In this document: positions 1 through 64,000 of the stretch, piece by piece
How the letters are laid out: each line of letters begins with the position of its first letter
Position numbering within the stretch: the stretch's first letter is position 1
Virus record (IMG/VR): IMGVR_UViG_3300027621_000003
Span: 1-64,000 of that record
DNA length: 64,000 bases
Strand: one strand, 5' to 3'
Notes under the pieces: generated by a model
The model's database searches: none
What the model was told of the DNA's origin: nothing
What the model saw: the letters and a program-made list of their open reading frames with translations, nothing else
Position numbers and translations under genes: made by a program

Positions 1-1387
1 CTGAAGAACCTGAGCTACCACTTGAACCTGATGAACCGCTTGTTCCGCTTTCTCCACTTGAACCTGATGTTCCTGAAGAACCTGAGCTACCACTTGAACC
101 TGATGTTCCGCTAGTTCCTGAAGAACCTGAGCTACCACTTGAACCTGATGTTCCTGAAGAACCTGAGCTACCACTTGAACCTGATGAACCGCTTGTTCCG
201 CTTTCTCCACTTGAACCTGATGTCCCACTAGTTCCTGAAGAACCACTTGAACCTGATGAACCGCTTGTTCCGCTTTCTCCACTTGAACCTGATGTTCCGC
301 TAGTTCCTGAAGAACCACTTGAACCTGATGTTCCGCTAGTTCCTGAAGAACCTGAGCTACCACTTGAACCTGAAGAACCTGATGTTCCGTCTATACCTGA
401 TGTTCCTGATGAACCTGATGAACCTGAAGAACCACTTGAACCTGAAGAACCTGATGTTCCTGAAGAACCACTTGAACCTGAAGAACCTGATGTTCCTGAA
501 GAACCACTTGAACCTGAAGAACCTGATGTTCCGCTAGTTCCTGATGAACCGCTTGAACCTGAAGAACCTGATGTTCCGTCTATACCTGATGTTCCTGAAG
601 AACCTGATGAACCACTTGAACCACTTGAACCACTTGAACCTGAAGAACCACTTGTTCCGCTTTCTCCACTTGTTCCTGAGGAACCTGAAGAACCGCTTGA
701 ACCTGATGTTCCGCTAGTTCCTGATTCTCCTGATGTTCCTGAAGAACCTGAAGAACCACTTGAACCACTTGAACCTGAAGAACCACTTGAACCACTTGAA
801 CCTGAAGAACCACTTGTTCCGCTTTCTCCACTTGTTCCTGAAGAACCTGATGAACCACTTGAACCACTTGTTCCGCTTTCTCCACTTGTTCCTGAAGAAC
901 CTGAAGAACCACTTGAACCACTTGAACCTGAAGAACCACTTGAACCTGAAGAACCACTTGTTCCGCTTTCTCCACTTGTTCCTGAAGAACCTGAAGAACC
1001 GCTTGAACCTGATGAACCACTTGAACCACTAGTTCCTGATTCTCCTGATGTTCCTGAAGAACCACTTGAACCACTTGAACCTGAAGAACCACTTGAACCA
1101 CTTGAACCTGAAGAACCACTTGTTCCGCTTTCTCCACTTGTTCCTGAAGAACCACTTGAACCACTTGAACCTGAAGAACCTGAAGAACCACTTGAACCTG
1201 ATGAACCACTTGTTCCTGAAGAACCACTTGAACCTGAAGAACCACTTGTTCCGCTTTCTCCACTTGTTCCTGAAGAACCGCTTGAACCTGAAGAACCGCT
1301 TGAACCTGAAGAACCGCTTGAACCATCTATACCAGAAATACCTGATGTTCCTGATGAACCTGAAGAACCACTTGAACCTGCAGTTCC
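1..1387 (-). repeat. 9-nt-period coding tandem repeat (about 150 Gly-X-Y triplets)
   Basis: Plus-strand units such as cctgaagaa, ccacttgaa, cctgatgtt and ccgctttct encode GSS/GTS/GES on the minus strand. Confidence 0.95.
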
Positions 1388-2248
1388 ACCCGTAAAATTA
1401 ATTATTACATTACCACTTCCGTTATTAACAACTGAAGCACCTGAAAAAGTCATTCCTGTAACGTTTGTTGCCGTTACACCTGACGTGGCATCATAAACTG
1501 TAAGTGGATTACCTCCTCCACCTGATGTGAATCCTGTAACAGCTACTGAAGTACCATCACTATTGTTTAAAGTAAGCGTGCCATTACCACTATTATATGT
1601 TCCACCTGTGACAGTACCAGTAAATCCTGTAATTGTAACAGTACCACCAGTACTATTAAATAAATCTAATTCTTGTGTTCCTGAAAAATAAGTTCCACCT
1701 GTAATTTGAACATCAGAACCATAAAATATTTGCCATCTAGCATCATTTTTTGTAACACCACTAACACCTTCAATTGTTGAACCAGTCCAAGCAGCAATGA
1801 AATCTCTACCTGCTTGTGAACGAGCATTTACGGTGGTAAAAGTAGATGATTGAGTTACTGCTGATGTACCTGTAAGTCCAGATAACGAATCCCATAAAGC
1901 TGTGTAATTGGGAATAGTATATTGATAAACTGTATCATTTTCTTGTACATGGACTTGCATACCTAATCTTCTTCTACCTGAAGATATATTATCAGAATTA
2001 AGAGTTAATTGAGTGAATGACAAACCAGTATTAGGTTGTACCGCAATAGCAATTGGAATTGTATTAGCGGATAACGCTTGAGACCCTGTACCACTAAATG
2101 TTAACTTTAAATTTTCAAGATAATAAACCTCCATATATCCCCCAACTTGAGAAACTGAAAAATTAGTTCCTTGCGTACTTGTTAATGACACACCTTGGGG
2201 TGCGGATAACGTGGAATTAGCTACGGGATTTTTATAAGGAAATGACAT
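1..2248 (-). CDS. Collagen-like (Gly-Ser-Ser/Gly-Thr-Ser) fibre protein, 3'-truncated by the window edge; not in the ORF track
   Basis: ATG at 2248 (MSFPYKNPVANSTLSAPQG...) reads in frame to the window edge. About 285 aa of Thr/Gly-rich N-terminal domain are followed by Gly-X-Y triplets (GSS, GTS, GES, GID). TATTTATA lies 5 nt upstream. Confidence 0.88.
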   Translation of the reverse strand, partial: MSFPYKNPVANSTLSAPQGVSLTSTQGTNFSVSQVGGYMEVYYLENLKLTFSGTGSQALSANTIPIAIAVQPNTGLSFTQLTLNSDNISSGRRRLGMQVHVQENDTVYQYTIPNYTALWDSLSGLTGTSAVTQSSTFTTVNARSQAGRDFIAAWTGSTIEGVSGVTKNDARWQIFYGSDVQITGGTYFSGTQELDLFNSTGGTVTITGFTGTVTGGTYNSGNGTLTLNNSDGTSVAVTGFTSGGGGNPLTVYDATSGVTATNVTGMTFSGASVVNNGSGNVIINFTGGTAGSSGSSGSSGTSGISGIDGSSGSSGSSGSSGSSGSSGTSGESGTSGSSGSSGSSGTSGSSGSSGSSGSSGSSGSSGSSGTSGESGTSGSSGSSGSSGSSGSSGSSGSSGTSGESGTSGSSGSSGSSGSSGSSGTSGESGTSGSSGSSGSSGSSGSSGSSGSSGTSGESGTSGSSGSSGSSGTSGESGTSGSSGSSGSSGSSGSSGSSGSSGSSGTSGESGTSGTSGSSGSSGSSGTSGESGTSGSSGSSGSSGSSGSSGSSGTSGIDGTSGSSGSSGSSGTSGTSGSSGSSGSSGTSGSSGSSGSSGTSGSSGSSGSSGSSGSSGTSGIDGTSGSSGSSGSSGSSGTSGTSGSSGSSGTSGTSGSSGESGTSGSSGSSGSSGTSGTSGSSGESGTSGSSGSSGSSGSSGTSGSSGSSGSSGTSGTSGSSGSSGSSGTSGSSGESGTSGSSGSSGSSGSS

Positions 2249-2253
2249 ATGAT

Positions 2254-2261
2254 TATAAATA
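2254..2261 (-). promoter_or_regulatory. TATTTATA putative late promoter
   Basis: One of 16 sense-strand TATTTATN copies before gene starts; 5 nt before ATG. Confidence 0.65.
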
Positions 2262-2289
2262 GATGATTATTTTGTTTAGTTAGTTTTGG

Positions 2290-4314
2290 TTATGTTTTTG
2301 ATGTTGCGTTATAATAATTTGAACCAGTTGCTACAGTCAATAGGAAGTTAGGTGTAACCCAAACAACTCTATAAGTTCCACTTGGAACCGCAGCTCCTGA
2401 AGTAACAGTAACGTTAAACGCATTTGTTGATGGCACTAAACTTGGTACTGCCGCCTGTACGTCATCTGCACTTGGTGATGTTCCAACATCCATAACATAA
2501 TTATTTAATGAGCCACCAATACCATCTAAAGGTAACCAAATTGAATAAAAATATGACAAAGTTGGATTTACAACACTAGATGAAACTTGGATGTTAGTAA
2601 ATAAATAATTAATTTGTGATATTGGTCCGCTTAAAGTAACAGGAGTTACGAAATCACTACCACCATTTACAAACGAAGGTTGGTGTGCGTAAATATTTAA
2701 ATCACCACTATAATTTCCTGCTCCATTATTCGGTGGTCCACCTACTGAAAAATAACTATACCATTCTTGAGCATTACTTGCTGTGGCGTAAGCTAATAAA
2801 GTTGCATCAGCTCCACTAGTTTGTGGTTCAGCAAATATGTAAGCCCTAAATGCCGCGCCAGAAGGTGTTGGAGTAGGTGTTTTCGTTGGAGTTAATGTAT
2901 TAGTTGGAGTTAATGTATTAGTTGGAGTTAATGTATTAGTTGGTGTTTGTGTAACTGTTGGTGTATTAGTCGGTGTTTCAGTCAATGTTGGTGTATTAGT
3001 ATTTGTTGGAGTATTAGTTACCGTTGGTGTTTGTGTTGGTGTTAAAGTATTTGTAGGTGTAACAGTGTTTGTCGGAGTAAGTGTATTAGTTGGCGTATTA
3101 GTTGGTGTCTGAGTTACCGTTGGCGTATTTGTTGGTGTTTCAGTAGGTGTTTGAGAAGGTGTTTTAGTCACCGTTGCTGTTACACTTGGTGTTACTGTAT
3201 TAGTTGGTGTCTGAGTTACCGTTGGTGTAACTGTCTTTGTCGGTGTTACACTTGGTGTTACAGTTTTAGTAGGTGTAATTGTGTTAGTTGGTGTAATTGT
3301 ATTGGTTGGTGTAAGCGTATTTGTTGGAGTAAGTGTATTTGTTGGTGTTAATGTTGGTGTAGGTGTCTTAGTATTTGTTGGTGTTACAGTCTGAGTTGGC
3401 GTTTCAGTATTTGTTGGTGTTAAAGTATTTGTTGGTGTTACAGTCTGAGTTGGCGTTTCAGTATTTGTTGGTGTTACTGTTGGAGTTGGTGTATTAGTAG
3501 GTGTTTCAGTATTTGTTGGTGTTAAAGTATTTGTTGGTGTTACAGTCTGAGTTGGCGTTTCAGTATTTGTTGGTGTTACTGTTGGAGTTGGTGTATTAGT
3601 AGGTGTTTCAGTATTTGTTGGTGTTACTGTCTGAGTTGGCGTTTCAGTATTTGTTGGTGTTACTGTCTGAGTTGGCGTTTCAGTATTTGTAGGTGTTACT
3701 GTCTGAGTCGGAGTAAGTGTATTAGTAGGTGTTACTGTCTGAGTTGGCGTTTCAGTATTTGTTGGTGTTACTGTAGGTGTTGATGTTTGAGAAGTTGTTG
3801 GTGTTACTGTAGGTGTTGATGTTGTTGTAACACTTGGTGTAACCGTAGGTGTTACTGTAGGTGTTGATGTTGTTGTAACACTTGGTGTAACCGTAGGTGT
3901 TAAAGTTTCAGTATTAGTTGGTGTTACTGTAGGTGTTGGAGATGGTGTTGTTGGAGCACCTGCGTTAGTGGTGGTTGGTGTTGGTGTTAATGTTGGTGTT
4001 AAAGTGTTGGTTGGCGTTAATGTTGGTGTTGGTGTAACTGTTCGTGTTGGCGTTGGTGTTAATCCTGAACAAGCCGCAGGGTCTGAAAGTATAATTTCAA
4101 CACCATTATACATGTCAGTCCTTGAAGCACCTGTATAAACTGCCGTTGTTCCTGTTGTTCCTGTGTAAATATCAAAAGGACCTACAGCATTATTTACACC
4201 ATCAAATCTTATAATAACACTTTGAGAGCACGCAGTAACTGAGTATTGTGACGAGACAGGGTTATCACAACCGCTTGCCGTATTTACTACAATAATTTCA
4301 TAATTTACCGCCAT
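2290..4314 (-). CDS. Mucin-like Thr-Pro repeat virion/appendage protein
   Basis: 674 aa; about 400 aa of TPT(N/Q/V)T repeats between small globular ends; structural-gene context; TATTTATA at 4333-4340. Confidence 0.8.
2860..4062 (-). repeat. Thr-Pro coding repeat ([12 protein letters not shown]-type units)
   Basis: Near-identical 18/36-nt units such as tcagtatttgttggtgttac. Confidence 0.9.
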
Positions 4315-4396
4315 CTAATTTTTGATTTCCTATATAAATACAAAGACATTATAGTTTTTAAATGAAACTTTAAATAATTTAAAATAAAAGTTAAAA

Positions 4397-4708
4397 TTAA
4401 ATAGTAAAATCACAACTTGGAGGTTCAAGAATAATATTATAAATACAATCTGAAGCAACCACTTGAATTGTAAATCCGCAACCATATCTACACTCAAGAA
4501 TTTTAAATTTTGAACATCCATTAGCATCAGTTATTTTTAACATGATTGCCGGTGCGTTATCAAATAATGTAGGAAGATAAAAATTTTCAACAGGTGGAAC
4601 CGCTCCTCCAATTGTTCCAACAAAGTATTCGTTATTACCATAAACATCAGAAACATACACCTGATATGGTGATGTACCTGTTATTGATATGATTTCTATC
4701 ATTGCCAT
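4397..4708 (-). CDS. Small beta-rich structural protein (SprB-repeat-like)
   Basis: 103 aa; ITGTSPY...ITDANGC resembles one repeat unit of the adjacent SprB-repeat gene, which ends 1 nt away. Confidence 0.65.
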   Translation of the reverse strand: MAMIEIISITGTSPYQVYVSDVYGNNEYFVGTIGGAVPPVENFYLPTLFDNAPAIMLKITDANGCSKFKILECRYGCGFTIQVVASDCIYNIILEPPSCDFTI

Positions 4709-4709
4709 T

Positions 4710-7310
4710 TTAACTCACACAATTAATATCGTATTGGATTATTAGGTCAATTATAATTTGTTGGTTTGCCAATTCACCTTCTGTGGCTATTGTTACAACA
4801 CTTGATACCGTATCTATTGTAACACTACTAACACCTGGTATTGACAATAAAATTGTTTCAACCGCATCATACCATTGTTGATTGGTTGGAATGTCTAATA
4901 ATGTTGTACCCGTATAAAAAGAATCGGTATATGTTACACCACTAACTTCCACTTGAGCAACAAAAGTTGCCGCACTTAATAAACAATTGGTGTGACCAGA
5001 TATAATATCATAATAGCCTTCATTTAACATTTGAAGAATACCTCGTTCAGTCCCTGAAGTATATTGAAATTCTCTTTCACACATTGTGTAAATTTGATAT
5101 GTTGATTCAATTGCTGTACAACTTATAATTGTACTTCTTGCTTGAACACATCCATTATCATCAACTATTGTTAAACTATATGTTCCACCCGTAAGACCTG
5201 TTACAGTTATATTTGGTGGATTACCACTAACATTATCAGACCAAGTAAATGTAAATGGTGGTGTACCTGAACTAATCAATGCCGTGATTGTACCACCTGA
5301 ACCAGTTCCACAACCTGTTGGGTATAAAGAATATTGTAATGGTGTACCGTATGATACCGTAACATTTCCTGATTGAACACAACCTGTTGTATCAGTCACC
5401 GTATAACCATAAGTACCAGTTCCTAATTCACCAAACGTTGCAGCACTAAAACTAGTGTTAACGGACTGACCTGTACTTAATTGATAGGTATATGGTGCGG
5501 TACCACCTGTTGATAATGTAAGTGTAACACTACCATTATTTAAATTACAAGTTGAACCTGAACTTGATGTTGTTACACTATAAAGATTTTCGGCTATGAT
5601 GGTTATTTCTTGTTCATATAAACAACCACTACTATCAGAAACATAAACTGTATAAGTTCCACTTTCCAAATTAACGAACTCATAAGCAGTTGAATTTGAA
5701 ACCGCATTAACTGTTGATGAATCAGGATAAACTAATGTATATGTATATGGAATTTCACCACCGTCTAATGTAATTGATATTTTACCATCACTACTACCAC
5801 AAGTAGAGTTAGTTTGAGTAACAGATAAACTATTAAATGTATTTGGCGTTTGTAAAACTGTTGAAAATGTCGCTTTACATAAAGCTGCGTCAGTAATATC
5901 TACTGAGAATGGTCCTGCCGATAATCCCGAAAAAACATATGATGTTGCATAAGTAATCGCAACGGTACCATTTGAACCTGAATAATAATAAGGCCCAGTT
6001 CCACCAGTTATAGTCAATGTAAGTGAACCATCAGCAACAAAACAAGAAGGTGTAACCGCAGTCCATGAACCTAACCCAATACTTGGGACATAATCTACTG
6101 TAGCCACTTGTGATAATACACAACCATCTGATGATGTTACTGTAACTTCGTAACCACCAGCTGTAAGACCTGTAATAGTATCTCCTGTAATACCATCAGA
6201 CCATTCATAAGTAAACGGAGCGTTACCCGTAACTCCAGTAACATACACTTTTCCTGTTGGACTAGCACATTCGGTGTCATTTACAATATAAAATCCGTAA
6301 TCAAGCGTATTTGATGAATATATTATACAAGTCTCAGAAGTTCCTGAACAACCAGCACAGTCAACTGCTGTTACTGAATAAGTTCCAGCCGATAAATTAT
6401 TAAACGTCCCAATATTTGTTGAGGTTGTTTGTGAATCAGCAAATCCATAAGCAGAATATAAATAATAGTTAATAATATTACAACTTGATGTTGCTGTTAC
6501 CGTCAATGAACCATTATTTAAACCACATGTTGTTGCAACTTCAGTTTGAAATCCAATTGTCAACCCTGAACCAATAACAACGTTAATATAAAATTCGTTA
6601 TTTGTAGGTGCTGTCGAGTCATTTGCTCTAACATAGTAAGTTCCTGCAGGTAAATTTGTTTTGTAGTCACCGGTGCCTAAGTTTGGATTATACCAATCAA
6701 ATGTATAAGGTGGTGTTCCTCCACTAGCGGTAATTAATGCCGAACCCAATCCTGTTTCACAAGCACCTGTAACTGTTAAAGTATATGCAAATGTATTACC
6801 ATTGTTATATGGTGATGATGTTGGTGTTGGAGTTAGTGGAGGTTCCGTTGGCGTAATTGTTGGTGTTATAGTCGGAGTTTGTGTAATTGTTGGTGTTACA
6901 GTCGGAGTTCGTGTAATTGTAGGCGTTTGTGTTAAAGTATTTGTTGGTGTTACAGTCGGAGTTGACGTAATTGTAGGCGTTTGTGTTACACTTGGTGTTT
7001 GTGTCGGTGTATGATTTGGGGTTCTTGTTGGAAATGGTGTTAAAGTAAGTGATGGTGTTGGTTCTGGTTCACAAGGAGGTAATAATAATCCTCCATAATT
7101 TATATATCCTGTTCCACCATCTTCAATATAAACATCGTCACTTGTTGCATAAGAACCACTTGCTTGACAACCACAAACACTATAAAATTGACCAGCACCA
7201 AATAAATTACTTAATAATGTGGTACCATCAGTACAATCATAATAATAAAATGTTTGGTCACTGTCCGATTCATTCCAAACCATCCATCTAATACAAGTAC
7301 TACAAGCCAT
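4710..7310 (-). CDS. SprB-repeat adhesin-like virion protein with Pro-Thr linker
   Basis: About 7 repeats of C-x3-4-G-S-(I/L)-T-(L/V)...GGTxPY(T)Y...GL-x-AG-x-Y-x-V-T-V-T-D-x2-GC, the SprB repeat pattern; Pro/Thr stalk at about residues 82-166. Confidence 0.8.
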   Translation of the reverse strand: MACSTCIRWMVWNESDSDQTFYYYDCTDGTTLLSNLFGAGQFYSVCGCQASGSYATSDDVYIEDGGTGYINYGGLLLPPCEPEPTPSLTLTPFPTRTPNHTPTQTPSVTQTPTITSTPTVTPTNTLTQTPTITRTPTVTPTITQTPTITPTITPTEPPLTPTPTSSPYNNGNTFAYTLTVTGACETGLGSALITASGGTPPYTFDWYNPNLGTGDYKTNLPAGTYYVRANDSTAPTNNEFYINVVIGSGLTIGFQTEVATTCGLNNGSLTVTATSSCNIINYYLYSAYGFADSQTTSTNIGTFNNLSAGTYSVTAVDCAGCSGTSETCIIYSSNTLDYGFYIVNDTECASPTGKVYVTGVTGNAPFTYEWSDGITGDTITGLTAGGYEVTVTSSDGCVLSQVATVDYVPSIGLGSWTAVTPSCFVADGSLTLTITGGTGPYYYSGSNGTVAITYATSYVFSGLSAGPFSVDITDAALCKATFSTVLQTPNTFNSLSVTQTNSTCGSSDGKISITLDGGEIPYTYTLVYPDSSTVNAVSNSTAYEFVNLESGTYTVYVSDSSGCLYEQEITIIAENLYSVTTSSSGSTCNLNNGSVTLTLSTGGTAPYTYQLSTGQSVNTSFSAATFGELGTGTYGYTVTDTTGCVQSGNVTVSYGTPLQYSLYPTGCGTGSGGTITALISSGTPPFTFTWSDNVSGNPPNITVTGLTGGTYSLTIVDDNGCVQARSTIISCTAIESTYQIYTMCEREFQYTSGTERGILQMLNEGYYDIISGHTNCLLSAATFVAQVEVSGVTYTDSFYTGTTLLDIPTNQQWYDAVETILLSIPGVSSVTIDTVSSVVTIATEGELANQQIIIDLIIQYDINCVS

Positions 7311-7337
7311 AACTATTAAATATTATTATAAGGTAGT

Positions 7338-10295
7338 TTACTGACAACTAATGTCTATATTAACCCCCACGTTTATTTGTAAAGTAATTGGTTCTGAACT
7401 TGAAGCACATGTCAAGTTATATATTGTAACCTCATTACCGTTCACATAAAAGAAATAACCATAATTAACTAATTGTTGTAGATTTAAAATAAGCGCTGTC
7501 TTCCATTGGTTATTTGTTGGAACTTGTCCTGTTCCATAACCATCAAAAAATTTATTTTGTATTACAGTTGCCCCATCAATCTTAACATCAACATACCATT
7601 GTGAATACAATGAGTTTGCGTTACAATCTGAAAGTAGATAACCTTGTGTGTCTAAGTAATTGTATAATACGTTATATAGAATTTGTGAGAATGATGTAAC
7701 ATCACCAGGGTTTGCACCAATCCAAGGATATATTGAACATGTTGCACTTTGTTTGGTGCAATCAAAAGAAAATAATTGACTTGTTGCCAAACATGGGTCA
7801 TTTTCAATTGGTACTAATTGACAACCTCTTTGTCTTCTATAAACATATTTTTGTCTTTGTAATGCTGAGTTTTCTAAACGGGTACCAGTATTCCATATTG
7901 TAGATGCTGGAATCATTTGTTGTGTTAATCTAATCCAATATGGACCAAGACCATCAACATATTCAATTAATTTTTGATATGTAAAATCATCATTTGGAAT
8001 TCCAACATTTTGTTCAGAAAGAAGGTAATTGTAAAAAATATTTAATAGTGTTGGATATCCACCAGTTTTACCATCTGTTGAATACCACCTGTCTCTGATA
8101 TTAATTGTATTGTTAACAAATGTTTGAGCGAATTCAAAGAATGTTTTTTTGTTTGCTTCAGGATTAATATATGTCCAATCATAAGTTTCCAAACTTGGGT
8201 ATGGCGATGTCATTCCTGAATTAGGAATTGGGTAATTATAATTCTTGGACATTGACCAAACATTATAAAGGATACCTTGACCAGGGTTCATAAACAAATC
8301 AACATTCTTGGCATTAAGAACTAATTTGTCATCTGAAACTACATAATATGCATTATACCCTGATTCAACACTAACTCTGAATGTTGGTGGTTGCCAACTT
8401 TTTTTATTGTCAGGTACAAGTTTTAAGTTATAACCCAAATTCATATATGGGAAATTCCTGAATCTATCAAAATATTCTTGTCCGTAAGTAAAAGGCTGTA
8501 ATGTTGTTTGAACATTTGGGCTATTGCCAGTAAAAACTGAAGTGGTTTGATTTACAATTTGTGGACTTCTGTGTTGTGGTGTTGATTCAAACCATCCTGC
8601 ACCTTTTTCAAAATAATAATCTGATGTTTCAATTGGTGCTCTTGGATATCCAAATTCATCAACTGGATAATCATCAATTGTTTCACCCACAAAAAAAGTT
8701 TGTGTTGATGATGTAAATGCGGTATATGTTTGACCGTAAATTGAAAATGTATTACCAGTTGCTAATGCTGTTGTATTTTCAATATATGTACCACCTGTAA
8801 TTTGAGCATATTGTTCACCAAATTGTCTCATATTAATTCTTTGGTCAGCAACATAAACGTGTTCATTAAATTCAACCAACGCTTCAGGAGCTCCAACCAA
8901 TCTTAATGTAAATTCAACTGAACGTCTTGTACCTTTAGATTTAAAAAGATATGCCGAGTTTAATATTAAGTTTCTATAAAATTGATAATTTAATTCTGAT
9001 GGTGTAAGTTCTCTTGAAAAACCAGCGTATTGTGTAACACCTGTTGACGAGTATACTGAATCTAAAAAGTTTTCATTCGTAATTGGTGATATGTTTGTAC
9101 TCCATCCTAATGTCTGTGCTAAATTTTTCAATAACATTGATGGTATGTCATTACCTGGAGTATAGTTAACCGAATTCATGTATGCCAACGCATCAATGAA
9201 TTGTTTTATTTGGTCAAAACTTCTTCCATATATTTGTAATACTTTAGCAACTCTATGGTCTGGCGTGTCAAATTCTAAAAATGATTCTGTTGTTAAAAAA
9301 CGGGTAATTAAGTTTGTTTTGAATGAATCAAAATTAATCGCAATTTCATTTAACTTCTCAAGATAAGTTGTAAATAATGGAGTTCTAATATCTAAATTCC
9401 AAAGACCATCTTTAGGCCAAGTCAATGTAGATGTTTGTATTGATACAACACCTGAGTCAGTTTCAACAGGAACATTAAATGTTGCTGTAAATGGTGGTGT
9501 CGCTAATCTATTTAACAAGAACTTTTCAACCTCATCAAAATCTTCCGAAAATCCTTTTTCGGTGTAATATGTGTTTGGTTTAATATAAATTGAATCTACC
9601 GTTGATGAAGCACCACTAAATGGTTGTCCTGTAACAATAAATTTAAGATTACCAGAATATAAACTTGTTGTTGGGTCTAAATCAATAATTGGATATTCAT
9701 TACCATTAACAAACAAACTATAATCTCGGTATCTATTTGTTAAATCCCTAATAGGTGAAAATATTTGTTCTCTGTTTTGAAGATTAATTATAGAATTAAC
9801 TGAGTAATCAATGTTGAATGGATTTTTAATCCTTGCGACATCAATTGTAAATTCAGTTTCATTTGGGACTGAACTATATATAATATTCTCAGCGGTTAAT
9901 CCTGATGTAAAATCATAATAGATTGCATCAACTTCAATTGCCGCAGGAAAAAAGTTTAATATTTTTTGTATTGATACTTCAAATCTTTTTTGTAACGAAC
10001 CAAATATTGTAAAATTAGTTACAACTGATAAATCATAATTTGGATAAACTCTATATTCTTTCGCTAACAACTCCCTTGAAGCGTTTATTGAATCTAAATC
10101 TAAATTTTCTAATGATACTGGATTTTGAAACGTTCCAATATTAAATGTTCTATTTGTTTTTTCTGAAAGTCCTAAATCAAACTCAAAATTACCTTGTGTT
10201 AATCCACCACCTTGCACAGTTTGTAACCCTACGATATTATCAAAGGGAGTTCCGGCTCCTGAAGCCGCTGTGTTAGGTATGAACGTTTTAGCCAT
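7338..10295 (-). CDS. Baseplate wedge protein (T4 gp7 / P2 gpI-like)
   Basis: LKNLAQTLGW...YLFKSKGTRRSVEFTLRLVG matches the gpI/gp7 KGT motif; baseplate context. Confidence 0.65.
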   Translation of the reverse strand: MAKTFIPNTAASGAGTPFDNIVGLQTVQGGGLTQGNFEFDLGLSEKTNRTFNIGTFQNPVSLENLDLDSINASRELLAKEYRVYPNYDLSVVTNFTIFGSLQKRFEVSIQKILNFFPAAIEVDAIYYDFTSGLTAENIIYSSVPNETEFTIDVARIKNPFNIDYSVNSIINLQNREQIFSPIRDLTNRYRDYSLFVNGNEYPIIDLDPTTSLYSGNLKFIVTGQPFSGASSTVDSIYIKPNTYYTEKGFSEDFDEVEKFLLNRLATPPFTATFNVPVETDSGVVSIQTSTLTWPKDGLWNLDIRTPLFTTYLEKLNEIAINFDSFKTNLITRFLTTESFLEFDTPDHRVAKVLQIYGRSFDQIKQFIDALAYMNSVNYTPGNDIPSMLLKNLAQTLGWSTNISPITNENFLDSVYSSTGVTQYAGFSRELTPSELNYQFYRNLILNSAYLFKSKGTRRSVEFTLRLVGAPEALVEFNEHVYVADQRINMRQFGEQYAQITGGTYIENTTALATGNTFSIYGQTYTAFTSSTQTFFVGETIDDYPVDEFGYPRAPIETSDYYFEKGAGWFESTPQHRSPQIVNQTTSVFTGNSPNVQTTLQPFTYGQEYFDRFRNFPYMNLGYNLKLVPDNKKSWQPPTFRVSVESGYNAYYVVSDDKLVLNAKNVDLFMNPGQGILYNVWSMSKNYNYPIPNSGMTSPYPSLETYDWTYINPEANKKTFFEFAQTFVNNTINIRDRWYSTDGKTGGYPTLLNIFYNYLLSEQNVGIPNDDFTYQKLIEYVDGLGPYWIRLTQQMIPASTIWNTGTRLENSALQRQKYVYRRQRGCQLVPIENDPCLATSQLFSFDCTKQSATCSIYPWIGANPGDVTSFSQILYNVLYNYLDTQGYLLSDCNANSLYSQWYVDVKIDGATVIQNKFFDGYGTGQVPTNNQWKTALILNLQQLVNYGYFFYVNGNEVTIYNLTCASSSEPITLQINVGVNIDISCQ

Positions 10296-11203
10296 TATTG
10301 AGCCGTAATATTTTGATAACTTTTACTGAAGTCAATATTTGTACCTCTATTATCTTTAACCTCATACAACAAGTTATTAAAGTCATCTTTAATTTCATAC
10401 AAGTTGAATTGTTGATAAATGTTGTTTTGAGCATCATAGATTGTGTAGATACCATCCTCCATAGATTTAGTTTGATTACCATAAAGAGCAATACCCAATG
10501 TATCAATGTCATATTCAGAAACTTGAACCTCTAACATTAATGGATTGAAGTAAGTATTTGATAATACAATACTCTGAGCTGGTTGTCCAATATATGGTGT
10601 GGCGTTTGGTTTGTTTGTTGGTGATGAACTTGGTGATAAAGTACAAAACACCAAATTAGTTTGACCTTCAGTATATCTATATCTAACAGCCTTTTGTAAA
10701 GTATTAGTTAAATTTTGAATAACAGGCTCACAATAAAAATTTGAAGTAACAATCCTAAAGAAGTTAGGTATTTTACTACCATCAGAGTTTAAATATTCAA
10801 TTCTAAATCCAACAAGTCCTTGAGCAACAAATTTATTAACATATTGACTTGGTACGTTACTTAAATCAATTACAATTCCTTTAACGTTTGGTAATGCTGA
10901 TAACACACCACAATCAGTAATACTTGTTCTAATTTCCGCTGGTCTTATATAAAGAGTGTAGATACCTAATTGAGTGAATGTTTCTGCGGGTAATCTAAGA
11001 TTGTATAAACCACCCAAGATTTCATTTGAGTTTCCGCCAGTTGCTGCATTATTAAAATAAGGTCTTAATATTGTTGTCGCATCCAAAGTGGTTAGAACAA
11101 AATTGTCCGTCACATCTCTTGATGGTGTATAATTCATGACGATACTTACGTCTTCGGGTGATACATCTGCCGGTCTTATTGTACCATAGGTTCCTGTAGC
11201 CAT
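10295..11203 (-). CDS. Hypothetical structural protein
   Basis: 302-aa ORF, stop/start overlap with the downstream gene; TATTTATT upstream. Confidence 0.6.
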   Translation of the reverse strand: MATGTYGTIRPADVSPEDVSIVMNYTPSRDVTDNFVLTTLDATTILRPYFNNAATGGNSNEILGGLYNLRLPAETFTQLGIYTLYIRPAEIRTSITDCGVLSALPNVKGIVIDLSNVPSQYVNKFVAQGLVGFRIEYLNSDGSKIPNFFRIVTSNFYCEPVIQNLTNTLQKAVRYRYTEGQTNLVFCTLSPSSSPTNKPNATPYIGQPAQSIVLSNTYFNPLMLEVQVSEYDIDTLGIALYGNQTKSMEDGIYTIYDAQNNIYQQFNLYEIKDDFNNLLYEVKDNRGTNIDFSKSYQNITAQ

Positions 11204-11246
11204 TTTTTTATTTTATCTATTAGTAATAAATACCATTTTTATTTTT

Positions 11247-12326
11247 TTATGTAACATTAAAAAAGTAATATCCATATTTTATTAAGTCTCCCAAATTATC
11301 AACCTCACCAATTCTTTGTATTCTTTCATACGCCGAATTTTTACCTCGTTCAATGAATATATTGGATTGGACTTCAGCTTGAGCAATGACACCCAACAAT
11401 AATTCATCTTTTACTAAGGGTTCTTGTACCATCCAATCTGCGGTTAAACCCGATGACTGAAGAAAGAAAATTGTAGTACCATCAGCATAGTCAACATAAT
11501 CAACATTCTGTATTGTATATGCAGTATAAACTAAATTAATTTCAGTAATAATACCATAATCAACATTATTCTTTTGAACAGGTACTAATAATTTAAATTT
11601 TGGTGTACCATAAAATGCCAAGTCGTTAATTCTTGAATCAGTATATCCACTAACAGTAAATGGTACTGAAACATATGCCGATGAAACTTGGTCTTCAACT
11701 AAATTAACACTGTCACCAGTAAAAATATAGTTGTACGATATTGGTGTTGCACTCCAAGAACCAACATTTGGTGTAAAGTATGCAGTTCCACTTGGATTAA
11801 AATCAGGAACTTCAACATATGGTGTTTGAATATTTTTAGATACCGTTGTGTTTCCCCAAGGATTATTTTGTGATAATGTAATTGTATATTCACTTGGGTT
11901 TGTATTATACGTGTGAACAATAGAATTAGGCGCGTACGTATTAATTGGTTGTAATGGTGTTCCATCACCCCAATCTAAAAAATATGTTGACAACTGAAGG
12001 TAGGCATTAAACTCAACATCTGCGGTATTATAAACATACCAAGTAAATGGATTTCCTGTTGTAGATGAAAATATAAAATTATTTACAACATTTATTTGTG
12101 AAATTGCACCATCAAATACAGAGTAATAACCCAAATCAATTGTATTTTGTGTTAAAAGAATTGGAACTGTAAGACCTGTTAAACTTGACGTGTTGTTAAC
12201 ACCACTTGTTAAAGTTTGGGTCATAGATGAATACACCCCAAATGTCTCACCTGAGTAAGTAACATCATGAATGATTGTATTCAAGACTTCGGGTGATACC
12301 CTGATATTCATTACTTGTGTATCCAT
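11247..12326 (-). CDS. Structural protein with PKD/Ig-like domain
   Basis: YFLDWGDGT...VHTY...YTITLS PKD signature; 359 aa. Confidence 0.65.
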   Translation of the reverse strand: MDTQVMNIRVSPEVLNTIIHDVTYSGETFGVYSSMTQTLTSGVNNTSSLTGLTVPILLTQNTIDLGYYSVFDGAISQINVVNNFIFSSTTGNPFTWYVYNTADVEFNAYLQLSTYFLDWGDGTPLQPINTYAPNSIVHTYNTNPSEYTITLSQNNPWGNTTVSKNIQTPYVEVPDFNPSGTAYFTPNVGSWSATPISYNYIFTGDSVNLVEDQVSSAYVSVPFTVSGYTDSRINDLAFYGTPKFKLLVPVQKNNVDYGIITEINLVYTAYTIQNVDYVDYADGTTIFFLQSSGLTADWMVQEPLVKDELLLGVIAQAEVQSNIFIERGKNSAYERIQRIGEVDNLGDLIKYGYYFFNVT

Positions 12327-13108
12327 TATGGGTTTACGTATTCATACCATTTTATCGGATTTGAAACTGTTCCGGCTCGTACCCCTCTTGGGTAATCAAA
12401 CACTTGATATGTTTGTGTTGCATAATCTAAATCTACTTTGTAGTAAAAATATTCTTCAGATGGAAAATCATAATAGTTTGGTAAAGAACTTTGAGGTGCT
12501 TTCATCATTTTTATAAACTGTCCTGTATTACCATCAAAGAACTTGGCCGTCATATAAAAAGTATTGATATTCAAGAATTGTCTTGATTTCAACCAATAAA
12601 GAAAAAACCCTTCTTTATCACCAATGTAATCTAATTGATAACTTGGTCTTTTAATTGTAACCGCTGTTGTATTATTTAAAACTGTTGGTTGAAACTTTCC
12701 TTGTTGTACTGGTAATATTGTAGTAAAATAAGATTTTTGTGTTCTTGTAGTTGGACTATCATAAAAATCTATTTTCCAAAAAGATTTTGTAAATGATGGA
12801 CTATAATAATATACTTGGTCAGCAGTAAATTTTGCCAAGTAAGAATTTTCCCAAAAATTGTTAACCGCAAACACGGGATTGTTTAAATAAAAATCATAGT
12901 TTAAAGAACTTTTTGTTCCATCATATAACTGATGGTCAAACCTATTAACTTCGTAATCATCCCCTTGATTTAATATTTTTTCAATAATGGTTGACTCGTA
13001 TTGTTCAATGGCTTGTTGCTGACCATAGAAGTCCCACTCTTGTTGAAGAGGTATAACCAAATCTTTTGGTTGGTTATTAAACAACACTCTTATCTTATTC
13101 GCATCCAT
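12326..13108 (-). CDS. Hypothetical baseplate-region protein
   Basis: 260-aa ORF overlapping both neighbours in the operon. Confidence 0.6.
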   Translation of the reverse strand: MDANKIRVLFNNQPKDLVIPLQQEWDFYGQQQAIEQYESTIIEKILNQGDDYEVNRFDHQLYDGTKSSLNYDFYLNNPVFAVNNFWENSYLAKFTADQVYYYSPSFTKSFWKIDFYDSPTTRTQKSYFTTILPVQQGKFQPTVLNNTTAVTIKRPSYQLDYIGDKEGFFLYWLKSRQFLNINTFYMTAKFFDGNTGQFIKMMKAPQSSLPNYYDFPSEEYFYYKVDLDYATQTYQVFDYPRGVRAGTVSNPIKWYEYVNP

Positions 13109-14786
13109 CTATTATAGGGTCTGGTACAATTTGGTACAAATCTGTTATGTCAAATGACGCACCTTCAGGATATAATCTGAAAGTAATATCTTGGAATGGG
13201 TAGTGGGCAGTATTCAAGTATGGATAATCAACACCTCTACCTAAATTGTCAATATAACCATATTCGTAAATATCTCTCCAAAACCATAACTTGTTGTTAT
13301 CACTGAAGTAAGCCCAATATGGAATTCCTTCAGTTCCACTTTGTTCAGCAGTTTCAATATAATCTGAAAACACTTTCAAGGTAATTGGATAATGAACTTG
13401 GTAATAAAACCCACTTGGGTTTGTAGATGCGGTAGGTGCAATATCAAACGCTTTTTGGTAATAGGTCATTTTATTCATGTAGTTTGAAATAACCCTTTCT
13501 GATTGATTACTTTCATTCCACTCACACCAATCACCATACATTGTATCCCCACTATATCTTGGTAGATTAACCGTAAAATTATAAGGAACACCATTTTGTG
13601 TTTTTGTGTATCCTGATGTTGTGTTATTTTCTAATGATGTTGGATTTGTTGTTGCCCACCACGGGTTTGTTGTCTTTGGCACCATATTAAATCCCCAACC
13701 TCTTCTTAATTGATTGAACCAACCAAAGTATCCAACGTTTTGAAATGTTGCAAACACTTGTGTTAAAGGTTTTTTATTATTATCAACTTGATTTGTAACT
13801 TCCAAATCACGAGCCATGGTAATATTATATGTGTTTGAGCTTTGATAATTAACAACCCTTCCAACATTGTTTGGTGTTAATGAAGAAAATTGATAAAATG
13901 AACCATCACTAAATGGATTCAATTCAAATCCGTTTCTTGTAATGATTGAATCATGTGGATTACTAATAATCTTATGTAATCTAACATAATATTTTGATTT
14001 TGTTTCACCAGAATTATTAATGTCTATGATTCGTTTAAAGAATCCTTGATTACCACTATTAAATGTTGAACCCGTAAATCCAACATTGTATATACTAAAA
14101 ATATATTCATCTGAACCAATTGTATTATCACCCAAATAAGAAACTTGGAATGTGTTAACACCACTATAATTAAATGACAATTCAACATATTCATTAACAG
14201 ATAACCCGTGTGGAACAGGGCAAGTAAACTGAATTAACGGTGTTCCATTTTCAGTTCCTTGAGATATTTTAAATGGTATTCCATCCCCTGATACCCATGG
14301 TGTTAATGACTGACCATTTGAAAAGTAATATTGCATTGGTACCGTATAGTCATTTTCATATGGATAGGATAAAACAACATTCCAATTATATGTTGACGCA
14401 CTTTTTGCAACAAAATTTAATTGGGTTGATTCCACATCTGTTCTAATAAATTCAAATTCTTGATATGTTGGTAATCCACTCCATATCCCATTGATTACAG
14501 ACAACTCGGGATTAATATAATATAAATTATCTCTATACGGTTTGTAATTACTATAACCTACCAAGTTATTTTTGTAGATATATGATAACTTAACTGTTGG
14601 TCTAAACAATACAGATTTTTGCCTTTCAGCATCAAACAATGTTGCTAAATTAACATTAACAGTTCTATCATAATCAATTACTTGTGATTGTGTTTGATTT
14701 AATTCTGTTACAAAAGATAAATCTGCATCGGGTGCCGACTTATACCTCAAATCAGGTTTAACTACTATGTAATTACTTTCGCTCAT
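13095..14786 (-). CDS. Hypothetical baseplate-region structural protein
   Basis: 563-aa aromatic, beta-rich ORF with HGL-x4-Y-V beta-barrel-like motif (PHGLSVNEYV); ATGA overlap with upstream gene. Confidence 0.6.
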   Translation of the reverse strand: MSESNYIVVKPDLRYKSAPDADLSFVTELNQTQSQVIDYDRTVNVNLATLFDAERQKSVLFRPTVKLSYIYKNNLVGYSNYKPYRDNLYYINPELSVINGIWSGLPTYQEFEFIRTDVESTQLNFVAKSASTYNWNVVLSYPYENDYTVPMQYYFSNGQSLTPWVSGDGIPFKISQGTENGTPLIQFTCPVPHGLSVNEYVELSFNYSGVNTFQVSYLGDNTIGSDEYIFSIYNVGFTGSTFNSGNQGFFKRIIDINNSGETKSKYYVRLHKIISNPHDSIITRNGFELNPFSDGSFYQFSSLTPNNVGRVVNYQSSNTYNITMARDLEVTNQVDNNKKPLTQVFATFQNVGYFGWFNQLRRGWGFNMVPKTTNPWWATTNPTSLENNTTSGYTKTQNGVPYNFTVNLPRYSGDTMYGDWCEWNESNQSERVISNYMNKMTYYQKAFDIAPTASTNPSGFYYQVHYPITLKVFSDYIETAEQSGTEGIPYWAYFSDNNKLWFWRDIYEYGYIDNLGRGVDYPYLNTAHYPFQDITFRLYPEGASFDITDLYQIVPDPIIDGCE

Positions 14787-17700
14787 TCTTCTGATTTAAT
14801 ATATAATTTTGTAAATTTATCCATGGCAGACGAACCTTTCTTTAAACCGAAATAAAAATACCATGGTGCACTTGTTATAGTTTCATTATTATTACCAAGT
14901 GCCGGTGATTGGGAATATTGTCCCAAACTATTTGTTTGGTAAATGTAACCTTTTCTGTTTTGAATTTGATTGTTTCCTCCAATGAACATTGGGTTTAACA
15001 TTCTATCTAAATTTTGATATTTTTCTTTGTAAGCATTACCTTCTGTATACCAATTGTTTTCCTCGTTACCAAAAATGGACGGTTGACCATCAATATATGC
15101 TGTATTTGACCATCTATAAAATGGAACTTCTTGTGATTTGGTTCCTAAATAATCAGCAATTAATGTATTTCCAGTAAATGTTCTGTCTATTCTACGTGGT
15201 GAAATTAAATCCCTTTCTTCAGTATACCCACTATAAAAAATACCAAATACCGAATTTTTTTGATTATCAACAGACACGTAAACAACATTGTCAGTTGTTG
15301 TTGCAGGGTCATCAAAATAATTATCCGCAGTATATGGTACAATACCATACTGTGAATTGATTTGTAACATCTGAGCATAATCACCATCAACCCTTAATTG
15401 GGGTCTACTGAAAAATGCAGAAATTGATGTGTCTAAACCTGTTTTGGTTGATTTTAATAGGTTAGAGTTTGATATTCTTGATATTATAAATAATTGCAAT
15501 AAATCAGACACATTGTTCCAAGATGTTGCATTGAACCTATCCATTTGATATCCAAAGTAATTTGGACTTTTGTTTACATCTTTACTCCAAATAAATTTTG
15601 GACCCAAATCCATAATTGTAGTTGGGTATAATAAGTTTCTATCATTCACTGGTGAATTAAATAGTCCTGATGGTGGGTATTGACCTATAAAATTTTGACC
15701 ATCCCATGGACTTGAACGATAATAAAAATTATTAGATTGTGGTTCGTACACTATTGTATCGGCACAAAAATTATAAAAGGCTTTATTTAAAACAACTGTT
15801 CTAACAATTGGCTCATTCTTAGCATTAAATCTAACAGCATTTTGGAATGGGAACGCAAACAATGTTCCATTTATCCAAGAGTTTACAAACGTATGTGAAA
15901 AAGTTCCTTGACATACTGCAATCATTAATCTAAGTCTTCCAATCCATTCTATAATTAATGAATAATCATTGTTCCTACCAAAGAGGGTACCAATTGGTTT
16001 GTTTACTAATATGTAACAACCCTTAACAACAACTTTATCTCCCTTTTTAGTATTAGTATTACATTCATTGGTTGCGGGTAATGCAGTAAAATTTCTACCG
16101 TCACCTTGATAACAAGACAAATCAACCATACCATTACAGGTAAATGAATTGGCGATAGCATTAAATGTCGCACCTGTTACTAAATCAGGATTTGCTGTTG
16201 GGTCACTAAAATCAAATGATGGTACAACAAGTTGGGTATTAGATGTACCATTATCATCGACAAAGGTATAAGGTAATGCGTTTGATGCTTGCCAAGCAAA
16301 GTAGTTATTAGCACTACCATCAAATATAGTACCAACAGGTAATCTATCTGACCTCATAACCATTTTTTGACTATACACAACCATTTTACCGAGTCCTCCA
16401 TTACCATAAGATGGTGCAAAATATAACCACGGTCTTGTATTATTATTATCATTACCGTTTTTATCTTTTTTAATTTTACTTAATCCCTTAGCCTTTTCTG
16501 CCCATATAAACGAACCACCTTCAATATATTCACCTTGTATATAACCTTCAGTACTACTGTTTGCAACCAATTGTCCACTTCCACCATTATACACCATCGC
16601 AGTTGTTAATAAGCTATCCTCATTATCAGAGTTGATTTTATATTTATCAACTCGGTTAAGGTCTAATGCTGAATAATAATTTTGAAGTGTAGTGGTATAA
16701 GCACTATATTGAGTACCAGCGGTGTATTGAAAAGAGTTGAAATACAAATATCCATTTGAATTGGATTGTAAGTTACTTGTTAATTCTGCATTTCTTACGG
16801 TCTTTAAACCTTGTTGGACGGGAACGTTCATGTAAAAATCACCACTAATCACTTTTTGACCGTAACTACTATAACCAAAAATTCTTGATAAATCATATTT
16901 GATTGATTTACGTCCACTGTGTGGGTCAACACCCCTAACCATAAAGACTAAACTAATTTCACCACCAATCCATTGTCCAATATATGAATCATAAAAATCA
17001 TGACCGTCTTTACCATCATTTTTAAAAAGTTCAATTTTTTGATATAATTGAGTTAATAAATTTCCTGGTAAGACCGAACCAGCAGGTGCTGGAACTGAAC
17101 AAGAATTTATATTATCTATACTGAATTTTTTTGTTGAACTTAAACTATTTTCACAAGCACATATATTTTCAGTCGCACCATAAGTTGTATTTGTGTCTTG
17201 GTCCACAACAATACCAATTGTTGCTGTTTGTGAAGTTCCATTGTAATCCGTATAATTAATGGTGATTGGATTTGTAGTTTGATTTGTTACAGTATAATTA
17301 AGGTAGTTACAAGTTGTAGTTCCTTTAGCATATGCCGCGTTTTGAGATACAAAATCATTGTAAGTAACACCAGTAATAACTTGGAAATATTCAATGTCCG
17401 TTGGGAACTTGTAAGATTTAGTTTCATTTGGTACTGTCGGGAAATTATATGTTACAGTACTATTTGATAAATTTGGTGATGTTGGATTGGCAAATGTCAT
17501 CGTTACACTTTTACCAACGTTTGTTGTTCCTGTTATCCCTGTTTCAGGTGTTGAAGTCGCACCACTTGTATTTGGGTCAGTTGATTTGGTCAACTCTTGG
17601 AAAGATAATAGTTGCCCCGAAATAAAAGTATTTTGAACATCTGGGTCAACAAATACCGCCATGATATTATCAAAGTGATTTGTATTTGAATTGTACTTTG

Positions 17701-19831
17701 GTTCTACTTGTACTTTAATTCTGTTTGAACCAGCGTAGGGGTCAGTATCAAAATATTTTGATTTTAAATTATACTTGTTGATAATTTCCCATGGTGGTAA
17801 TTTATCAATAAAATCAAAATCATTATTATCATTTTTTCTAATTGGGACTCTAACACTTTCAGTATTAAATCCTTTACCCGCAAAAACTTCTTGGTGTTCT
17901 GTTACATTAGATTGATTTGGATTCCAATTGTCATACACAAAAAAATCGGCATTTAATGATAATGAATTTTGTGCCGCGGCTTCTTGAATTGCTGTTAACT
18001 CATCATTGTCTTGTGGTACAGGTTCTTGTTTACATTCACAAAACTGACATTCAGGATATGTTAAATTTGGTAATGTTATTTTACTAAATGGATTTGTTAA
18101 TTCTTTAAAAAGATTTTGAAAATTGTATGGTTTTGGGCAATTTATTTGATTATCAGCACCACGCAGTTTATTAATCGCTTTACAAATAACTGAAACAATT
18201 GTCAAAATTGTTCCAAACACAACTTTTAATAATACACTTATAATTGGCCATATTAATGCTAACACATGGACAATAGGTAATAAAATCATAATTGTTAATG
18301 ATGCTGTATATAACAAATACGTCACTAAGGTTGGTATTATACTAAAATTTTGTCTTAACCCATCTGTTGCCGGAAATCTATTATTTTCACTTTCACATTC
18401 AGTATTAGTAATTTCTTTAATACCAATAAACTTTTTTCTATTAGTACCTTTTTTATATTCATCAATTAATTGTGATACCGTATAGACTTTATTATATTGA
18501 AACTCATAGAATGTATCTTTACAATCAATAGCATCTTGTGCGTTAGTATATCCACTCCAATCTAAACCAAAATAATAAGAACCTATTAACTCTTGATAAC
18601 CCACATTACTGTCAGGTTTATAAATTGGGTCATCGTATGGATTTGCAGTACCCCAACCATATTCTTTAATATTTGGTACTAAATAATATGCTCGTCTAAC
18701 TTCATCTTTTGCAAAGTTGGCTGGTTGTGAATATTTGATTTTAAATCTATATTTTCCTCTAGTTGGTATACCAATTTTTGGGTCAGGACTTAAAACTTGT
18801 TCACCAAATTCATTAGTGGTTACATAATCCAAATTCATTGGAACTTCTAATAACCATGTTCCATCACTATCAATTGTTTTTGCCCCTTGTGGAAATTGAG
18901 CTTGTTCTAATATAGGTCTACCTTGGGTGTCTTGAAAAATGGTTTGTCTGACACCAATGATTTCTCCAGGTGCGGTTTCTAATGAACAAAGACTTCCTAA
19001 ATCTTGTGGTGGTTTACAATTCTTTGGTAAAGCATAATCTTTACTATTTGTAATCAAAGAACCCATAAACATGGCTGTTGGAGATATATTAATACCTGAT
19101 TGACGTAAATCAAAATCAGTTCTTGTTATATCAATTTGACAAATTTCTGGTTGTCCCCAAAATGGTTGTACATTTACACTTTGGTTTAAAGTTACGATTT
19201 GTGGTAGTTCAAATAAGTTAGTTGAACTTTTAAAGTTCACACCGTCAAATTGGTCTGCGGTTGCTCTACCCATTCTGATTAAATCTTGTGGTGATAATGA
19301 GAATGGTCCGATGTCAGACAAATCCATATCCATAACAACAGTATACGTTCCGATTGGAACACCCATTATCATATAGTCACCACTACCATTTGATTTAACA
19401 GTGAATTTATAATACTTGTCATAAACCTCAATCAACGCTGGGTTTGTTAAAATATCATTTTTACTTGGGAATGTTCCTGTTGGGATATGACCTGTATGTT
19501 GTTGCTCATAAGGTAATAGATTATATCTATATCCATCAGCGTTTACATCATTAAGACTTCGGTAAGGATATAAATCATAAATTATTTCATCATTTAAATC
19601 TTCATCTGTTATTGGAATAAAAACAGAAACTCTTACATTTGGAACACCGTATCCACCATTGGCAAGAACACGACCTACAATTACACCATAGTCTGCACAC
19701 ATTCTTGTGTAGACATCTTCACTTCTGACTTTTAAAGAAAGTATCTCTAACTGGTCAAAATCTTGTTCTAATTCTATATTGACTTGTCTATCAACACCAA
19801 CTTCTGTACGTATTCTATAAGTTTTGGACAT
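14783..19831 (-). CDS. Large baseplate/tail-associated protein with N-terminal carboxypeptidase-regulatory-like domain and an internal hydrophobic hairpin
   Basis: 1682 aa; GVIVGRV...GVPNVRVSV...SNGSGDYMIMGVPIGTYTV; about 55-aa hydrophobic segment near residues 497-550. Confidence 0.65.
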   Translation of the reverse strand: MSKTYRIRTEVGVDRQVNIELEQDFDQLEILSLKVRSEDVYTRMCADYGVIVGRVLANGGYGVPNVRVSVFIPITDEDLNDEIIYDLYPYRSLNDVNADGYRYNLLPYEQQHTGHIPTGTFPSKNDILTNPALIEVYDKYYKFTVKSNGSGDYMIMGVPIGTYTVVMDMDLSDIGPFSLSPQDLIRMGRATADQFDGVNFKSSTNLFELPQIVTLNQSVNVQPFWGQPEICQIDITRTDFDLRQSGINISPTAMFMGSLITNSKDYALPKNCKPPQDLGSLCSLETAPGEIIGVRQTIFQDTQGRPILEQAQFPQGAKTIDSDGTWLLEVPMNLDYVTTNEFGEQVLSPDPKIGIPTRGKYRFKIKYSQPANFAKDEVRRAYYLVPNIKEYGWGTANPYDDPIYKPDSNVGYQELIGSYYFGLDWSGYTNAQDAIDCKDTFYEFQYNKVYTVSQLIDEYKKGTNRKKFIGIKEITNTECESENNRFPATDGLRQNFSIIPTLVTYLLYTASLTIMILLPIVHVLALIWPIISVLLKVVFGTILTIVSVICKAINKLRGADNQINCPKPYNFQNLFKELTNPFSKITLPNLTYPECQFCECKQEPVPQDNDELTAIQEAAAQNSLSLNADFFVYDNWNPNQSNVTEHQEVFAGKGFNTESVRVPIRKNDNNDFDFIDKLPPWEIINKYNLKSKYFDTDPYAGSNRIKVQVEPKYNSNTNHFDNIMAVFVDPDVQNTFISGQLLSFQELTKSTDPNTSGATSTPETGITGTTNVGKSVTMTFANPTSPNLSNSTVTYNFPTVPNETKSYKFPTDIEYFQVITGVTYNDFVSQNAAYAKGTTTCNYLNYTVTNQTTNPITINYTDYNGTSQTATIGIVVDQDTNTTYGATENICACENSLSSTKKFSIDNINSCSVPAPAGSVLPGNLLTQLYQKIELFKNDGKDGHDFYDSYIGQWIGGEISLVFMVRGVDPHSGRKSIKYDLSRIFGYSSYGQKVISGDFYMNVPVQQGLKTVRNAELTSNLQSNSNGYLYFNSFQYTAGTQYSAYTTTLQNYYSALDLNRVDKYKINSDNEDSLLTTAMVYNGGSGQLVANSSTEGYIQGEYIEGGSFIWAEKAKGLSKIKKDKNGNDNNNTRPWLYFAPSYGNGGLGKMVVYSQKMVMRSDRLPVGTIFDGSANNYFAWQASNALPYTFVDDNGTSNTQLVVPSFDFSDPTANPDLVTGATFNAIANSFTCNGMVDLSCYQGDGRNFTALPATNECNTNTKKGDKVVVKGCYILVNKPIGTLFGRNNDYSLIIEWIGRLRLMIAVCQGTFSHTFVNSWINGTLFAFPFQNAVRFNAKNEPIVRTVVLNKAFYNFCADTIVYEPQSNNFYYRSSPWDGQNFIGQYPPSGLFNSPVNDRNLLYPTTIMDLGPKFIWSKDVNKSPNYFGYQMDRFNATSWNNVSDLLQLFIISRISNSNLLKSTKTGLDTSISAFFSRPQLRVDGDYAQMLQINSQYGIVPYTADNYFDDPATTTDNVVYVSVDNQKNSVFGIFYSGYTEERDLISPRRIDRTFTGNTLIADYLGTKSQEVPFYRWSNTAYIDGQPSIFGNEENNWYTEGNAYKEKYQNLDRMLNPMFIGGNNQIQNRKGYIYQTNSLGQYSQSPALGNNNETITSAPWYFYFGLKKGSSAMDKFTKLYIKSEE

Positions 19832-19905
19832 TCCTTTTACTTTCTATCATAAATAGTTTATACACTATTTTATAATAGTAGTTAAAGAATGAATAAAATA
19901 AATTA

Positions 19906-21747
19906 TCAAGAGAAGTTTGTTGTCTGGTAATTTTTAACTCTTACCGTGATGTCTTTGGTTGGGAAATGGACTTGGTAAATTTGATTTGGTTCTGCAAATA
20001 TTGTGTTGTCCACTAAAGAAATTTTCTTTGTTGCCACATCTTCATAAGGCATTGCTGTTTGTGCTGAACTATATTGACCACCGACTTTGTTAAATACTGA
20101 AATGTCTGTAACACTTAACACACCATTTTCGGTTTGTAATATTCTATTCAATTCTGATAGTACAATATTTTCACCCAAACCTCTTACAGTAGGACTAAAG
20201 AATGTGGTGACTCTATCCACAATGTTTGAAATAACAACTCCTTGGTTTTGTGTGGCATCTAAAACAACTGAAATGTCTAACGCCAAATCAATTACTTCAG
20301 CACTTCCAATAACAACATAATCATTAATCATTCTATAATTTGACAAATATTCCGCCAAATTTTTCTTCATAGTTTGTGAAACTTCAGATGTTAAATTACC
20401 TGTAGCATCATATGATAATACATTGATATTAATTTTATTGTTGTTTTCAGTAATAGACACTTTGGCGGGTGCTCCAAATTGACCCGGCATATTTCTTATA
20501 ATCGCTTCGTAATCATGTATTGTAACCGCTCTGTTTTGTGCTGCAAAGTTAAACGTTACATAATTTCTAACTTCTTCAGTTGATGGATATCCTGCTCCAC
20601 CAATCGCGGCCGTTACGTTATTACAAGCTAATGAATTAATTACAGAATTATTTATAATATCAGAAGGTCCATTAACAAAGAAATCAACAGAACCAATTTG
20701 TGTAATAACATTAACACCTAAGTTTGTACCTTGTCCACCACCAATTCTATATTGTATAAACATTGTTGTATTTGCTTGTGGAGCATTACCCAATGACATT
20801 GAATTGTTTTGGTATCTTTGAATCTTTAACGGTACATCAAGTGCTGTAAACTCTCTAAGTTGGTCTTCAGCAGTATTTGTTCCTCCACCAAAAGTAAGTT
20901 TTATAAAACCTTCAGGTGTGTATTCTGTAATAAATCTATCTTGTGTTTGTATATATCTTCCAACTTTAATTGCTGGGTCATCTGATGGTTTTGTAGGGTC
21001 CTCAATAAAAACTCTATCTTCAGCAAGTGCCGATACTTCATACCATCTACCTTGCACACCTAAAAATTCTTGTGCCGTTGGTACGTTAGAATAAGATGTA
21101 CCATCTCTTTGAATTATTGATGTGACTCCTAAAACATTTTTTTCAGGTAAGAAAAATTCAAAGAAAGGTCTAACATCATTTGGAGTTATAACTCTTTTGA
21201 ATACCTTTGTAATACCATTTACTACAGTTTCTCTTTTAGTGATTGTGTAGTTTATTAAGTTGTTGTTGGCATCAAAATTTGGTATCTTTAATCTATTTGG
21301 TATACCATCAGCATTAAATGGTGATGCGAAATCAATATCATATATTGTTTCAAATACTTGACCTGAACCTTGAACTTGACTTCCACGTCTTAATGTTCCC
21401 AAATATCTTTCATCTTCTTTATCACCAAATGCCGGAACTGTAATTGAAAAATCAACCAAAGCTACAGATGGTCTTTGACCAGGAATTTTTAATCCATACG
21501 TTCTTGCAATGTTATAGATTGATGAACGTTGTTGTGCATATTGAAGAACTGTTTCTTGGATACTTCTATCTATATGATAATGTAAATTGTCGGCTACGGC
21601 TGCGTTTAAATCCAAGAATACAGAAAAAACTGAAGCATCATTGAAGTTATCAATCAATTCAGGATAATAAGTTTTTGTGTAATTAATTAATTCCTGACGA
21701 ATTGCTTGGAAATCCCTTACGGTATATGATATTCTTCTTTGAGCCAT
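19906..21747 (-). CDS. Baseplate wedge subunit (T4 gp6 / baseplate J-like)
   Basis: RDFQAIRQELINY, LTFGGG, YRIGGGQGTN, AIGGAG...EEVR, QNRAVTIHDY motifs; follows the gp25-like gene. Confidence 0.9.
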   Translation of the reverse strand: MAQRRISYTVRDFQAIRQELINYTKTYYPELIDNFNDASVFSVFLDLNAAVADNLHYHIDRSIQETVLQYAQQRSSIYNIARTYGLKIPGQRPSVALVDFSITVPAFGDKEDERYLGTLRRGSQVQGSGQVFETIYDIDFASPFNADGIPNRLKIPNFDANNNLINYTITKRETVVNGITKVFKRVITPNDVRPFFEFFLPEKNVLGVTSIIQRDGTSYSNVPTAQEFLGVQGRWYEVSALAEDRVFIEDPTKPSDDPAIKVGRYIQTQDRFITEYTPEGFIKLTFGGGTNTAEDQLREFTALDVPLKIQRYQNNSMSLGNAPQANTTMFIQYRIGGGQGTNLGVNVITQIGSVDFFVNGPSDIINNSVINSLACNNVTAAIGGAGYPSTEEVRNYVTFNFAAQNRAVTIHDYEAIIRNMPGQFGAPAKVSITENNNKININVLSYDATGNLTSEVSQTMKKNLAEYLSNYRMINDYVVIGSAEVIDLALDISVVLDATQNQGVVISNIVDRVTTFFSPTVRGLGENIVLSELNRILQTENGVLSVTDISVFNKVGGQYSSAQTAMPYEDVATKKISLVDNTIFAEPNQIYQVHFPTKDITVRVKNYQTTNFS

Positions 21748-21752
21748 TTATG

Positions 21753-24265
<2,513 letters not shown>

Positions 24266-24291
24266 TTTATTTAAAATACTATTTTTTTTTA

Positions 24292-25677
24292 TTAATTAAA
24301 GTTATTTGGTTGTACTCGCTCTTTTCTTTTTTCCATAAGTTCTTTGATTCTGTCTCTGTTCTTTTCTTCTTTCTTTTCTTCAAATCCTAAGAAGGTAACA
24401 GAACTTTCAGTATCAATTTCCAACAATTCGTTGTTGAACTTACAGTTTTCAAAGATAACCCCATCTTTACCCACACGAGACTTGGTAATTGCGATGGTTG
24501 CTAAATTCATTTCTTTTTGTTGTAAAGTTTTTGCCACGGAAATGATAACGTGTCCAACTTGTGCTTTTTTAATAGAACCACCCATTTGGTCGGTGGTAAC
24601 AACCTCAGAAGATATAGAGCTTCTGTTACCCTGTGTTGCGGTCCATCCTACTACGTTAAGTTCATGACACATAGATTCGTAACCTCTCATAACGGAACCC
24701 TCACTTTTCCATTCGTCTCCCATATTTTTGTCAGGTACAATACAATCAATATAATCTAAAACAATCATATCAATCTTATGTCCATCAGCAACCATCTTTC
24801 TAATCATGTTCTTGATTTGAGTCATTGTAAATTGGTCTGAAGGTAATTTTTTCAAGAACAATTTGTTGGTCATTTCTTCTTTGACCTGACGTGCTTTTTC
24901 AAGAACTTCTTCACGGTGTAATGGGAGGTCATCAGGTGGTATACCTGTCCACATTGTGAAGTGTTTACGTTGGATTACTTTTGGATTGTCCTCAAAGAAT
25001 AACTGAAGTACATTGTAACCATTATTAAACGCTGAGTTAGCAATTTTTGTAAGAACTGTAGTTTTTCCTACACCAGTTGGTGCTAAGATTACCCCCAATT
25101 CACCTTTTGCCAATCCGCCTTTTAATAACTTGTCAATACCCGTAATTCCCATTGGGATTGGGTGACGGAAATCTTCATTCAAAACATCATCCAAGTTTTG
25201 GAAAACATCTTCAATCTTATTTCCATTTTCCCCTACTTGGAGAGCACTTCTTACAAGTTCTTCAAGTTTGTCATAGTTTTCAAATTCTCCACTATCAAGT
25301 ATTTTTTGTGATTTGGTGATTGCCTTTTGAAGTTCTTGTTGTTTACAAAACTTCAATGATTTCTCTTGTACAAACGATGCCCCTTCTATAGACGCAGTTT
25401 GTATCTGTTTGATAGTGTCGTTTAGAATTTTCAACATCAACTCTTGTGGGAACTCACTTTTCACCATTTGTGAAAGTGTTTCGTATGATGGAGTACAATC
25501 ATATTTTACATAGTACTCCTTCACCAATTGGAGAAGTGTTTTGAAATATTTGTTTTCAAAGTGTGAGGATTCAATTACATCAATGATAGAATGTGAGAAG
25601 TCTTTATCTAAGATAATCTGATTTAATAATTGTAGTTGAAATGTGTTACCTAGATACTCAAAATTCTTGTTTGACAT
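24292..25677 (-). CDS. dnaB: Replicative DNA helicase (DnaB / T4 gp41-like)
   Basis: Walker A APTGVGKT, IVLDYID, WTATQGNR, ITKSRVG. Confidence 0.9.
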   Translation of the reverse strand: MSNKNFEYLGNTFQLQLLNQIILDKDFSHSIIDVIESSHFENKYFKTLLQLVKEYYVKYDCTPSYETLSQMVKSEFPQELMLKILNDTIKQIQTASIEGASFVQEKSLKFCKQQELQKAITKSQKILDSGEFENYDKLEELVRSALQVGENGNKIEDVFQNLDDVLNEDFRHPIPMGITGIDKLLKGGLAKGELGVILAPTGVGKTTVLTKIANSAFNNGYNVLQLFFEDNPKVIQRKHFTMWTGIPPDDLPLHREEVLEKARQVKEEMTNKLFLKKLPSDQFTMTQIKNMIRKMVADGHKIDMIVLDYIDCIVPDKNMGDEWKSEGSVMRGYESMCHELNVVGWTATQGNRSSISSEVVTTDQMGGSIKKAQVGHVIISVAKTLQQKEMNLATIAITKSRVGKDGVIFENCKFNNELLEIDTESSVTFLGFEEKKEEKNRDRIKELMEKRKERVQPNNFN

Positions 25678-25712
25678 AATTAAAATTCCCTTGTTAGTTT
25701 TGATAAATACTA

Positions 25713-26162
25713 TTAGTTTAAGCTATAAGACATGTAACTTGTAACAAAATTTTCATCGGAAAAAATGTCAGTTAAGTCCTTTAATACACTTTTTACTTGC
25801 TGGCGTATATCTACGGTGTATCTTATTTTAGGTGGGAACAATTTCGCATCCAAAATTCTATGACAAATTGTCTGTTCTCCAACCTTTATTAAAAAATTAA
25901 ATGTTTCAGGACCATCAGTATTTGATGTTTGCAAGATACTTTGGTTCTCAAAAATTTCATCTTTATTCTCCAAAAGGTATACAACCGAACGCATCTTTTG
26001 GCCGTACTCAAACCCTTCTACAAAGTTTTTTAAATATTGATACAGTTCCATAGAACTGCGAGCTTGTGGGTTGTAATCTTTTACGTTAAAGTAACGTTGG
26101 ATTACGATGTTGTTGTTCAAGGTAATCAAGAACTCCATTTTAATTACATCTGTTTCTTTCAT
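25713..26162 (-). CDS. Hypothetical protein in replication operon
   Basis: 149-aa ORF between exonuclease and helicase genes. Confidence 0.65.
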   Translation of the reverse strand: MKETDVIKMEFLITLNNNIVIQRYFNVKDYNPQARSSMELYQYLKNFVEGFEYGQKMRSVVYLLENKDEIFENQSILQTSNTDGPETFNFLIKVGEQTICHRILDAKLFPPKIRYTVDIRQQVKSVLKDLTDIFSDENFVTSYMSYSLN

Positions 26163-26169
26163 AATTTTT

Positions 26170-27180
26170 TTATTTTTCTATTTGTTGTTTGTGTTGTCTT
26201 TTTTCTTTTCTTGTCAATTTCATCAAAGGTCGTATAAATTTTATAAATTCATCATCACTCTTACCGAGATATTTGAAGAATCCATCTTCTGTCATCATAC
26301 GAATTAGATTTTTGTAACCCCTACCTTCAGGGTCTAAAGTGTCGGCATAATATTGTTCAACAAGTACCCTACCTTCGTCAGAAATAAGCGGATTTTGTAA
26401 ATCCACAATTTTTTTGTTTGTTTGGTAGAATGATTCTCCGAATTCTCCGTCTTTTGTTTTTCCACTTACAATATTTTTTAAAGTTGTGTTGTTTTTGTCT
26501 TGTTCTAAAAGTTCCTGTGCCTTTGTTAAAATATGGTTATAATTAACCATAGAATCAAGCATCTCAGGAAAGTATTTTATTACACTTTTTTCACCCAATC
26601 TTAATATACCGCTGATATTGTCTGACTTATCACCAGTTAATATCTTAAGTGTCAATACGTTATAGTGTGGAAATTCGGTATCACCAAATTTAACTTTATC
26701 ACCAAGTTTAAAGGTGACTTTGGAAATTGGTGAGTATATTGATGTGTGTCCATCAATCAATTGAAAGTAATCTTTATCTGCCGATAATATTGTTTTTGAT
26801 TCTTCGTTAGCAATCTGACAATAGTAGGCGATTAAATCATCCGCTTCACATTCAATTGCTCTTACCTGACGAACGAAACATTCTTCAAGGTATTCTTTTA
26901 CTCTTTCTTTTTGGGTGTGGTATGACTCAAGTTTAAACTCGTTCATACTTTGTCTACGGTTTAACTTGTAGTTAGGATATAATTTACGTCTAACGGCTGA
27001 GTTGTCGTCACCGTCCCAAAAGACAATAATTTTGTCGTAGTTGTGTTCATCAATTTGTTTTCTGAGGGTATTGATAAAATGAAAGACACCCCCGATATGG
27101 TTTCCTTCCACGAAGAGGTCTCTGACCCCATGGAATCCGATTTTAAATAGGTTATCACCATCTACTAAGAGTGTCTTCAC
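26170..27180 (-). CDS. 5'-3' exonuclease / flap endonuclease (T4 RNase H, Pol I 5'-nuclease family)
   Basis: LLVDGDNL, YPNYKLNR, EADDLIAY, SADKDYFQL, LTGDKSDNISGI motifs. Confidence 0.92.
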   Translation of the reverse strand: MKTLLVDGDNLFKIGFHGVRDLFVEGNHIGGVFHFINTLRKQIDEHNYDKIIVFWDGDDNSAVRRKLYPNYKLNRRQSMNEFKLESYHTQKERVKEYLEECFVRQVRAIECEADDLIAYYCQIANEESKTILSADKDYFQLIDGHTSIYSPISKVTFKLGDKVKFGDTEFPHYNVLTLKILTGDKSDNISGILRLGEKSVIKYFPEMLDSMVNYNHILTKAQELLEQDKNNTTLKNIVSGKTKDGEFGESFYQTNKKIVDLQNPLISDEGRVLVEQYYADTLDPEGRGYKNLIRMMTEDGFFKYLGKSDDEFIKFIRPLMKLTRKEKRQHKQQIEK

Positions 27181-27190
27181 AATTTATTGT

Positions 27191-28201
27191 TTATACTGTT
27201 TCACTTTCTTTTTCCTCAAACAAGCTGAAATCTCCATCAGCCCCGATAATCTCTTTCCAATACTCAGCATTTTCTTTCTTGTATTGTTCAATAGATACTT
27301 TCTCTTCAGCAGCATCTTTTCCTGCCAAGAATCCGTGTGGTGTTACGATGATTTTTCCATCTTCATAACCCAAACCATTGATGTGGTTTTTCATGACAGA
27401 AACTTTTGTACGGATTGCAAATTTAACAGTTCGTTTGTCTTTTGTTGCAGAAATTTTGTTTGTTCCTGCACCTTTTTGATTACCAAATAAGAATACCAAA
27501 GACGAATTTAACCAAATGGCTTCACCACCCTTTGCTTTAATCTTTGGTTGTCCAAATGGATTGTCAGGAAGTTCAACCCAAGGCTGATTAACAATCACCA
27601 ATGTGTTTTCATATTTTGAATCAGATTTACGAGAACCTGAAATACGTTGGTTAATACCCATTCCAATCTTGTCGGCAAGAACCGCAGCATTGTGTTGTTT
27701 ACCACCTTTACCATCAAAGGTCATCTTACAAGGAACTGAACCTACTGAATCCCAAAGGAACAATAAATCATATTCCAATTCACCTTTTTCTTGAGCGTCC
27801 AACAAACTATTAATATAATCTGTAATTTGTTCAATATAAGAGAAGTTGTTGTTGAAGATGAAAAATCCATCCCAATCCAATTCACCTGTTTCGGGGTCAA
27901 CCACTTCATCACAATCAAAACCCATAAGTCTTGCGTGTTCAAAACTCCACTTCTGTTCGGTGATAATGAACACGGGAAGAATATTCTGTTTCTGAGCTGA
28001 TACGGCCGCTTTTACGAGACCCGTTGTCTTACCTGTATCAGAGTGACCCAAGAACATGTTCAAGTGTCCTATGGCGGGTCCTGGTAGTCCTACAGCGTCC
28101 AAGAAATCTTTACCCAAGTCAAAGTATCTTTGTGGTTTATACTTCGCCGAAGTTGAGAATTTCTTCTTTACTGAATTAAAATCGTTTTTCTTGATTGCCA
28201 T
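27191..28201 (-). CDS. recA: RecA/UvsX-like recombinase
   Basis: Walker A GHSDTGKT, Walker B LWDSVG, IVNQ, KGGEAI, KNHING. Confidence 0.85.
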   Translation of the reverse strand: MAIKKNDFNSVKKKFSTSAKYKPQRYFDLGKDFLDAVGLPGPAIGHLNMFLGHSDTGKTTGLVKAAVSAQKQNILPVFIITEQKWSFEHARLMGFDCDEVVDPETGELDWDGFFIFNNNFSYIEQITDYINSLLDAQEKGELEYDLLFLWDSVGSVPCKMTFDGKGGKQHNAAVLADKIGMGINQRISGSRKSDSKYENTLVIVNQPWVELPDNPFGQPKIKAKGGEAIWLNSSLVFLFGNQKGAGTNKISATKDKRTVKFAIRTKVSVMKNHINGLGYEDGKIIVTPHGFLAGKDAAEEKVSIEQYKKENAEYWKEIIGADGDFSLFEEKESETV

Positions 28202-28216
28202 ATGTGTTGTAAATTA

Positions 28217-28252
28217 ATCATGTATGGTACCGTACATGATACCATACATGAT
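28217..28252. promoter_or_regulatory. Triple 12-mer repeat / hairpin upstream of recA
   Basis: Minus strand reads ATCATGTATGGT-ATCATGTACGGT-ACCATACATGAT: two direct copies plus one inverted copy. Confidence 0.6.
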
Positions 28253-28263
28253 GTTTTGTTTTA

Positions 28264-29112
28264 TTAGAACGGTAAGTCCTCAGCAGGTTCGTCAAATAAT
28301 TGTGGGTCTGCAGGAGCCGCGGGTGCTGATTTAGAACCACCCATCATCATATCTCCTGAATCACTGTACAAGTATTTACCTGTTTCACTATCCCAACGAG
28401 GTTCTTCACCACGAGAGATTGCTTCCAAATATTCTACAGGTTTCTTAGAGTAAACATCATTCCATGTCAACTCATCTTTCAACCACTCTTCCATAACATT
28501 AGCAGTCTCATGAAGAGGTGCTGGGTCATCATGCATAATAGTTTGGATTGTTGTGTAATCTTTTCCACCAGGAGTTTTAGATTTAACCAACTGTACAATA
28601 AGGTCTCTACCTTTTTGTGAATCAGTTACATCACCTTTCTGTCTCCAAATTGGAATGATTTTGTCAAGAATACCATCATTCTTGTAATTGTGTTTGAAAC
28701 GCCAAAACTTTACACCCTCGTCTTCAGCATCACGGTCAATAACCTTTACGATGTAAAATTTACGAGATTTGTATTGTTTAGCCAATTCTTTGTCTGACTC
28801 TTTGCCGGTAGACATCAACTCATCGTGAACCTCATTCAAAGGTGAACGTTCATTGTCATTTTTACCTGGGTCATAGAATTTTTGCCATTTACCACCCACT
28901 TGTAATTCATGGTACCAAACCTCTTTGAAAGGTGAAGAACCATCGGGTGTAGGAAGGATACGTACTCTACGTTGTCCTTGAGATTGCCCTTGTGGAAGAA
29001 TACAAGCAAAATACTTTTTCATTCTTTCCTCTTGGGACATTCGGTTAGAGTCTCCGAAAGACTGTGTGTTTTTTTCGTACTGTGAAAGTACTGCGTCAAG
29101 TGAACTCATCAT
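28264..29112 (-). CDS. Single-stranded DNA-binding protein (T4 gp32-like)
   Basis: RVRILP...PFKEVWYH, KVIDRD...GVKFWRF, GRDLIV and acidic C-terminal tail ending EDLPF; adjacent to recA. Confidence 0.82.
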   Translation of the reverse strand: MMSSLDAVLSQYEKNTQSFGDSNRMSQEERMKKYFACILPQGQSQGQRRVRILPTPDGSSPFKEVWYHELQVGGKWQKFYDPGKNDNERSPLNEVHDELMSTGKESDKELAKQYKSRKFYIVKVIDRDAEDEGVKFWRFKHNYKNDGILDKIIPIWRQKGDVTDSQKGRDLIVQLVKSKTPGGKDYTTIQTIMHDDPAPLHETANVMEEWLKDELTWNDVYSKKPVEYLEAISRGEEPRWDSETGKYLYSDSGDMMMGGSKSAPAAPADPQLFDEPAEDLPF

Positions 29113-29144
29113 GTTTTTTGTTTAATTAGATTGTTTGTTTATAA

Positions 29145-29173
29145 ATTATAGTTGTTATTTTTCTGTTCGTCAA
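29145..29173 (-). promoter_or_regulatory. Sigma70-like promoter of the SSB-recA-exonuclease operon
   Basis: TTGACG-N17-TATAAT, 32 nt upstream of the SSB start. Confidence 0.7.
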
Positions 29174-29184
29174 ATTATTTCGCC

Positions 29185-29214
29185 AAATAAAAAAGGGCCA
29201 CAACGTGACCCTTT
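29185..29214 (-). terminator. Intrinsic terminator
   Basis: AAAGGGTCAC-GTT-GTGGCCCTTT stem-loop followed by TTTATTT, downstream of the 29240 gene. Confidence 0.75.
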
Positions 29215-29239
29215 CAATATAGTAAAAAGTTGTTAAAAA

Positions 29240-29914
29240 TCAATACATTTTAAAGGATGTTCCTGTTGGTTCTGCACCATAATTATCAAATGATTTTTTA
29301 ATATCTGTAGGTACAATATCTTCAACCTCATCTGAAGTTAACACATATTCATTCTTTCCCGATTTTTCCAAATCATCTTGTTTGTCATCAAAAAAATCAG
29401 AAAGTTTTTGATTGAATGGTCCACTATCAAGACTTCTCAAGTTTAATTTTTCTTGAGGTGTTTTTGGTCTGTACTGTTCAATCTTTTCTTCCATAGAGTT
29501 TAACTTATTGAAAACATCATCCATAGCATTTAACTTGGTTTGTAATCCTTCAATTTGTTTAAACATCATATCAAAATATTCTTGTTGTTTAGTTTCTACA
29601 TTTTTTTGTGAATTAACTAAATCAGTAATATCTAATTCTTCAGAACCACTGTCACTTTCTTCACTCTTACCACTACCATCAATTTTTTCAACTTCAGTAT
29701 CAGTTGTTGTATCAATGACTTCAGGTGCCGCTGGTGCCGCTGCTAATGTCGGGTCTCCGCCAGGTGCTGCCGCAGGAGCCGCTGCAGGGTCTACAGGAGC
29801 CGCAGGGTCTTCAGGTGGTGGGGGTAAATCACCCAAGGCATCTTGTTCTACAATATACTTATTAATAGAATTGTGTCTTTTAATCTCTTCAATAATTTTT
29901 TTATCAATTGCCAT
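29240..29914 (-). CDS. Acidic Pro/Ala-rich coiled-coil protein, possible head-internal/scaffold-like protein
   Basis: KKIIEEIKR...YIVEQ leader, PAAP linker, acidic tract, coiled coil. Start taken at ATG 29914; the track gives 29926. Confidence 0.55.
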   Translation of the reverse strand: MAIDKKIIEEIKRHNSINKYIVEQDALGDLPPPPEDPAAPVDPAAAPAAAPGGDPTLAAAPAAPEVIDTTTDTEVEKIDGSGKSEESDSGSEELDITDLVNSQKNVETKQQEYFDMMFKQIEGLQTKLNAMDDVFNKLNSMEEKIEQYRPKTPQEKLNLRSLDSGPFNQKLSDFFDDKQDDLEKSGKNEYVLTSDEVEDIVPTDIKKSFDNYGAEPTGTSFKMY

Positions 29915-29918
29915 TTTT

Positions 29919-30143
29919 TTAACCATTTAATAATTGTTTAACACCTTGTGGTGTTTCAACTTGGACTCTTTTATTTGTTCTCATTGTGTTATCAACTCTT
30001 TCAATAAGACCGTCTCTGTCTCTAACTGTATAGCAATTACCAGTATCTAAATCACATACTTCGGTAAATCCATTTCCGGCATTTTTTTCTGTATATCTTG
30101 TGTTTTTACCAAGATAATTGTCTAAATGTTGTTTAATATTCAT
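29919..30143 (-). CDS. Hypothetical 74-aa protein
   Basis: Clean ORF preceded by TATTTATT (30158-30165). Confidence 0.65.
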   Translation of the reverse strand: MNIKQHLDNYLGKNTRYTEKNAGNGFTEVCDLDTGNCYTVRDRDGLIERVDNTMRTNKRVQVETPQGVKQLLNG

Positions 30144-30165
30144 AACTATAGTTTCTTAATAAATA

Positions 30166-33100
30166 TCATTTAAAGTTAACAAGTTTATATTTAGATAATA
30201 ATTCAACTACATTTTCAGCCGATGTTCTAAAAGTATCCGCCATGTTTTTATTTGACTTAAGCCACTGAGTGTATTGGTCATCTGTTTGGAATCTTTTTTG
30301 TGGCCAATATTTAATCCACACTGTATACATATTTTCAACATAACTTTCTTTAGTATCCCAAACTAATGAACCGGTATTTCCAGTTGTAAATAATGGTGCA
30401 AATAACAAACTTTTAGATAAAACTTGTTCATTAAGATAATAGTCATTAATAAATTTAACTGAATTTGTAAATGACTCACCGGATGTACCCGTTGTAAATA
30501 CAGCACTTGGTTGGGCATATCCATTTTGGTTAGTTTTACAACCAAATTGTTTTTGGAAATATTTTTCTCTTCCTCCATAACTAATTTGTTGTGGAAAACT
30601 ACCACCACCTAATATTGTATTACCTAAATCATGATTGTATGTGTAGACGGAATTGTCATCATGACCATTAACATATGCGGTATATAAAACCATCGCTCTT
30701 GCCGGACCTAAAGTAACATTATCTCTAATTATTTTTGCCAAATCAGCAAATGATATTGATTGTTGTGTATTTTCAATTCCAAGAAATTTTTGATATTTAG
30801 GATTTGTTGATAACATATCTGCTTGACATTGTGATTGAAATGCTGACGAATATATAACATTAGTCTGAACACTATTACCAATAGTAATAACATTTACTGT
30901 TGGTTGTGTTGAGGCGACTTCAGTTTCTTTTTGTCTTTTTAATATCTGAACTAATTGTCCCAATAAATTAGCATTAATTGAAACCAATTGTTTTGTTATT
31001 AATGGTAATGAATAAATTGGCATCCTAACACCACTAAAAAATGTTTTAAAGTCACCGGCACTAATCGTATGTTCAACAGATTGAATCATATAGGGTCCTC
31101 TAAACATTGGTACATTCCTTAAGTTAAAATACATTGTAGGTTGAATCATCATATTTCCCATTGATTCTACCCTACATTCATAACTTCTATTTTTATATAA
31201 ATTATATAAACTAACGTTTTGAGTATTTGTTCTTCTACCACCAGCTTGGTTACTCATATCACTAATAACTCTGTTAGCTTCTGTTGTTGCAGCAGCATTA
31301 TTTTGGTCAAGTTGAATGCTATAAAAAACACTTTGGTTTCTAATTCCAAAATCAACATTAAATCCAACAACTTTATTTGATTGTGCCCAATCTGTTTTTG
31401 TACTTTTTAGTTCTGAAATCAATGGATTATCTGAGTTCCTTGATAAATCAAAGGCATCTGTTCTCCATCTGTAATCAGCATTTTCTCTCATATCTAAATG
31501 CTCACTTGGTTTTCCGGCATAATAACATACAAATTTTGGTTGTGACTCTCGGTAATCAACATCTAAAAAAGTACCAAATAACGAGTTTGCTAAGTCATTA
31601 GCCCTTTCTTCCTTAGGCTTAACACCTTGAGTAACTTCTCCCGCACCCCAAAAATTCATATATGCCGGTAATGGCATCATTTGAAATTGATTATCCGCAA
31701 TAATCCTACTTACAAAATCAATAATCCTTGCATCAAGTGATGTTGTTCCCGAAAAGAAATCTTTTAATTTAAAAACATCAACCAATACTTTATCACCAAT
31801 ATCCCTATTCGCCCTATCTAAGAACATAACATCTTGATATAATGTTTTATCTTTAAATTCACTTCCAGCAATCCACTTATCGTTAAATGATTTAAATGCT
31901 TCATAAAGTTCTACTTTAGGTTGCATACCGTCAATAGCGGATAATATTGGTTTTTCAGTTGTTTCTACATAATCAGGTAATTCTTTTCTCAATACAAACA
32001 TTAATTCACCCAAAACATAATTTAGATACTCATCATTATTTGTGTAAAAATCATTTATTGCTGTTATAAAATCCGTCTTTGTGTATATACCATTATTTAA
32101 TGATTTTTGAGTACCAAAAATTTTGATAAGTGGTGCAAAGTTTTTAACATTTCCTTCAGTAAACTCAACATTTAATGTTGGGAAAAAGTCAGTATAATAA
32201 CTTCCTGAATTTGAATACGTTAATCCTGTTGTTGTTGCAAATCCTACATATGTTTCCATTGCAATCCAAGCGTTTGGATATGCGGCTTTTGACTGTAATA
32301 AAGTTATTTGTGTTGCGGCTCCGTTTGTAACAGGAACACTATTTTGAACATATGCGTTATATGGATAAGGGTCAACAACTTTATTGTAGTTTGTTGTATT
32401 CAAAGTTGTAAATGTACCAAAGACACGTCTATTAAAATTACTTGGGTTTCCGTATTTAAAAACAACATCATAATTTACAAAAGATTGTATTACCGTATTG
32501 GCTTGTGTTAATTGAGCATTTCCACAATCAACAACATAATTATCCAAAGTACTTGTTAATGTGATTGTTGGAACTAACAACATTTGTGACATTAATCCTT
32601 GGAAGTTTCTATTGGCATAACTTGAGTCTGATAAATCTTCAGATGTTAAATCCGTAAATGATTTACAAAAATTTAAAAATTCAGTTTCAAATGAATCTAA
32701 AATTTCTGTTTTAAACGTTCCAAAAACATCATCAATTTTAGAATAAGTCTGACCAAATTTAACCACATCCTGTATTTCTAAATTTGGATAAACTTCTTTC
32801 ATGTATTCATTTGGTCCCGGTTTTGTAATACTTGATAATTCAAAGTATCCAAAATTAGGTGCCGCCCAAAATGGTCTAACAGAACCATTAAATACCGCTT
32901 TATTATTTTGAACTTCTTGTGTTTGTATTAATCCTGTTATTGTTTCCGTAAAACATTCACCAATAACTTGGTTGTATATGGTACCAAAACTTGGCATCAA
33001 CAAAGTCTTATATTGTTGGTTTGATTTAAATTTTGGTGAATTTTGTGTTTCAAATGTGGTAAAGAAATTGTTAAACTTTAACACTTGATTTGGTGTTGAA

Positions 33101-36100
33101 CTATATCCAGCTTGTGTTGATATTTGAGCGTTTGGTATTGCCCCAACAACTAATCCTTGACTAATTGCTGTTTGTATATCAGTATTTGTGTATCCCGTCA
33201 ACAATTCTTGGCCAGTAACTAAAAAGTATGTGTCATTAATAATCTTTGGATAAAATCCAAGATTCATTTGTACTTGTGATAAAACTAATGGTGGTTGTGA
33301 TATTGTGTCTTGAGCAACAATATTATAATTTTCATTGGTTGATGTAAATGTATATTGTTTCTGTAATGACGAACCATCGGGGTCATAAAGATTTGCAACA
33401 TTCACATTTTTCCAAACAGAATCTAAAATGTCTACATTTGTTTCAACATATGTTTTGTAACGGTGCCAAATAGAACCATATTTTATAATCCAAGCATATG
33501 GTAATTTATGTACACCACCAAATTTTGTTAGAGTGGTAAAAATATAATCTAAATCAGTAAAACCTTCTGTTGTAATGTTTTTATATTTTTCTCTTAATGT
33601 CGCAAGTGGTAATGAATTTAAAAACAAATATGCCGGTAAAACATATGGGGTTGTATTTGTATTATTTCTATCTTTATCAACACCATCTTGTAATGCGTTA
33701 ATAAAGAAAGGTGTATTTAACATTGATGTTGTTTGGAATGCATCAACATTTCCTGTTTTAGCTTGGTAATTTATTGGTCCTTCGGTTACCAAGAAACTAT
33801 TATTTAAACGTCTTTCTTTATAAAATTGATTAAAGGCCGCTAAAGTTCCTGTTGGTGCTACACCTGTAAGATTTCCCGACCCACCAACGGATAATATTGG
33901 TTTGGGTGTTGTTAATGTTTTAATGAAACAATTATTAACAAAAGGTCTATTGTTATTTAAACTATCAGCACTTTCATAATTGGTAATATATCTCTGAGTA
34001 TCATTTAAAAACAAACTTTTTGTTGTATCAAAAACATTACCTTTTGATGTTTTTACACCGGCCAAGTTTTCATTTTGCCAATCAGTAATAACAAATGGAT
34101 AAACATCCATTATGTTTGTTTGTGTTGACAATGTTGATTTAATATAATTTGATATGTTTGTTAATGATTGAATATTTTTATTCGTGGTTGGTTTTGATTT
34201 AATAAACGAACTATTTAAAATTGCGTAATCATTTTCCGTAATTGCTCTTAAATACTCAGAAGTAAATTCACCTCTAGTAAATTGTTGCCAACTAAGCCCA
34301 GTTCCGTCATTTGAAATACTTTTAAGAGCTAACGGGAAACCTTGTGGTGTAAAAGCAAAGTTTTTTAATATTTTTGTTAAACTTGGACTTGTAGAAGCAA
34401 GTGCTGTTCTTATGTTGGAAACCTCTAAATCGGATAATGTATTATATACTGATAATTGTTTTGCTCCTGATGTAGACAATCTATCCCAATATGATGCCAA
34501 TAAGACTCTCTCATAAATTTCATAAATAAATTTAACACTATCATAATCACTATACGGTATGTTTGTTGTGGGGAATTCAATACCGTTTACAGTAATTCTA
34601 CTTATAACATTGGCTTCGTTATTACTACCATTTGGGCCCATATTAATACTAGCTCTTTGAGCTAATCCTTTCATATATTCTTCAACAAATTGAACTTCAG
34701 GCCAAACCTTATAATCATTCGCTCTTGTTTTTGATATTTCTGACGGGTCACCTGGGTATCTTAATTCAAACCTTTCACCATCAGGATTGTTTGTTTCAAC
34801 AAAATATTGTGGCCAAGGATATACTGGAATATCTTTTAAAGCGTTTTGGTCCGTTTGTTGTACTAAATCTTTACTATCAGTACTAACGGAAGATTTTGTA
34901 TTATCAAACACCGCATTTTTTCTAATTGGGTTTAACCTCTGACTCCAAGCTTGACTATGTACATCATCCATTAATCTATAAAACGCTTCAACGGACGCAA
35001 ATATCATTGCCATGATATTTCTCATTGTTGGTTTAAATCCTAAACCATCATTACCTTCAATTTTTTTAGATAAAAACTCATTTAACGCAAGAACAATTTT
35101 TTCTTTTTGTTGGGACAAATCTTCAAATGTTTTATCTAAGATGTCTGAAAAGTTACCAGGTCCGTCAAATACAAAATTATAGGTTGGTGGAATAAAACTA
35201 TTTCCAGTATCATTAGAAAATGTTCTAAAGAATATTGATTCCGATGCTGTTAAACCTGAAATTTCAGCTGTACTAAGTGCTTCTCTTTTATATCTAATTT
35301 TAAATGTTTCCGCCCAGTTAATATCATTTTCACTTATACTTTTTCTAACAGAGTCCGAACCAACTAAATTAGAACTATCGTTAGTCACATCACCCATGAC
35401 TTTATTAGAACCAACTAATCCAACTACTTCTCTAACAGAAAAACCTGTTTGGAGAGATGTTTGTAGTGCAGATGGTATTATTGTTGGTTGTATAGTTAAA
35501 TTGTTAATTTTAGTAACTTTTGATGTTTGTTTTTTACCATCAATTGTAAATGTTCCCGGGTCACTTAATGTTTTATTTTTAGCCAAATCAACTTTATATC
35601 CATCAACTAATTGTTTTAGTTGTGAATACGCATTAACTTGTAATTGTAAATTAGCTCTAGTGTTATTATTGTAAATGTAAGTAAGTACACCATTTTTACC
35701 ACCAACAACACTAGGGTCTAACACAAAAATTTTTTCTTGGTCAAGATATTTCTTAGACCAACTAGTATCATCAGTTGATAACACACTATCTCTTAAACTT
35801 GTTAATAATTTAAAATATGTATCACAATCAGAAAGTGGTGTAAAATCCGTTTGTCCAAAACTTTGTTGTAAATTTTTTTCTAACGCCTCTAATCTAGCTT
35901 TTAATTCGGGAAATGAAAGTTCTGGAAGATTTGGTGAAATTAAACCTAATGCTTTATATCTTTTGTAAACATCTCTAATGGTTTGACCACCTTTTGTTAC
36001 CCTTACTGAAGATGTTGTAACATCAGGGTTTCCATTAGATGTTTGAGCCGCGTTTACACCAGGAGAATTTGGTGCGGTATTGTTAATTCTATAATCCGTT

Positions 36101-36855
36101 GTATACATAAACGGTACGGCAAACAAAGCACCAACTTGTGTTTCCGCTAAAATTGTATATTTGTAAGAATAAAATTTTAAACTAATTCTATAGTTTCCAG
36201 TATTACCTTCAAACGCCGCAGAAAAATTAGTTAAAATAAGTTGATATCTAATTGCTTTACCATAATACCCTTTTAATGTTAAATAAAATGTTGGATACGG
36301 TAAGTTAAAGAAGCAGGCATATTCTGAGTTTTCACCTTTTTCAAATAATGCTCTTCCTTGAACATCAATTAACACAACTTCAACTGTTGGTGTTAAACTT
36401 CTTGTGTTTTTAATTCTTATACTTTCAATACCTAATAAACCAGTATCTTCACTGTTAATTGTGTTTTGTTTAATATAAAAATCGTCACTTTTGTTTTGTT
36501 GTTGTACATTGGTTTTACTTGGTTGGTTTGTACCTTTACCATCAACAGTGTTTAAACCAGTAATTTCATTTAGATAATTGTTATTCAGTGTTGTTTTTCC
36601 ACCAGGTCTTAAAAAGTTAATTGATGCGATTGGTGTTGTTTGTACTGCATCTGTAAGAGCGGAACCAACGGCTAATTTTGTTCTTGGTAACATTTTTGCT
36701 TCCAAGTTGGCATACATAACAAGGTCTTCATGATGTATTGGTCTATCCATTGGTTGACCAAGACTATTCTCAACCTTATTTGGGTCAATTAAAAATATAT
36801 TATCATAATCGGATTCAATGTAGATATTGTCCGTTGTACCAAAATTATCTGCCAT
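30166..36855 (-). CDS. Very large baseplate hub protein (gp27 / late-control-D-like)
   Basis: 2229 aa; N-terminal LGIESIRI...VEVVLIDVQG and late YECRVESMGNMMIQPTMYFNL...GPYMIQSVEHTIS...KTFFSGVR, typical hub beta-barrel ends. Confidence 0.7.
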   Translation of the reverse strand: MADNFGTTDNIYIESDYDNIFLIDPNKVENSLGQPMDRPIHHEDLVMYANLEAKMLPRTKLAVGSALTDAVQTTPIASINFLRPGGKTTLNNNYLNEITGLNTVDGKGTNQPSKTNVQQQNKSDDFYIKQNTINSEDTGLLGIESIRIKNTRSLTPTVEVVLIDVQGRALFEKGENSEYACFFNLPYPTFYLTLKGYYGKAIRYQLILTNFSAAFEGNTGNYRISLKFYSYKYTILAETQVGALFAVPFMYTTDYRINNTAPNSPGVNAAQTSNGNPDVTTSSVRVTKGGQTIRDVYKRYKALGLISPNLPELSFPELKARLEALEKNLQQSFGQTDFTPLSDCDTYFKLLTSLRDSVLSTDDTSWSKKYLDQEKIFVLDPSVVGGKNGVLTYIYNNNTRANLQLQVNAYSQLKQLVDGYKVDLAKNKTLSDPGTFTIDGKKQTSKVTKINNLTIQPTIIPSALQTSLQTGFSVREVVGLVGSNKVMGDVTNDSSNLVGSDSVRKSISENDINWAETFKIRYKREALSTAEISGLTASESIFFRTFSNDTGNSFIPPTYNFVFDGPGNFSDILDKTFEDLSQQKEKIVLALNEFLSKKIEGNDGLGFKPTMRNIMAMIFASVEAFYRLMDDVHSQAWSQRLNPIRKNAVFDNTKSSVSTDSKDLVQQTDQNALKDIPVYPWPQYFVETNNPDGERFELRYPGDPSEISKTRANDYKVWPEVQFVEEYMKGLAQRASINMGPNGSNNEANVISRITVNGIEFPTTNIPYSDYDSVKFIYEIYERVLLASYWDRLSTSGAKQLSVYNTLSDLEVSNIRTALASTSPSLTKILKNFAFTPQGFPLALKSISNDGTGLSWQQFTRGEFTSEYLRAITENDYAILNSSFIKSKPTTNKNIQSLTNISNYIKSTLSTQTNIMDVYPFVITDWQNENLAGVKTSKGNVFDTTKSLFLNDTQRYITNYESADSLNNNRPFVNNCFIKTLTTPKPILSVGGSGNLTGVAPTGTLAAFNQFYKERRLNNSFLVTEGPINYQAKTGNVDAFQTTSMLNTPFFINALQDGVDKDRNNTNTTPYVLPAYLFLNSLPLATLREKYKNITTEGFTDLDYIFTTLTKFGGVHKLPYAWIIKYGSIWHRYKTYVETNVDILDSVWKNVNVANLYDPDGSSLQKQYTFTSTNENYNIVAQDTISQPPLVLSQVQMNLGFYPKIINDTYFLVTGQELLTGYTNTDIQTAISQGLVVGAIPNAQISTQAGYSSTPNQVLKFNNFFTTFETQNSPKFKSNQQYKTLLMPSFGTIYNQVIGECFTETITGLIQTQEVQNNKAVFNGSVRPFWAAPNFGYFELSSITKPGPNEYMKEVYPNLEIQDVVKFGQTYSKIDDVFGTFKTEILDSFETEFLNFCKSFTDLTSEDLSDSSYANRNFQGLMSQMLLVPTITLTSTLDNYVVDCGNAQLTQANTVIQSFVNYDVVFKYGNPSNFNRRVFGTFTTLNTTNYNKVVDPYPYNAYVQNSVPVTNGAATQITLLQSKAAYPNAWIAMETYVGFATTTGLTYSNSGSYYTDFFPTLNVEFTEGNVKNFAPLIKIFGTQKSLNNGIYTKTDFITAINDFYTNNDEYLNYVLGELMFVLRKELPDYVETTEKPILSAIDGMQPKVELYEAFKSFNDKWIAGSEFKDKTLYQDVMFLDRANRDIGDKVLVDVFKLKDFFSGTTSLDARIIDFVSRIIADNQFQMMPLPAYMNFWGAGEVTQGVKPKEERANDLANSLFGTFLDVDYRESQPKFVCYYAGKPSEHLDMRENADYRWRTDAFDLSRNSDNPLISELKSTKTDWAQSNKVVGFNVDFGIRNQSVFYSIQLDQNNAAATTEANRVISDMSNQAGGRRTNTQNVSLYNLYKNRSYECRVESMGNMMIQPTMYFNLRNVPMFRGPYMIQSVEHTISAGDFKTFFSGVRMPIYSLPLITKQLVSINANLLGQLVQILKRQKETEVASTQPTVNVITIGNSVQTNVIYSSAFQSQCQADMLSTNPKYQKFLGIENTQQSISFADLAKIIRDNVTLGPARAMVLYTAYVNGHDDNSVYTYNHDLGNTILGGGSFPQQISYGGREKYFQKQFGCKTNQNGYAQPSAVFTTGTSGESFTNSVKFINDYYLNEQVLSKSLLFAPLFTTGNTGSLVWDTKESYVENMYTVWIKYWPQKRFQTDDQYTQWLKSNKNMADTFRTSAENVVELLSKYKLVNFK

Positions 36856-37165
36856 AATAGAAGAAATAGTTGTCTAAACCATTTTTATAGTCTTGTAATG
36901 AAGATATGAGTGGATATGGAATTGTCAATATAGCATTATTTGGAATATTCCATTCTAATCCACCATATTCAGGATTGCCTTGTAATATTAACCAACCAAA
37001 AAAAGGTGTTCCATAATATTGTTGGGATACTTTGTCTAACCTACTAAATCCAGTTCTGTAGATATATCTTTGGTCAGATGATTTTGACTGTAGTGGAATA
37101 AATGGAACCACAGTTTGTTCACCATTAATTGAAAATTGTTGATATCGGTTGTAATAAGCATCCAT
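36845..37165 (-). CDS. LysM-like baseplate wedge protein (T4 gp53 / P2 gpX-like)
   Basis: RLDKVSQQYYGTPFFGWLILQGNP...LTIP. Confidence 0.8.
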   Translation of the reverse strand: MDAYYNRYQQFSINGEQTVVPFIPLQSKSSDQRYIYRTGFSRLDKVSQQYYGTPFFGWLILQGNPEYGGLEWNIPNNAILTIPYPLISSLQDYKNGLDNYFFYYGR

Positions 37166-40100
37166 TAATTAAATTTTTTCTTGAAGTTATATGGGTTTAT
37201 GCTTGAACTATCGTTTTTATTTGCGTAAAGATTTTGTAATTGTTTTTTAAGGTCTTCAGATGCTGCGCTATCTTCACTAAAATCAACAACTCTTTTTTGT
37301 GTTGTACCAAATGGTGGTGTATAATCAACATAATTTTTACCAGTGGTGTTTGTTTGGAATGTTGTCATTAAAGCAAGACCTGTTTGATTTAATTTTGGCC
37401 ATTGTACATATAATGAATTTGGACCTGAAAAATAATATGATTCAACTGCGAATTTGGTATAAACGTCTAACCCTTCTTGTAGTGCGTTTAAGAAATTATC
37501 TTTTGCTGATTCAATTGTTATGGCTCTTGACATTAATAAATATTCTCTTGTTTTTTCTGGTGTTGATAAAAATTCATATCCTGTTGGTGGTGTAAAAACG
37601 CCAGGTTCATTTGGTTTATAGGAACTAGTTACATATAATTGTGCTGCGGTTAAATCAGTTAAAAATTGATTGTTATTAGTTGCTATAGAAGTATAATCAT
37701 TTCTAAGGGATGTTAAAGTATCTATTGGAGTTCCATTAACAGTTTCTGTTTGACCCGTTGTTATATAAATAATTGCAATATTTTTATCATTTAATTTACC
37801 GTCATGTCCTGTTGTAGTTCCACTAGCAACAAAATTCATTCTATCAACATTATAAACATAATCTTGTTGTAGTTCTGTTAAAGTATTTACATCAGAGGTA
37901 ATTGTATTTAAAAAACTACTTCTGTAAGTTTTAACAAAATTTGAATAGTTTTTCTTGAACAATCTTTTTTGAGCCGTTGTAATTACAGATTTTGTAAATT
38001 CACCTGATGTGAATATTGGTAAGTTATCATCGTCAACATCTTTTAACAATGCTTTAAATGCTTCGTCAACATATTTTTGAGTATTAATTGGTTTACCATA
38101 AATTAAAGTAGTTGTTGATGTTGCGGAATTAAATGAACCCGTGTTATATCCTTGATTATCACCACCATAATTTAATATTGCCAACATACCATAATTATAG
38201 TTTAATAAAGCACTATTCATGGTATTCATAACACCATTATAATACGCTTTAGTTTTATCAACAAATTTGTTGGTAAATGTTGCATATTCAATAGTTCCTG
38301 TTTGTCCACTATCCGTTAAACCCGTAAATGTTGAAACACCAATAGTATTTCCACCATCATTTGTTTTATCATTTTGAATGTTGGCGACACCAACAGTTGG
38401 TGGATTTTGAGTTAACGCTTGGATAATTTGTTTATCAAGTTTACTTGTATCTTCAGTTGCTTCGGCTCTTTCATCATACATCTCAGTATTAGCATAATAG
38501 TTGAATGATAATGCGTTTTGTAATGTATCAATTGGTGCCGCCAATCCTGAACCTCCAACAAAATTAAAACTTAAATTGACATCAACAATCATAGGTTGGA
38601 AACCAATACCTTCAGGGTTCATATCAAATGTTTTATCATATGTAAAACTTAAAGATGTTGGAACAATTTTAGTGTTATAAAAATCTCCAATACGTAATAC
38701 CATGATTGGTGGTGCTCCAAACGATGTGTTTAACGCATCATTATAAAGTTTTTCACCATTGGTACCAATTGTTGGGATTGTTTCACCAGGTCTCATACAT
38801 TGTTGTAGGAAAGTTAAACGTGAGTTAAGTCCCTCAGGCGTTGTTGAGTGAAATGCTGGTTGGAAATATTTAATTTTTTCTTTAATTGAATCATAAATAA
38901 ATGGATTTTCAGCCTTTAAAACTTCAAAATAATCACACTCATTTAACAAATATCTTAATAATTTTTTGGAAGCTCCTTTATATAAATCTTTTTGTGGTTG
39001 TTGATTTACAACAGTATTAGTTTGACCTGGTTTTTGTCCTGTGTTTGGTTTTCCAGCGGCGTTGTTTGCTGCACTATTTTCAGCGGCTGTTGAGCTTGGT
39101 TCTGAGTTCTTTTCAATTGGTTTAATTTCAACATTTTTTAATAATACTGCTCTACAAGCCATTGCTCTTGTTGTATACTTTTCATTATTAAGAGCTTCGT
39201 CTTTACAATCGTAAGTACTGTAACTTTGTTTACCTCTTGGGGTTACACTTGCAACTTCACCTTTTGCAATAGTATTGAATACTAATGTTGAACCAATAAA
39301 TTGACCTAACGAATTATTATTCGCACCAAAACTATAAGTTTTAAAGAATTCAACTACAGATTCACCTCTTCTAACAGACAACTTATCGTTATAATCAATA
39401 GATGACGATGGTGATGCACTTGCCTCCAAAGTAACTAAAATACTAGAAGCTTGTTTTTGACTCAAAATATTATACATTTTTTGAGCCATTTCTTTTAATC
39501 TTGTATAGTTTTCTTCAATAACACCATCAAAAAATTGGGTTGTAACCTGTTTGTCTTTTGAGTTGTTATTATATACTTGTTTATTAGACGCTGATGTATA
39601 GTTAGCGTATGTTGTTTGAAAAGCCACTGATGTTGGGCTTGGTATATCATTATCAAAATAAAACCCAAAACCATTATATTCGTTTAATGTTGGGTTTCCT
39701 GTAGCATCATCTGTTGTTCCCCCATCCTGTAATGAGTTTGTGGCTACGGAATTGGTTGCTTTTGAAGCATCAACAATATCTGTATTTGTTGCGTTTGGAT
39801 TAGTAATTATTTCTTGCCAAGCCTGTAAATCAGTTAATGGAACTGTGTTATAAATTTTAGCAAGTTCATATAAATCATATTTTTTACAACCAGCAAAAAA
39901 CGAATCAACAATAGAATCTACTTTTTGTCTATCACCTTCATTTGCTAACACCTTATTAACAATAAGATTTAGAATTGACGGATGGTCAACAATCATCTTC
40001 CATTTCAATGTACCACTACGAGAAGTGTTTTTATAGGTATAAATTGGTTCGGGTCTACCCAAGAAGGTAGTCTCGTTAAATGATGGTCTTGTATCCTCAG

Positions 40101-42024
40101 TAAATGATAAATCATATGGTGGAAACCACATTACTCTACCACCATTAGGTCCTTTTTCACAAGCGGGTAAATCATCAACTCTATATCCCGCTCTATATCC
40201 TGTTCTCCAAGCCAAGTTTTCAATTGAGAACATGTATTTTTTAACTTTACCATTAACAACACTATCTCCACCTTTTTCAGGTGCGATATTAATGTTGAAA
40301 GTAGAGTCCATTACGGAGTATGAAAACTTACGAATATTTCCGTCTTTCTTTTGTAAGTTGTTAAAAGTATAATATGGTGTGTCTTTAGTAAAAACACGAC
40401 AATATTCAATACCCACATTGGCTTGTCCATCAGAATATCTAACAATCTGAGAACCTTTTGTAATTTCTTTATAACCATCAAAGAAAACTTTTGATGTTTG
40501 ACTAATTGCGTTACCTACGTGTCCAAATCTGGCTCCTGAATTTGGTTGTGAATCAATTAATCTTTGAGTATCATCTAAAATTGAACCTGGTTTGAATTCA
40601 TAGTTTACTGATTCAGTTGCTGTAAATTGATTTGATATTGATGGATATGCCGGGTCTTCTGTTCCGTAATCTCCACCAGGTTTTTGATACCTACCTGCGT
40701 TTGGTGCCCATTTTTGACTCACCCAACTAAAACCACCAACAATACTGCCGTCATCAACAAATGGTTTACCAGCCAAACCAAATTTAAAGTCTTTGTCAAC
40801 ACCTTCATATTCTTTCCCTAAAACATCAGGACCATAAACAGGTGCCAATACTTGAGCCCCAAATGGGTCAATAGGTACTTGACCTGGAGGAGATGTTAAA
40901 TATCCGGGTTCCCTTTCAGGACTACCCACATAATAAGTTCCTTGACTGGCGTTGTTAGCAATTGCACCTGTAATTGCGTTTCCAAGTGCCGATAAAATTC
41001 CTGTTCCACCTGTATTGTATTGTGGACGGAATCTGTTCATATCTAAGTTCTGAGTCAATTGAGCTCTTTGACCTGAACCTGTATAATCTAAAAATACTTG
41101 AGATGGTGATGTTGGTCTTGAACCAAATAAACCAAATAATCCACCTCGTTTTCCATTACCAGCCGCCTTAACCGCCGATTGGGTTGAGTTGATATCACGA
41201 GCTTCGTAATAACTTCCCGGTATTGGTGAAAATGGTAATGTAAAACCAGCAATACGTTGGACAATATCTTGACCTTGTGATAAAATATTTCCACCACCTG
41301 ATGTAATTTTCCAATCTCTATAAATTAAAGGTTTTTTTCCTGCTAAGATTAAAGATAAATTAACGGGGTCTTGAACACCATTTAATATATTTACTCTACC
41401 TAGTGTCTCAGTTCTAACATTTTGGTCTACTCTATATTGAAAAGATTGCTTTGCTCCTTTAATACCTAATCTAGCCAATTCTGAATCATCACTAGCGGGG
41501 CCATTATCACCAACGGGGTCGGCTTGTAATAAAACTGAAAATGGTGAATATGATGATGGTCTAAAACTTGGTGGGTCCCAATAAGTGGCGTTTTTCTGTA
41601 CTTTAATAACATCACCCATGTCATAATAGGTGTATTGGTTTCCTGGCGAATAAACATTTTTAATGTATTGTCTTTTTTGGAACGATACTGAGTATAATTG
41701 TAATGCTTCGGTATATGGTGGTGTTTGAGTATAAGGACCTTGGTTTGATAATGTTTGTTGTGTATTAATTAAACCATCAATATTTTTATTATACCCACCT
41801 AAAGGACCAAACGTATTGTTTGTATATAATTTGTCGGCATATGGGTCAGCATCAATTAATGCATCAGGAGAATCAATAACCGAATAATCACTTCTAATAT
41901 ATTCATCAACACCCGATACACCTACAGGAGTATACACACCAGGTTTCGCATAAGGTTTTAAATTCCTTACCAATAATGAATTTCTTACGAATTGTGTTTC
42001 AATAAAGGTTAATTTACTTGGCAT
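37165..42024 (-). CDS. Tail tube initiator-like protein (gp48/gp54-like) with inserted OmpA-like domain
   Basis: FLGRPEPIYTYKNTSRSGTL and PPIMVLRIGDF...VDVNLSF tube-fold halves flank FYFDND...ASAS...YNDKLSVRRGESV...RAMACRAV. Confidence 0.65.
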   Translation of the reverse strand: MPSKLTFIETQFVRNSLLVRNLKPYAKPGVYTPVGVSGVDEYIRSDYSVIDSPDALIDADPYADKLYTNNTFGPLGGYNKNIDGLINTQQTLSNQGPYTQTPPYTEALQLYSVSFQKRQYIKNVYSPGNQYTYYDMGDVIKVQKNATYWDPPSFRPSSYSPFSVLLQADPVGDNGPASDDSELARLGIKGAKQSFQYRVDQNVRTETLGRVNILNGVQDPVNLSLILAGKKPLIYRDWKITSGGGNILSQGQDIVQRIAGFTLPFSPIPGSYYEARDINSTQSAVKAAGNGKRGGLFGLFGSRPTSPSQVFLDYTGSGQRAQLTQNLDMNRFRPQYNTGGTGILSALGNAITGAIANNASQGTYYVGSPEREPGYLTSPPGQVPIDPFGAQVLAPVYGPDVLGKEYEGVDKDFKFGLAGKPFVDDGSIVGGFSWVSQKWAPNAGRYQKPGGDYGTEDPAYPSISNQFTATESVNYEFKPGSILDDTQRLIDSQPNSGARFGHVGNAISQTSKVFFDGYKEITKGSQIVRYSDGQANVGIEYCRVFTKDTPYYTFNNLQKKDGNIRKFSYSVMDSTFNINIAPEKGGDSVVNGKVKKYMFSIENLAWRTGYRAGYRVDDLPACEKGPNGGRVMWFPPYDLSFTEDTRPSFNETTFLGRPEPIYTYKNTSRSGTLKWKMIVDHPSILNLIVNKVLANEGDRQKVDSIVDSFFAGCKKYDLYELAKIYNTVPLTDLQAWQEIITNPNATNTDIVDASKATNSVATNSLQDGGTTDDATGNPTLNEYNGFGFYFDNDIPSPTSVAFQTTYANYTSASNKQVYNNNSKDKQVTTQFFDGVIEENYTRLKEMAQKMYNILSQKQASSILVTLEASASPSSSIDYNDKLSVRRGESVVEFFKTYSFGANNNSLGQFIGSTLVFNTIAKGEVASVTPRGKQSYSTYDCKDEALNNEKYTTRAMACRAVLLKNVEIKPIEKNSEPSSTAAENSAANNAAGKPNTGQKPGQTNTVVNQQPQKDLYKGASKKLLRYLLNECDYFEVLKAENPFIYDSIKEKIKYFQPAFHSTTPEGLNSRLTFLQQCMRPGETIPTIGTNGEKLYNDALNTSFGAPPIMVLRIGDFYNTKIVPTSLSFTYDKTFDMNPEGIGFQPMIVDVNLSFNFVGGSGLAAPIDTLQNALSFNYYANTEMYDERAEATEDTSKLDKQIIQALTQNPPTVGVANIQNDKTNDGGNTIGVSTFTGLTDSGQTGTIEYATFTNKFVDKTKAYYNGVMNTMNSALLNYNYGMLAILNYGGDNQGYNTGSFNSATSTTTLIYGKPINTQKYVDEAFKALLKDVDDDNLPIFTSGEFTKSVITTAQKRLFKKNYSNFVKTYRSSFLNTITSDVNTLTELQQDYVYNVDRMNFVASGTTTGHDGKLNDKNIAIIYITTGQTETVNGTPIDTLTSLRNDYTSIATNNNQFLTDLTAAQLYVTSSYKPNEPGVFTPPTGYEFLSTPEKTREYLLMSRAITIESAKDNFLNALQEGLDVYTKFAVESYYFSGPNSLYVQWPKLNQTGLALMTTFQTNTTGKNYVDYTPPFGTTQKRVVDFSEDSAASEDLKKQLQNLYANKNDSSSINPYNFKKKFN

Positions 42025-42038
42025 GTTGTTGTATCATC

Positions 42039-42046
42039 TATAAATA
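42039..42046 (-). promoter_or_regulatory. TATTTATA putative late promoter (hub operon)
   Basis: 14 nt upstream of ATG 42024. Confidence 0.65.
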
Positions 42047-42072
42047 GACGCGCCTTTATTTTTTTATTTAAT

Positions 42073-43911
42073 TTATCCGGTGTTGTTTGGAACAGAACTA
42101 TATGGACCCTTGACACTACCATCACTAATCATTTTATTAATTTGTTTAATAAATGTTTCGTTTTTAAATAAATCATACACTTGGGTGTCAGTTAAATTAC
42201 TAGTATTTCCATTTGGTGTTGTAACTTTAATTTCAATCGCACCTTTATAATTAATATCTTCAACTTTTATTGTTTGATTATTTGATGATTGTGATTGGTT
42301 TGCGTCCGCTTTATTTGTCATTGTTCCTGATGCGGTGGCTTTTGCTGCCAATTTTTTAAGTCCCGTAACCGCCAAATCTGCTGCTTCAGCAATTTTATTT
42401 CCTGAACTAACATATGGTTGAATAGCGGCTTTAAAATCAATACTTGTGATTGATTGTTTTATGTTAGAAAAACTTTGTTGTACATCCGCACCAGCATTTT
42501 TAAAAACTTCAGCAATTTTCGCAGGACCTCCTTCCCCTTTTAATAAATCAAGAATACTTTTACCCGTCTCATCATAAAATTTATCAATAGATGCTATAGC
42601 CCCTCTTTGGTTTCCAATTGTTTTATCGGTTGCCGCCATTCCAACTTGTGTAACACCACGACCAAATTCTCTCAGTTCTCTTGGAGCTTTTGAACCCGCT
42701 ATTGGTGCTGCGACACTATCAACTAACCTATTTATAGCTGCAAGTTGTAACTTTTCAGTATCTAATTGAGCCTTTGCAATTTCTTCAACAGTAACGGTTT
42801 CTTGTGATTTTTTTATTTCATCAAGGTCCGCAGGATTAATTTCAGAAACCAATTTATCCATTCCCCCAACTTTAACTGTAAATCCACCCTTGTCTTTGTT
42901 ATATTCGGCTACATTAGCAATAAATTGTTTGGATTCTTCATCCATTGAGTTTGTTTTGAATTCGCCTCTAATTTTGTTCAACTTTTGTTGACCTACAGAC
43001 ATCTTAACTAATTCTTCATACGCAATACCAGTTTGCTTTGCAATCTCCCTTAAATCACGTTTTGCATTTGGAAAAACTTCAAATTGTTTTGTTTTTTCGT
43101 TAAAAAATGTAAATTTTTCGGTCATCTTAACAACTTGATTCTGTAGTTCTCCCGCATCTTCAGATGCTAAATACATTAATCTAAATGGGTCCGCTAAATC
43201 ACCAGCAGCAACACCTAACCTTTGGAAGGTTGATACCATATCAACAGCACCTTCAGGGTCAAATACACTCGCCGCAAAATCAAAAATTTGATTCATATTG
43301 ATACGTAATCCTGCCGCTTGTGCCGACATTTTAGCCAAACCAGCAACACCGTTTTCAAAACCAAATTTGTTTATATTACTTAAATTGTCTTGGACAAGTT
43401 TAAATACTGCACTTGTGTTAACACCAACTTTTCTTGCGGTATCAACAGTTAGTTGAATGTTTTCTTTGATTTTTCCTGTTTGAACTCCAGCGTCTTTGAA
43501 ATCAGCAACCATCTTACCAATTTCATTTGAGTCTATTCCAACTGCCTGTCCCGCAGCATATAAATCACCTACAGTTTCTCCAAGAGTTATTACATTTGTA
43601 TTTAAACTATCGGCAATTCCTCTTTGAATATTCTGTACATCTGTTAACCTTCCACCTAAACCTATAACCAATGGTGTCGCAACCGCTAATTCAACAGCTA
43701 AACCTTTAATGGCCATTTGGGTTTGACCAAAAGTTTTAGAAATGTCTGCCGACATTATATCAAATTCTCTTACTAAAAATTTGGTTCTATCTGCTAATTT
43801 AGAATAACCCTCATCAATTTTTTTTGTAAAATCACTGATAACATCTTGAGCCGCCTGTGAAGACGCTGTACTATTATTTGGGGGATTACCTGGTGGTGGA
43901 GATGCTTGCAT
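42073..43911 (-). CDS. Tape measure protein
   Basis: 612-aa Ala/Gly/Lys/Gln-rich helical protein directly after the tube and chaperone genes. Confidence 0.75.
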   Translation of the reverse strand: MQASPPPGNPPNNSTASSQAAQDVISDFTKKIDEGYSKLADRTKFLVREFDIMSADISKTFGQTQMAIKGLAVELAVATPLVIGLGGRLTDVQNIQRGIADSLNTNVITLGETVGDLYAAGQAVGIDSNEIGKMVADFKDAGVQTGKIKENIQLTVDTARKVGVNTSAVFKLVQDNLSNINKFGFENGVAGLAKMSAQAAGLRINMNQIFDFAASVFDPEGAVDMVSTFQRLGVAAGDLADPFRLMYLASEDAGELQNQVVKMTEKFTFFNEKTKQFEVFPNAKRDLREIAKQTGIAYEELVKMSVGQQKLNKIRGEFKTNSMDEESKQFIANVAEYNKDKGGFTVKVGGMDKLVSEINPADLDEIKKSQETVTVEEIAKAQLDTEKLQLAAINRLVDSVAAPIAGSKAPRELREFGRGVTQVGMAATDKTIGNQRGAIASIDKFYDETGKSILDLLKGEGGPAKIAEVFKNAGADVQQSFSNIKQSITSIDFKAAIQPYVSSGNKIAEAADLAVTGLKKLAAKATASGTMTNKADANQSQSSNNQTIKVEDINYKGAIEIKVTTPNGNTSNLTDTQVYDLFKNETFIKQINKMISDGSVKGPYSSVPNNTG

Positions 43912-43933
43912 ATTCTAATAAATAGAATAAAAC

Positions 43934-44084
43934 TTATTTTTGATAAGATTCTATTAATTTGTCCACCATATACCTACGAGCATATGTTGGCATTTTTTGA
44001 AAATCTGTCCAAGACATATGTAAATCTCGGCTCAGAATAAAAAATTCGTCTAATTGAAATTTCCTATATTCAGAAGAAAACCCG
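43934..44084 (-). CDS. Tail assembly chaperone C-terminal extension (frameshift product, lambda gpGT-like)
   Basis: Overlapping +1-frame ORF (GFSSEYRKFQLDEFFILSRDLHMSWTDFQKMPTYARRY...) without a good start of its own, between chaperone and tape measure. Confidence 0.65.
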
Positions 44085-44819
44085 AAAAAACTCCACCCCA
44101 AAGGCGATTTCAACATCTACCTTGTTTCCTGACGGGGCTATAACTGTTTTAGTTAAATCTAATCTTGGTTCATTTTCATCAATAAATTTTCTAATGAATT
44201 TTGAATCCATAATTGGTAATCCTTCAACAAACTTAATAATAGTTGACTGTGTTGTGTCACCATTAACAGATACAATTTGTTTTTGAAGTTTCATTGTAAC
44301 TCTTGGAGCGACTCTTCCAGCGGGATATGAATCAGCCACCTTACTAATTTCTTGAATTTCTTTATATAGAAGTGGTTTTAATTTAACGGTTGCTTGTGAC
44401 TTTGGTAAAACAACATCAAAAGTACCATCTTCGTTGGGGTCTGTAGATGGTTTTCTAAAATCTAATTCGTCCAACAATATATCGGCAGAAAATCTTTTTC
44501 CAGTCTCAGGGTCGTTAATACTGATTTTATATTCAGGTCCAAAAGAAGTATTTCTTAAAAATATTAAAATTGCTTCAATATCTCCATTTAACATTTCATC
44601 AGGTTTTAAATCTGGTTCGTACAATTTTGAACGAACTAATGTCATAATCATATCATCGGTATTTGAACCCATAATGATATTCTCATCTGCGGCGGTCAAA
44701 TAACCAACCTTAACAGATTTTTTCTTTGATTTGTAGAATTTACCTTCAGATGGTAATTTTACCACATCGTGTGGTAAATTAAATTCTTGTTGTGCGTATT
44801 GTAATAAATTTTCGTCCAT
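44070..44819 (-). CDS. Tail assembly chaperone / T4 gp26-like hub assembly protein
   Basis: VKLPSEGKFY, LTAADENII, GDIEAILIFLRNTSFG, VVLPKS; sits between tube and tape measure genes. Confidence 0.75.
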   Translation of the reverse strand: MDENLLQYAQQEFNLPHDVVKLPSEGKFYKSKKKSVKVGYLTAADENIIMGSNTDDMIMTLVRSKLYEPDLKPDEMLNGDIEAILIFLRNTSFGPEYKISINDPETGKRFSADILLDELDFRKPSTDPNEDGTFDVVLPKSQATVKLKPLLYKEIQEISKVADSYPAGRVAPRVTMKLQKQIVSVNGDTTQSTIIKFVEGLPIMDSKFIRKFIDENEPRLDLTKTVIAPSGNKVDVEIAFGVEFFRVFF

Positions 44820-44848
44820 AAAAAAACACAGGGAATAGACCCTGTGTT
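44820..44848 (-). terminator. Intrinsic terminator-like hairpin after the tube gene
   Basis: AACACAGGG-TCTATT-CCCTGTGTT followed by a T-run that abuts the chaperone ATG. Confidence 0.65.
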
Positions 44849-44896
44849 AAATATACCATATTAAATTAATTTATCAATATAAAATAAAATACAAAA

Positions 44897-45385
44897 TTAG
44901 TAAACTAAGATACAACGGTCCATTTGTAATGTAACGTCTAATCCTGCTAATTTGTCATCACTATATGATACACCATCCCAAGCGGATTTTGTAATCATAC
45001 ATTGTTCAAGAATCCATTTTTCCACAACAACACCTGTTGGGTCCAACATCTCAAGGTCAACATTCTTTTTATAACCTGCAGCATATCCCATACGACCTGT
45101 AACTGATTCAGCGTGTAAACGAACCCACTCCATAAGAGCTTGTGTTGCTGATGGACCAATTGGGTCACGGAATTTAACTGAGATTGGATTCCATTTAAAT
45201 CTACCAGCTACATATGTAGAAGTGTTCAAAAATTGTATCTCAACAGGGTTAATATCAATACTTGGTCTTCCTGATGATTCTACGAACCATTCATTAATAC
45301 CTAAAGTTGTGTCAAACCTAAGTATAAATCGGTTCGCTCTTTTTGGTTCGTAAGGAACCGGCATTTTCATTAATAAATCAGCCAT
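44897..45385 (-). CDS. Tail tube protein (T4 gp19-like)
   Basis: EPKRANRF, YVAGRFKWNPISVKFRD, ALMEW, GYKKNVDLEMLDPTGVVVEKW. Confidence 0.9.
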   Translation of the reverse strand: MADLLMKMPVPYEPKRANRFILRFDTTLGINEWFVESSGRPSIDINPVEIQFLNTSTYVAGRFKWNPISVKFRDPIGPSATQALMEWVRLHAESVTGRMGYAAGYKKNVDLEMLDPTGVVVEKWILEQCMITKSAWDGVSYSDDKLAGLDVTLQMDRCILVY

Positions 45386-45426
45386 GGTATATTTTTTTTT
45401 TAGTTTTTTGTTTTAGTTTATTTATT

Positions 45427-45434
45427 TATAAATA
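45427..45434 (-). promoter_or_regulatory. TATTTATA putative late promoter (tail tube)
   Basis: 41 nt upstream of the tube ATG, followed by an A-rich leader. Confidence 0.6.
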
Positions 45435-45488
45435 CTCGTTGTTTGAAAATTTTTGTGTTTACTTTGATTTTTTAAAAATTATGATTCT

Positions 45489-46325
45489 TTAGTATCTGGT
45501 TTTAGTTCCTCCAGCAGTATAATAAGTCTTTAATACTGGTTCATCTTTAAAACTCTTCTTCATTACTTCTACATTCTTTAAGTCATCATCTGAAAAACCA
45601 ATACTAGGCACAAATTTATTTTTCACATCATCTTTAACATATAATTTTTTACCCATTTCTTTAGCCTGTCCTTTTACATATGAAATAAATTCTTTCATTG
45701 CTTGGACTTTTAATTCCTCGGGGTTGGCGGCTCCTGCGTCTGTACCAAAACTAACAGGATAATATTTGTTCATATCCATATAGTCTTTTATTAATTCCAT
45801 ATCCGATTTGTCCTCCATATTTGAAAGGTCACGGAATTTTCTAAGATTCTTAATTAATAAGTCTTTATTAATACCCATATGGTCAGAAATAATAAGATTA
45901 TAAATTGCGTCTTTAATTGTCTCGGGGTTGTGTCCACGTGCGGTGATTATTGAAAAAATTGACCCGTTGTTGATTGCCTCCACAAAATCAGACCAAGCGG
46001 GACCTGGTTTACCTTTCATGGTATCAATTTTAAATTGTTTATCACCACCCGTTCTAAAATTACGAAAAGGTTCGTCAGAATATCCAACTATTTTACTACC
46101 TTTGTAATCAAATGGTTCTACACCAATTTCACTTCTATATTCTGCAAAATCTTCTGTAGACATACCAACTTCATTGTCATTTTCATCTTTAACAATAATT
46201 TTTGTTGGCATCATCATGATATTATCATCCCAATCAAAGGCATAATATTTCATGTCAGGCGTACCAACATCATCAAAACCTTCAAGTAATGATGATGTTG
46301 GATTTAGTATTTTTTTTCTAATCAT
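45489..46325 (-). CDS. HAD-superfamily phosphatase
   Basis: Motif I AFDWDDNI, motif II IITARGH, conserved Lys, motif IV GFSDDDLKN. Confidence 0.8.
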   Translation of the reverse strand: MIRKKILNPTSSLLEGFDDVGTPDMKYYAFDWDDNIMMMPTKIIVKDENDNEVGMSTEDFAEYRSEIGVEPFDYKGSKIVGYSDEPFRNFRTGGDKQFKIDTMKGKPGPAWSDFVEAINNGSIFSIITARGHNPETIKDAIYNLIISDHMGINKDLLIKNLRKFRDLSNMEDKSDMELIKDYMDMNKYYPVSFGTDAGAANPEELKVQAMKEFISYVKGQAKEMGKKLYVKDDVKNKFVPSIGFSDDDLKNVEVMKKSFKDEPVLKTYYTAGGTKTRY

Positions 46326-46332
46326 TTAAAGA

Positions 46333-49300
46333 TTAAATATTTTCAAATGACGCTCCTGTTGGAGTTATTAAGAATTCAATGTCAATGAATTCCAACGCTT
46401 TTGTTGGTTTCAAGTAAATTTTACCCGACATAGTATTTCTGTCTAAATCTTCAGGTGAATTACTTACAGTAACACGGAAATCATATAAACCTCTGTCTCT
46501 TCTAATAGCGTCCAAGATAGGGTTAACTGAATCCAAGAAGTCTTGTCTTACCTTAGCGTCGTTTTGTTCAAACAATAATCTTACCGCCACCGCTGAAATT
46601 AACTTACGAGCTTGTAATAACAATCTTCTTACGTTAATTCTGTTAAGTGCTGTGTCAGCAATTTGTAATGTTTTATTACCCCAAATTACAGTTCCAACAT
46701 CTGAGAAAGTTGCGATAGGGTTAATTCTACCTTGGTACAAAGTATCTCTATCTTCTTGTGTAAGCTTCTTACGTGCTTTAACAGCATTTACCAAACCTCT
46801 TGTGTAACCCGCAGTTGCGAACCATGGGAACGAAATGTTATCAGTCAACGCTAAGTTTCTACAAACTTCATTTGTTGGTGGTATGTAAATTTGTGTGTTA
46901 TTTACAGTATCTCTTACCAAAATCCATGGGTAATAAGTTGCTGTGTAGTTAGAATCAATTCCTGTATTATCTAAGTTATTAACCGCTTCTGTTGGGTAGA
47001 TGAAATCAGCTATATTTGTTACTGGTACAAACATTGCTGTATCAGGTGTTGTACAAATGTAGATTGAATCCGCTCTATCAAATGTTACCATAGAAATTGA
47101 ATCCTCAACCAAGTTTGAGTTATTAACATAATCAATACCAGGTGTTGCAAATACATTTATGTTAACCGCTTCAGGGTTTGCGAAAGTATTAATACCTAAC
47201 AAGTATGCGTAGTAGTCAGTATTTGAATAATCTGTAAAGTTACTAATAGCAATTGGTTTGAAAGCTCCCCAACCAGTTGCGTTAGGGTATCTTGTAGTTG
47301 GACAAGCTCCCGCTTGGTATCCACTACCACCTAATATAAATCTATCTGTATTTGTTCTACTTTCACTATAAATATCCCAACCATCAAATCCACCTTGTAA
47401 TAATAATGTGAATTTTCTTGCTTGGATTTGGAAGTATGGATTTGCGGGTGTTTCAGGGTCAGATTGGAATGAAGCAACCCCACAATCAAACGCTGGTGTT
47501 CCTGAAGTAGTACCATAAGCAATATTTACAACTGTTGCTCCCGAATCCATGTGGAATCCTTTAGTTACAGTATCCCAAGGTAAAGCATCACCTTCAACAC
47601 ATAAATCAAGAGGTTTTTGTTTACCTTTATATTCAAAGAATAATGGGTCATAACCAATTTGAGATGAAATACCCAAATAAGTACTTCTTACTTTATCACC
47701 GCCAGATACCGCTTTGTTATCAAAACCTGTATATGAGAATGGTGGGTTTGTAACAATACCAAATGGTGGGTTGTAAATTACTTCACCTGGGAAGTTGTAT
47801 GCCACTTTATAAACTGGGAATGGAGAAGTTGCTGAACCGTATGTTCTAATAACATATCCTTCAAAACCACAAGGTACACTTTCAGGATTTGCTTCAGTGT
47901 TCATCTCCAACATTATGTACTTAGAATTCAATGAGTATTCTCCATCACTAGTACCAATTTTAACACCAACATAGTTATTGTTTGTTGGGTCCATAGTACA
48001 ATTTGTGTATTTTTCTATAACAACAGGATTAGCATCTGTATCAAAGAAATCACGAACCGCAATGTCAAAACTTAAGTTGTTAAATGAAATATTTTGGATT
48101 GAAATTTTAATTTGAGTGTTTGCGCTATTACCATCAGCAATTGAATAAAACTTAAACAATCTTTCAACTGTAGAACCATTAAGTTCAGATACAACCCACG
48201 GTGATTCAGGTGATTGGTATTGTTCCAAGTAGTTAGCAATTGTACCTGTAGTTACAGGGTTTCTTAAACCTGGTAAACTAATTAACGATGAGTTAATACC
48301 TCTGATGTAACCTTTGTTATAACCATAAGTCAACATTGTTTGGAATTGTTCTTCAACAAACAATGGTGTTTCAACTCTATTTTTACCGAAGTTAGAAATA
48401 CCAAATACTTTTGTAATATAATTTGTGTCGTTACTATTCATAGACGCAACAAACGAGAACGAATCTGGTGTTTCAGCGTTGTCAGTATAACCTGAAATCG
48501 CAAATTGTGCGAATGGGTTTTGAGAAATTCCTGAATAAGAACCTGAATTATCTATAATAACATCAGTTGTTCCTGTAATTTGATATTGTGGACCATGATA
48601 GTCTGATGTAAACAACGAAACACCTCTTGAACGTAAAGTTGCAACAACAACATCATTCCAACCTTCATATGCAGTACCTGAGTATGTATAAGTTTTACCT
48701 GTGATAGTTCCTGAATAGTTACCAGAACCTAAATCAGTCATTGCGGATACTACGTTAAAGAAAGAATATCCTGTATAAGTATCTCCTGTTGTAATATCAA
48801 AGTTTGCGTAATACCAAGTATCATCACTTGGTGATGTAAAGTCAGCATCATAAACAGAAAGTCCAGACACATTATAAACGTTTGTCTGAGCGGTATATCC
48901 TGGTAATAACGAATTATAATCAGATGTTGACACGGTTCCAAAAATGTATGCCGATGCTCCTGAAGTAGTTCCTGAGTTATTAATGATTGTTTGAATTTGA
49001 TTATATAAATCCGTAGTAATTGTTGATACACCACCATTATATTGTGTGTATGTATTTCCTGTTTGGATTATAGATGGGAATGATGAAGTATATGTAATAG
49101 CAGTTCCACCTGTTGTTCCCGTAAAGGTAACAGAGTATGTTGTACCTGTTGATACACTAAGACCCACAGTACTTCCGTCAACATTGGCAATTGTTGTGAT
49201 TGACCAAGATGAACCCGCATCATAACCAGATAAACCCAACACCCTTGTTACAAACAATTGGTTAGATTGTTGAAGGTATGATTTTGCTATATAAGCCAAC

Positions 49301-49527
49301 TCATATTTTGGGATTTGAGTGTTTACAAATTTTTCGGGGATGGTTCCACCGAAATATGATTCAAAATCATTATAATTTGTAATGAAGATTGGTTCGAAAG
49401 CCGGACCTGTTAATGTCTCCCCAACAAGACCAAGAGTGGTTACCCCCACACTTTGAGCTACGAAGCTAAGGTCTCTCTCTGATGTGTATACACCAGGAGA
49501 TACGAATACTTTATTTGATACTGCCAT
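46333..49527 (-). CDS. Contractile tail sheath protein (T4 gp18-like)
   Basis: FVSPGVYTSERDLS, GPAFEP, PWFATAGYTRG, LYQGRINPI, IWGNKTLQ, LNRINVRRLL, KPTKALEFIDIEF. Confidence 0.96.
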   Translation of the reverse strand: MAVSNKVFVSPGVYTSERDLSFVAQSVGVTTLGLVGETLTGPAFEPIFITNYNDFESYFGGTIPEKFVNTQIPKYELAYIAKSYLQQSNQLFVTRVLGLSGYDAGSSWSITTIANVDGSTVGLSVSTGTTYSVTFTGTTGGTAITYTSSFPSIIQTGNTYTQYNGGVSTITTDLYNQIQTIINNSGTTSGASAYIFGTVSTSDYNSLLPGYTAQTNVYNVSGLSVYDADFTSPSDDTWYYANFDITTGDTYTGYSFFNVVSAMTDLGSGNYSGTITGKTYTYSGTAYEGWNDVVVATLRSRGVSLFTSDYHGPQYQITGTTDVIIDNSGSYSGISQNPFAQFAISGYTDNAETPDSFSFVASMNSNDTNYITKVFGISNFGKNRVETPLFVEEQFQTMLTYGYNKGYIRGINSSLISLPGLRNPVTTGTIANYLEQYQSPESPWVVSELNGSTVERLFKFYSIADGNSANTQIKISIQNISFNNLSFDIAVRDFFDTDANPVVIEKYTNCTMDPTNNNYVGVKIGTSDGEYSLNSKYIMLEMNTEANPESVPCGFEGYVIRTYGSATSPFPVYKVAYNFPGEVIYNPPFGIVTNPPFSYTGFDNKAVSGGDKVRSTYLGISSQIGYDPLFFEYKGKQKPLDLCVEGDALPWDTVTKGFHMDSGATVVNIAYGTTSGTPAFDCGVASFQSDPETPANPYFQIQARKFTLLLQGGFDGWDIYSESRTNTDRFILGGSGYQAGACPTTRYPNATGWGAFKPIAISNFTDYSNTDYYAYLLGINTFANPEAVNINVFATPGIDYVNNSNLVEDSISMVTFDRADSIYICTTPDTAMFVPVTNIADFIYPTEAVNNLDNTGIDSNYTATYYPWILVRDTVNNTQIYIPPTNEVCRNLALTDNISFPWFATAGYTRGLVNAVKARKKLTQEDRDTLYQGRINPIATFSDVGTVIWGNKTLQIADTALNRINVRRLLLQARKLISAVAVRLLFEQNDAKVRQDFLDSVNPILDAIRRDRGLYDFRVTVSNSPEDLDRNTMSGKIYLKPTKALEFIDIEFLITPTGASFENI

Positions 49528-49561
49528 TTTGTTTTAGTTATTCAGTTTTATTTATTTTATA

Positions 49562-49569
49562 GATAAATA
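49562..49569 (-). promoter_or_regulatory. TATTTATC putative late promoter (tail sheath)
   Basis: 34 nt upstream of the sheath ATG. Confidence 0.6.
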
Positions 49570-49618
49570 TTAACAGATTTAAGAAAAACTTTACTTTACG
49601 CCATCTATTTATAATATG

Positions 49619-49647
49619 GGCAGATTATTTTCTGCCTTTATTCTACC
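49619..49647 (+). promoter_or_regulatory. Operator-like repeats upstream of the small DNA-binding gene
   Basis: GGCAGA-N6-TCTGCC inverted pair plus TCTACC 11 nt later, ending 1 nt before ATG 49649. Confidence 0.45.
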
Positions 49648-49648
49648 T

Positions 49649-49804
49649 ATGGAAAAGAAAATAAAGAATTTGAAGATATCAATAGAGTCACACGATATTT
49701 TAAAGAAATACTGTGAAAAACACGGTATTAAGATGTATAGATTTTTGGAAAATTTGATTAAAGAAAAATGTCAAACTAAAAAAGACATTTATGGTGAATC
49801 ATGA
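49649..49804 (+). CDS. Small ribbon-helix-helix-like DNA-binding protein
   Basis: MEKKIKNLKISIESHDILKKYCEKHGIKMYRFLENLIKEKC shows a beta-strand plus two helices pattern. Start moved from 49616 to ATG 49649. Confidence 0.6.
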   Translation: MEKKIKNLKISIESHDILKKYCEKHGIKMYRFLENLIKEKCQTKKDIYGES

Positions 49805-50923
49805 GTGGGGATTCCCATTTGAGTTTGGTTGTGGTGGAACATCATAATTTACACCAAACAATTTGATTGCGTAATTGAATGTTGATGGTAATGTTGCATC
49901 GGGTCTACTTGTAACAACAAGTCTTAAAGTATCGTTGGTATTGACTTGTATTAATGAAACATCACTACCATAAAAATCAAAAGTTAATTGTCCTTGTGGT
50001 TTTATATACACATCAAAATCGGTAATATTTATTTTTGTTAGTAAATTAAAATCACCCGTATAATCAACCATTAAATCAGTTTGTGTTGACCCACTTGGTA
50101 CAGAAACACTTAAATTATATTCATCAATATTTTCGGGGTATTTTTTTCTTTTTGGTCTTGATGTTTGAGCAGATACTTCAAAAGTATTTAACACACGAGA
50201 AACCGCAGGGGCAACTTCAAACTCATCTTCATCCAATAAAAATCCTAACATGGTGAATTCATAATTTTGGATGTAGAATCTTCTTCTTTGAACATCAACA
50301 ACTGATTCATCAGAAATGGTACCCATAATAATTGGAATGTAATGACCGTTGATTTGTCTATAGGCTTGTCTTGACGCAAAAGTTTGAATCACATTTTTGT
50401 TAAACTCATTTAACTCCCTCATTCTATTACAAACAATTTTTACATTATAGGTAATATCAACAGGAACGGGTTGTGGAATTTTATAAATGTCCAAACCTTT
50501 GATGTTTCCATTCCAAGACGGAACGGCTGCGTAAAAATATTCTTTTCTGTTTGGAATATTATAAATGATTGCGGGATTGCTTCCGTATTTAACTTCAGGT
50601 TGACGAACAACCGTAATAAAAGGTAATGTTGGATTACCATTCAAATCTTGAATGTTCCAAGTTTCTGTAAATTGAGCCCAGTTTTGTGTAGTAATAATTA
50701 AATCAATCATTGGTATTATACTACCAGCGACCGTTGTTTGCAAATCTTCTTTAACAAAATCTAAAAACCCCCTATCTAACTCGGGATGCATTAATGACTT
50801 TGGTAAAAAAGTTCCATCTTTTTTAATATCTTCAAGCAATTGTTCTCTACGAGCCAAAAGAATTTTTTCTGGCTTGAGATTGATGGTTGGAATAATCTCT
50901 TTTCGTTTTCTTGGTAATGCCAT
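49799..50923 (-). CDS. Tail terminator / sheath stabiliser (T4 gp15-like)
   Basis: LPFITVVR...PQPVPVDITYNVKI...ELNEF...YEFTMLGFL; upstream of the sheath gene. Confidence 0.65.
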   Translation of the reverse strand: MALPRKRKEIIPTINLKPEKILLARREQLLEDIKKDGTFLPKSLMHPELDRGFLDFVKEDLQTTVAGSIIPMIDLIITTQNWAQFTETWNIQDLNGNPTLPFITVVRQPEVKYGSNPAIIYNIPNRKEYFYAAVPSWNGNIKGLDIYKIPQPVPVDITYNVKIVCNRMRELNEFNKNVIQTFASRQAYRQINGHYIPIIMGTISDESVVDVQRRRFYIQNYEFTMLGFLLDEDEFEVAPAVSRVLNTFEVSAQTSRPKRKKYPENIDEYNLSVSVPSGSTQTDLMVDYTGDFNLLTKINITDFDVYIKPQGQLTFDFYGSDVSLIQVNTNDTLRLVVTSRPDATLPSTFNYAIKLFGVNYDVPPQPNSNGNPHS

Positions 50924-51438
50924 TATAATCCCATAAATTCGTTTTCACTTGCAGGTGTTGCAGTGTAAGAAAAGTAAAATCCTTTATATCCACCATAAGT
51001 GTGTTTATTGTCATAGTCAGGAATACCTGCGTCCATTATTGAATAATACCTAACTTCGGATTCTGTTATCCAATACCCGATATAATCACCCAATTCAATA
51101 TCAACTTGTAAATCAGCGAGTTCTTGTTTATAAACGGAAAACTTTAACAAACCAGGTTCATTTTGAATAATTTTACTACTACCTAAAAATTGACTTGACG
51201 CTTCTTCAATCCTAACATAAGCATTAATTGATACGGGTGCTAAAAATTGTATTCCGTTTTGTTGTACCTCACCGTAAACATCATCATTAACTGTTTTTGT
51301 TCTATCAACCTTGTAAAGTACAATGGTAAAATTCATATCCCCACCAAGCCATTCACGACCCATAGAAATATCTAATGAGAAATCTTCCCCACCAAAAAAT
51401 TTACCTAATCTTGTAATTGGAACGAGTTGTTGTGCCAT
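50923..51438 (-). CDS. Head closure / neck protein (T4 gp14-like)
   Basis: LYKVD...DDVYGE, IELGDYIGY...RYYSI; coupled to the gp15-like gene. Confidence 0.6.
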   Translation of the reverse strand: MAQQLVPITRLGKFFGGEDFSLDISMGREWLGGDMNFTIVLYKVDRTKTVNDDVYGEVQQNGIQFLAPVSINAYVRIEEASSQFLGSSKIIQNEPGLLKFSVYKQELADLQVDIELGDYIGYWITESEVRYYSIMDAGIPDYDNKHTYGGYKGFYFSYTATPASENEFMGL

Positions 51439-51440
51439 AC

Positions 51441-51469
51441 TTGATAAATATACATAAATTGATTATCTT
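51441..51469 (+). promoter_or_regulatory. Sigma70-like promoter of the SNF2 gene, overlapping a divergent TATTTAT motif
   Basis: TTGATA-N17-TATCTT, 8 nt before the TTG start; minus-strand TATTTATC at 51443-51450. Confidence 0.5.
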
Positions 51470-51477
51470 TTATTAGA

Positions 51478-53247
51478 TTGGAAAATACTGAAAACACATA
51501 TAATGTCTCTGTGTTAGAAAGAAGGGCTCTTGATTTGTTAGAGACATATCAGGGTGCCAATAATTACATCATACGTTTAAGACAAAAACAAATTGATAAT
51601 AAAAAGTTTTACCCAACTCGTGCTCAAGCCGAGTACATTATAAATTATCACGAAACCGCACCAAAGGTTGCGAAGAAATGGGTGGAACTTGATTCTTATT
51701 TTGCCCAAAAAATTGCTAATGACAAATTACTTTCATCTGTACCAACAAAAGTATATGTTGAAAAACTTTTGGTTGAAAAAGATACCGCCTATCATATTTG
51801 GGGAAAATATTTTGAATCAGAACAAGTCTATGACTTTTGGATTCCAAAGGTTGCGTTGATAAAAGACAATAAAGTTAAGGATGTTGTGATTGATTATGAA
51901 AAATATTCTCACCGTCCACCACTTGAACACCAAAAAGAGGCTATTAAATCTTTGGTTGAGAATAAAAAGTTTATTCTTGCTGATGATATGGGTTTGGGTA
52001 AAACAACATCAACTATTATTGCCGCTTTGGAAACAGGGGCAAAAAAGATTTTGATTATTTGTCCGGCATCTTTGAAGATTAATTGGCAACGTGAGATTGA
52101 AAATTATTCAGACAAACCAACGTCAATCATTGAAGGTAAAAAATGGGAAGATGGTACTTTTGTTATCATCAATTATGACATCATTAAAAATTTCCACGAT
52201 GAAAAAAAGAAAGATGATTCTGTTTTATTGAAAACAAAGTTTGATTTGGTGATTATTGATGAAGCACACTACATTCAAAACAAACAAGCTCAAAGAACCA
52301 AGTTAATCAATGACTTTGTATCCAATGTTGAAAGACTTTGGTTGTTAACAGGTACACCAATTACTTCAAGACCAATTAATTACTTCAATTTATTGAACTT
52401 AATTGAGTGTCCTGTAGCTAAAAATTGGATGGCTTATGTTAAAAGGTATTGTAATGGTTTTCAATTCCAAGCAGGAAGAAGAAAAATTTGGAATGTTAGT
52501 GGAGCATCCAACTTGGAAGAGTTAAGAGACCGAACCGCACCCTTGGTGTTAAGAAGATTAAAGGAAAATGTTTTAGATTTACCCGATAAAATCATTACAC
52601 CAGTTTATTTAAGATTAAAATCAAAAGAATATGAAGCCTTAATGGGTGAGTATTATGATTGGTACGATAAAAATGGTGATTCTGATTCATTAACACTTCA
52701 GTTTACCAAACTTACAAAAGTAAGACAGGTGATTGCCGAAGAAAAAGTTCCATCAACAATTGAAATTTGTGAAAACATTGTTGAACAAGGTAAGAAAGTA
52801 ATTGTTTTTACTAACTTTACCAAAACATTGGAGATGATATTAGAACATTTTGGAAAAAGTGCTGTTAGACTTGATGGACAAATGTCCCAAAAAGAAAGAC
52901 AATTGTCCGTTGACCGTTTTCAAAACGATGAGAGTGTTATGGTATTTGTTGGGAACATAAAAGCCGCTGGTGTTGGTATTACATTGACAGCGGGTGAGGC
53001 GGTTGTAATGAACGATTTGTCCTTTTTACCATCAGACCACTCTCAAGCAGAGGATAGAAGTTACCGTTATGGACAAAAAAATAATGTATTAGTTTATTAT
53101 CCAATTTTTGACAACACGGTAGAAGGAATCATCTATGACATACTCAAAAAGAAGAAAGACATCTTTGAAACCGTGATGGGTGATAAGGTAGACAATGGCG
53201 ATTATGTTCAAGAAATACTAGAACTTATAAATAATTGGAGGCGATAA
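51478..53247 (+). CDS. SNF2-family (SMARCAL1/HARP-like) helicase
   Basis: ILADDMGLGKT, CPASLKINW, IIDEAH, LLTGTP, RRLKENVL, AAGVGITL, QAEDRSYRYGQ. Confidence 0.93.
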   Translation: MENTENTYNVSVLERRALDLLETYQGANNYIIRLRQKQIDNKKFYPTRAQAEYIINYHETAPKVAKKWVELDSYFAQKIANDKLLSSVPTKVYVEKLLVEKDTAYHIWGKYFESEQVYDFWIPKVALIKDNKVKDVVIDYEKYSHRPPLEHQKEAIKSLVENKKFILADDMGLGKTTSTIIAALETGAKKILIICPASLKINWQREIENYSDKPTSIIEGKKWEDGTFVIINYDIIKNFHDEKKKDDSVLLKTKFDLVIIDEAHYIQNKQAQRTKLINDFVSNVERLWLLTGTPITSRPINYFNLLNLIECPVAKNWMAYVKRYCNGFQFQAGRRKIWNVSGASNLEELRDRTAPLVLRRLKENVLDLPDKIITPVYLRLKSKEYEALMGEYYDWYDKNGDSDSLTLQFTKLTKVRQVIAEEKVPSTIEICENIVEQGKKVIVFTNFTKTLEMILEHFGKSAVRLDGQMSQKERQLSVDRFQNDESVMVFVGNIKAAGVGITLTAGEAVVMNDLSFLPSDHSQAEDRSYRYGQKNNVLVYYPIFDNTVEGIIYDILKKKKDIFETVMGDKVDNGDYVQEILELINNWRR

Positions 53248-53260
53248 TCAAACTTCGGCT

Positions 53261-53268
53261 TATTTATA
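53261..53268 (+). promoter_or_regulatory. TATTTATA putative late promoter (SOD fusion)
   Basis: The motif switches strand with gene orientation; 29 nt upstream of ATG. Confidence 0.65.
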
Positions 53269-53297
53269 ATTAATAAACATTAATAAAAGCCGACCTT

Positions 53298-54842
53298 ATG
53301 AAGAATCTTAAAAATAGGATTGAAGTAATTGAAGAAGATTTACAAAAAAAAGAAGTTAAAAGACAACAAGAACAAAAAGTACAAAAAGTTGTCGCAGAAG
53401 CCAAAAACATTAAGATAGAAAAATTACCCTATTCTTATGCCGCACTAAAACAATTTATTGACCCCGAAACCATGAGTGTTCATTATAACAAACACTACAA
53501 AGGTTATGTTGATAAATTAAACGGAGCATTAAAAGATGATGAGGATTTAACCTTAGAAGAAATTGTTAAAACAATAGACAGTTTCAACAAATTCATTAGA
53601 AACAATGCGGGTGGTGCCTACAACCACCAATTGTTTTGGAAAATGTTAACACCAAAAACAACAAAACCGGGTCCAATCACACTTAAAAAAATTAATCAGA
53701 GTTTTTCATCATTTGCCGACTTTAAAAAGAAATTTGAAGGTCAATCAAAAGATAGGTTTGGTTCAGGATGGTGTTGGTTAGTTCTTACAAAACGAGGAAC
53801 CTTAAAAATTATGACAACCGCGAATCAAGACAATCCACTTATGGATGTTGTTGACCAAGGTGGTTATCCAATTTTAGGTTTGGATTTATGGGAACACGCA
53901 TATTATCTAAAATATAGAAATAGGAAAGACGAATACGTAAAAAACTTTTGGAGAGTTGTTAATTGGGACTACGTAGAGTCAGAACTTTCAAGAAAGTTAG
54001 ATAAAACAGTAAAAGAATCTACAACCGCTAAAGAATTTTTGACCGAAGCGGTTAAAAGTGAACCCTGTTCAACCCAAGATAAGATGGCATCAAAGTTATT
54101 GTTTAATACAAACAGAGATGTTCTTAATCTATACAAGAATGCCATCATGCAAATTTTAAAAGATACATTTGCTGATAGATACTACAACAAAGATGAATAC
54201 GAAAAAGGACAAATGTCGGGTGTTTATAATTTGGAAGGTAAAGGAAGGTCAGTTATAAATTATTTAAACACAAACTACAGTGCATTTTGTGTATTGAAAA
54301 AAGATATAAACAAATATCTTACAAAAGTAGGTGAGGAACCTATTATTTTTTCAGATAAAACACCAAAAGAACAAGTTATTGAAATGGCAAGAATGTTGAA
54401 GGTTTTAAACAAAGTTAAGTTTAGAGTATTCTCATTGGAGTCTGAAACATTAAAGACAGTTATGAGTGTAATGGGTGTAACATCAGACAAAGGTAATAAA
54501 ACTGAAGACGCTGTTGTTGAAAAACTAAAAAAACAATTTGGTGATGAAAATGTAACTCGTATTGGTGAACTTGGAAACAAAGAAGATATGATGACGGGTG
54601 TTGATGTTAAGATTATGGTTGATGGTGTTGAAAAAACCGCACAGGTAAAACCATTCAGTCACATAACAAGAAATGATGACATGTATAAAGTTGACGGAAC
54701 CGCAAATGTTAAAAAATATCAAACAAATTGGATGATTTTTATGAAACGTTTGGATGATATGGTAATCTTTGATAATTCAAATACAAAAATCATTGACGGA
54801 GTTTATTATTTCCTAATTGATGCCAAGTTGTATCAATTATAA
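53298..54842 (+). CDS. sodA: Mn/Fe superoxide dismutase fused to a C-terminal PD-(D/E)XK-like domain
   Basis: LPYSYAAL...HYNKH, GGAYNHQLFW, FGSGWCWL, NQDNP, DLWEHAYY (all four metal ligands; GG and NQD indicate Mn type). C-terminal GNKTE...D-x3-GVD...AQVK. Confidence 0.88.
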   Translation: MKNLKNRIEVIEEDLQKKEVKRQQEQKVQKVVAEAKNIKIEKLPYSYAALKQFIDPETMSVHYNKHYKGYVDKLNGALKDDEDLTLEEIVKTIDSFNKFIRNNAGGAYNHQLFWKMLTPKTTKPGPITLKKINQSFSSFADFKKKFEGQSKDRFGSGWCWLVLTKRGTLKIMTTANQDNPLMDVVDQGGYPILGLDLWEHAYYLKYRNRKDEYVKNFWRVVNWDYVESELSRKLDKTVKESTTAKEFLTEAVKSEPCSTQDKMASKLLFNTNRDVLNLYKNAIMQILKDTFADRYYNKDEYEKGQMSGVYNLEGKGRSVINYLNTNYSAFCVLKKDINKYLTKVGEEPIIFSDKTPKEQVIEMARMLKVLNKVKFRVFSLESETLKTVMSVMGVTSDKGNKTEDAVVEKLKKQFGDENVTRIGELGNKEDMMTGVDVKIMVDGVEKTAQVKPFSHITRNDDMYKVDGTANVKKYQTNWMIFMKRLDDMVIFDNSNTKIIDGVYYFLIDAKLYQL

Positions 54843-54850
54843 TAACCTGA

Positions 54851-54858
54851 TATTTATA
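54851..54858 (+). promoter_or_regulatory. TATTTATA putative late promoter (neck gene)
   Basis: 11 nt upstream of ATG 54870. Confidence 0.65.
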
Positions 54859-54869
54859 TACAAAAGACT

Positions 54870-55985
54870 ATGGTAGTTATTGCTGAACCAGAAAGAACCA
54901 AACTGTATAACAGGATTTTAAATCAACTTGGAGCTCCATTAAGAGCTGTGGAATTAGAATTTGAAATGATGGATTCATTACTTGAATTATCCATCGGTGA
55001 CTATACGCAATATCTTTATGACTGGTTAATTGAATCACAATGGACAACATTGTATGGTATGAATTTGGATACCCAATCAGTAGCAAATGCTTTAATTAGA
55101 CGAAGTCTTGATTGGGAAACACAATACACTTACGCATATTCTAAAATTGTTGGTCTTCAAAACTCAGGTCCTTGGGTACTTAAAAAGGATTACTTTGAAT
55201 TACAACAAAATGTACAAATATATGAAATACCTGCGGGTCGTGAAATTAACGAACTTTTATGGTATTCACCAGCCGAGCAAAACAATTTGTTATTTGACCC
55301 TTTTTCATTGGGTAGTCTTGGTGGTATAGGTGGATTTGGTGGTGTAGGTGGGTTTGCTCAAGCGGGTAACGGTGGAGGATATTTTATGTTATCATCTTAT
55401 GATGTGTTAGCAAGACAACAAGACTTAAATCTTAAAAGAAGAATTATTCAACCCGATGTTAGTTATCGTGTAACAGCACTTCCCGATGGAAAAAGAGCGG
55501 TTATGTTGTATAACACACCTGGTGGTAGATTTGACTTTGGTGATAATGAATTAATGAGAGGCCGTGTTTGGTATTGGTATTATGACACAACTGATGCTGA
55601 CAGAGACCAATGTCTTAAAGATAATCCCGATATCGTAAAATTACCATCAGACATTCCATTAGACGAATTAAGCTGGATTGATTTAAACGACCCTGCAAGA
55701 CAATGGGTTAGAAGATGGTTCACCGCATACTGCAAAGAGACCTTGGCTCGTGTAAGGGGTAAATTCAGTGGTAATTTGAAGACACCTGATAGTGAATTAA
55801 CAATGGATTATCAGTCTCTTCAAACCGAAGCTAAAGATGAAAAAGTTTCTTTAGTGACAGAACTCCAACTAAGATTAGAAAGATTACGTCCTGAAAAACA
55901 AATGGAAAAAGAAGGTTCTATTGCTGAAAATTTAAACAAGCAATTAAAATATAGAGCAATGCCAATACCAATAACTGTTGTATAA
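54870..55985 (+). CDS. Neck / head-tail adaptor protein (T4 gp13-like)
   Basis: RILNQLGAPLRAVEL and WVRRWFTAYCKETLARVRGKF parallel the T4 gp13 N- and C-terminal motifs. Confidence 0.8.
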   Translation: MVVIAEPERTKLYNRILNQLGAPLRAVELEFEMMDSLLELSIGDYTQYLYDWLIESQWTTLYGMNLDTQSVANALIRRSLDWETQYTYAYSKIVGLQNSGPWVLKKDYFELQQNVQIYEIPAGREINELLWYSPAEQNNLLFDPFSLGSLGGIGGFGGVGGFAQAGNGGGYFMLSSYDVLARQQDLNLKRRIIQPDVSYRVTALPDGKRAVMLYNTPGGRFDFGDNELMRGRVWYWYYDTTDADRDQCLKDNPDIVKLPSDIPLDELSWIDLNDPARQWVRRWFTAYCKETLARVRGKFSGNLKTPDSELTMDYQSLQTEAKDEKVSLVTELQLRLERLRPEKQMEKEGSIAENLNKQLKYRAMPIPITVV

Positions 55986-55986
55986 T

Positions 55987-56322
55987 ATGCCAATAATTAA
56001 ATCAATACCCGCAATCAAAATCATTAATGGTGTTCAGATTAGAACTTCTGAATTAGCCATTGTTTCTGAACCACAATATACCACAAATGGAGAATATGCT
56101 ATTGTTGTTCGTGGTGTTAGTAATTGTATTTTAAAATTAAATTCATTAACTACGGATAGAGTTAAAATAAAAGCAATGACAAACGTATTAATTTTGCCTG
56201 ACATCAATTCAATTGATGAAGAGTGGGATGAAATCTCTATTGAAAAAGGTGCTTGTGTAGAATTTGTTTTTATTAACCAATCTTGGTATATCTTATCTTC
56301 AGATGGTTTGAAAATTTGGTAA
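55987..56322 (+). CDS. Small beta-rich protein, possibly virion-associated
   Basis: ATG 1 nt after the neck gene stop; ends with CVEFVFINQSWYI, like short tail-fibre-type repeat modules. Confidence 0.5.
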   Translation: MPIIKSIPAIKIINGVQIRTSELAIVSEPQYTTNGEYAIVVRGVSNCILKLNSLTTDRVKIKAMTNVLILPDINSIDEEWDEISIEKGACVEFVFINQSWYILSSDGLKIW

Positions 56323-59034
56323 TCCCGTAATTTGATTTTCCCAACCTTCTTCTGCTTTTTCGTAGATATAAAAAGGTTCCAATCCACGTTTTTTCCAATA
56401 AGACATTTCCTGTTCAGAAATTGTTAACACATCGTTCAAATCATCTTGGTCACCTTCACCTAATGGATGTCCATTAATTAATTCACATTGTGCTGTTGTA
56501 AATATTCCACGTTTTTCGGGGTCAGTTACAATGAACGATTCACGAACTTCATCTTTAAACACAACCAATAATGGGTCAATACGTTTGTTAAAAGTCGCAA
56601 TTGCTCTCGCCACATTATAGTTTCCTGTTAAATCAGGATTTGCTTCCAATTCCGCAGGGTCCAACAAATAACAATTCAAAACCAAACTATCCGCCTTCTT
56701 AACCACATCACCGTGAGATGCTCTTAACCCGTTATTTACATAAGTAATCACATCACCCAAGTTAACACTTAAGTTATGGTGAATTGCAAGTTCCATATGT
56801 GCTTGACGTGACATTAATGAACCCGCTTTTGTTTTTTGAGTACAACGGAATTTATAATCACTCAAAGAATGTTTAATTCTCGCTCTTTGGGCAATTTTTG
56901 CCAGAGGAACTTTCATATCATAAATCTTTTGTAGATATTCATAGTAATACTCAATAAAATCTTTACCCTGACCTTGAAGTAACATCTTAATTCCTTTGTC
57001 CAAAAACTCTTCAATATAACCTGGTAATTTCTTTGATTTAATAGTGTTACCAACCAATTTGATTTTACCCTTATCGGTCATCAAAGCGTAATTCTTACGA
57101 GCCAAGTTAATACAAGCCGGCCAAACACCATCATTATCCAAAGCCATCTCACCTCTCATGAATATGTCATTGTATTCGGCAATATCCGCAGCCGCACCAA
57201 CGTATTCTTTACCTTCCACTACTTTCCAATTCAAACCACGACCAATGTATTTACGGTCACTAATATTAGATGGTGATGAAAAGTTCACACCATCCGTATC
57301 CATTACCAATGGTTCATAGCCACGTTTCATAAAGAAACCAATCATCTGACGCAAGTATTGTCTACCTGTACAAGTAATTTGTTCACCCATGTACATATCA
57401 CCCCAATGGAATACTTGTGGTGCTGATAACGCACCAAACATTGAGTTAATAAAGATTTTAATCGGTAACTGTTTACGGTCATATGATTTTGACTTCTTAG
57501 GGTCACTCTTTTCAAACTCTTCAGCCAATTGTTTGTACATAATACGAGAATTTCTAAAGTAACCCAATAATCCTTTCATCGCACCTGTCACATCACAATC
57601 AGGAAACACATCATGTACTAACTGAATAGATGGATAAAGTGAACTAAAGTCCAATTTCAATACAGATGTAGAATAACCAACTTTAATCAAACGAGACAAT
57701 CCACCAACAAAGTCAGTCTTATCTTGTTTAGCGGGAATAGCCAAGTTGTATTTATAAGACCAAGCCAACATAATCATCTTCCACAAAGTTGCCGTACCCA
57801 TCGTACTTACACGCTCATAAGTTGTAGGAACCAACGAAGCCAAAAGGAACGAACCTTGGTTAAACTCGTCATCTACACGTAGGGTTTCATCTAAGTCATC
57901 ATCAAGATACTGTTCTACAATTTTGTCACCAGTAGTCTTGATATATGTACCAGGAAAACGTGTATCAAGGTCATCAAATTGTGGATTATCGGCCTTTTTA
58001 TACTTTCCGTTTTTAACATTAAACCAATAATCTTCTTTTTTGGCGTACATAGGACCGATTTCAGTGTGGTCAATGTATACACGGTCTTCATCTTGAATCT
58101 CCAAGTACTGAGTTATGTATTTCAAACCCGCAGACTTAATGTTTGAGTTAATCGCTTGGGCTCTACGAACTGAGTGTAAGATATCAATGATGTTATACCC
58201 CCACATTGAGGTCTGTGGGTATCTTTCTACCTCATTGGCAAGCTTCAACATTTGTTCTTTCTGAGATATGGTACGTTGGGGGTTAAGTGACTTGGCTATC
58301 TTCTTTATATCCAATCCAAGTGCCTTGGCTCTCTCAAAAATCCACAACCAGTCAAAGTTAAATGAGTTATATCCACCAATGATAGATGGTTTAAGTTCGT
58401 TAATTGTGTCAAAGAATTTAATTAAACCCAACTTTTCAGTTTCTTCTGTATCACATTCAATTACCTCGTGGAACCCTTTGTTTGTTTTCATTCCAATCAT
58501 GAATATACGACCATCCTTTGGTTCAAGTGAGGTCGTTTCTAAGTCAAATACAAGTCGGGTTATGTCATTGTATTCTTCATATCCTTTGAATAGTCGTTTT
58601 TCTTTCTGAATAAGATATTGTTCAACGGGGGGTAACATAAGAAACTTATCTTTAGCCTTATCACCCCAAGGGTCAATACCACCATCACGGAAAAATTGAA
58701 TTAATGAACGATATCCACCAAGGCATTTAACTATATAAGTTAAACCATTCTCTAATCTTTCATTATCGTGGGTTTCTAACTTGTCAATGACAATTTTATG
58801 TCTTGACATTGCATCCTTTTGTAAACCTTTTGAACCTTGATAAAAATTTAAACCCTTTAGGTCACCGACCCAAGCAAAAGGTATAAAATTATCTTTTATG
58901 ATTTGTTTTCCCTTACCAGGAACTTCTTTAATTTTGTAGATTGCGTCTGTCACATAATCAAATTCTATGGACACAATGAATTGTTCGGGGTCGCCACCTT
59001 CCAAGAACTCTTTAATTTCTTCGTTTGATATCAT
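56299..59034 (-). CDS. Family B DNA polymerase with 3'-5' exonuclease
   Basis: ExoI FDLET, ExoII GYNSFNFD, motif A LDFSSLYPS, motif B KIFINSMFG, motif C MDTDG. Confidence 0.95.
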   Translation of the reverse strand: MISNEEIKEFLEGGDPEQFIVSIEFDYVTDAIYKIKEVPGKGKQIIKDNFIPFAWVGDLKGLNFYQGSKGLQKDAMSRHKIVIDKLETHDNERLENGLTYIVKCLGGYRSLIQFFRDGGIDPWGDKAKDKFLMLPPVEQYLIQKEKRLFKGYEEYNDITRLVFDLETTSLEPKDGRIFMIGMKTNKGFHEVIECDTEETEKLGLIKFFDTINELKPSIIGGYNSFNFDWLWIFERAKALGLDIKKIAKSLNPQRTISQKEQMLKLANEVERYPQTSMWGYNIIDILHSVRRAQAINSNIKSAGLKYITQYLEIQDEDRVYIDHTEIGPMYAKKEDYWFNVKNGKYKKADNPQFDDLDTRFPGTYIKTTGDKIVEQYLDDDLDETLRVDDEFNQGSFLLASLVPTTYERVSTMGTATLWKMIMLAWSYKYNLAIPAKQDKTDFVGGLSRLIKVGYSTSVLKLDFSSLYPSIQLVHDVFPDCDVTGAMKGLLGYFRNSRIMYKQLAEEFEKSDPKKSKSYDRKQLPIKIFINSMFGALSAPQVFHWGDMYMGEQITCTGRQYLRQMIGFFMKRGYEPLVMDTDGVNFSSPSNISDRKYIGRGLNWKVVEGKEYVGAAADIAEYNDIFMRGEMALDNDGVWPACINLARKNYALMTDKGKIKLVGNTIKSKKLPGYIEEFLDKGIKMLLQGQGKDFIEYYYEYLQKIYDMKVPLAKIAQRARIKHSLSDYKFRCTQKTKAGSLMSRQAHMELAIHHNLSVNLGDVITYVNNGLRASHGDVVKKADSLVLNCYLLDPAELEANPDLTGNYNVARAIATFNKRIDPLLVVFKDEVRESFIVTDPEKRGIFTTAQCELINGHPLGEGDQDDLNDVLTISEQEMSYWKKRGLEPFYIYEKAEEGWENQITGLPNFQTI

Positions 59035-59104
59035 TTCTATAAATTTTAACCGAGTGACCTATTATCTTCCGTAAAATACGGAGTTTGTCTTACTCATTGG
59101 TTAA

Positions 59105-59133
59105 AGTATAGGTATTGGATTTAACCTCGTCAA
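59105..59133 (-). promoter_or_regulatory. Sigma70-like promoter of the DNA polymerase gene
   Basis: TTGACG-N17-TATACT followed by a structured leader of about 65 nt. Confidence 0.7.
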
Positions 59134-59531
59134 CAACAAGGACTATCTATAATAAAACTTTCTTGAACATTGATATATAACTCATCTCTTAATGGTAGAA
59201 TAAGATTTCCTTCAATTCCACCTAAAAGACCATTATTATATTTAATCAAAAATTGTCCAACATAACGACCAACACTATTTGTATCACGAGATGTGAATTT
59301 AAAATATACGTAATACTCAGGTAATGCATTTGAGTCGTCATTAACCACTTCTACAATATACGCAGGTTTTGAAACAATTTTTGGTATTCCTGTTGCTTCA
59401 TCAATCATAGAAAAGAAAATTGACGCACTACCTAAAGAATCCATAAAAGATTGGTATTCACTTCTACCGTCTCTTACCACTTGCATTTTTAAAAGTGGTA
59501 ATGTCGCGTTTTTCTTAATATTAAATTCCAT
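59130..59531 (-). CDS. Ig-like virion protein (BppU N-terminal-like)
   Basis: FNIKKNATLPLLKMQV...YFKFTSRDTNSVGRYVGQFLIKY...LILP; TATTTATA 4 nt upstream. Confidence 0.6.
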   Translation of the reverse strand: MEFNIKKNATLPLLKMQVVRDGRSEYQSFMDSLGSASIFFSMIDEATGIPKIVSKPAYIVEVVNDDSNALPEYYVYFKFTSRDTNSVGRYVGQFLIKYNNGLLGGIEGNLILPLRDELYINVQESFIIDSPCC

Positions 59532-59547
59532 TACATATAAATACTCA

Positions 59548-61221
59548 TTAAGATTCTTTTCTTAATGAACCATCATAAAAATCAAACCTATCATGTTCAG
59601 TAGGTGTCATAAGTAAGAGTCCTGGATTGATTTCTCCCTTGATTGTTTCTTGGAAAATATAACTCATCCAAGTTTGTTCAAATGGATGTCCCCATGTTGT
59701 TTCTAAAAACATTTTCTTATTACCATGACGGGTCACAACTTGTGGCCAGTTACAATAATAAATCTCACCAGATACAAATGGAACACCATTGTGAGTCCTC
59801 ACATGTTTAAATTTTGTTCTTGGAGCATTTGGGTCTTGACCATGAACAGGTAAATTGGGTTTTTCAGGCCAGTGTTCTAATCTAAAGTTTTGTGGGACAT
59901 TGTACCACGACCATTGGATACCATTATCACCATAAAATTCGCTATAATTAAACTTTAAAAAATCAAAGTGATTGTTTTTTGTAATTTCTAAGGTGTTTTT
60001 GTATAAATTTGGAACATATCTATTAAATCCATTCCTACATACCTCACCTTTATTTGGGTAAAAGAACATATCATCTTCAAAAAAGAAATGAAAATCAAAT
60101 CCATTTTCTTCAGCATGTTCTGAAATCCATTGTCTACCACCACAGATACCTAAATTGTCTTTCTTAATATGTTCAAAACCAAATTCATTACAAATTACCG
60201 AGTATTCCTCGGTAGTTGATAAATCAGATGAATTATCCAAAAGATATTTTTTTGGTTTATCTAAAAAATCTTTATCATATTGAATCATTGATTCAATTAA
60301 TGTTTTAAATTGTTTTGGGCTATTAAATGTTATAACATATAATGCCGTGTTGTCTGTATTCAAATCATCATTAATTGGTGTAAATCCCTGTTTGTTGTTT
60401 TTCTCTAATGTTTCATTCTTTAAATCCTCAAAGAATTTCCCAAATAAACCATTTGATTCAATTTCAAAGTAGTCAATTAAATCGGCATGTTTATAACACA
60501 TGATTGAAAATATTGACTCCTCAGTCCCCATAAGTCCACGAGACAACGTAGATGATAACAAATTGTAATAAATCCCGTTAATGTCCCCTATTGTGTGTTT
60601 TGGACCACCAAAGAACCCACCACGTGCAACCATTTCCACCTTTTCACCAACAATTCCATTAAGTTGATTAAAGTTAAATCCGTGTATTTCGTTTTCAGCT
60701 TGATATGGGAAACAAACAAATGAAAATTTGTTAATATGGTTAGGTAATTTCTCTAAGACTTTATCATGTGTAAAATAACCAGGGTGAACCGTGTTTGTTA
60801 AACCAGCATCAATCCAAAACATCATGTCTGAATTAAATGGGTCCATAATTCTGGCGTCATTTAACAAAAATACCTTTGACATAACCAAAGGATTATACAT
60901 ATCTAATCTTGCTTGTGTTGATTGTGATAACCAACCCGCCTGATTATACCATTCGGGGTTTGTTCTGATTGTTTGTATTTTGTCATAAAATTCATTTTTG
61001 AACCATTCTTGACTGCGAGATATAAACAATGTATTATCTTTGTTTCGTCTTTCAAAAACAAATGATTCTAAATCAGAATCACCAAAAATTATCATTGGAT
61101 TATCAACTTTTAATAGTTGGTCAAATTTATCCAAATAATGTTGAAATGAACGTGACCAACCTTCTTCTAGTTCATCACGTTTAATATTCCAAAGTCCCGT
61201 TACTAATGTTATTTTACTCAT
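59548..61221 (-). CDS. Two-domain glycosyltransferase (HtrL/YibB-like N-terminus plus GT-A/GT2-like C-terminus)
   Basis: ITLVTGLWNI, MSKVFLL, FWIDAG, GGFFGG, TEESIFS; then YVITFNS...LLDNS...NLGICGGRQ...FFEDD. Confidence 0.75.
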   Translation of the reverse strand: MSKITLVTGLWNIKRDELEEGWSRSFQHYLDKFDQLLKVDNPMIIFGDSDLESFVFERRNKDNTLFISRSQEWFKNEFYDKIQTIRTNPEWYNQAGWLSQSTQARLDMYNPLVMSKVFLLNDARIMDPFNSDMMFWIDAGLTNTVHPGYFTHDKVLEKLPNHINKFSFVCFPYQAENEIHGFNFNQLNGIVGEKVEMVARGGFFGGPKHTIGDINGIYYNLLSSTLSRGLMGTEESIFSIMCYKHADLIDYFEIESNGLFGKFFEDLKNETLEKNNKQGFTPINDDLNTDNTALYVITFNSPKQFKTLIESMIQYDKDFLDKPKKYLLDNSSDLSTTEEYSVICNEFGFEHIKKDNLGICGGRQWISEHAEENGFDFHFFFEDDMFFYPNKGEVCRNGFNRYVPNLYKNTLEITKNNHFDFLKFNYSEFYGDNGIQWSWYNVPQNFRLEHWPEKPNLPVHGQDPNAPRTKFKHVRTHNGVPFVSGEIYYCNWPQVVTRHGNKKMFLETTWGHPFEQTWMSYIFQETIKGEINPGLLLMTPTEHDRFDFYDGSLRKES

Positions 61222-62836
61222 TTTTATTTTTTATATTTTTAAAATATTTATTCCAATAATTGTAGGTTTTATAATCGTTTGGTGTACCCCAACAGATGTA
61301 ATTTTCAACCTCAAAAACTTTAACTTTTAAACCATCTTTAATATTTTGATTTAAAACATCATCAACATAAAATTCACCATTTGTTCTTATGTTTTCATTA
61401 TAATTTTTCTGTAATCCCTCCATAAAATATGTTCCCTTCCTGAAAAACATTGTACCAATTATTGCGTGAGTGATTAAAGGGTTTTCATAAATAAATTTTT
61501 TACAAGAAACATGTTTTATGTTATCATTCTCATCAACATCTAACCACGCATATGCGTTCGGATTAGTTTTACTGGCTTGATTATTTCTAAAAGTCCAAAC
61601 TATTACATCAATAGATTCATCATTTAAAAGTTCTAAATATTTTTTTCTATCATAAAAAACACCATTATCACAAGCGGAAATTAAAATGGGGTTTTCTAAG
61701 TTTATATTTGTTTCTTCAATACCTATTTCACAAGTACATGCCTGACCTTCAGTGGTTTCATTAATTGATATAACCTCTGTATTTAAAAAATGATTTTTTA
61801 AAGTCTTATCAATACCAAAATCGTCAATATGGTCTTGTAAACAAATAAACACATTATTGTCTGACTCAGGTAAACAATCAACGGCTTGTAAAATCATGGG
61901 TAATCCATCAACATCTAAAAGTGGTTTTGGTAAATCATATCCTTCTTCAGTAAATCTTGAACCTTTACCAGCCATAGGAAGTATCAAGGTGGTGTTTGGC
62001 GGGTTTTTTATTTTTATTTGTGGGAGATTAATATTTGAGAAGTATTTTGACCAACCTTTATAATTCTCTAAATCATAAGGAGTTCCCCACTGTAACATGT
62101 TTTCAATCTCAAATATACCAACTTTAAGACCATCATTAACTAACAGGTTATAAAGTAAACTTACATAATATTCACCATTTATATTAATGTCTAAATCAAT
62201 AAGTTTTTGAGAATATTCTTTTAATAAATTACCCGATTTAAAATAATACGTACCATTTGATGCGTATTCATTCATTTTGTTGTCAGTAAAAGGTTCTTTT
62301 TCTTTTATTTGAATAAGCTCCATATTACTTTCTTTACAGAAAGCATAATTGTCACTACCTAACATATGTGGGTGAAATCCTGTATAACAAGGAATTGCAC
62401 CATCAAGATTTTTATCATTTACGTAATTAATAAAATTTTCAAAATCCCAATAAGTTCCATAATCACAATAACTCACAATTGTTTGTTTGTTATTATCAAT
62501 AAAATCAAATATTTGATGAATTGCGTTTATTGGTCCCTTTGTGTTATTAGCAACTTCAAATATTCTACAATTTGGGGAAATATCATTAAGAACTTTCCTC
62601 ATATTTGTTTGTTTTAAATGAATATCATTACAAATAAAAATAACATCCTTTACACCAGGAAATAAATCAACAACATGTTTTATTATAGGATAACCATCAA
62701 CATCAATTAATGATTTGGTTTTTTCATATCCAGCGTCTATGAACCTTTTACCAATACCTGACATTGGTATAATTAATTGAATATTATTATCAATCATATT
62801 AAAATGGCATATCAATGAATTTTTCGGGGTCATCAA
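61214..62836 (-). CDS. Tandem sugar-phosphate nucleotidyltransferase-fold protein
   Basis: Two copies of the P-M-(S/A)-G-x-G-x-R-F...K-x-L-(I/L)-D-V-D-G motif, each with NGE(Y/F)YV and WGTP. True start may be near 62797. Confidence 0.82.
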   Translation of the reverse strand: MMTPKNSLICHFNMIDNNIQLIIPMSGIGKRFIDAGYEKTKSLIDVDGYPIIKHVVDLFPGVKDVIFICNDIHLKQTNMRKVLNDISPNCRIFEVANNTKGPINAIHQIFDFIDNNKQTIVSYCDYGTYWDFENFINYVNDKNLDGAIPCYTGFHPHMLGSDNYAFCKESNMELIQIKEKEPFTDNKMNEYASNGTYYFKSGNLLKEYSQKLIDLDININGEYYVSLLYNLLVNDGLKVGIFEIENMLQWGTPYDLENYKGWSKYFSNINLPQIKIKNPPNTTLILPMAGKGSRFTEEGYDLPKPLLDVDGLPMILQAVDCLPESDNNVFICLQDHIDDFGIDKTLKNHFLNTEVISINETTEGQACTCEIGIEETNINLENPILISACDNGVFYDRKKYLELLNDESIDVIVWTFRNNQASKTNPNAYAWLDVDENDNIKHVSCKKFIYENPLITHAIIGTMFFRKGTYFMEGLQKNYNENIRTNGEFYVDDVLNQNIKDGLKVKVFEVENYICWGTPNDYKTYNYWNKYFKNIKNKNE

Positions 62837-63671
62837 TGATTTTATTTATAATTAAATCATTCATATTGTAATTGGCTCCCTTAAAGTGGTTATAAAAACT
62901 AATAATTTTATCTTTAGTTTCTTTATTGTTGAATATTTGGCTTGTGTCGTGTGAAAAATTATAAAATTTAAGATTATAACTATCATAAACACAATTTGAC
63001 TCAAGTATGTTAGTATCTGAATATTTGTTTGGTATTTGGGGAATATTTAATCTTTCTAAGATTTGATTAGTTATCCATATATTGAAATAAGGTGTTAAAT
63101 GATTTTGTGTGACAAATAATCTCTTATCTTTATAATGTTCTAATATAAAATCAGATACTTTTATATCACAAATTTCATCTTTCTCTTTCAATAATTCCAT
63201 ACAAACATTCATTCTTTCTTCAAAATAAAAATCAATTAAACCATTGTCATACAAATTTATAATTTCATCAATTTTACGTTTTTCTAAAATCAAAGACATT
63301 ATATTTTTCCATCCACAATTAATTAATGTTTGAAGTGTCCATCTTGGCGAAGCGTCTTCCCAATAAGTGGTATAAAATGATGAGTTGTATACATAGGGAA
63401 AACTAATTTTTACACAACTGTCTTTTAACATTGATTTTAAATTCTCTGTACCATAAACTCCGTGACTTTCTCCAAGTGGTTGGTATATAAAAACATCACA
63501 GTTTTTAAGTTCATCAACATCAATATTTACTAATTTTTTTGTTTGTTCTCTATCATGATTCACATAGGATATTAAATCATAATGTTTTTTGAATTCAGGT
63601 AAATTATTTAATAATTCATAAACATAAATAATGGCCTGACAATTGCCATATAGTATACATTTTTTTTTCAT
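62799..63671 (-). CDS. WcbI-like polysaccharide biosynthesis protein (putative acetyltransferase)
   Basis: N-terminal ILYGNCQ, CDVFIYQP and LFVTQNH motifs. Confidence 0.7.
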   Translation of the reverse strand: MKKKCILYGNCQAIIYVYELLNNLPEFKKHYDLISYVNHDREQTKKLVNIDVDELKNCDVFIYQPLGESHGVYGTENLKSMLKDSCVKISFPYVYNSSFYTTYWEDASPRWTLQTLINCGWKNIMSLILEKRKIDEIINLYDNGLIDFYFEERMNVCMELLKEKDEICDIKVSDFILEHYKDKRLFVTQNHLTPYFNIWITNQILERLNIPQIPNKYSDTNILESNCVYDSYNLKFYNFSHDTSQIFNNKETKDKIISFYNHFKGANYNMNDLIINKIIDDPEKFIDMPF

Positions 63672-63675
63672 TTTT

Positions 63676-64000
63676 TTAAAGTAATTTTAACCAATCTTTA
63701 TAGTAATAGATATTTTCTAATTCCGACCACTTAGTATACACAATTTGACTATCTTCTAAAAGGTATACAAAATTGTTTTTATTAATAAAGGATGAAAACA
63801 TAGAAAAACCAGAATATCTTTGAGATAATAAAACATTTTTTGAAATGGACATCAAATACATATCATAATATGTTTGTTCAAAATCAAATTCAAATGATGG
63901 GGTTTTTAAATAATAATCCTTATACATATTTTCCCATTTTAATTTTTCTTTCTCATCATCAGAACAAAATAAAATTTTTGAGTTTGGTTTTTTTTCTAAA
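63676..64000 (-). CDS. Fucosyltransferase-like glycosyltransferase (GT11/GT23-like), 5'-truncated
   Basis: Frame open to the window edge: KILFCSDD...DMYLMS...SGFSMFS resembles GDP-sugar-binding motifs of alpha-1,2/1,6-fucosyltransferases. Confidence 0.6.
   Translation of the reverse strand, partial: LEKKPNSKILFCSDDEKEKLKWENMYKDYYLKTPSFEFDFEQTYYDMYLMSISKNVLLSQRYSGFSMFSSFINKNNFVYLLEDSQIVYTKWSELENIYYYKDWLKLL

Follow-up and report, generated by a model that had tools for sequence, protein, structure and literature searches.

General O-glycosylation in Bacteroidota is a periplasmic process directed by a short sequon of surface proteins, D-[ST]-[AILVMT]; phage proteins are assembled in the cytoplasm and do not come into contact with this compartment. 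In Bacillus, the collagen-like region of the exosporium protein BclA is O-glycosylated on Thr of G-x-T triplets. Patterns such as V-T-G-V-T-L (Big_2 domains) and Y-T-G-G-T (autotransporter PATR repeats) represent structural strand-entry motifs in surface beta-domains of bacteria and phages. To our knowledge, no cytoplasmic enzyme of bacteria or phages has been reported to O-glycosylate proteins at a short linear sequon of the kind considered here, i.e., phi-[ST]-G-x-T (where phi is a hydrophobic residue).

HMW1C/NGT glycosylates adhesins in the cytoplasm at N-x-S/T (PMC3012730, PMC4550697) and provides a precedent for a cytoplasmic enzyme that modifies a large beta-rich surface protein at numerous copies of a short linear sequon, although this modification is N-linked and involves a GT41 enzyme and another sequon. 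Aah/TibC O-heptosylates Ser/Thr on the beta-helix rungs of AIDA-I/TibA, also in the cytoplasm, through strand-loop-strand recognition (PMC3835316 and references therein). This mode of recognition resembles in spirit the contexts of the motif in the tail sheath insertion described below; however, these dodecameric heptosyltransferases belong to a family unrelated to the GT-A enzymes found here, and no heptose pathway was seen. The account of mycobacteriophage virion glycosylation (Freeman et al. 2023) given in PMC12619734 has phage glycosyltransferases (GTs) acting in the cytoplasm on structural proteins of the phage that encodes them, as is proposed here; the passages concerned place the glycans at the C-termini of capsid and tail-tube proteins and mention no short internal sequon. 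The tube protein of the phage studied here has neither the motif nor a Ser/Thr-rich tail. Phages also carry variable sets of GTs that build diverse DNA glycans, with the GT genes located beside replication genes (bioRxiv 10.1101/2023.12.21.572611; PMC13326640).

Here, we compare these systems with a stretch of 64,000 nucleotides (IMGVR_UViG_3300027621_000003:1-64000, referred to as the window), which represents the first 64 kb of the genome of an uncultured 295-kb jumbo myovirus from freshwater. Its host probably belongs to the Bacteroidota; the bacterial relatives of one of its proteins, which carries SprB repeats, are found in Saprospiraceae and related families. A preliminary description of the window had reported that [ST]-G-x-[ST] recurs in unrelated structural proteins and had interpreted it as the recognition sequon of a phage O-glycosyltransferase that builds a glycan coat. 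All genes described below are located on the (-) strand.

Overrepresentation of a tetrapeptide motif in virion proteins

The frequency of [ST]-G-x-[ST] was determined in 22 virion proteins (leaving out a collagen-like tract) and in 16 non-virion proteins, and compared against whole-protein shuffles as well as shuffles within blocks of 20, 30 and 50 aa, which preserve local composition. The virion proteins contained 92 copies as compared to approx. 35 expected (z approx. 10), with agreement among all shuffle types. Overrepresentation relative to composition-shuffled controls, as anticipated in the preliminary description, was thus observed, and our recount reproduced all of the copy numbers per protein that had been given there. 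The sharper form phi-[ST]-G-x-T, with a hydrophobic residue first and Thr last, occurred 39 times (6.5 expected). The number of copies in non-virion proteins was at expectation (6 vs. 4.7); the recount also agrees that PolB, NrdJ, the DnaB-like helicase, gp32 (SSB), the tube protein, gp6 and gp25 lack the motif and that SNF2, the RecA/UvsX-like protein (in its Walker A) and the 5'-3' exonuclease contain a single copy each.

Among 60 patterns of the [ST]-B-[ST] type the motif ranked second, behind [ST]P[ST], which tops the ranking because it is supplied by Thr/Pro linkers. As no residue pair exceeded a z of 3.7, the signal is of higher order, i.e., that of a coupled tetrapeptide. Codon use within the motif was ordinary; the signal is present at the protein level, and a DNA motif is ruled out. 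BLASTP and profile comparisons detected no common ancestry that would explain the presence of the motif across proteins. Virion proteins showed no enrichment of either N-x-[ST] (170 vs. 190 expected), which further separates them from HMW1C/NGT substrates, or D-[ST]-[AILVMT] (47 vs. 48.4 expected), even though the latter is the sequon used in the probable host phylum.

Motif sites were retained in orthologues at a moderate rate (0.46), as compared to 0.15-0.30 for permuted control patterns. Substitutions at position 1 were mainly to Asn/Asp (38% of replacements vs. 25% background), Val, Leu and Ile represented 31% of the replacements at position 4, and the motif Gly was not better conserved than other glycines (0.66 vs. 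0.73). These substitution spectra resemble those of a beta-strand preceded by a turn cap. Because of them, we lean towards a structural role of the motif within beta-rich surface modules, while any glycans would be carried by mucin-like or collagen-like tracts; we propose this combined interpretation tentatively, at slightly less than an even chance. The Ser/Thr side chain would cap a turn, Gly would permit a bulge or kink, and a beta-strand would begin or continue at the next Thr, which would make the motif a building element of exposed beta-rich modules and not a sequon recognized by an enzyme. The Big_2 and PATR motifs share the phi-[ST]-G-x-T pattern; neither family yielded a Pfam match in the motif-bearing proteins of the window. 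Retention above the level of the control patterns counts against the structural interpretation and would fit a trans-acting enzyme.

Location of the motif within tail and fibre proteins

Enrichment is found in outward-facing modules, i.e., the sheath insertion, the fibre head, baseplate-periphery proteins and giant tail proteins. The 290-aa N-terminal fibre head (1379..2248) contains 14 copies as compared to 3.2-3.8 expected, several of them spaced 7 residues apart. The same fibre continues into a collagen-like (GSS/GTS)n tract (1..1378; Pfam Collagen PF01391, E 2.8e-67), which is uninterrupted over at least 460 aa, extends past the contig start and adds approx. 146 copies beyond the 92 counted. 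As in BclA, a surface filament here bears a collagen-like stretch of G-x-[ST], and the core of the motif is G-x-T; BclA, however, is a bacterial spore protein modified by different enzymes. The adjacent protein (2290..4314) contains a mucin-like Thr/Pro linker of approx. 410 aa and has a motif count near expectation.

The SprB-repeat protein (4710..7310; PF13573, 5 stretches, E 1.4e-29), which has a short Thr/Pro linker, carries 17 copies, the majority of which occupy two positions that recur in the SprB repeat. It shares a C-terminal domain (hhalign probability 84%) with the 985-aa tail-module protein encoded at 7338..10295, in which the motif is also enriched (7 vs. approx. 2). Further enriched tail-module proteins have lengths of 359 aa (11247..12326; 5 vs. 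approx. 1; 75 orthologues), 563 aa (13095..14786; 4 vs. 1.1), 1682 aa (14783..19831; 8 vs. approx. 3) and, for one of two giant proteins, 2229 aa (30166..36855; 10 vs. approx. 3.8). The other giant protein (37165..42024; 1619 aa; 5 vs. 3.6) was the only one not individually enriched among those whose copies had been counted.

The contractile tail sheath (46333..49527; 1064 aa) is gp18-like as judged by tblastn to sheath genes and by Foldseek; its C-terminal core is homologous to gp18 (27.7% identity to T4 gene 18, E 5e-30), and its best Foldseek match is the T4 sheath chain 9mkb_dS. Thirteen of its 15 motif copies are located in an insertion at residues 100-360 (48448..49230), which by analogy with T4 gp18 would form an outer domain, while the 805-aa core contains only 2. 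All 42 sheath homologues carry 4-13 copies (1.2-3.3 expected). In the alignment of the insertion, 29 of 36 motif-bearing columns turn over, with density kept.

The structural context of the sheath sites was taken from the secondary structure of a predicted model. In the confident AF2 model of the insertion, four sites are predicted as coil at [ST]-G leading into a strand and one as a two-residue hairpin, four further sites would lie inside long strands, three in coil and one in a helix. The strand-entry, hairpin and strand contexts are among the reasons for our structural leaning, whereas the mixture of contexts counts against it.

A purely structural motif does not explain the turnover of columns at kept density. 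This pattern would fit a trans-acting enzyme, as would the position of 13 of the 15 sheath sites in what, from gp18, may be the outer domain. These data thus favor the alternative that phi-[ST]-G-x-T is a sequon for a cytoplasmic phage O-glycosyltransferase, which would coat the sheath, fibres and baseplate periphery before or during assembly. The lack of special conservation of Gly and the structural appearance of replacements at positions 1 and 4 argue against this alternative, while the protein-level signal with ordinary codons agrees with it; overall, we regard it as unlikely.

Enrichment among relatives and control phages

The motif was enriched in all 76 relatives examined (1.5-4.4x), down to 38% identity. 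Enrichment was missing in T4, Mel-JY01, XacN1 and two huge uncultured phages, LR756508 and LR756502 (observed/expected 1.10, 0.99, 1.13, 1.12 and 0.23, respectively). These data support that the motif enrichment is real, virion-specific and lineage-specific. Bacterial SprB-like adhesins showed a mild bias (1.46x; 2.1x for the phi form), and part of the signal is therefore generic to SprB-type repeats. This bias, together with the recurring SprB positions in the 4710..7310 protein, adds to our structural leaning and weakens the case for a sequon.

Lineage specificity and the sharing of the motif by non-homologous proteins are not readily explained by a purely structural motif. A trans-acting enzyme naturally accounts for both, as well as for the coupling of the tetrapeptide and its virion specificity. 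The same lineage-specific, cross-protein statistics would suit any other trans-acting reader, e.g., a protease, a chaperone involved in assembly or the machinery of some other post-translational modification; the analysis revealed no candidate for such a reader. Together with the possibility that the GT island does not act on the virion and remodels host surface polysaccharide against superinfection, in line with a comparative review of jumbo phages in which GT clusters are interpreted as modifying capsule or LPS (PMC7824862), we consider such readers highly improbable; the 12 island ORFs examined include no flippase, polymerase or lipid-carrier gene.

Glycan genes: a conserved glycosyltransferase and a variable island

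The core GT (59548..61221) consists of two GT-A domains, i.e., an N-terminal HtrL_YibB domain and a C-terminal GT2-like domain with an EDD motif, and is conserved in 391 viral contigs and in XacN1. It is a generic tandem GT-A, and its fold matches LH3, COLGALT1, LARGE1 and K4CP with TM-scores of only 0.22-0.30; single-domain matches include TarP and TarS. No GT of the window has a demonstrable protein-acceptor domain, which would speak against a sequon. Next to the core GT are two strain-specific genes, encoding a two-domain double sugar-1-phosphate nucleotidyltransferase (61214..62836) and a WcbI-like polysaccharide-biosynthesis protein (62799..63671; PF18588, E 3.5e-19), and the island extends beyond the window end with Fringe-like, methyltransferase and epimerase genes. 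Domain searches thus located the HtrL/GT2-like, nucleotidyltransferase and WcbI-like enzymes named in the preliminary description; a fucosyltransferase-like gene, also named there, had no match in the window in Pfam, NCBIfam or PHROGs, and a GT10 fucosyltransferase was found only in the relative L084.

The nucleotidyltransferase, the WcbI-like gene and the remaining island were present only in near-identical contigs (3 of 28 loci). The islands of relatives contain GT60 (PF11397, E 1e-66), GT10 and GT25 and adjoin collagen-, lectin- and LamG-bearing fibre-like ORFs. GT60, which is found in relatives and not in this strain's own island, is presumably a polypeptide-directed GlcNAc-transferase family. 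The fibre-like ORFs flanking the island in relatives are also enriched in the motif (e.g., 12 vs. 2.1 and 17 vs. 4.8); this enrichment, the plentiful GT genes and the presence of GT60 in relatives can be counted in favor of a sequon. Overall, the data support that glycan-building genes adjoining fibre genes are genuine.

The genomic context also suggests another acceptor, namely that DNA bases are glycosylated (T-even, TAGT/JGT or 5hmC hypermodification type) by the conserved GT, with possible participation of the variable island, and that the protein motif is unrelated. The core GT is separated from the family B DNA polymerase PolB (56299..59034) by a single 133-aa ORF, its XacN1 homologue is located near DNA polymerase and RNase H, and it is better conserved (68-78% identity) than the sheath (59-65%). 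Its C-terminal domain matches TAGT (24.5 bits, E 3e-5) and phrog_842, a beta-glucosyl-HMC alpha-glucosyltransferase family (E 5e-5, 57 residues); both matches are weak, and the TAGT score lies below the Pfam gathering cut-off of 27.5. GT-A enzymes of phages with TarP-like folds build varied glycans on DNA (bioRxiv 10.1101/2023.12.21.572611), and the TarP and TarS matches of the single domains would agree with such a role. In contrast to phage DNA glycosylation, however, searches of the 64-kb window and the next 7 kb yielded no partner base-modifying enzyme (cytosine methyltransferase, hydroxymethylase or TET/5mYOX), and the island adjoins fibre genes, with GT60, GT10, GT25 and lectin/collagen ORFs in relatives. 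These observations, and the staining of XacN1 virion proteins described below, count against DNA as the acceptor, which we regard as unlikely.

Co-variation with glycosyltransferases and comparison with XacN1

Co-variation of the motif with GT content, as proposed earlier, was assessed for the core GT and the genes near it, and did not hold. XacN1, a cultured jumbo phage of Xanthomonas, encodes a full-length homologue of the core GT (ORF330; 40% identity), located between its replication and baseplate modules, yet its virion proteins contain 49 motif copies as compared to 43 expected (1.13x). The GT and sugar genes near the core GT are all strain-specific (3 of 28 loci), whereas the motif is family-wide (76 of 76). 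As the motif follows neither the core GT into XacN1 nor the strain-specific island, we lean further towards a structural element. Thus, of the sequon interpretation, the enrichment and the glycan genes stand, while the motif could be tied to no enzyme, and any link between the motif and the GTs is putative.

Four core GT orthogroups have been reported for freshwater 'moraphages' (PMC12619734), which possibly represent the lineage of this phage, so that GTs specific to this lineage may be encoded beyond the window. A linear sequon read by such a GT, giving a glycan-coated sheath, baseplate periphery and fibres whose glycan composition is reshuffled by the hypervariable island, is in our view unlikely. 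If true, a viral diversification comparable to that of O-antigens would take place on the virion itself in a very abundant family of Bacteroidota-infecting freshwater jumbo phages.

Thr/Pro linkers occur in this phage, XacN1 and 40 of the 76 relatives and are absent in T4 and Mel-JY01; the linker of the 2290..4314 protein has BLAST matches to linkers of XacN1 virion-module ORFs. The core GT is thus tracked better by Thr/Pro linkers than by the motif. Purified XacN1 virions show at least two Schiff-positive protein bands (PMC5852040), a finding that would also be consistent with a sequon. Because of these bands, the distribution of the linkers and the location of the GT island, with its GT60, beside fibre-like ORFs in relatives, we favor glycosylation of virion tracts as part of our preferred interpretation. 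Most likely, the conserved enzyme with two GT-A domains and the fast-swapping island of sugar-nucleotide and transferase genes decorate virion proteins. The likeliest acceptors would be two classical types of O-glycan carrier, namely the collagen-like Gly-Ser/Thr-Ser tract and the low-complexity Thr/Pro linkers.

XacN1 thus shares with this phage the core two-domain GT and Thr/Pro linkers in virion-module proteins. It differs in its proteobacterial host, in its accessory genes (GT9, another GT and a carbamoyltransferase), and in the confinement of motif enrichment to a single giant protein, ORF384, in which the phi form occurs 8 times as compared to 1.6 expected, a point on the side of a sequon.

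Motif enrichment in the virion proteins

The tetrapeptide [ST]-G-x-[ST], which the preliminary description had counted by hand and proposed as a glycosylation sequon, was recounted across the window, and the hand counts were accurate. Among 22 virion proteins (13,982 aa, collagen tract left out; large unannotated ORFs were called virion proteins by homology or by tail-module position, and capsid genes lie outside the set), 92 copies were observed as compared to 35-36 in 20-, 30- and 50-residue block shuffles (z ~10), and 16 non-virion proteins contained 6 copies versus 4.7 expected. The structural proteins previously listed as motif-rich were indeed so, except for the protein starting at 37165, in which the motif is not enriched. 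[ST]G alone (1.29x) and G.[ST] alone (1.18x) are slightly overrepresented while both together reach 2.67x, indicating a coupled tetrapeptide. A preceding hydrophobic residue lifts the enrichment to 4.45x, and at the last position Thr (3.5x) is favored over Ser (1.3-1.7x); the sharpest form is phi-[ST]-G-x-T, where phi is hydrophobic (39 observed versus 6.5 expected).

Whole-protein and local-block shuffles agree, which excludes a composition artefact. Post-hoc choice of the motif is largely ruled out, as it ranked second among 60 related patterns scanned (behind [ST]P[ST], whose rank is due to Thr/Pro linkers) and its component pairs head an unbiased residue-pair scan, in which the top z was at most 3.7 for any pair. 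A DNA-level motif or codon effect is also ruled out: synonymous codons within the motif match the general usage of the genes and many different hexamers encode it. As codon usage inside the motif is ordinary, the signal lies at the protein level. Neither the sequon of Bacteroidota, the probable host phylum, nor N-x-S/T was enriched.

Lineage specificity and turnover of the motif

Motif enrichment is lineage-specific and family-wide. Five outgroup phages showed no enrichment, i.e., T4 (29 virion proteins; 33 observed, 30.1 expected), the syntenic distant relative Microcystis phage Mel-JY01 (14 and 14.2), the cultured Xanthomonas jumbo phage XacN1 (49 and 43.2), LR756508, the nearest GenBank sheath relative (8 and 7.1), and LR756502 (5 and 22), which rules out a generic trait of myovirus or jumbo-phage virions. 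Tail-module loci of relatives were enriched 1.5-4.4x in 76 of 76 cases, down to 38% identity in the protein starting at 11247, with a usually five- to eight-fold excess of the phi form.

The insertion of the sheath (1064 aa; 46333-49527, minus strand) carries 4-13 copies in all 42 homologues, as compared to 1.2-3.3 expected. Seven sheath sites are position-conserved, and 29 more alignment columns have the motif in only some lineages, which implies turnover of sites with density kept. Among orthologues with <80% identity in 14 families, motif sites were kept in 46% of cases versus 15-30% for permuted or substituted control patterns. Hidden paralogy of the motif-bearing domains is unsupported, as BLASTP matches were confined to Thr/Pro linkers and all-against-all hhalign of the 14 orthologue alignments found only one shared domain, at the C-termini of the proteins starting at 4710 and 7338.

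Structural context of the motif

Secondary structure around the motif was taken from AF2 models. The sheath model is confident over the insertion (residues 104-370, pLDDT ~80-90); across its conserved core (residues 761-993), pLDDT stays below 50 although 30 sequences were aligned. Four of the 13 insertion sites pass from a coil [ST]-G straight into a strand (127, 156, 189, 221) and another four are within long strands (136, 252, 276, 345), with three in coil (139, 185, 318), one in a two-residue hairpin turn (247) and one in a short helix (332). A Foldseek search against the PDB returned T4 gp18 as the sole match and was uninformative on the fold of the insertion.

Among orthologues, Asn and Asp are the preferred replacements at position 1, which would fit a turn cap made by the side chain, and Val, Leu or Ile make up 31% of the replacements at position 4, as for a strand residue; conservation of the motif Gly is 0.66 versus 0.73 for other glycines. 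A possible parallel is the phi-[ST]-G-x-T pattern of Big_2 domains and autotransporter PATR repeats, where its role as a strand-entry or rung motif is purely structural.

In the 4710 protein, most of the 17 copies fall at two recurring positions of SprB repeats. Although bacterial SprB-like adhesins cannot serve a phage enzyme as substrates, they show a mild bias themselves (1.46x; phi form 2.1x). A 1670-aa ORF of LR756502, a 642-kb uncultured phage, lies over the match to the SprB-repeat protein of the window (L260:18419-23429, L260 being the locus of that phage), is strongly depleted and holds 2 copies versus 15.1 expected; SprB-type repeats therefore need not carry the motif.

Glycosyltransferase and variable sugar genes

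A two-domain glycosyltransferase (59548-61221, minus strand; hereafter core GT) combines an HtrL_YibB domain (residues 3-251) with a GT2-like C-terminal domain in which an EDD motif is invariant. The AF2 model of the protein (pLDDT 78) shows two tandem GT-A folds, and the best PDB matches, all with two GT-A domains although at low TM-scores (0.22-0.30), were LH3, COLGALT1, LARGE1 and K4 chondroitin polymerase; single-domain matches include TarS, TarP, RmlT and POMGNT1. It is a core gene of the lineage; 391 viral contigs encode it at 68-100% identity and >6,500 database proteins match it. In some relatives it is joined whole to an FkbM-type methyltransferase (P0116).

Two genes upstream of it encode a WcbI-like protein and a protein in which the sugar-1-phosphate nucleotidyltransferase domain occurs twice. 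Past the window end the contig encodes an NAD-dependent epimerase/dehydratase, a Methyltransf_24 enzyme and a Fringe-like GT31, along with six ORFs that lack annotation. The HtrL/GT2-like, nucleotidyltransferase and WcbI-like enzymes reported earlier were recovered; no fucosyltransferase-like gene was found in the window by Pfam, NCBIfam or PHROGs. ORF 54870-55985 was rejected as such a candidate, being the virion gene for the gp13 neck protein.

Comparison of gene content shows a hypervariable island upstream of the core GT. Of 28 loci with complete flanks, 3 have the upstream sugar-gene set, all in near-identical contigs, and the whole nucleotidyltransferase/WcbI/epimerase/methyltransferase/Fringe set is missing from relatives that share 92-93% identity in the core GT. 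Replacements in four relatives (loci L088, L084, L096 and L115; each 1-10000, corresponding to the region past the window end) comprise GT60 (PF11397, E 1e-66), GT10 fucosyltransferase and GT25 genes. The polypeptide GlcNAc-transferases of Skp1 and of trypanosomes belong to GT60. These islands also hold fibre-like ORFs bearing domains of the lectin, collagen or LamG type, which are motif-enriched and have Thr/Pro linkers.

The core GT might instead glycosylate DNA bases, a separate and serious rival that we nevertheless consider unlikely. It adjoins PolB, with one 133-aa ORF between, and weak matches of its C-terminal domain were to TAGT (24.5 bits, cut-off 27.5) and to phrog_842, the PHROG of the T-even beta-glucosyl-HMC alpha-glucosyltransferase (E 5e-5). 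Diverse glycans on DNA are known products of phage GT sets. Against this, no hydroxymethylase or TET-type partner was found within the 71 kb examined. No mention of HtrL, WcbI or Fringe was found in papers on DNA glycosylation.

Distribution of the motif and of Thr/Pro linkers relative to the glycosyltransferase

Full-length homologues of the core GT (~40% identity) occur in the cultured jumbo phages XacN1, Xoo-sp13, RAS14 and CM1; in XacN1 the gene lies between the replication and baseplate modules. Co-variation of motif and glycosyltransferase content, a check suggested in the preliminary description, failed in the best comparison available: XacN1 has the core GT, but its virion proteins reach only 1.13x. 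ORF384 alone stands out (2823 aa; XacN1 locus L241:34021-42492), with 8 phi-form copies versus 1.6 expected. This ORF, annotated as a glycerophosphoryl diester phosphodiesterase, also has Thr/Pro linkers. Purified XacN1 virions are reported to show at least two Schiff-positive glycoprotein bands (PMC5852040), and ORF384 is a candidate for one of them.

Thr/Pro linkers, by contrast, go with the core GT across the genomes compared. They total 490 residues in 2 ORFs of the window and 1,248 residues in 6 ORFs of XacN1 (92 kb examined), are absent from T4 and Mel-JY01, and occur in 40 of the 76 tail-module loci of relatives. The window linkers have BLAST matches to those of XacN1 ORF350, ORF370, ORF372 and ORF384. 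The mucin-like linkers of the window are very long (~410 aa in 2290-4314 and ~80 aa in 4710-7310, both minus strand). If the virion proteins carry glycans, these linkers and the collagen-like tract would be the more probable acceptors.

Overall, we tentatively favor the view, while holding it below even chances, that the motif is a structural element of the exposed beta-modules of this lineage, because motif and core GT fail to co-vary in XacN1, the motif is family-wide whereas the enzymes are strain-specific, its substitutions look structural, and SprB-type repeats show part of the signal generically. These same observations make a sequon read by a glycosyltransferase rather doubtful. We retain that possibility because a trans-acting reader would neatly explain a coupled motif, with turnover, common to non-homologous virion proteins of one lineage; it is weakened yet alive, as the co-variation test covers very few independent lineages and glycosyltransferases were surveyed over part of the 295-kb genome, so that others may be encoded elsewhere.

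To our knowledge, phage virion self-glycosylation is represented by few cases, with the acceptor rule undefined. A sequon would make glycan shielding of tails and fibres predictable from sequence, and the hypervariable island would then amount to virion serotype variation, bearing on receptor binding, defence evasion and grazing. A structural motif would be a useful marker of lineage-specific exposed beta-module construction and a warning that Ser/Thr-Gly patterns may be mistaken for sequons. On either reading, XacN1 offers a cultured proxy.

Gene content and likely host

The window is part of a 294,914-bp contig (IMGVR_UViG_3300027621_000003), hence a jumbo phage, with ~33% GC and nearly all window genes on the minus strand. 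Pfam, NCBIfam and protein-atlas searches identify it, by homology, as a distant T4-like myovirus. Virion genes include gp6/Baseplate_J (19906-21747), gp25 (21753-22214), a T4 baseplate protein (44070-44819) and the gp19 tube (44897-45385); replication and other genes encode NrdJ, a DnaB-like helicase, a 5'-3' exonuclease, a RecA/UvsX-like protein, gp32, SNF2, PolB and a superoxide dismutase fusion. The latter (53298-54842, plus strand) has ~280 aa that lack annotation C-terminal to its Fe/Mn superoxide dismutase (residues 39-228), a fusion unusual in phage.

Hundreds of related viral contigs exist, and freshwater metagenomes very commonly contain this lineage. The bacterial relatives of the SprB-repeat protein belong to Saprospiraceae, Lewinellaceae and Chitinophagales, which suggests Bacteroidota as the host phylum. 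The lineage may correspond to the freshwater 'moraphages', which have 200-307 kb genomes, Bacteroidota hosts and four core GT orthogroups (PMC12619734).

Three giant tail-module proteins, all on the minus strand, have no Pfam match (14783-19831, 1682 aa, also without a PHROG match; 30166-36855, 2229 aa; 37165-42024, 1619 aa). The PHROGs search, which took in the first of these, further tail proteins lacking annotation and ORFs of the island, gave essentially no matches. The C-terminal domain that hhalign finds in both 4710-7310 (aa 720-864) and 7338-10295 (aa 824-984), at 84% probability and E 7e-6, may be a module that the two proteins share for attachment or receptor binding. GC rises to 40.6% within positions 1-4000, as compared to ~31-35% elsewhere; this is where the collagen-like tract and the Thr/Pro repeats lie.

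Follow-up and report, generated by a model that had tools for sequence, protein, structure and literature searches.

The window, the whole stretch of 64,000 nt that was analysed, is part of a 294,914-bp record, the genome of a 295-kb, T4-distant, myovirus-like phage of freshwater Bacteroidota that encodes bS21. Nearly complete copies of this region were present in 14 DNA runs, which came from 14 studies. The window carries genes for a tail fibre, two baseplate wedge proteins, the tail tube and the tail sheath, together with a helicase gene, an RNR gene and several giant genes. The first-pass annotation had placed the heptamer TATTTAT ahead of 16 gene starts in this window, and we found all 16 sites, 13 on the minus strand and 3 on the plus strand (Table 1). 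Its minus-strand coordinates were lower by one because the trailing N of TATTTATN had been included, and the distance to the start codon, given as 4 to 41 nt, was close to the heptamer-to-ATG spacer of 3 to 42 nt that we measured. One of the genes headed by the site at 11226, namely, 4710-7310, encodes a Hoc-like Ig domain. The site at 49606 is the least secure, since its 3-nt spacer is too short for the start-site geometry that we infer below.

Table 1. TATTTAT sites ahead of genes in the window, with the genes behind them and the predicted transcription start (+1)
Site	Strand	Spacer to ATG (nt)	Genes headed, in order	Predicted +1
2255..2261	-	6	Tail-fibre gene 2-2248 (ATG at 2248)	
4334..4340	-	19	2290-4314 (674 aa, phrog_15511)	A 4328
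11226..11232	-		Operon 10295-11203, 7338-10295, 4710-7310, 4397-4708	A 11220
19849..19855	-		Operon of 14783-19831 (1682 aa) and three downstream genes	A 19843
22220..22226	-	5	Baseplate wedge gene 21753-22214, wedge gene 19906-21747	A of ATG (22214), hence leaderless
25703..25709	-	25	DnaB-like helicase gene 24292-25677; RNR gene 22406-24265 lies 26 nt behind	
30159..30165	-	15	Small gene 29919-30143, 29240-29926, then terminator-like hairpin 29185-29211	
42040..42046	-		Giant-gene operon 37165-42024 (1619 aa), 36845-37165, 30166-36855 (2229 aa)	
43918..43924	-	6	42073-43911 (612 aa)	
45428..45434	-	42	Tail tube gene 44897-45385	A 45422
49563..49569	-	35	Tail sheath gene 46333-49527	A 49557
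49606..49612	+	3	62-aa ORF 49616-49804	
51444..51450	-	5	50923-51438, 49799-50923	A of ATG (51438)
53261..53267	+	30	53298-54842 (514 aa)	A 53273
54851..54857	+	12	54870-55985 (weak head-tail adaptor match)	
59537..59543	-	5	59130-59531 (133 aa)	A of ATG (59531)

The signal in the window lies in the position of the motif and not in its raw count, which showed no enrichment (38 copies, compared to 39 expected). Half of these copies (19 of 38) were located inside or at the border of intergenic DNA, which makes up 2.2% of the window, while the copies within genes showed no strand bias (11 sense and 8 antisense). A sense copy was present within the 50 nt upstream of 16 of the 42 window genes, compared to 1.4 ± 1.2 genes expected from Markov-1 simulations (n = 2000), in which the maximum was 7 genes. 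Genome-wide motif discovery gave the same picture, with TATTTAT ranking as the top upstream 7-mer of the whole phage genome: 81 sense copies were found in the 50 nt upstream of genes, compared to 12.2 ± 3.7 expected (maximum, 26), while the other 7-mers of this composition, 20 in all, stayed far lower, scoring 9 to 34. That the motif turns with gene orientation, as had been noted for the window, also held genome-wide, the corresponding antisense count being 32, with 12 of these belonging to a divergent neighbor as its sense promoter; the strands were not equal, and AT-rich composition did not reproduce the excess.

In a logo derived from 84 sites, information was confined to the heptamer, with TATTTAT[A/T] as the consensus and no -35 or -33 partner; TTG-N18-21-TATTTAT occurred 6 times in sense and 4 times in antisense. 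The motif is strictly exact, and one-mismatch variants were not enriched genome-wide. A terminator-like hairpin was present in the 60 nt ahead of 12 of the 84 sites, compared to 10 of 277 control genes. The motif had been introduced as the reverse complement of the T4 late promoter box, a description that fits the 56% of the sites where the heptamer is followed by A and does not fit the others. This relation is probably a coincidence, and we gave it no weight. The core conserved in relatives is TATTTA in the sense orientation. The T4 box TATAAATA was itself found in the 100 nt upstream of genes 19 times in sense and 45 times in antisense, the antisense copies being largely the reverse complement of TATTTATA.

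The distance between the motif and the start codon was sharply distributed, with 18, 22, and 9 genes at N4, N5, and N6, respectively, giving 49 ORFs of at least 50 codons behind TATTTAT-N4/5/6-ATG. Of the 84 sites, 41 lay 9 to 60 nt from the ATG. The sixth base past the motif was an A in 33 of 41 leadered sites, compared to a background of 0.5. Since most longer-leader sites carry an A at this base, the motif can be placed at -12 to -6, in register with the host-type Bacteroidota -7 box (TAnnTTTG) and with the TATCTTTG-N4-ATG class of this phage. As the box often lies 4 to 6 nt from the ATG, we predict leaderless or near-leaderless mRNAs for approximately 49 genes and leaders of 8 to 45 nt for the remaining TATTTAT genes. 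The earlier suggestion of near-leaderless mRNAs, made from a few copies 4 to 5 nt from the ATG, is strengthened, as far as sequence can tell, by the sharp N4-to-N6 spacing, the A at the sixth base and the register of the host box.

We then considered the genes behind the motif. Some 80 genes have TATTTAT ahead of them. All recognizable particle-building genes lie in operons headed by the motif, among them those of the tail fibre, baseplate wedge, tube, sheath, capsid protein, prohead protease, portal and TerL. Among the motif-headed units are two gene pairs, a hypothetical gene with the capsid gene and the protease with its downstream gene, and the same two pairs were reported as cotranscribed in related bS21 phages (PMC9723584). 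No TATTTAT was present directly upstream of the RNR, exonuclease, UvsX, SSB, SNF2-like helicase and polB genes. The claim that the DnaB-like helicase is the only replication gene with the motif is therefore correct as far as an own copy is concerned, but the RNR gene, which follows so closely behind the helicase gene, may share its promoter. The label "late" likewise agrees with the virion operons but is not exclusive, since TATTTAT likewise precedes the helicase gene, many small genes without a known function and a nonstructural block of 19 kb, in which the gene of the 245-aa sigma described below is located. Because the class would drive all recognizable virion operons and some others, we infer a late or middle-late class.

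The host-type box marks another promoter class of the phage, distinct from that of TATTTAT. The TATCTTTG form was present in 66 copies, 17 of them at N4 ahead of a long ORF, and TAnnTTTG-N4-ATG was found ahead of 25 ORFs of at least 50 codons. Strand bias was not clear for the loose host pattern TTG-N17-21-TAnnTTTG (17 versus 11 copies), and it was the exact TATCTTTG form that proved informative. In addition, TTGACG-N17-TATAAT-like sites were found upstream of the SSB and polB genes.

A divergent phage sigma factor had been proposed as the reader of the motif, and a gp55-like candidate is indeed encoded in the genome, as an ORF of 245 aa (G000:C1:96505-97242). It matched phrog_234, the T4 gp55 family, with an E value of 8e-5, and hhalign against gp55 gave an E value of 1.4e-4 at a probability of 53%. 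In a profile search of the PDB, every match was a sigma factor, gp55 being among them (E = 0.23), and the sequence tie to gp55 is weak. In phmmer, the 245-aa sequence alone gave nothing meaningful against the PDB. An AF2 model of the protein (pLDDT 91) pointed in the same direction: its predicted domain 2 aligned with gp55 (7d7c_F) with a Z score of 10.9 and an rmsd of 3.4 over 114 residues, and the other top matches of the structural search were all sigma factors. Plain Foldseek gave only E values of at least 0.04, with sigma factors in 49 of the 50 best rows. The protein also carries a C-terminal sigma-4-like domain that is absent from gp55, yet the TATTTAT sites show no -35 element. This domain might stand in place of gp33. 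A conserved 123-aa neighbor of the sigma gene gave a probability of 0.1% against T4 gp33 in hhalign and was modeled as a two-helix hairpin with an acidic tail. Neither a gp45-type clamp (phrog_223, E ≤ 10) nor another late-sigma family (phrog_12791) had a match in the genome. The same was true of the Pfam models for RNA polymerase beta and beta' and of that for T7-type RNA polymerase, whose control also gave none, making that negative uninformative. Searches of Pfam and the PDB gave no match to the ORFs of 2229, 1619 and 1682 aa, and a crAss-type virion polymerase may be hidden among these giant proteins.

Conservation was examined among relatives of the phage. At a syntenic site, all 80 relatives compared (64 distinct sequences) had TATTTAT without any change, within a spacer that is otherwise variable. 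In a distant syntenic relative, G001, the top upstream 7-mer was CTATTTA (21 sense and 4 antisense copies, 39 in the genome), and it was located at orthologous genes (Fisher P = 0.002), among them the orthologues of the genes at the 22220, 42040, 49563, 54851 and 59537 sites. Intermediate relatives retain (C)TATTTAT. In relatives, the motif is placed 13 to 45 nt upstream. The gp55-like sigma of G001 is only 28 to 31% identical to the 245-aa sigma, for which a word search returned more than 7,900 homologues; the sigma family comprises 1086 clusters at 50% identity. Two distant sigmas (P0167 and P0149) used as single queries gave no related loci. Megablast of the 42- to 52-kb part of the window against the phage collection gave no match, and in tblastn the sheath protein matched only remote sheaths of T4-like phages and cyanophages, at no more than 37% identity.

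RNA libraries were available as assembled contigs only, which cannot show starts or strand and may include DNA carry-over. Over the tube gene, the contigs listed reached at most 45409, and over the sheath gene the longest stopped at 49547 and 49537, so that the contigs ended 10 to 13 nt inside the predicted starts of the two genes, none of those listed crossing its motif. A low-depth contig, X16 (43800-44039), crosses the site at 43918-43924.

Taken together, these data lead us to propose, with a probability of about 65%, that TATTTAT is the core of a phage-specific, gp55-type late or middle-late promoter and that the 245-aa sigma is its most likely reader. The host RNA polymerase core, directed by a phage sigma and not by the host primary sigma, would melt the DNA at TATTTAT, which would act as a -10-like core at -12 to -6 and would need no -35 or -33 element, and transcription would start at the A six bases downstream. 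The two-domain sigma, with its domain 2 resembling that of T4 gp55, would be the factor bringing the polymerase there. A phage-specific promoter of this kind, lacking a -35 element, placed at virion operons and distinct from the host-type promoters, is supported in silico, in line with what the first-pass annotation had suggested.

The alternative that survives best concerns the reader. The phage also encodes a 266-aa primary-type sigma (G000:C1:251215-252015) with regions 1.2, 2 and 4, and this protein could read TATTTAT while the gp55-like protein reads something else or serves as a cofactor. It has strong Sigma70_r2 and r4 scores, it is conserved in the relatives and in G001, and its gene lies behind a host-type TATCTTTG promoter, with TTTG 19 nt upstream, so that it would be available early. 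It would also solve a difficulty of the 245-aa sigma, in whose codirectional gene block the sole recognizable upstream promoter is a TATTTAT (position 83996), a bootstrap problem if the block has no further, unrecognized promoter. However, a canonical region 4 should use a -35 element, which the TATTTAT sites do not have, and the TTGACG-N17-TATAAT-like sites at SSB and polB would suit the 266-aa sigma better. In addition, a strict AT-rich box with no -35 element at virion genes is the architecture of gp55-type systems (PMC2988020). We regard a role of the 266-aa sigma as the reader as doubtful.

We regard it as less likely still that TATTTAT represents a host promoter in a weak or variant form, read by the primary or an alternative sigma of the host with no phage factor. 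The motif has T-12, A-11, T-8 and T-6 as well as the register in common with the host box TAHHTTTG, and two TATTTAT sites directly follow a TATCTTTG box in tandem. In the F. johnsoniae -7 box, in contrast, which comprises T-12, A-11, T-8, T-7, T-6 and G-5 with the start site 4 to 5 nt past the box (PMC6847099), T-7 and G-5 are nearly invariant, whereas TATTTAT has an A at -7, no G at -5 and no -33 TTG. One-mismatch variants that would bridge the two boxes showed no enrichment, the two classes head different gene sets, and the motif shifts to CTATTTA in the relative whose gp55-like sigma is so divergent, all of which argues against host reading.

A further alternative, that TATTTAT acts in the mRNA as a ribosome-recruiting or translation-enhancing element 4 to 6 nt from the start codon, in a host without Shine-Dalgarno pairing, perhaps recognized by ribosomes containing the phage bS21, appears very improbable. 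The N4-to-N6 peak does resemble Shine-Dalgarno spacing, Shine-Dalgarno motifs are nearly absent from the genome (GGAG ahead of 9 of 358 genes), and bS21 was proposed to favor phage messages late in infection (PMC9723584). However, nearly half of the sites lie 9 to 60 nt from the ATG, those of relatives lie 13 to 45 nt upstream, and the A six bases past the motif is kept wherever the ATG lies. The spacing also equals that of the host box, many sites have a terminator directly ahead of them, and the sheath and tube RNA contigs listed stop short of the motifs. Finally, chance occurrence due to the AT-richness of intergenic DNA, or a sequence linked to RNA processing or to terminators, would agree with the window-wide count, which equals the shuffle expectation, but is rejected by the positional statistics (about 19 SD over the Markov expectation, with no same-composition 7-mer behaving likewise) and by the invariance of the motif within a variable spacer.

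No mention of a TATTTAT phage promoter was found in the papers searched, and the paper describing the bS21 phage group mentions neither promoters nor sigma factors. A broader and speculative proposal, to which we give little credence at present, is that the TATTTA-core promoter and the 245-aa sigma represent an undescribed sigma-promoter family common to abundant jumbo phages of freshwater Bacteroidota, in which the bS21 clade is set for leaderless late mRNAs that bS21 favors. If true, start placement and ribosome remodeling would form one late-expression system in a phylum without Shine-Dalgarno pairing. Jumbo phages encoding bS21 are abundant in lakes and have no isolate, and with a strict, scannable signal the transcription units of a whole clade of these uncultured phages could be mapped and their hundreds of unknown ORFs sorted into late and early genes. 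The sigma and its promoter would also be a testable pair diverged from that of T4 (TATTTAT, CTATTTA and TATAAATA), helping to study how gp55-type factors read the -10 region, and the predicted mass of leaderless mRNAs together with a phage bS21 bears on translation start in Bacteroidota and on the reason for which bS21 is present in phage genomes.

Among known systems, the closest in architecture are the T4 late promoters, which gp55 recognizes together with gp33 and the gp45 clamp on the host core polymerase (PMC2988020, PMC7892883). As in T4, a single strict AT-rich box near -10 with no -35 element heads virion genes on either strand and is found dozens of times in the genome (about 50 times in that of T4 and about 80 times in that of this phage), and a small phage sigma has a gp55-like domain 2. 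The two differ in that TATTTAT lies at -12 to -6 while TATAAATA lies at -13 to -6, in that this sigma has 245 aa and an added sigma-4-like domain, and in that no gp45 match (phrog_223) and, at the 123-aa neighbor, no gp33 match was found. Furthermore, about half of the promoters described here are set for leaderless mRNAs, and the host belongs to the Bacteroidota and not to the Enterobacteria.

Compared to Bacteroidota themselves, the number of promoters at leaderless distance, 25 of the host type and about 49 of the TATTTAT type, stands against 87% of transcripts with leaders longer than 10 nt in F. johnsoniae (PMC6847099). The primary-sigma promoters of the phylum (-33 TTTG/-7 TAnnTTTG) have T-12, A-11, T-8, T-6 and the start distance in common with TATTTAT but differ from it by the T at -7, the G at -5, the -33 element and the gene set they serve.

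In Bacillus phage SPO1, a sigma cascade of gp28 followed by gp33/gp34 acts on bipartite promoters with -35 and -10 elements. Successive promoter classes, each with its phage sigma, would be shared with our phage, in which two sigmas and at least two, possibly three, classes were found, but TATTTAT is a single box. The Thermus phages phiYS40 and P23-45 produce leaderless middle and late transcripts from promoters without a -35 element. The host sigma A holoenzyme reads these promoters after modification by phage proteins, and leaderless mRNAs are common in that host. The phage described here would resemble them in having promoters without a -35 element set so that many transcripts begin at the AUG, but its likely reader is a phage sigma, and its host phylum has mostly leadered mRNAs.

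All 16 sense-strand copies of the heptamer TATTTAT that the first-pass annotation had placed before gene starts were present in the window. With 38 copies against 39 expected, the heptamer is not over-represented there, yet its positions are strongly nonrandom: half of the copies fall in intergenic DNA (2.2% of the window), and a sense copy lies within 50 nt upstream of 16 of the 42 window genes, against 1.4 ± 1.2 expected. Intragenic copies showed no bias (11 sense, 8 antisense). Across the whole 294,914-bp genome (G000), TATTTAT outnumbered every other 7-mer in the 50 nt preceding genes (81 sense copies versus 12.2 ± 3.7 expected), the remaining 7-mers of five T and two A reaching at most 34 copies. 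None of its one-mismatch variants was enriched in these upstream regions, thus indicating that the heptamer is strict. The strand specificity originally described also held, the 81 sense copies facing 32 antisense ones, 12 of which belong, as sense copies, to a divergent neighbor. A logo of 84 sites revealed no conserved -35 or -33 element; T was weakly avoided immediately 5' of the box, and A was preferred over T immediately 3'.

The distance between the box and an ATG opening at least 50 codons peaked sharply at 4, 5, and 6 nt (18, 22, and 9 genes, respectively), with an abrupt lower cutoff and an extended tail up to ~45 nt. Among the 41 sites with leaders of at least 9 nt, the sixth base 3' of the box was A in 33 (background, 0.5), and at sites with a 5-nt spacing this base is the A of the ATG. 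If the sixth-base A is +1, the box spans -12 to -6. A separate class of sites, TATCTTTG, matches the Bacteroidota -7 box TAnnTTTG; a TTG ~19 to 20 nt upstream is frequent. G000 harbors 66 copies, very often exactly 4 nt before the ATG, usually of small genes, with 17 of them at this spacing from ORFs of 50 codons or more. In Flavobacterium johnsoniae, the host box reads T-12 A-11 .. T-8 T-7 T-6 G-5, and transcription starts 4 to 5 nt past it (PMC6847099). In the modal arrangements, TATTTAT-N5 and TATCTTTG-N4, the start-codon A follows the first T of the box by 12 nt, a distance that becomes 13 nt in TATTTAT-N6 and 11 nt in TATTTAT-N4. These distances, together with the F. johnsoniae box positions, put both classes in one register. 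In identical register, TATTTAT departs from the host -7 box at two positions, with A instead of T at -7 and no G at -5, and it has no -33 element; this common register is our main argument for considering it a -10-type element. On the same basis, ~49 TATTTAT genes and 25 host-type genes are predicted from box spacing to give leaderless or nearly leaderless mRNAs. The TATCTTTG promoters are probably early and host-read, and they are placed for leaderless mRNAs too.

Assembled contigs from six lake metatranscriptome runs holding part of the region were compared over window positions 43800 to 49700. Cover of the tube and sheath genes was uneven, as expected of RNA. The longest sheath contigs end at 49547 and 49537 (predicted +1, 49557; box, 49563 to 49569), while the contigs listed for the tube gene extend no further than 45409 (predicted +1, 45422). 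None of those listed over these two genes passes through its gene's box, which is consistent with, although not decisive for, starts just 3' of the box. One low-depth contig, X16 (43800 to 44039), spans the TATTTAT site at 43918 to 43924.

According to PHROG scans, the window encodes structural proteins (tail fiber, baseplate wedge and hub, tail tube, and a T4-like tail sheath with only distant kinship to T4 and cyanophage sheaths) and replication proteins (DnaB-type helicase, ribonucleotide reductase, exonuclease, UvsX-like recombinase, SSB, SNF2-type helicase, and family-B DNA polymerase). Within the window, the box heads the fiber, wedge protein, tube, and sheath units and the operons holding three giant ORFs. 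These ORFs are all conserved in the distant syntenic relative G001 and had no sequence match in PHROG, Pfam, or PDB; they probably encode virion proteins, a divergent virion-packaged enzyme being the other possibility. The tail fiber gene has a raised GC content (43%) and collagen-like repeats that generate long overlapping ORFs in several frames. Further along the genome, the box precedes the capsid, protease, and terminase-portal units. RNA read profiles of related bS21 phages show that the capsid gene is cotranscribed with the hypothetical gene upstream, and the protease gene with the hypothetical gene downstream (Chen et al., PMC9723584); the box-headed capsid and protease pairs of G000 are these same pairs. 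A terminator-like hairpin with a T run lay no more than 60 nt upstream at 12 of the 84 TATTTAT sites, compared to 10 of 277 control genes.

The designation "late" needs a qualifier: the box heads virion gene units, but it is not exclusive to them, since the helicase gene, many small genes of unknown function, and a 19-kb plus-strand block (84 to 103 kb of G000) encoding PhoH, glycosyltransferases, and a 245-aa sigma factor are preceded by it as well. Small paralogous genes with MKIIITES.. starts each carry their own terminator hairpin and TATTTAT. In two of them, TATCTTTG is fused directly 5' of the box, which, judged from sequence, suggests dual early and late promoters. The reported absence of a box directly at the SSB-UvsX-exonuclease string and at polB was borne out, and E. 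coli-like TTGACG-N17-TATAAT and TTGACG-N17-TATACT sites were found there instead. Sites of the form TTGAC-N16-19-TAnnnT are only a handful (11 sense versus 2 antisense) and may represent a third, middle class for a second, 266-aa phage sigma factor. Between SSB and UvsX lies a near-perfect palindrome, ATGTATGGTATCATGTACGGTACCATACATGAT, which could act as an operator or form an RNA hairpin.

Coordinates of features in the window or in G000 (C1)
Feature	Position	Strand	Remark
Tail fiber gene	window 1-2248		
Giant ORF, 1682 aa	window 14783-19831	-	downstream of TATTTAT
Giant ORF, 2229 aa	window 30166-36855	-	downstream of TATTTAT
Giant ORF, 1619 aa	window 37165-42024	-	downstream of TATTTAT
Palindrome	window 28202-28263		
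TTGACG-N17-TATAAT	window 29145-29173	-	before SSB gene, which lacks TATTTAT
TTGATA-N16-TATATT	window 44850-44877	-	E. coli-like; before baseplate hub gene, which lacks TATTTAT
TTGACG-N17-TATACT	window 59105-59133	-	before polB, which lacks TATTTAT
Divergent back-to-back TATTTAT	C1 83969-84002	83983 (-), 83996 (+)	between 1314-aa gene (80027-83971) and plus-strand block with sigma gene
245-aa sigma gene	C1 96505-97242		
123-aa gene	C1 97272-97643	+	
TATTTAT	C1 108703		upstream of hypothetical gene leading into major capsid gene
TATTTAT	C1 109763		upstream of prohead protease gene
Neighbor of bS21 gene	C1 109764-110210	-	
bS21 gene	C1 110261-110497	+	
TATTTAT	C1 120756		upstream of tight gene string ending in TerL and portal gene
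tRNA-like sequences	C1 ~130-139 kb, 146-156 kb		in several intergenic regions
TATCTTTG examples	C1 167945-167952, 170054-170061, 188718-188725	-, +, +	outside window, region ~103-260 kb
MKIIITES paralogues	C1 ~181-195 kb		fused boxes at 181382 and 182856
266-aa sigma gene	C1 251215-252015	-	

No RNA polymerase beta or beta' domain had a Pfam match in G000, and the genome encodes two sigma factors. The gp55-like sigma whose search had been proposed was found in the 245-aa ORF, which matches the T4 gp55 PHROG (E = 8e-5). Its family comprises 1086 clusters at 50% identity, all members seen with a source name being labeled hypothetical, and the family profile retrieved sigma factors exclusively from PDB, gp55 among them. 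The protein aligns colinearly with gp55 residues 6 to 124 (hhalign E = 1.4e-4, probability 53%), and its predicted model (pLDDT 91) superposes on gp55 of the T4 open complex (Z 10.9, rmsd 3.4, 114 residues). Over its last 90 residues, the protein aligns with domain 4 of ECF and sigma-70 proteins. The 266-aa protein belongs to the primary sigma type (regions 1.2, 2, and 4) and is conserved in relatives and G001; its gene lies in an operon downstream of a strong host-type promoter. Because the box has no -35 partner, the TTGACG/TATAAT-like sites better suit a region-4 sigma, and T4 offers an analogy, we infer that the 245-aa sigma would be the one reading TATTTAT. Directly 3' of its gene, and always behind TATTTAT, lies a conserved 123-aa gene whose product, predicted to fold as a two-helix hairpin ending in an acidic C-terminal tail, may be a partner or regulator of the sigma.

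We examined the spacer between these two genes in 80 IMG/VR relatives (64 distinct sequences; sigma 67 to 93% identical), in which the downstream gene encodes a conserved protein of 120 to 124 aa. The 4 to 35 nt between the sigma stop codon and the box are divergent, whereas TATTTAT is invariant in 80/80 and almost always separated from the ATG by 4 nt. At intermediate distance, three relatives (L117 to L119) retrieved with P0201, which belongs to the sigma family and shares 35% identity with the G000 sigma, retain (C)TATTTAT at the syntenic position; their leaders measure ~20 to 25 nt. G001 (134 kb, 56 reciprocal orthologues, sigma 28 to 31% identical) showed no enrichment of TATTTAT (7 against 6); its top upstream 7-mer is CTATTTA (21 sense, 4 antisense, 39 in the entire sequence), with leaders of 13 to 45 nt. 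Among the 56 orthologue pairs, both members carry their respective box in 7, only G000 in 10, only G001 in 2, and neither in 37 (Fisher p = 0.002); among the shared cases are the sheath and baseplate wedge genes, the giant-ORF operon, and the gene preceding the capsid gene. A constant TATTTA core with flanks shifting along with the sigma is as a sigma-promoter pair predicts, and it argues against TATTTAT being a ribosome-binding element.

G000, an IMG/VR virus record that begins with the 64-kb window (GC content 32%, estimated completeness 98%), carries a bS21 gene on the opposite strand within its capsid-portal-terminase region, a hallmark of freshwater "bS21 phages," for which Bacteroidetes were predicted as hosts (Chen et al. 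2022, PMC9723584). The Shine-Dalgarno sequence is nearly missing (GGAG upstream of 9 of 358 genes), and 14 freshwater or lake DNA runs, each from a different study, carry the window region almost whole; both fit with a Bacteroidota host. Intergenic tRNA-like sequences suggest tRNA clusters. The 50-nt intergenic region shared by the bS21 gene and its divergent neighbor contains neither TATTTAT nor TAnnTTTG, and the promoter of these genes is unlike that of the surrounding virion genes, despite reported late coexpression.

Overall, the proposal of a distinct late promoter read by a divergent phage sigma is supported in silico, with a sigma identity and a timing that we infer. We found no description of a TATTTAT phage promoter in the literature searched, and promoters and sigma factors go unmentioned in the paper defining the bS21 phages (PMC9723584). 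The main added value lies in a clade-wide transcription map and in the unexpectedly large extent to which leaderless expression is predicted for a Bacteroidota phage also carrying bS21. The first-pass annotation had described TATTTATA as the reverse complement of TATAAATA; the letters are correct, but the relation is limited to 56% of the sites, and no mechanistic significance is apparent. The system differs from T4 in that the box does not fit the T4 late consensus and the sigma carries an extra sigma-4-like domain that sets it apart from gp55. No gp45 match was detected in G000 (phrog_223 search), and the 123-aa protein, the one candidate compared with T4 gp33, showed no similarity to it. 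Yet it resembles T4 late transcription in its strict single box without a -35 element, its virion genes, its small gp55-like sigma, and its presumed use of the host core polymerase (PMC2988020, PMC7892883).

What the first reader, a model, noticed from the sequence alone, without database searches (positions are those of the whole stretch)
53298..54842. Mn-superoxide dismutase fused to a restriction-endonuclease-fold domain, probably a late virion polyprotein
Seen: a 38-aa charged leader, a complete SOD (about residues 39-232, all metal ligands present), a linker with VKES/LTEA, a helical region, then GNKTEDAVVEKL...EDMMTGVDVKI...TAQVKP. Established: E...D...(Q/E)xK is the PD-(D/E)XK catalytic pattern (QxK in Mrr-like members), and phage SODs are more often stand-alone Cu/Zn enzymes. 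Inference: an architecture I do not recognise, coupling superoxide removal with a DNA-acting domain. It may be cleaved in the capsid to protect packaged DNA from oxidative damage or to counter ROS-linked host defence on entry.
Basis: partly seen in the sequence, partly recalled or inferred. Interest (0 to 1): 0.7.

Follow-up and report, generated by a model that had tools for sequence, protein, structure and literature searches.

The report
Phage SOD–nuclease fusion, probably capsid-processed
A widespread freshwater jumbo phage encodes one protein that joins a manganese superoxide dismutase to a previously unnamed restriction-enzyme-fold nuclease, and conserved cut-site motifs suggest, without proving, that the phage's head protease separates the two inside the capsid.

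Summary
Window 53298-54842(+) is one intact 514-aa ORF. It has a 34-38 aa helical leader, a complete Mn-type Fe/Mn SOD, a flexible linker, a ~145-aa helical domain of unknown fold, and a C-terminal ~117-aa PD-(D/E)XK domain. In that domain D436 and Q449-x-K451 are invariant and E403 nearly so.

The fusion is real. It occurs in more than 120 homologues down to about 40% identity, and identical copies occur in many lake metagenomes.

The nuclease module is a virus-only family with no Pfam, PHROG, NCBIfam or PADLOC model. Most members are stand-alone proteins of 245-300 aa. Relatives show three other states at the same locus: SOD and module as two overlapping genes, leader plus module without SOD, and the fused form.

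Three [L/I/V]-x-E motifs (E34, E240, E250) are 97-100% conserved in otherwise variable, low-confidence segments, and they bracket the SOD. The genome encodes a T4 gp21-type prohead protease. Its capsid protein carries L-I-N-E|A aligned to the T4 gp23 maturation site.

My best reading, at confidence about 0.45, is a head-targeted polyprotein cut into SOD and nuclease. There is no proteomic proof, and the transcription timing evidence is only suggestive.

The parts
53255..53293 (+). Intergenic control region. A TATTTATA promoter-like octamer sits at 53261-53268, 37 nt before the ATG. It is enclosed by a 7-bp inverted repeat, 53255-53261 against 53287-53293.
   Evidence: The octamer class is 17-22x enriched upstream of genes genome-wide. 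It is present before the scaffold, protease and tail operons. It is conserved before the SOD gene in relatives L031, L022 and L038. Sequence read.
53298..53399 (+). Leader, residues 1-34. It is a heptad-patterned charged helix ending in V-A-E34|A, and is the putative propeptide or capsid-targeting segment.
   Evidence: AF2 models it as a single helix, residues 2-36. L4, I8, I11 and I15 are conserved. E34 is 100% conserved and P3 is 100% L/I/V in 124 homologues. The same leader is kept in SOD-less relatives P0141, P0145 and P0149.
53400..54017 (+). Mn-type Fe/Mn superoxide dismutase, residues 35-240. The metal ligands are H62 (53481-53483), H110 (53625-53627), D196 (53883-53885) and H200 (53895-53897).
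   Evidence: Pfam, PDB, NCBIfam Mn 193 bits against Fe 163 bits, ligands invariant.
54018..54047 (+). Flexible linker, residues 241-250. It lies between two conserved [L/I/V]-x-E motifs: V-K-E240|S just before it and L-T-E250|A at its end.
   Evidence: Residues 238-251 have pLDDT below 50. E240 is 100% and E250 is 97-99% conserved, with hydrophobic P3 and variable neighbours.
54048..54488 (+). Helical N-terminal domain of the nuclease module, residues 251-397. It carries the conserved motif GRSxxNxLNTNY, and C257 and C331 are invariant in the SOD-linked clade. The fold is unassigned.
   Evidence: The AF2 model is confident here. No fold match above noise was found for this part.
54489..54842 (+). 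PD-(D/E)XK nuclease-fold domain, residues 398-514, plus the stop codon. Catalytic candidates are E403 (54504-54506), D436 (54603-54605), Q449 (54642-54644) and K451 (54648-54650).
   Evidence: Fold searches. Invariant residues. E403 lies on the long helix, D436 at the start of one strand and QxK in the next strand.
51478..53247 (+). Upstream neighbour: an SNF2-family helicase of 589 aa. The synteny is conserved, but the gene does not appear to be co-transcribed with the SOD fusion.
   Evidence: Pfam and PHROG. Same position in relatives. No RNA contig over 51591-53166 in four metatranscriptomes.
54851..55985 (+). Downstream neighbour: a second TATTTATA at 54851-54858, followed by a 371-aa T4 gp13-like neck or head-completion protein at 54870-55985.
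   Evidence: phrog_211 head-tail adaptor at 1.6e-9. Orthologues carry PF26809 Phage_T4_gp13. The motif is conserved in L031 and L038.

Best explanation
The gene encodes a modular precursor with four parts. These are an N-terminal coiled leader, a Mn-superoxide dismutase, a flexible linker, and a two-domain protein whose C-terminal half is a catalytically intact PD-(D/E)XK nuclease.

Shown: the architecture, the fold, the conservation of the SOD ligands and of the nuclease E/D/QxK residues, the existence of split and SOD-less variants at the same locus, and the presence of a T4 gp21-type (Peptidase_S77) prohead protease in the genome.

Inferred: the leader acts like a T4 capsid-targeting propeptide that brings the precursor into the prohead core. 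The prohead protease then cuts after E34, E240 and E250, all of them [L/I/V]-x-E sites, and releases free SOD (about residues 35-240) and free nuclease (about 251-514). Both stay in the DNA-filled head and enter the host with the genome.

More speculative: once in the host, the SOD removes superoxide at the start of infection and the nuclease acts on DNA. Its target could be host or competitor DNA, or the phage's own DNA ends or branches.
For: (1) Across 124 fused homologues (34 at under 80% identity), E34, E240 and E250 are 97-100% conserved, with L/I/V/M at P3 in 99-100% of sequences. The neighbouring leader and linker positions are only 20-60% conserved. The three sites bracket the SOD exactly.

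(2) E240 and E250 lie in the only segment with pLDDT below 50 (residues 238-251). A pTM of 0.52 indicates independent domains.

(3) The genome has Peptidase_S77 at 84 bits, above the cut-off. Its gp23-like capsid protein carries an L-I-N-E60|A site that BLASTP aligns with T4 gp23 F-L-T-E65|A. This site is invariant in 100 relatives. T4 gp21 removes 65 residues from gp23 (PMC9958956), and S77 proteases cut after Glu at short motifs (PMC5694885). In the T4 capsid-targeting sequence, residues 8 and 10 govern processing (PMC9026906).

(4) A Rosetta-stone variant exists. In L038/L039 the SOD (224 aa, with its own leader ending I-F-E|A) and the module (271 aa, starting MKNSFVLNE|E) are separate genes overlapping by 1 nt, in the same synteny. 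The two halves can therefore work as separate polypeptides.

(5) The SOD-less relatives P0141 and P0145 keep the leader plus h-x-E joined directly to the module. This is what a propeptide would look like.

(6) The gene has its own TATTTATA element, shared with the adjacent gp13-like neck gene and with the scaffold, protease and tail operons, and conserved in divergent relatives.

(7) In four lake metatranscriptomes the sheath, SOD-fusion and gp13-like genes are covered, while the SNF2 gene body has no contig.

(8) There is precedent for virion-packaged SOD in chlorovirus PBCV-1 (PMC7019647), and for nucleases and other enzymes targeted into T4 heads through a capsid-targeting sequence (PMC9026906).
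Against: No virion proteomics or cleavage data exist, because there is no cultured relative in the phage collection.

[LIVM]-x-E is a short motif. About 28% of this genome's proteins have one at residues 8-20. Distant stand-alone family members are only weakly enriched, at 40% (p=0.04, not corrected for phylogeny).

The leader is not shared with any other protein of the genome, unlike the T4 internal proteins.

E34 sits at the edge of a conserved block (EMKKIGIEKLPY), which could have a structural role in the SOD.

The flanking genes include an SNF2 helicase and PolB, which are replication-type neighbours.

The TATTTATA class also precedes many small genes of unknown function, so it is not proven to be late.

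The RNA runs were selected because they hold this gene, and they are unstranded contigs.

An active nuclease packed together with the genome would need to be restrained somehow.
Confidence: 0.45

Rival explanations
1. The protein is a cytoplasmic bifunctional enzyme that is never processed. In this reading the nuclease module is a structure-specific or repair nuclease working with the upstream SNF2 helicase and PolB during replication and recombination. The fused SOD protects replicating DNA or Fe-S and Mn enzymes from superoxide. The leader is an oligomerisation coil.
For: The order SNF2 helicase, then module, is conserved in fused and SOD-less relatives, and PolB lies convergent downstream. 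Pairs of an AHJR-type PD-(D/E)XK nuclease with an unknown N-terminal domain next to an SF2 helicase are a known theme (COG3372/pfam05626 in PMC1189080). The closest folds include Holliday-junction resolvases.
Against: This reading does not explain why three h-x-E motifs in disordered segments are the most conserved leader and linker positions. It also does not explain why a split form keeps an h-x-E after each new N-terminus. The gene has its own conserved promoter-like element. The SNF2 gene body is not covered in RNA runs where the fusion is covered. The distant half of the family has not been shown to sit next to helicases.
Confidence: 0.28
2. The module is a head-completion or DNA-end factor, acting as a non-homologous analogue of T4 gp4 (head-completion nuclease) or gp2 (DNA-end protector). 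It would act at the portal after packaging, alongside the adjacent gp13-like neck protein. The SOD would be a later add-on. Processing by the protease is not required in this reading.
For: The gene lies directly upstream of the gp13-like gene and a small following gene in all relatives, and shares their upstream motif. T4 gp4 is itself predicted to be a PD-(D/E)XK nuclease (PMC1189080). No gp4 family (phrog_218) or gp2 family (phrog_429) is detectable in this 98%-complete genome, even though it has T4-like MCP, protease and gp13.
Against: Profile comparison of the family with T4 gp2 and gp4 gives nothing, at probability below 1%. The genome carries a second paralogue far from the neck genes. 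The conserved leader and the h-x-E motifs remain unexplained. Failure to detect gp4 and gp2 in a divergent phage is weak evidence.
Confidence: 0.17
3. The C-terminal domain is a selfish homing endonuclease of the I-Ssp6803I / PDDEXK_5 type that happened to land next to, and fuse with, an auxiliary SOD gene.
For: I-Ssp6803I is among the top structural matches. Intron-associated PD-(D/E)XK clusters appear in the atlas search.
Against: The module always has a further conserved ~145-aa helical domain. It sits in a fixed syntenic slot across relatives at 40-100% identity rather than being sporadic. It has no Pfam PDDEXK_5 hit, and there is no intron or intein context.
Confidence: 0.03

Closest known systems
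Bacterial Mn-superoxide dismutases (for example C. difficile SOD 3tjt, E. coli SodA 1d5n)
   Same: Both Pfam domains are present, along with all four metal ligands, the Mn-type Gly-Gly and Asn-Gln-Asp signatures, and the dimer-bridging Glu-His-x-Tyr-Tyr. Identity to 3tjt is roughly half by eye over about 190 residues, at E 6e-59.
   Different: This SOD carries a 34-aa coiled leader and a 270-aa C-terminal extension. It is encoded by a jumbo phage, and flanked by conserved [L/I/V]-x-E motifs.
Minimal PD-(D/E)XK nucleases: archaeal Hjc resolvases (2wcw, 1gef), homing endonuclease I-Ssp6803I (2ost), NhoI and HhaI
   Same: The alpha-beta-beta-beta-alpha-beta core is shared over about 100 residues (Z 7-8). 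An acidic residue lies on helix 1, an Asp at the start of strand 2 and (E/Q)-x-K in strand 3.
   Different: Sequence identity is 9-17%, and no sequence model recognises the domain. It has QxK instead of ExK, an additional invariant Asp430 and Tyr474, and an N-terminal helical domain without any structural match.
T4 internal proteins and Alt (carrying a capsid-targeting sequence and processed by gp21), and the processed ejection proteins of phiKZ, 201phi2-1 and SPN3US
   Same: There is an N-terminal propeptide ending in a hydrophobic-x-Glu site. An S77 prohead protease is encoded in the same genome. The cargo is enzymatic, and the cargo is evolutionarily modular (PMC9026906, PMC5694885).
   Different: Packaging and cleavage are not demonstrated here. 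The leader is longer (34 aa) than the T4 capsid-targeting sequence, and is not shared with other proteins of the genome. Two enzymes would be released from one precursor. I know of no natural phage example of that.
Virion-packaged Cu/Zn SOD of chlorovirus PBCV-1 (A245R)
   Same: It is a virus-encoded SOD, expressed late, packaged and thought to blunt the superoxide burst at entry (PMC7019647).
   Different: It belongs to a different SOD family (Cu/Zn), it comes from a eukaryotic virus, it is a stand-alone protein, and no protease processing is involved.
T4 gp4 head-completion nuclease and gp2 DNA-end protector
   Same: These are head-associated DNA-acting proteins encoded near neck or head-completion genes. 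T4 gp4 is predicted to be a PD-(D/E)XK nuclease (PMC1189080).
   Different: There is no detectable homology. Size and domain make-up also differ.

Membership tests
Fe/Mn superoxide dismutase (Pfam PF00081 + PF02777) | Both domains score above the Pfam gathering thresholds | tested here: met
   72.9 bits against a threshold of 27, and 131 bits against 20.9
Fe/Mn superoxide dismutase (Pfam PF00081 + PF02777) | Four metal ligands (His, His, Asp, His) and the second-shell Tyr and Gln | tested here: met
   H62, H110, D196, H200, Y70 and Q177 are invariant in 62 homologues. They align to the ligands of solved MnSODs.
Fe/Mn superoxide dismutase (Pfam PF00081 + PF02777) | Mn rather than Fe specificity (Gly-Gly before the second His; Gln in the C-terminal domain) | tested here: inconclusive
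   AGGAYNH and ANQDNP match the Mn-type signature (established knowledge). The top PDB hits are MnSODs. NCBIfam scores Mn at 193 bits and Fe at 163 bits, both below the equivalog cut-offs. Metal use needs an assay.
PD-(D/E)XK nuclease superfamily | Restriction-endonuclease-like alpha/beta core fold | tested here: met
   The AF2 model has pLDDT 92.8. The top 20 or more VIA rows and the top Foldseek rows are all PD-(D/E)XK enzymes, covering residues 398-514.
PD-(D/E)XK nuclease superfamily | Catalytic Asp at strand 2 and (D/E/Q)-x-Lys in strand 3, plus an acidic residue on helix 1 | tested here: met
   D436, Q449 and K451 are invariant and E403 is at least 90% conserved in 65 sequences. No residue-level superposition was available.
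PD-(D/E)XK nuclease superfamily | Recognised by an existing sequence family model | tested here: not met
   There was no Pfam, PHROG, NCBIfam, PADLOC or PDB sequence hit for the module. Only scattered sub-threshold hits to RE families appeared in single members.
PD-(D/E)XK nuclease superfamily | Mg-dependent nuclease activity | not testable with these tools
   Needs purified protein and D436A and K451A mutants.
T4-type head-internal proteins processed by the prohead protease | An S77 (gp21-like) prohead protease in the same genome, with T4-like site preference | tested here: met
   PF03420 at 84 bits. The MCP site L-I-N-E|A aligns to T4 gp23 L-T-E65|A and is invariant in the clade.
T4-type head-internal proteins processed by the prohead protease | An N-terminal propeptide ending in a conserved hydrophobic-x-Glu site | tested here: met
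   E34 is 100% conserved and P3 is 100% L/I/V. The site is kept in the split and SOD-less forms.
T4-type head-internal proteins processed by the prohead protease | The leader resembles targeting sequences of other head proteins of the same phage | tested here: not met
   An HMM of the leader finds no other protein in the genome.
T4-type head-internal proteins processed by the prohead protease | Late expression | tested here: inconclusive
   The gene shares the TATTTATA element with head, neck and tail operons, but many unknown small genes have it too. RNA contigs cover the gene along with the sheath and gp13-like genes and not SNF2, but the runs were selected by this gene.
T4-type head-internal proteins processed by the prohead protease | The protein is present in virions and is cleaved at the predicted sites | not testable with these tools
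   There is no cultured relative. Needs proteomics.
T4 gp4 / gp2 head-completion proteins | Sequence homology | tested here: not met
   hhalign probability is below 1% for both.
Helicase-nuclease repair pairs (for example the COG3372-type AHJR nuclease with an SF2 helicase) | Conserved adjacency to an SF2 helicase | tested here: met
   SNF2 lies upstream in the window, in L031 and in the P0141 contig. This has not been shown for distant family members.
Helicase-nuclease repair pairs (for example the COG3372-type AHJR nuclease with an SF2 helicase) | Co-expression with, or physical interaction with, the helicase | tested here: inconclusive
   No RNA contig covers the helicase body in four runs where the fusion is covered. 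Interaction cannot be settled with these tools.
PD-(D/E)XK homing endonucleases (I-Ssp6803I / PDDEXK_5) | Sporadic, intron- or intein-associated distribution | tested here: not met
   The module sits in a fixed syntenic slot in all relatives examined. There is no PF11645 hit.

The most novel reading that the evidence does not exclude
This may be a natural two-enzyme polyprotein of a T4-like jumbo phage. A coiled propeptide would target it to the prohead. The gp21-type protease would cut it at three conserved L/I/V-x-E sites, releasing an active Mn-SOD and an active PD-(D/E)XK nuclease. Both would be packed with the genome and injected. If so, this would be the first phage known to carry an antioxidant enzyme, and a new nuclease family, in its capsid. 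The fused, split and SOD-less variants would show the capsid-targeting system capturing new cargo in evolution.
Probability: 0.4. Interest if true: 0.78.

Novelty: new variant of a known kind. Interest (0 to 1): 0.62.

Why it matters
T4's capsid-targeting sequences have been used experimentally to load foreign enzymes into phage heads. They have also been proposed as an evolutionary route for acquiring new injected proteins. This locus may show that route in nature, with a host-type SOD inserted in frame between a propeptide and an older head-associated nuclease, and with gene-fission and loss variants preserved in relatives.

The phage clade is very abundant in lakes. Its capsid protein alone has more than 7,900 database relatives. 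An injected SOD would therefore bear on how common oxidative stress or ROS-linked defence is at phage entry.

Independently of that, the C-terminal module defines an unannotated, virus-only PD-(D/E)XK family of about 170 clusters at 50% identity. It currently hides behind the label 'superoxide dismutase' or 'hypothetical protein'.

Tried and rejected
1. Sequence models for the module. Pfam, PHROGs, NCBIfam, PADLOC and PDB sequence searches, with a single sequence and with a profile, all gave nothing significant.

2. Cultured-phage relatives that might have proteomics. tblastn with four divergent members found only two uncultured 735-kb phage records.

3. The search for related loci with the family alignment failed because no stretch was conserved enough. 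The single-protein scan returned only close relatives.

4. Homology to T4 gp2 and gp4 by hhalign: none. Single-sequence and PHROG-profile searches for gp4 and gp2 in the genome also found none.

5. A leader HMM searched against all ORFs of the genome found no second protein with this leader.

6. A capsid-targeting-like N-terminal [LIVM]-x-E in distant stand-alone homologues showed only weak enrichment, 40% against 28% (p=0.04, phylogeny not controlled). I do not rely on it.

7. I tried to class the TATTTATA element as 'late'. It precedes head, neck and tail operons but also many small unknown genes, so the timing remains open.

8. Complex prediction of the SNF2 helicase with the module (residues 252-514) gave no verdict, with a score of 0.00. 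This is not evidence either way.

9. The helical domain, residues 251-397, gave no convincing structural match in PDB, AFDB clusters, BFVD or the atlas beyond its own family.

10. Literature searches found no paper describing this fusion. The library is limited, so this does not prove that it is unpublished.
Full report
**1. The observation**

Window 53298-54842(+) is a single ATG-initiated ORF of 514 codons without interruption. Pfam places Sod_Fe_N at residues 39-117 and Sod_Fe_C at 129-228, both far above threshold. The best solved relatives are Mn-SODs, with 3tjt at E 6e-59. NCBIfam scores the Mn equivalog model higher than the Fe model.

The ligands H62, H110, D196 and H200, the gateway Tyr70, and the Mn-type Gly105-Gly106 and Asn-Gln177-Asp178 signatures are invariant in 62-124 homologues.

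The window is the first 64 kb of a 294,914-bp viral record rated 98% complete. The genome has T4-like head genes: a gp23-type capsid protein, a Peptidase_S77 prohead protease, an acidic scaffold and a portal, all at 105-113 kb. GC content is about 32%.

**2. The fusion is real and conserved**

A search with residues 233-514 found more than 100 clusters of 505-521 aa that carry both SOD domains plus this C-terminal region, down to about 40% identity. Copies 100% identical over the queried module lie on independent IMG/VR contigs. Fourteen DNA runs from 2017-2025 hold every sampled word. BFVD already contains a member labelled only 'superoxide dismutase'. It is met naturally in a relative (section 5).

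**3. The C-terminal region**

An exhaustive HMMER scan found 169 representative clusters. Most are stand-alone proteins of 245-300 aa. A few are C-terminal parts of larger proteins of 1109, 597 and 403 aa. The genome has a second, diverged paralogue at 178.5-179.6 kb.

An alignment of 65 members with about 20% mean identity has G399, D430, D436, Q449, K451 and Y474 invariant. E403, G426 and G434 are at least 90% conserved (full-length numbering).

An AF2 model built on this alignment is very confident, with pLDDT 92.8 and pTM 0.87. Foldseek against the PDB puts I-Ssp6803I, Hjc, the SPARDA nuclease, AvaII, NhoI and HhaI at the top. The Foldseek-independent VIA scan gives Hjc Z 8.1, I-Ssp6803I Z 7.9, NhoI Z 7.8 and HhaI Z 7.3. 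The top 20 rows (Z at least 5) are restriction-endonuclease-like-fold proteins apart from one protein of unknown function (3fov), and all cover model residues about 165-282, which are residues 398-514 of the full protein. AFDB clusters and the ESM atlas agree.

E403 lies on the long helix, D436 at the start of the next-but-one strand, and Q449-x-K451 in the following strand. This is the canonical arrangement. Activity is untested.

Residues 251-397 form a separate helical domain with a conserved GRSxxNxLNTNY motif and no structural match. No curated sequence family covers the module. The atlas clusters are 100% viral.

**4. Context**

Upstream on the same strand is an SNF2-family helicase. Downstream are a 371-aa protein and a 114-aa protein. 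The orthologues of the 371-aa protein carry Pfam Phage_T4_gp13 (neck). A family-B DNA polymerase lies convergent to these, and the tail sheath lies further upstream on the other strand. This order is conserved in a relative at 48% identity (L031). By neighbours alone the gene is ambiguous, because it sits between replication and head-completion functions.

**5. Modular variants**

Three other states occur at the same locus in relatives.

- (a) L038 and L039, from two independent samples, encode the SOD (224 aa) and the module (P0146, 271 aa) as separate genes whose stop and start overlap by one base (TAATG). These are followed by the gp13-like gene, a small gene and PolB.
- (b) P0141 (290 aa) follows the SNF2 helicase directly and has no SOD.
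- (c) P0145 is likewise SOD-less, and the gene before it ends like the SNF2 C-terminus.

P0141, P0145 and P0149 nevertheless keep the same heptad-patterned N-terminal leader as the fused proteins, joined directly to the module. So the leader belongs to the module protein, and the SOD sits as a cassette between leader and module.

In a maximum-likelihood tree of the module, all SOD-linked forms fall in one clade of 33 rows, interleaved with SOD-less rows. Some of these rows are truncated ORFs. The distant half of the family is entirely stand-alone.

**6. The junction motifs**

In 124 fused homologues, three Glu residues outside the folded domains are essentially invariant. Each has L/I/V/M two residues before it in 99-100% of sequences:

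- V-A-E34|A or M, at the end of the leader.
- V-K-E240|S.
- L-T-E250|A or G.

In a set thinned to under 80% identity (34 sequences), the surrounding leader and linker positions are only 20-60% conserved.

The full-length AF2 model makes the leader one long helix (residues 2-36). It gives pLDDT below 50 exactly for residues 238-251, and pTM 0.52, which indicates two independent domains on a flexible tether.

In the split variant, the SOD keeps a shorter leader ending I-F-E|A and the module begins MKNSFVLNE|E. The first linker site is replaced by the stop codon.

The motif matches what is known of S77 prohead proteases. They cut after Glu at short motifs: A-x-E in SPN3US, analogous motifs in phiKZ and 201phi2-1, and T4 gp21 also after Glu (PMC5694885). 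In the T4 capsid-targeting sequence, residues 8 and 10 control processing, and gp21 itself has a 'LIE-9' site (PMC9026906).

This genome encodes such a protease, whose own N-terminus reads ...G-I-L-I-E|M. BLASTP aligns the capsid protein's H-L-I-N-E60|A-S with T4 gp23 F-L-T-E65|A-E, where T4 removes a 65-residue propeptide (PMC9958956). That capsid site is invariant in 100 relatives. The fusion's F-L-T-E250|A is the same pentapeptide as the T4 gp23 site.

**7. Expression signals**

A genome-wide scan of 60-nt upstream regions finds two enriched motif classes. One is TATTTAT(A/T), 17-22x enriched. The other is TAnnTTTG / TATCTTTG, which resembles the Bacteroidota -7 promoter element (my knowledge).

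The first class precedes the scaffold, protease and several tail operons, and also many small unknown genes. The second class is essentially absent from the head and tail modules, with one distal match 80 nt before a single tail-region gene.

The SOD fusion has TATTTATA 37 nt before its ATG, inside a 7-bp inverted repeat. The gp13-like gene has one 19 nt before its ATG. Both are conserved in L031, L022 and L038.

Four lake metatranscriptomes that hold parts of the gene show contigs over the SOD fusion, the gp13-like gene and, strongly, the sheath gene. No contig covers 51591-53166, the body of the SNF2 gene.

Three caveats apply. The runs were chosen by words of this gene, the contigs are unstranded, and holes prove little. 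Still, the pattern argues against simple co-transcription with the helicase, and it is compatible with the structural-gene class.

**8. Interpretation**

The best-supported mechanism is a head-targeted precursor processed by the prohead protease into free Mn-SOD and free nuclease. By analogy with the T4 internal proteins and Alt, and with the ejection proteins of giant phages, both would be carried in the capsid and delivered with the DNA.

There is a precedent for a packaged viral SOD in chlorovirus PBCV-1 (PMC7019647). There is also a precedent for nucleases tolerated in T4 heads when fused to a capsid-targeting sequence (PMC9026906).

I put this at about 0.45, because every step after 'the motifs are conserved and the protease is present' is inference. 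The main rivals are:

- An unprocessed cytoplasmic repair or replication enzyme paired with the SNF2 helicase (0.28).
- A head-completion or DNA-end factor analogous to T4 gp4 or gp2 (0.17). Neither of those is detectable in this genome, and they show no homology to the module.

The last two readings, together with the best one, place the protein at or in the head. 'Head-associated' is therefore more likely than not.

**9. Novelty**

Each ingredient is known: Mn-SOD, the PD-(D/E)XK fold, and gp21-type processing. New here are the unannotated nuclease family, its conserved fusion with SOD, the fused, split and absent series, and the protease-site signature. I found no description of the fusion in the searchable literature. 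I rate it a new variant of a known kind, with interest about 0.6.

Noticed in passing
window 2-2248 (-): This is a protein of at least 749 aa, running off the window start. About two-thirds of it is a collagen-like (Gly-Ser-Ser / Gly-Thr-Ser / Gly-Glu-Ser)n repeat. This explains the GC of 0.43 and the strong skew at the window start, and the spurious overlapping ORFs on the other strand.
   Followed up: partly
window 14783-19831, 30166-36855, 37165-42024 (all -): Three giant ORFs of 1682, 2229 and 1619 aa lie in the tail/baseplate region upstream of the sheath gene. They were not analysed.
   Followed up: no
whole genome G000; for example window 59130-59531 upstream: Two upstream motif classes occur: TATTTAT(A/T), and a Bacteroidota-like TAnnTTTG (often TATCTTTG). 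Very often they start only 11-13 nt before the start codon. This suggests a Bacteroidota host and very short or absent 5' leaders. No Shine-Dalgarno sequence is visible before the genes I read.
   Followed up: partly
window 53255-53293: A 7-bp inverted repeat (TCGGCTT / AAGCCGA) encloses the TATTTATA element in front of the SOD fusion. The 71%-identical relative L022 has a 9-bp version (GTTCGGCTT / AAGCCGAAC). It could be a regulatory hairpin, or the end of the SNF2 transcript.
   Followed up: partly
window 53344-53351: There is an A8 run inside the leader coding region. One metatranscriptome contig (run X16) carries A9, which would shift the frame, and another run shows A8. This is probably slippage or error.
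   Followed up: no
G000:C1:177086-177910 (+) (L003:1-825): A neighbour of the module paralogue is a protein with at least eight tandem copies of an 'E-D-x-I-Q-N-G-V-K-x-T' repeat.
   Followed up: no
G000:C1:178526-179605 (-) (L003:1441-2520): This is a second, diverged copy of the nuclease module (359 aa). Identity is 34% over residues 369-498 of the query. It has a ~95-aa N-terminal extension and a TATTTATA 22 nt upstream. Its catalytic D, QxK is kept (FQVKP).
   Followed up: partly
P0273 (1109 aa), P0278 (597 aa), BFVD A0A8D9CCA0: The same module forms the C-terminus of much larger phage proteins. Their N-terminal regions match no family, and they start MKY..NFL..(I-N-E|S).
   Followed up: partly
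G000:C1:105167-107023 (-) and the runs: The capsid protein has more than 7,900 database relatives at E<=1e-5, the listed ones at 86-99% N-terminal identity. The SOD region is found complete in 14 DNA runs from 2017-2025, including one labelled 'crustacean metagenome'. This is a very abundant freshwater jumbo-phage clade.
   Followed up: no
L001 (LR756501.1 688909-697499): A 735-kb uncultured megaphage carries a stand-alone 290-aa member of the module family, next to a SET-domain-like 145-aa ORF.
   Followed up: no
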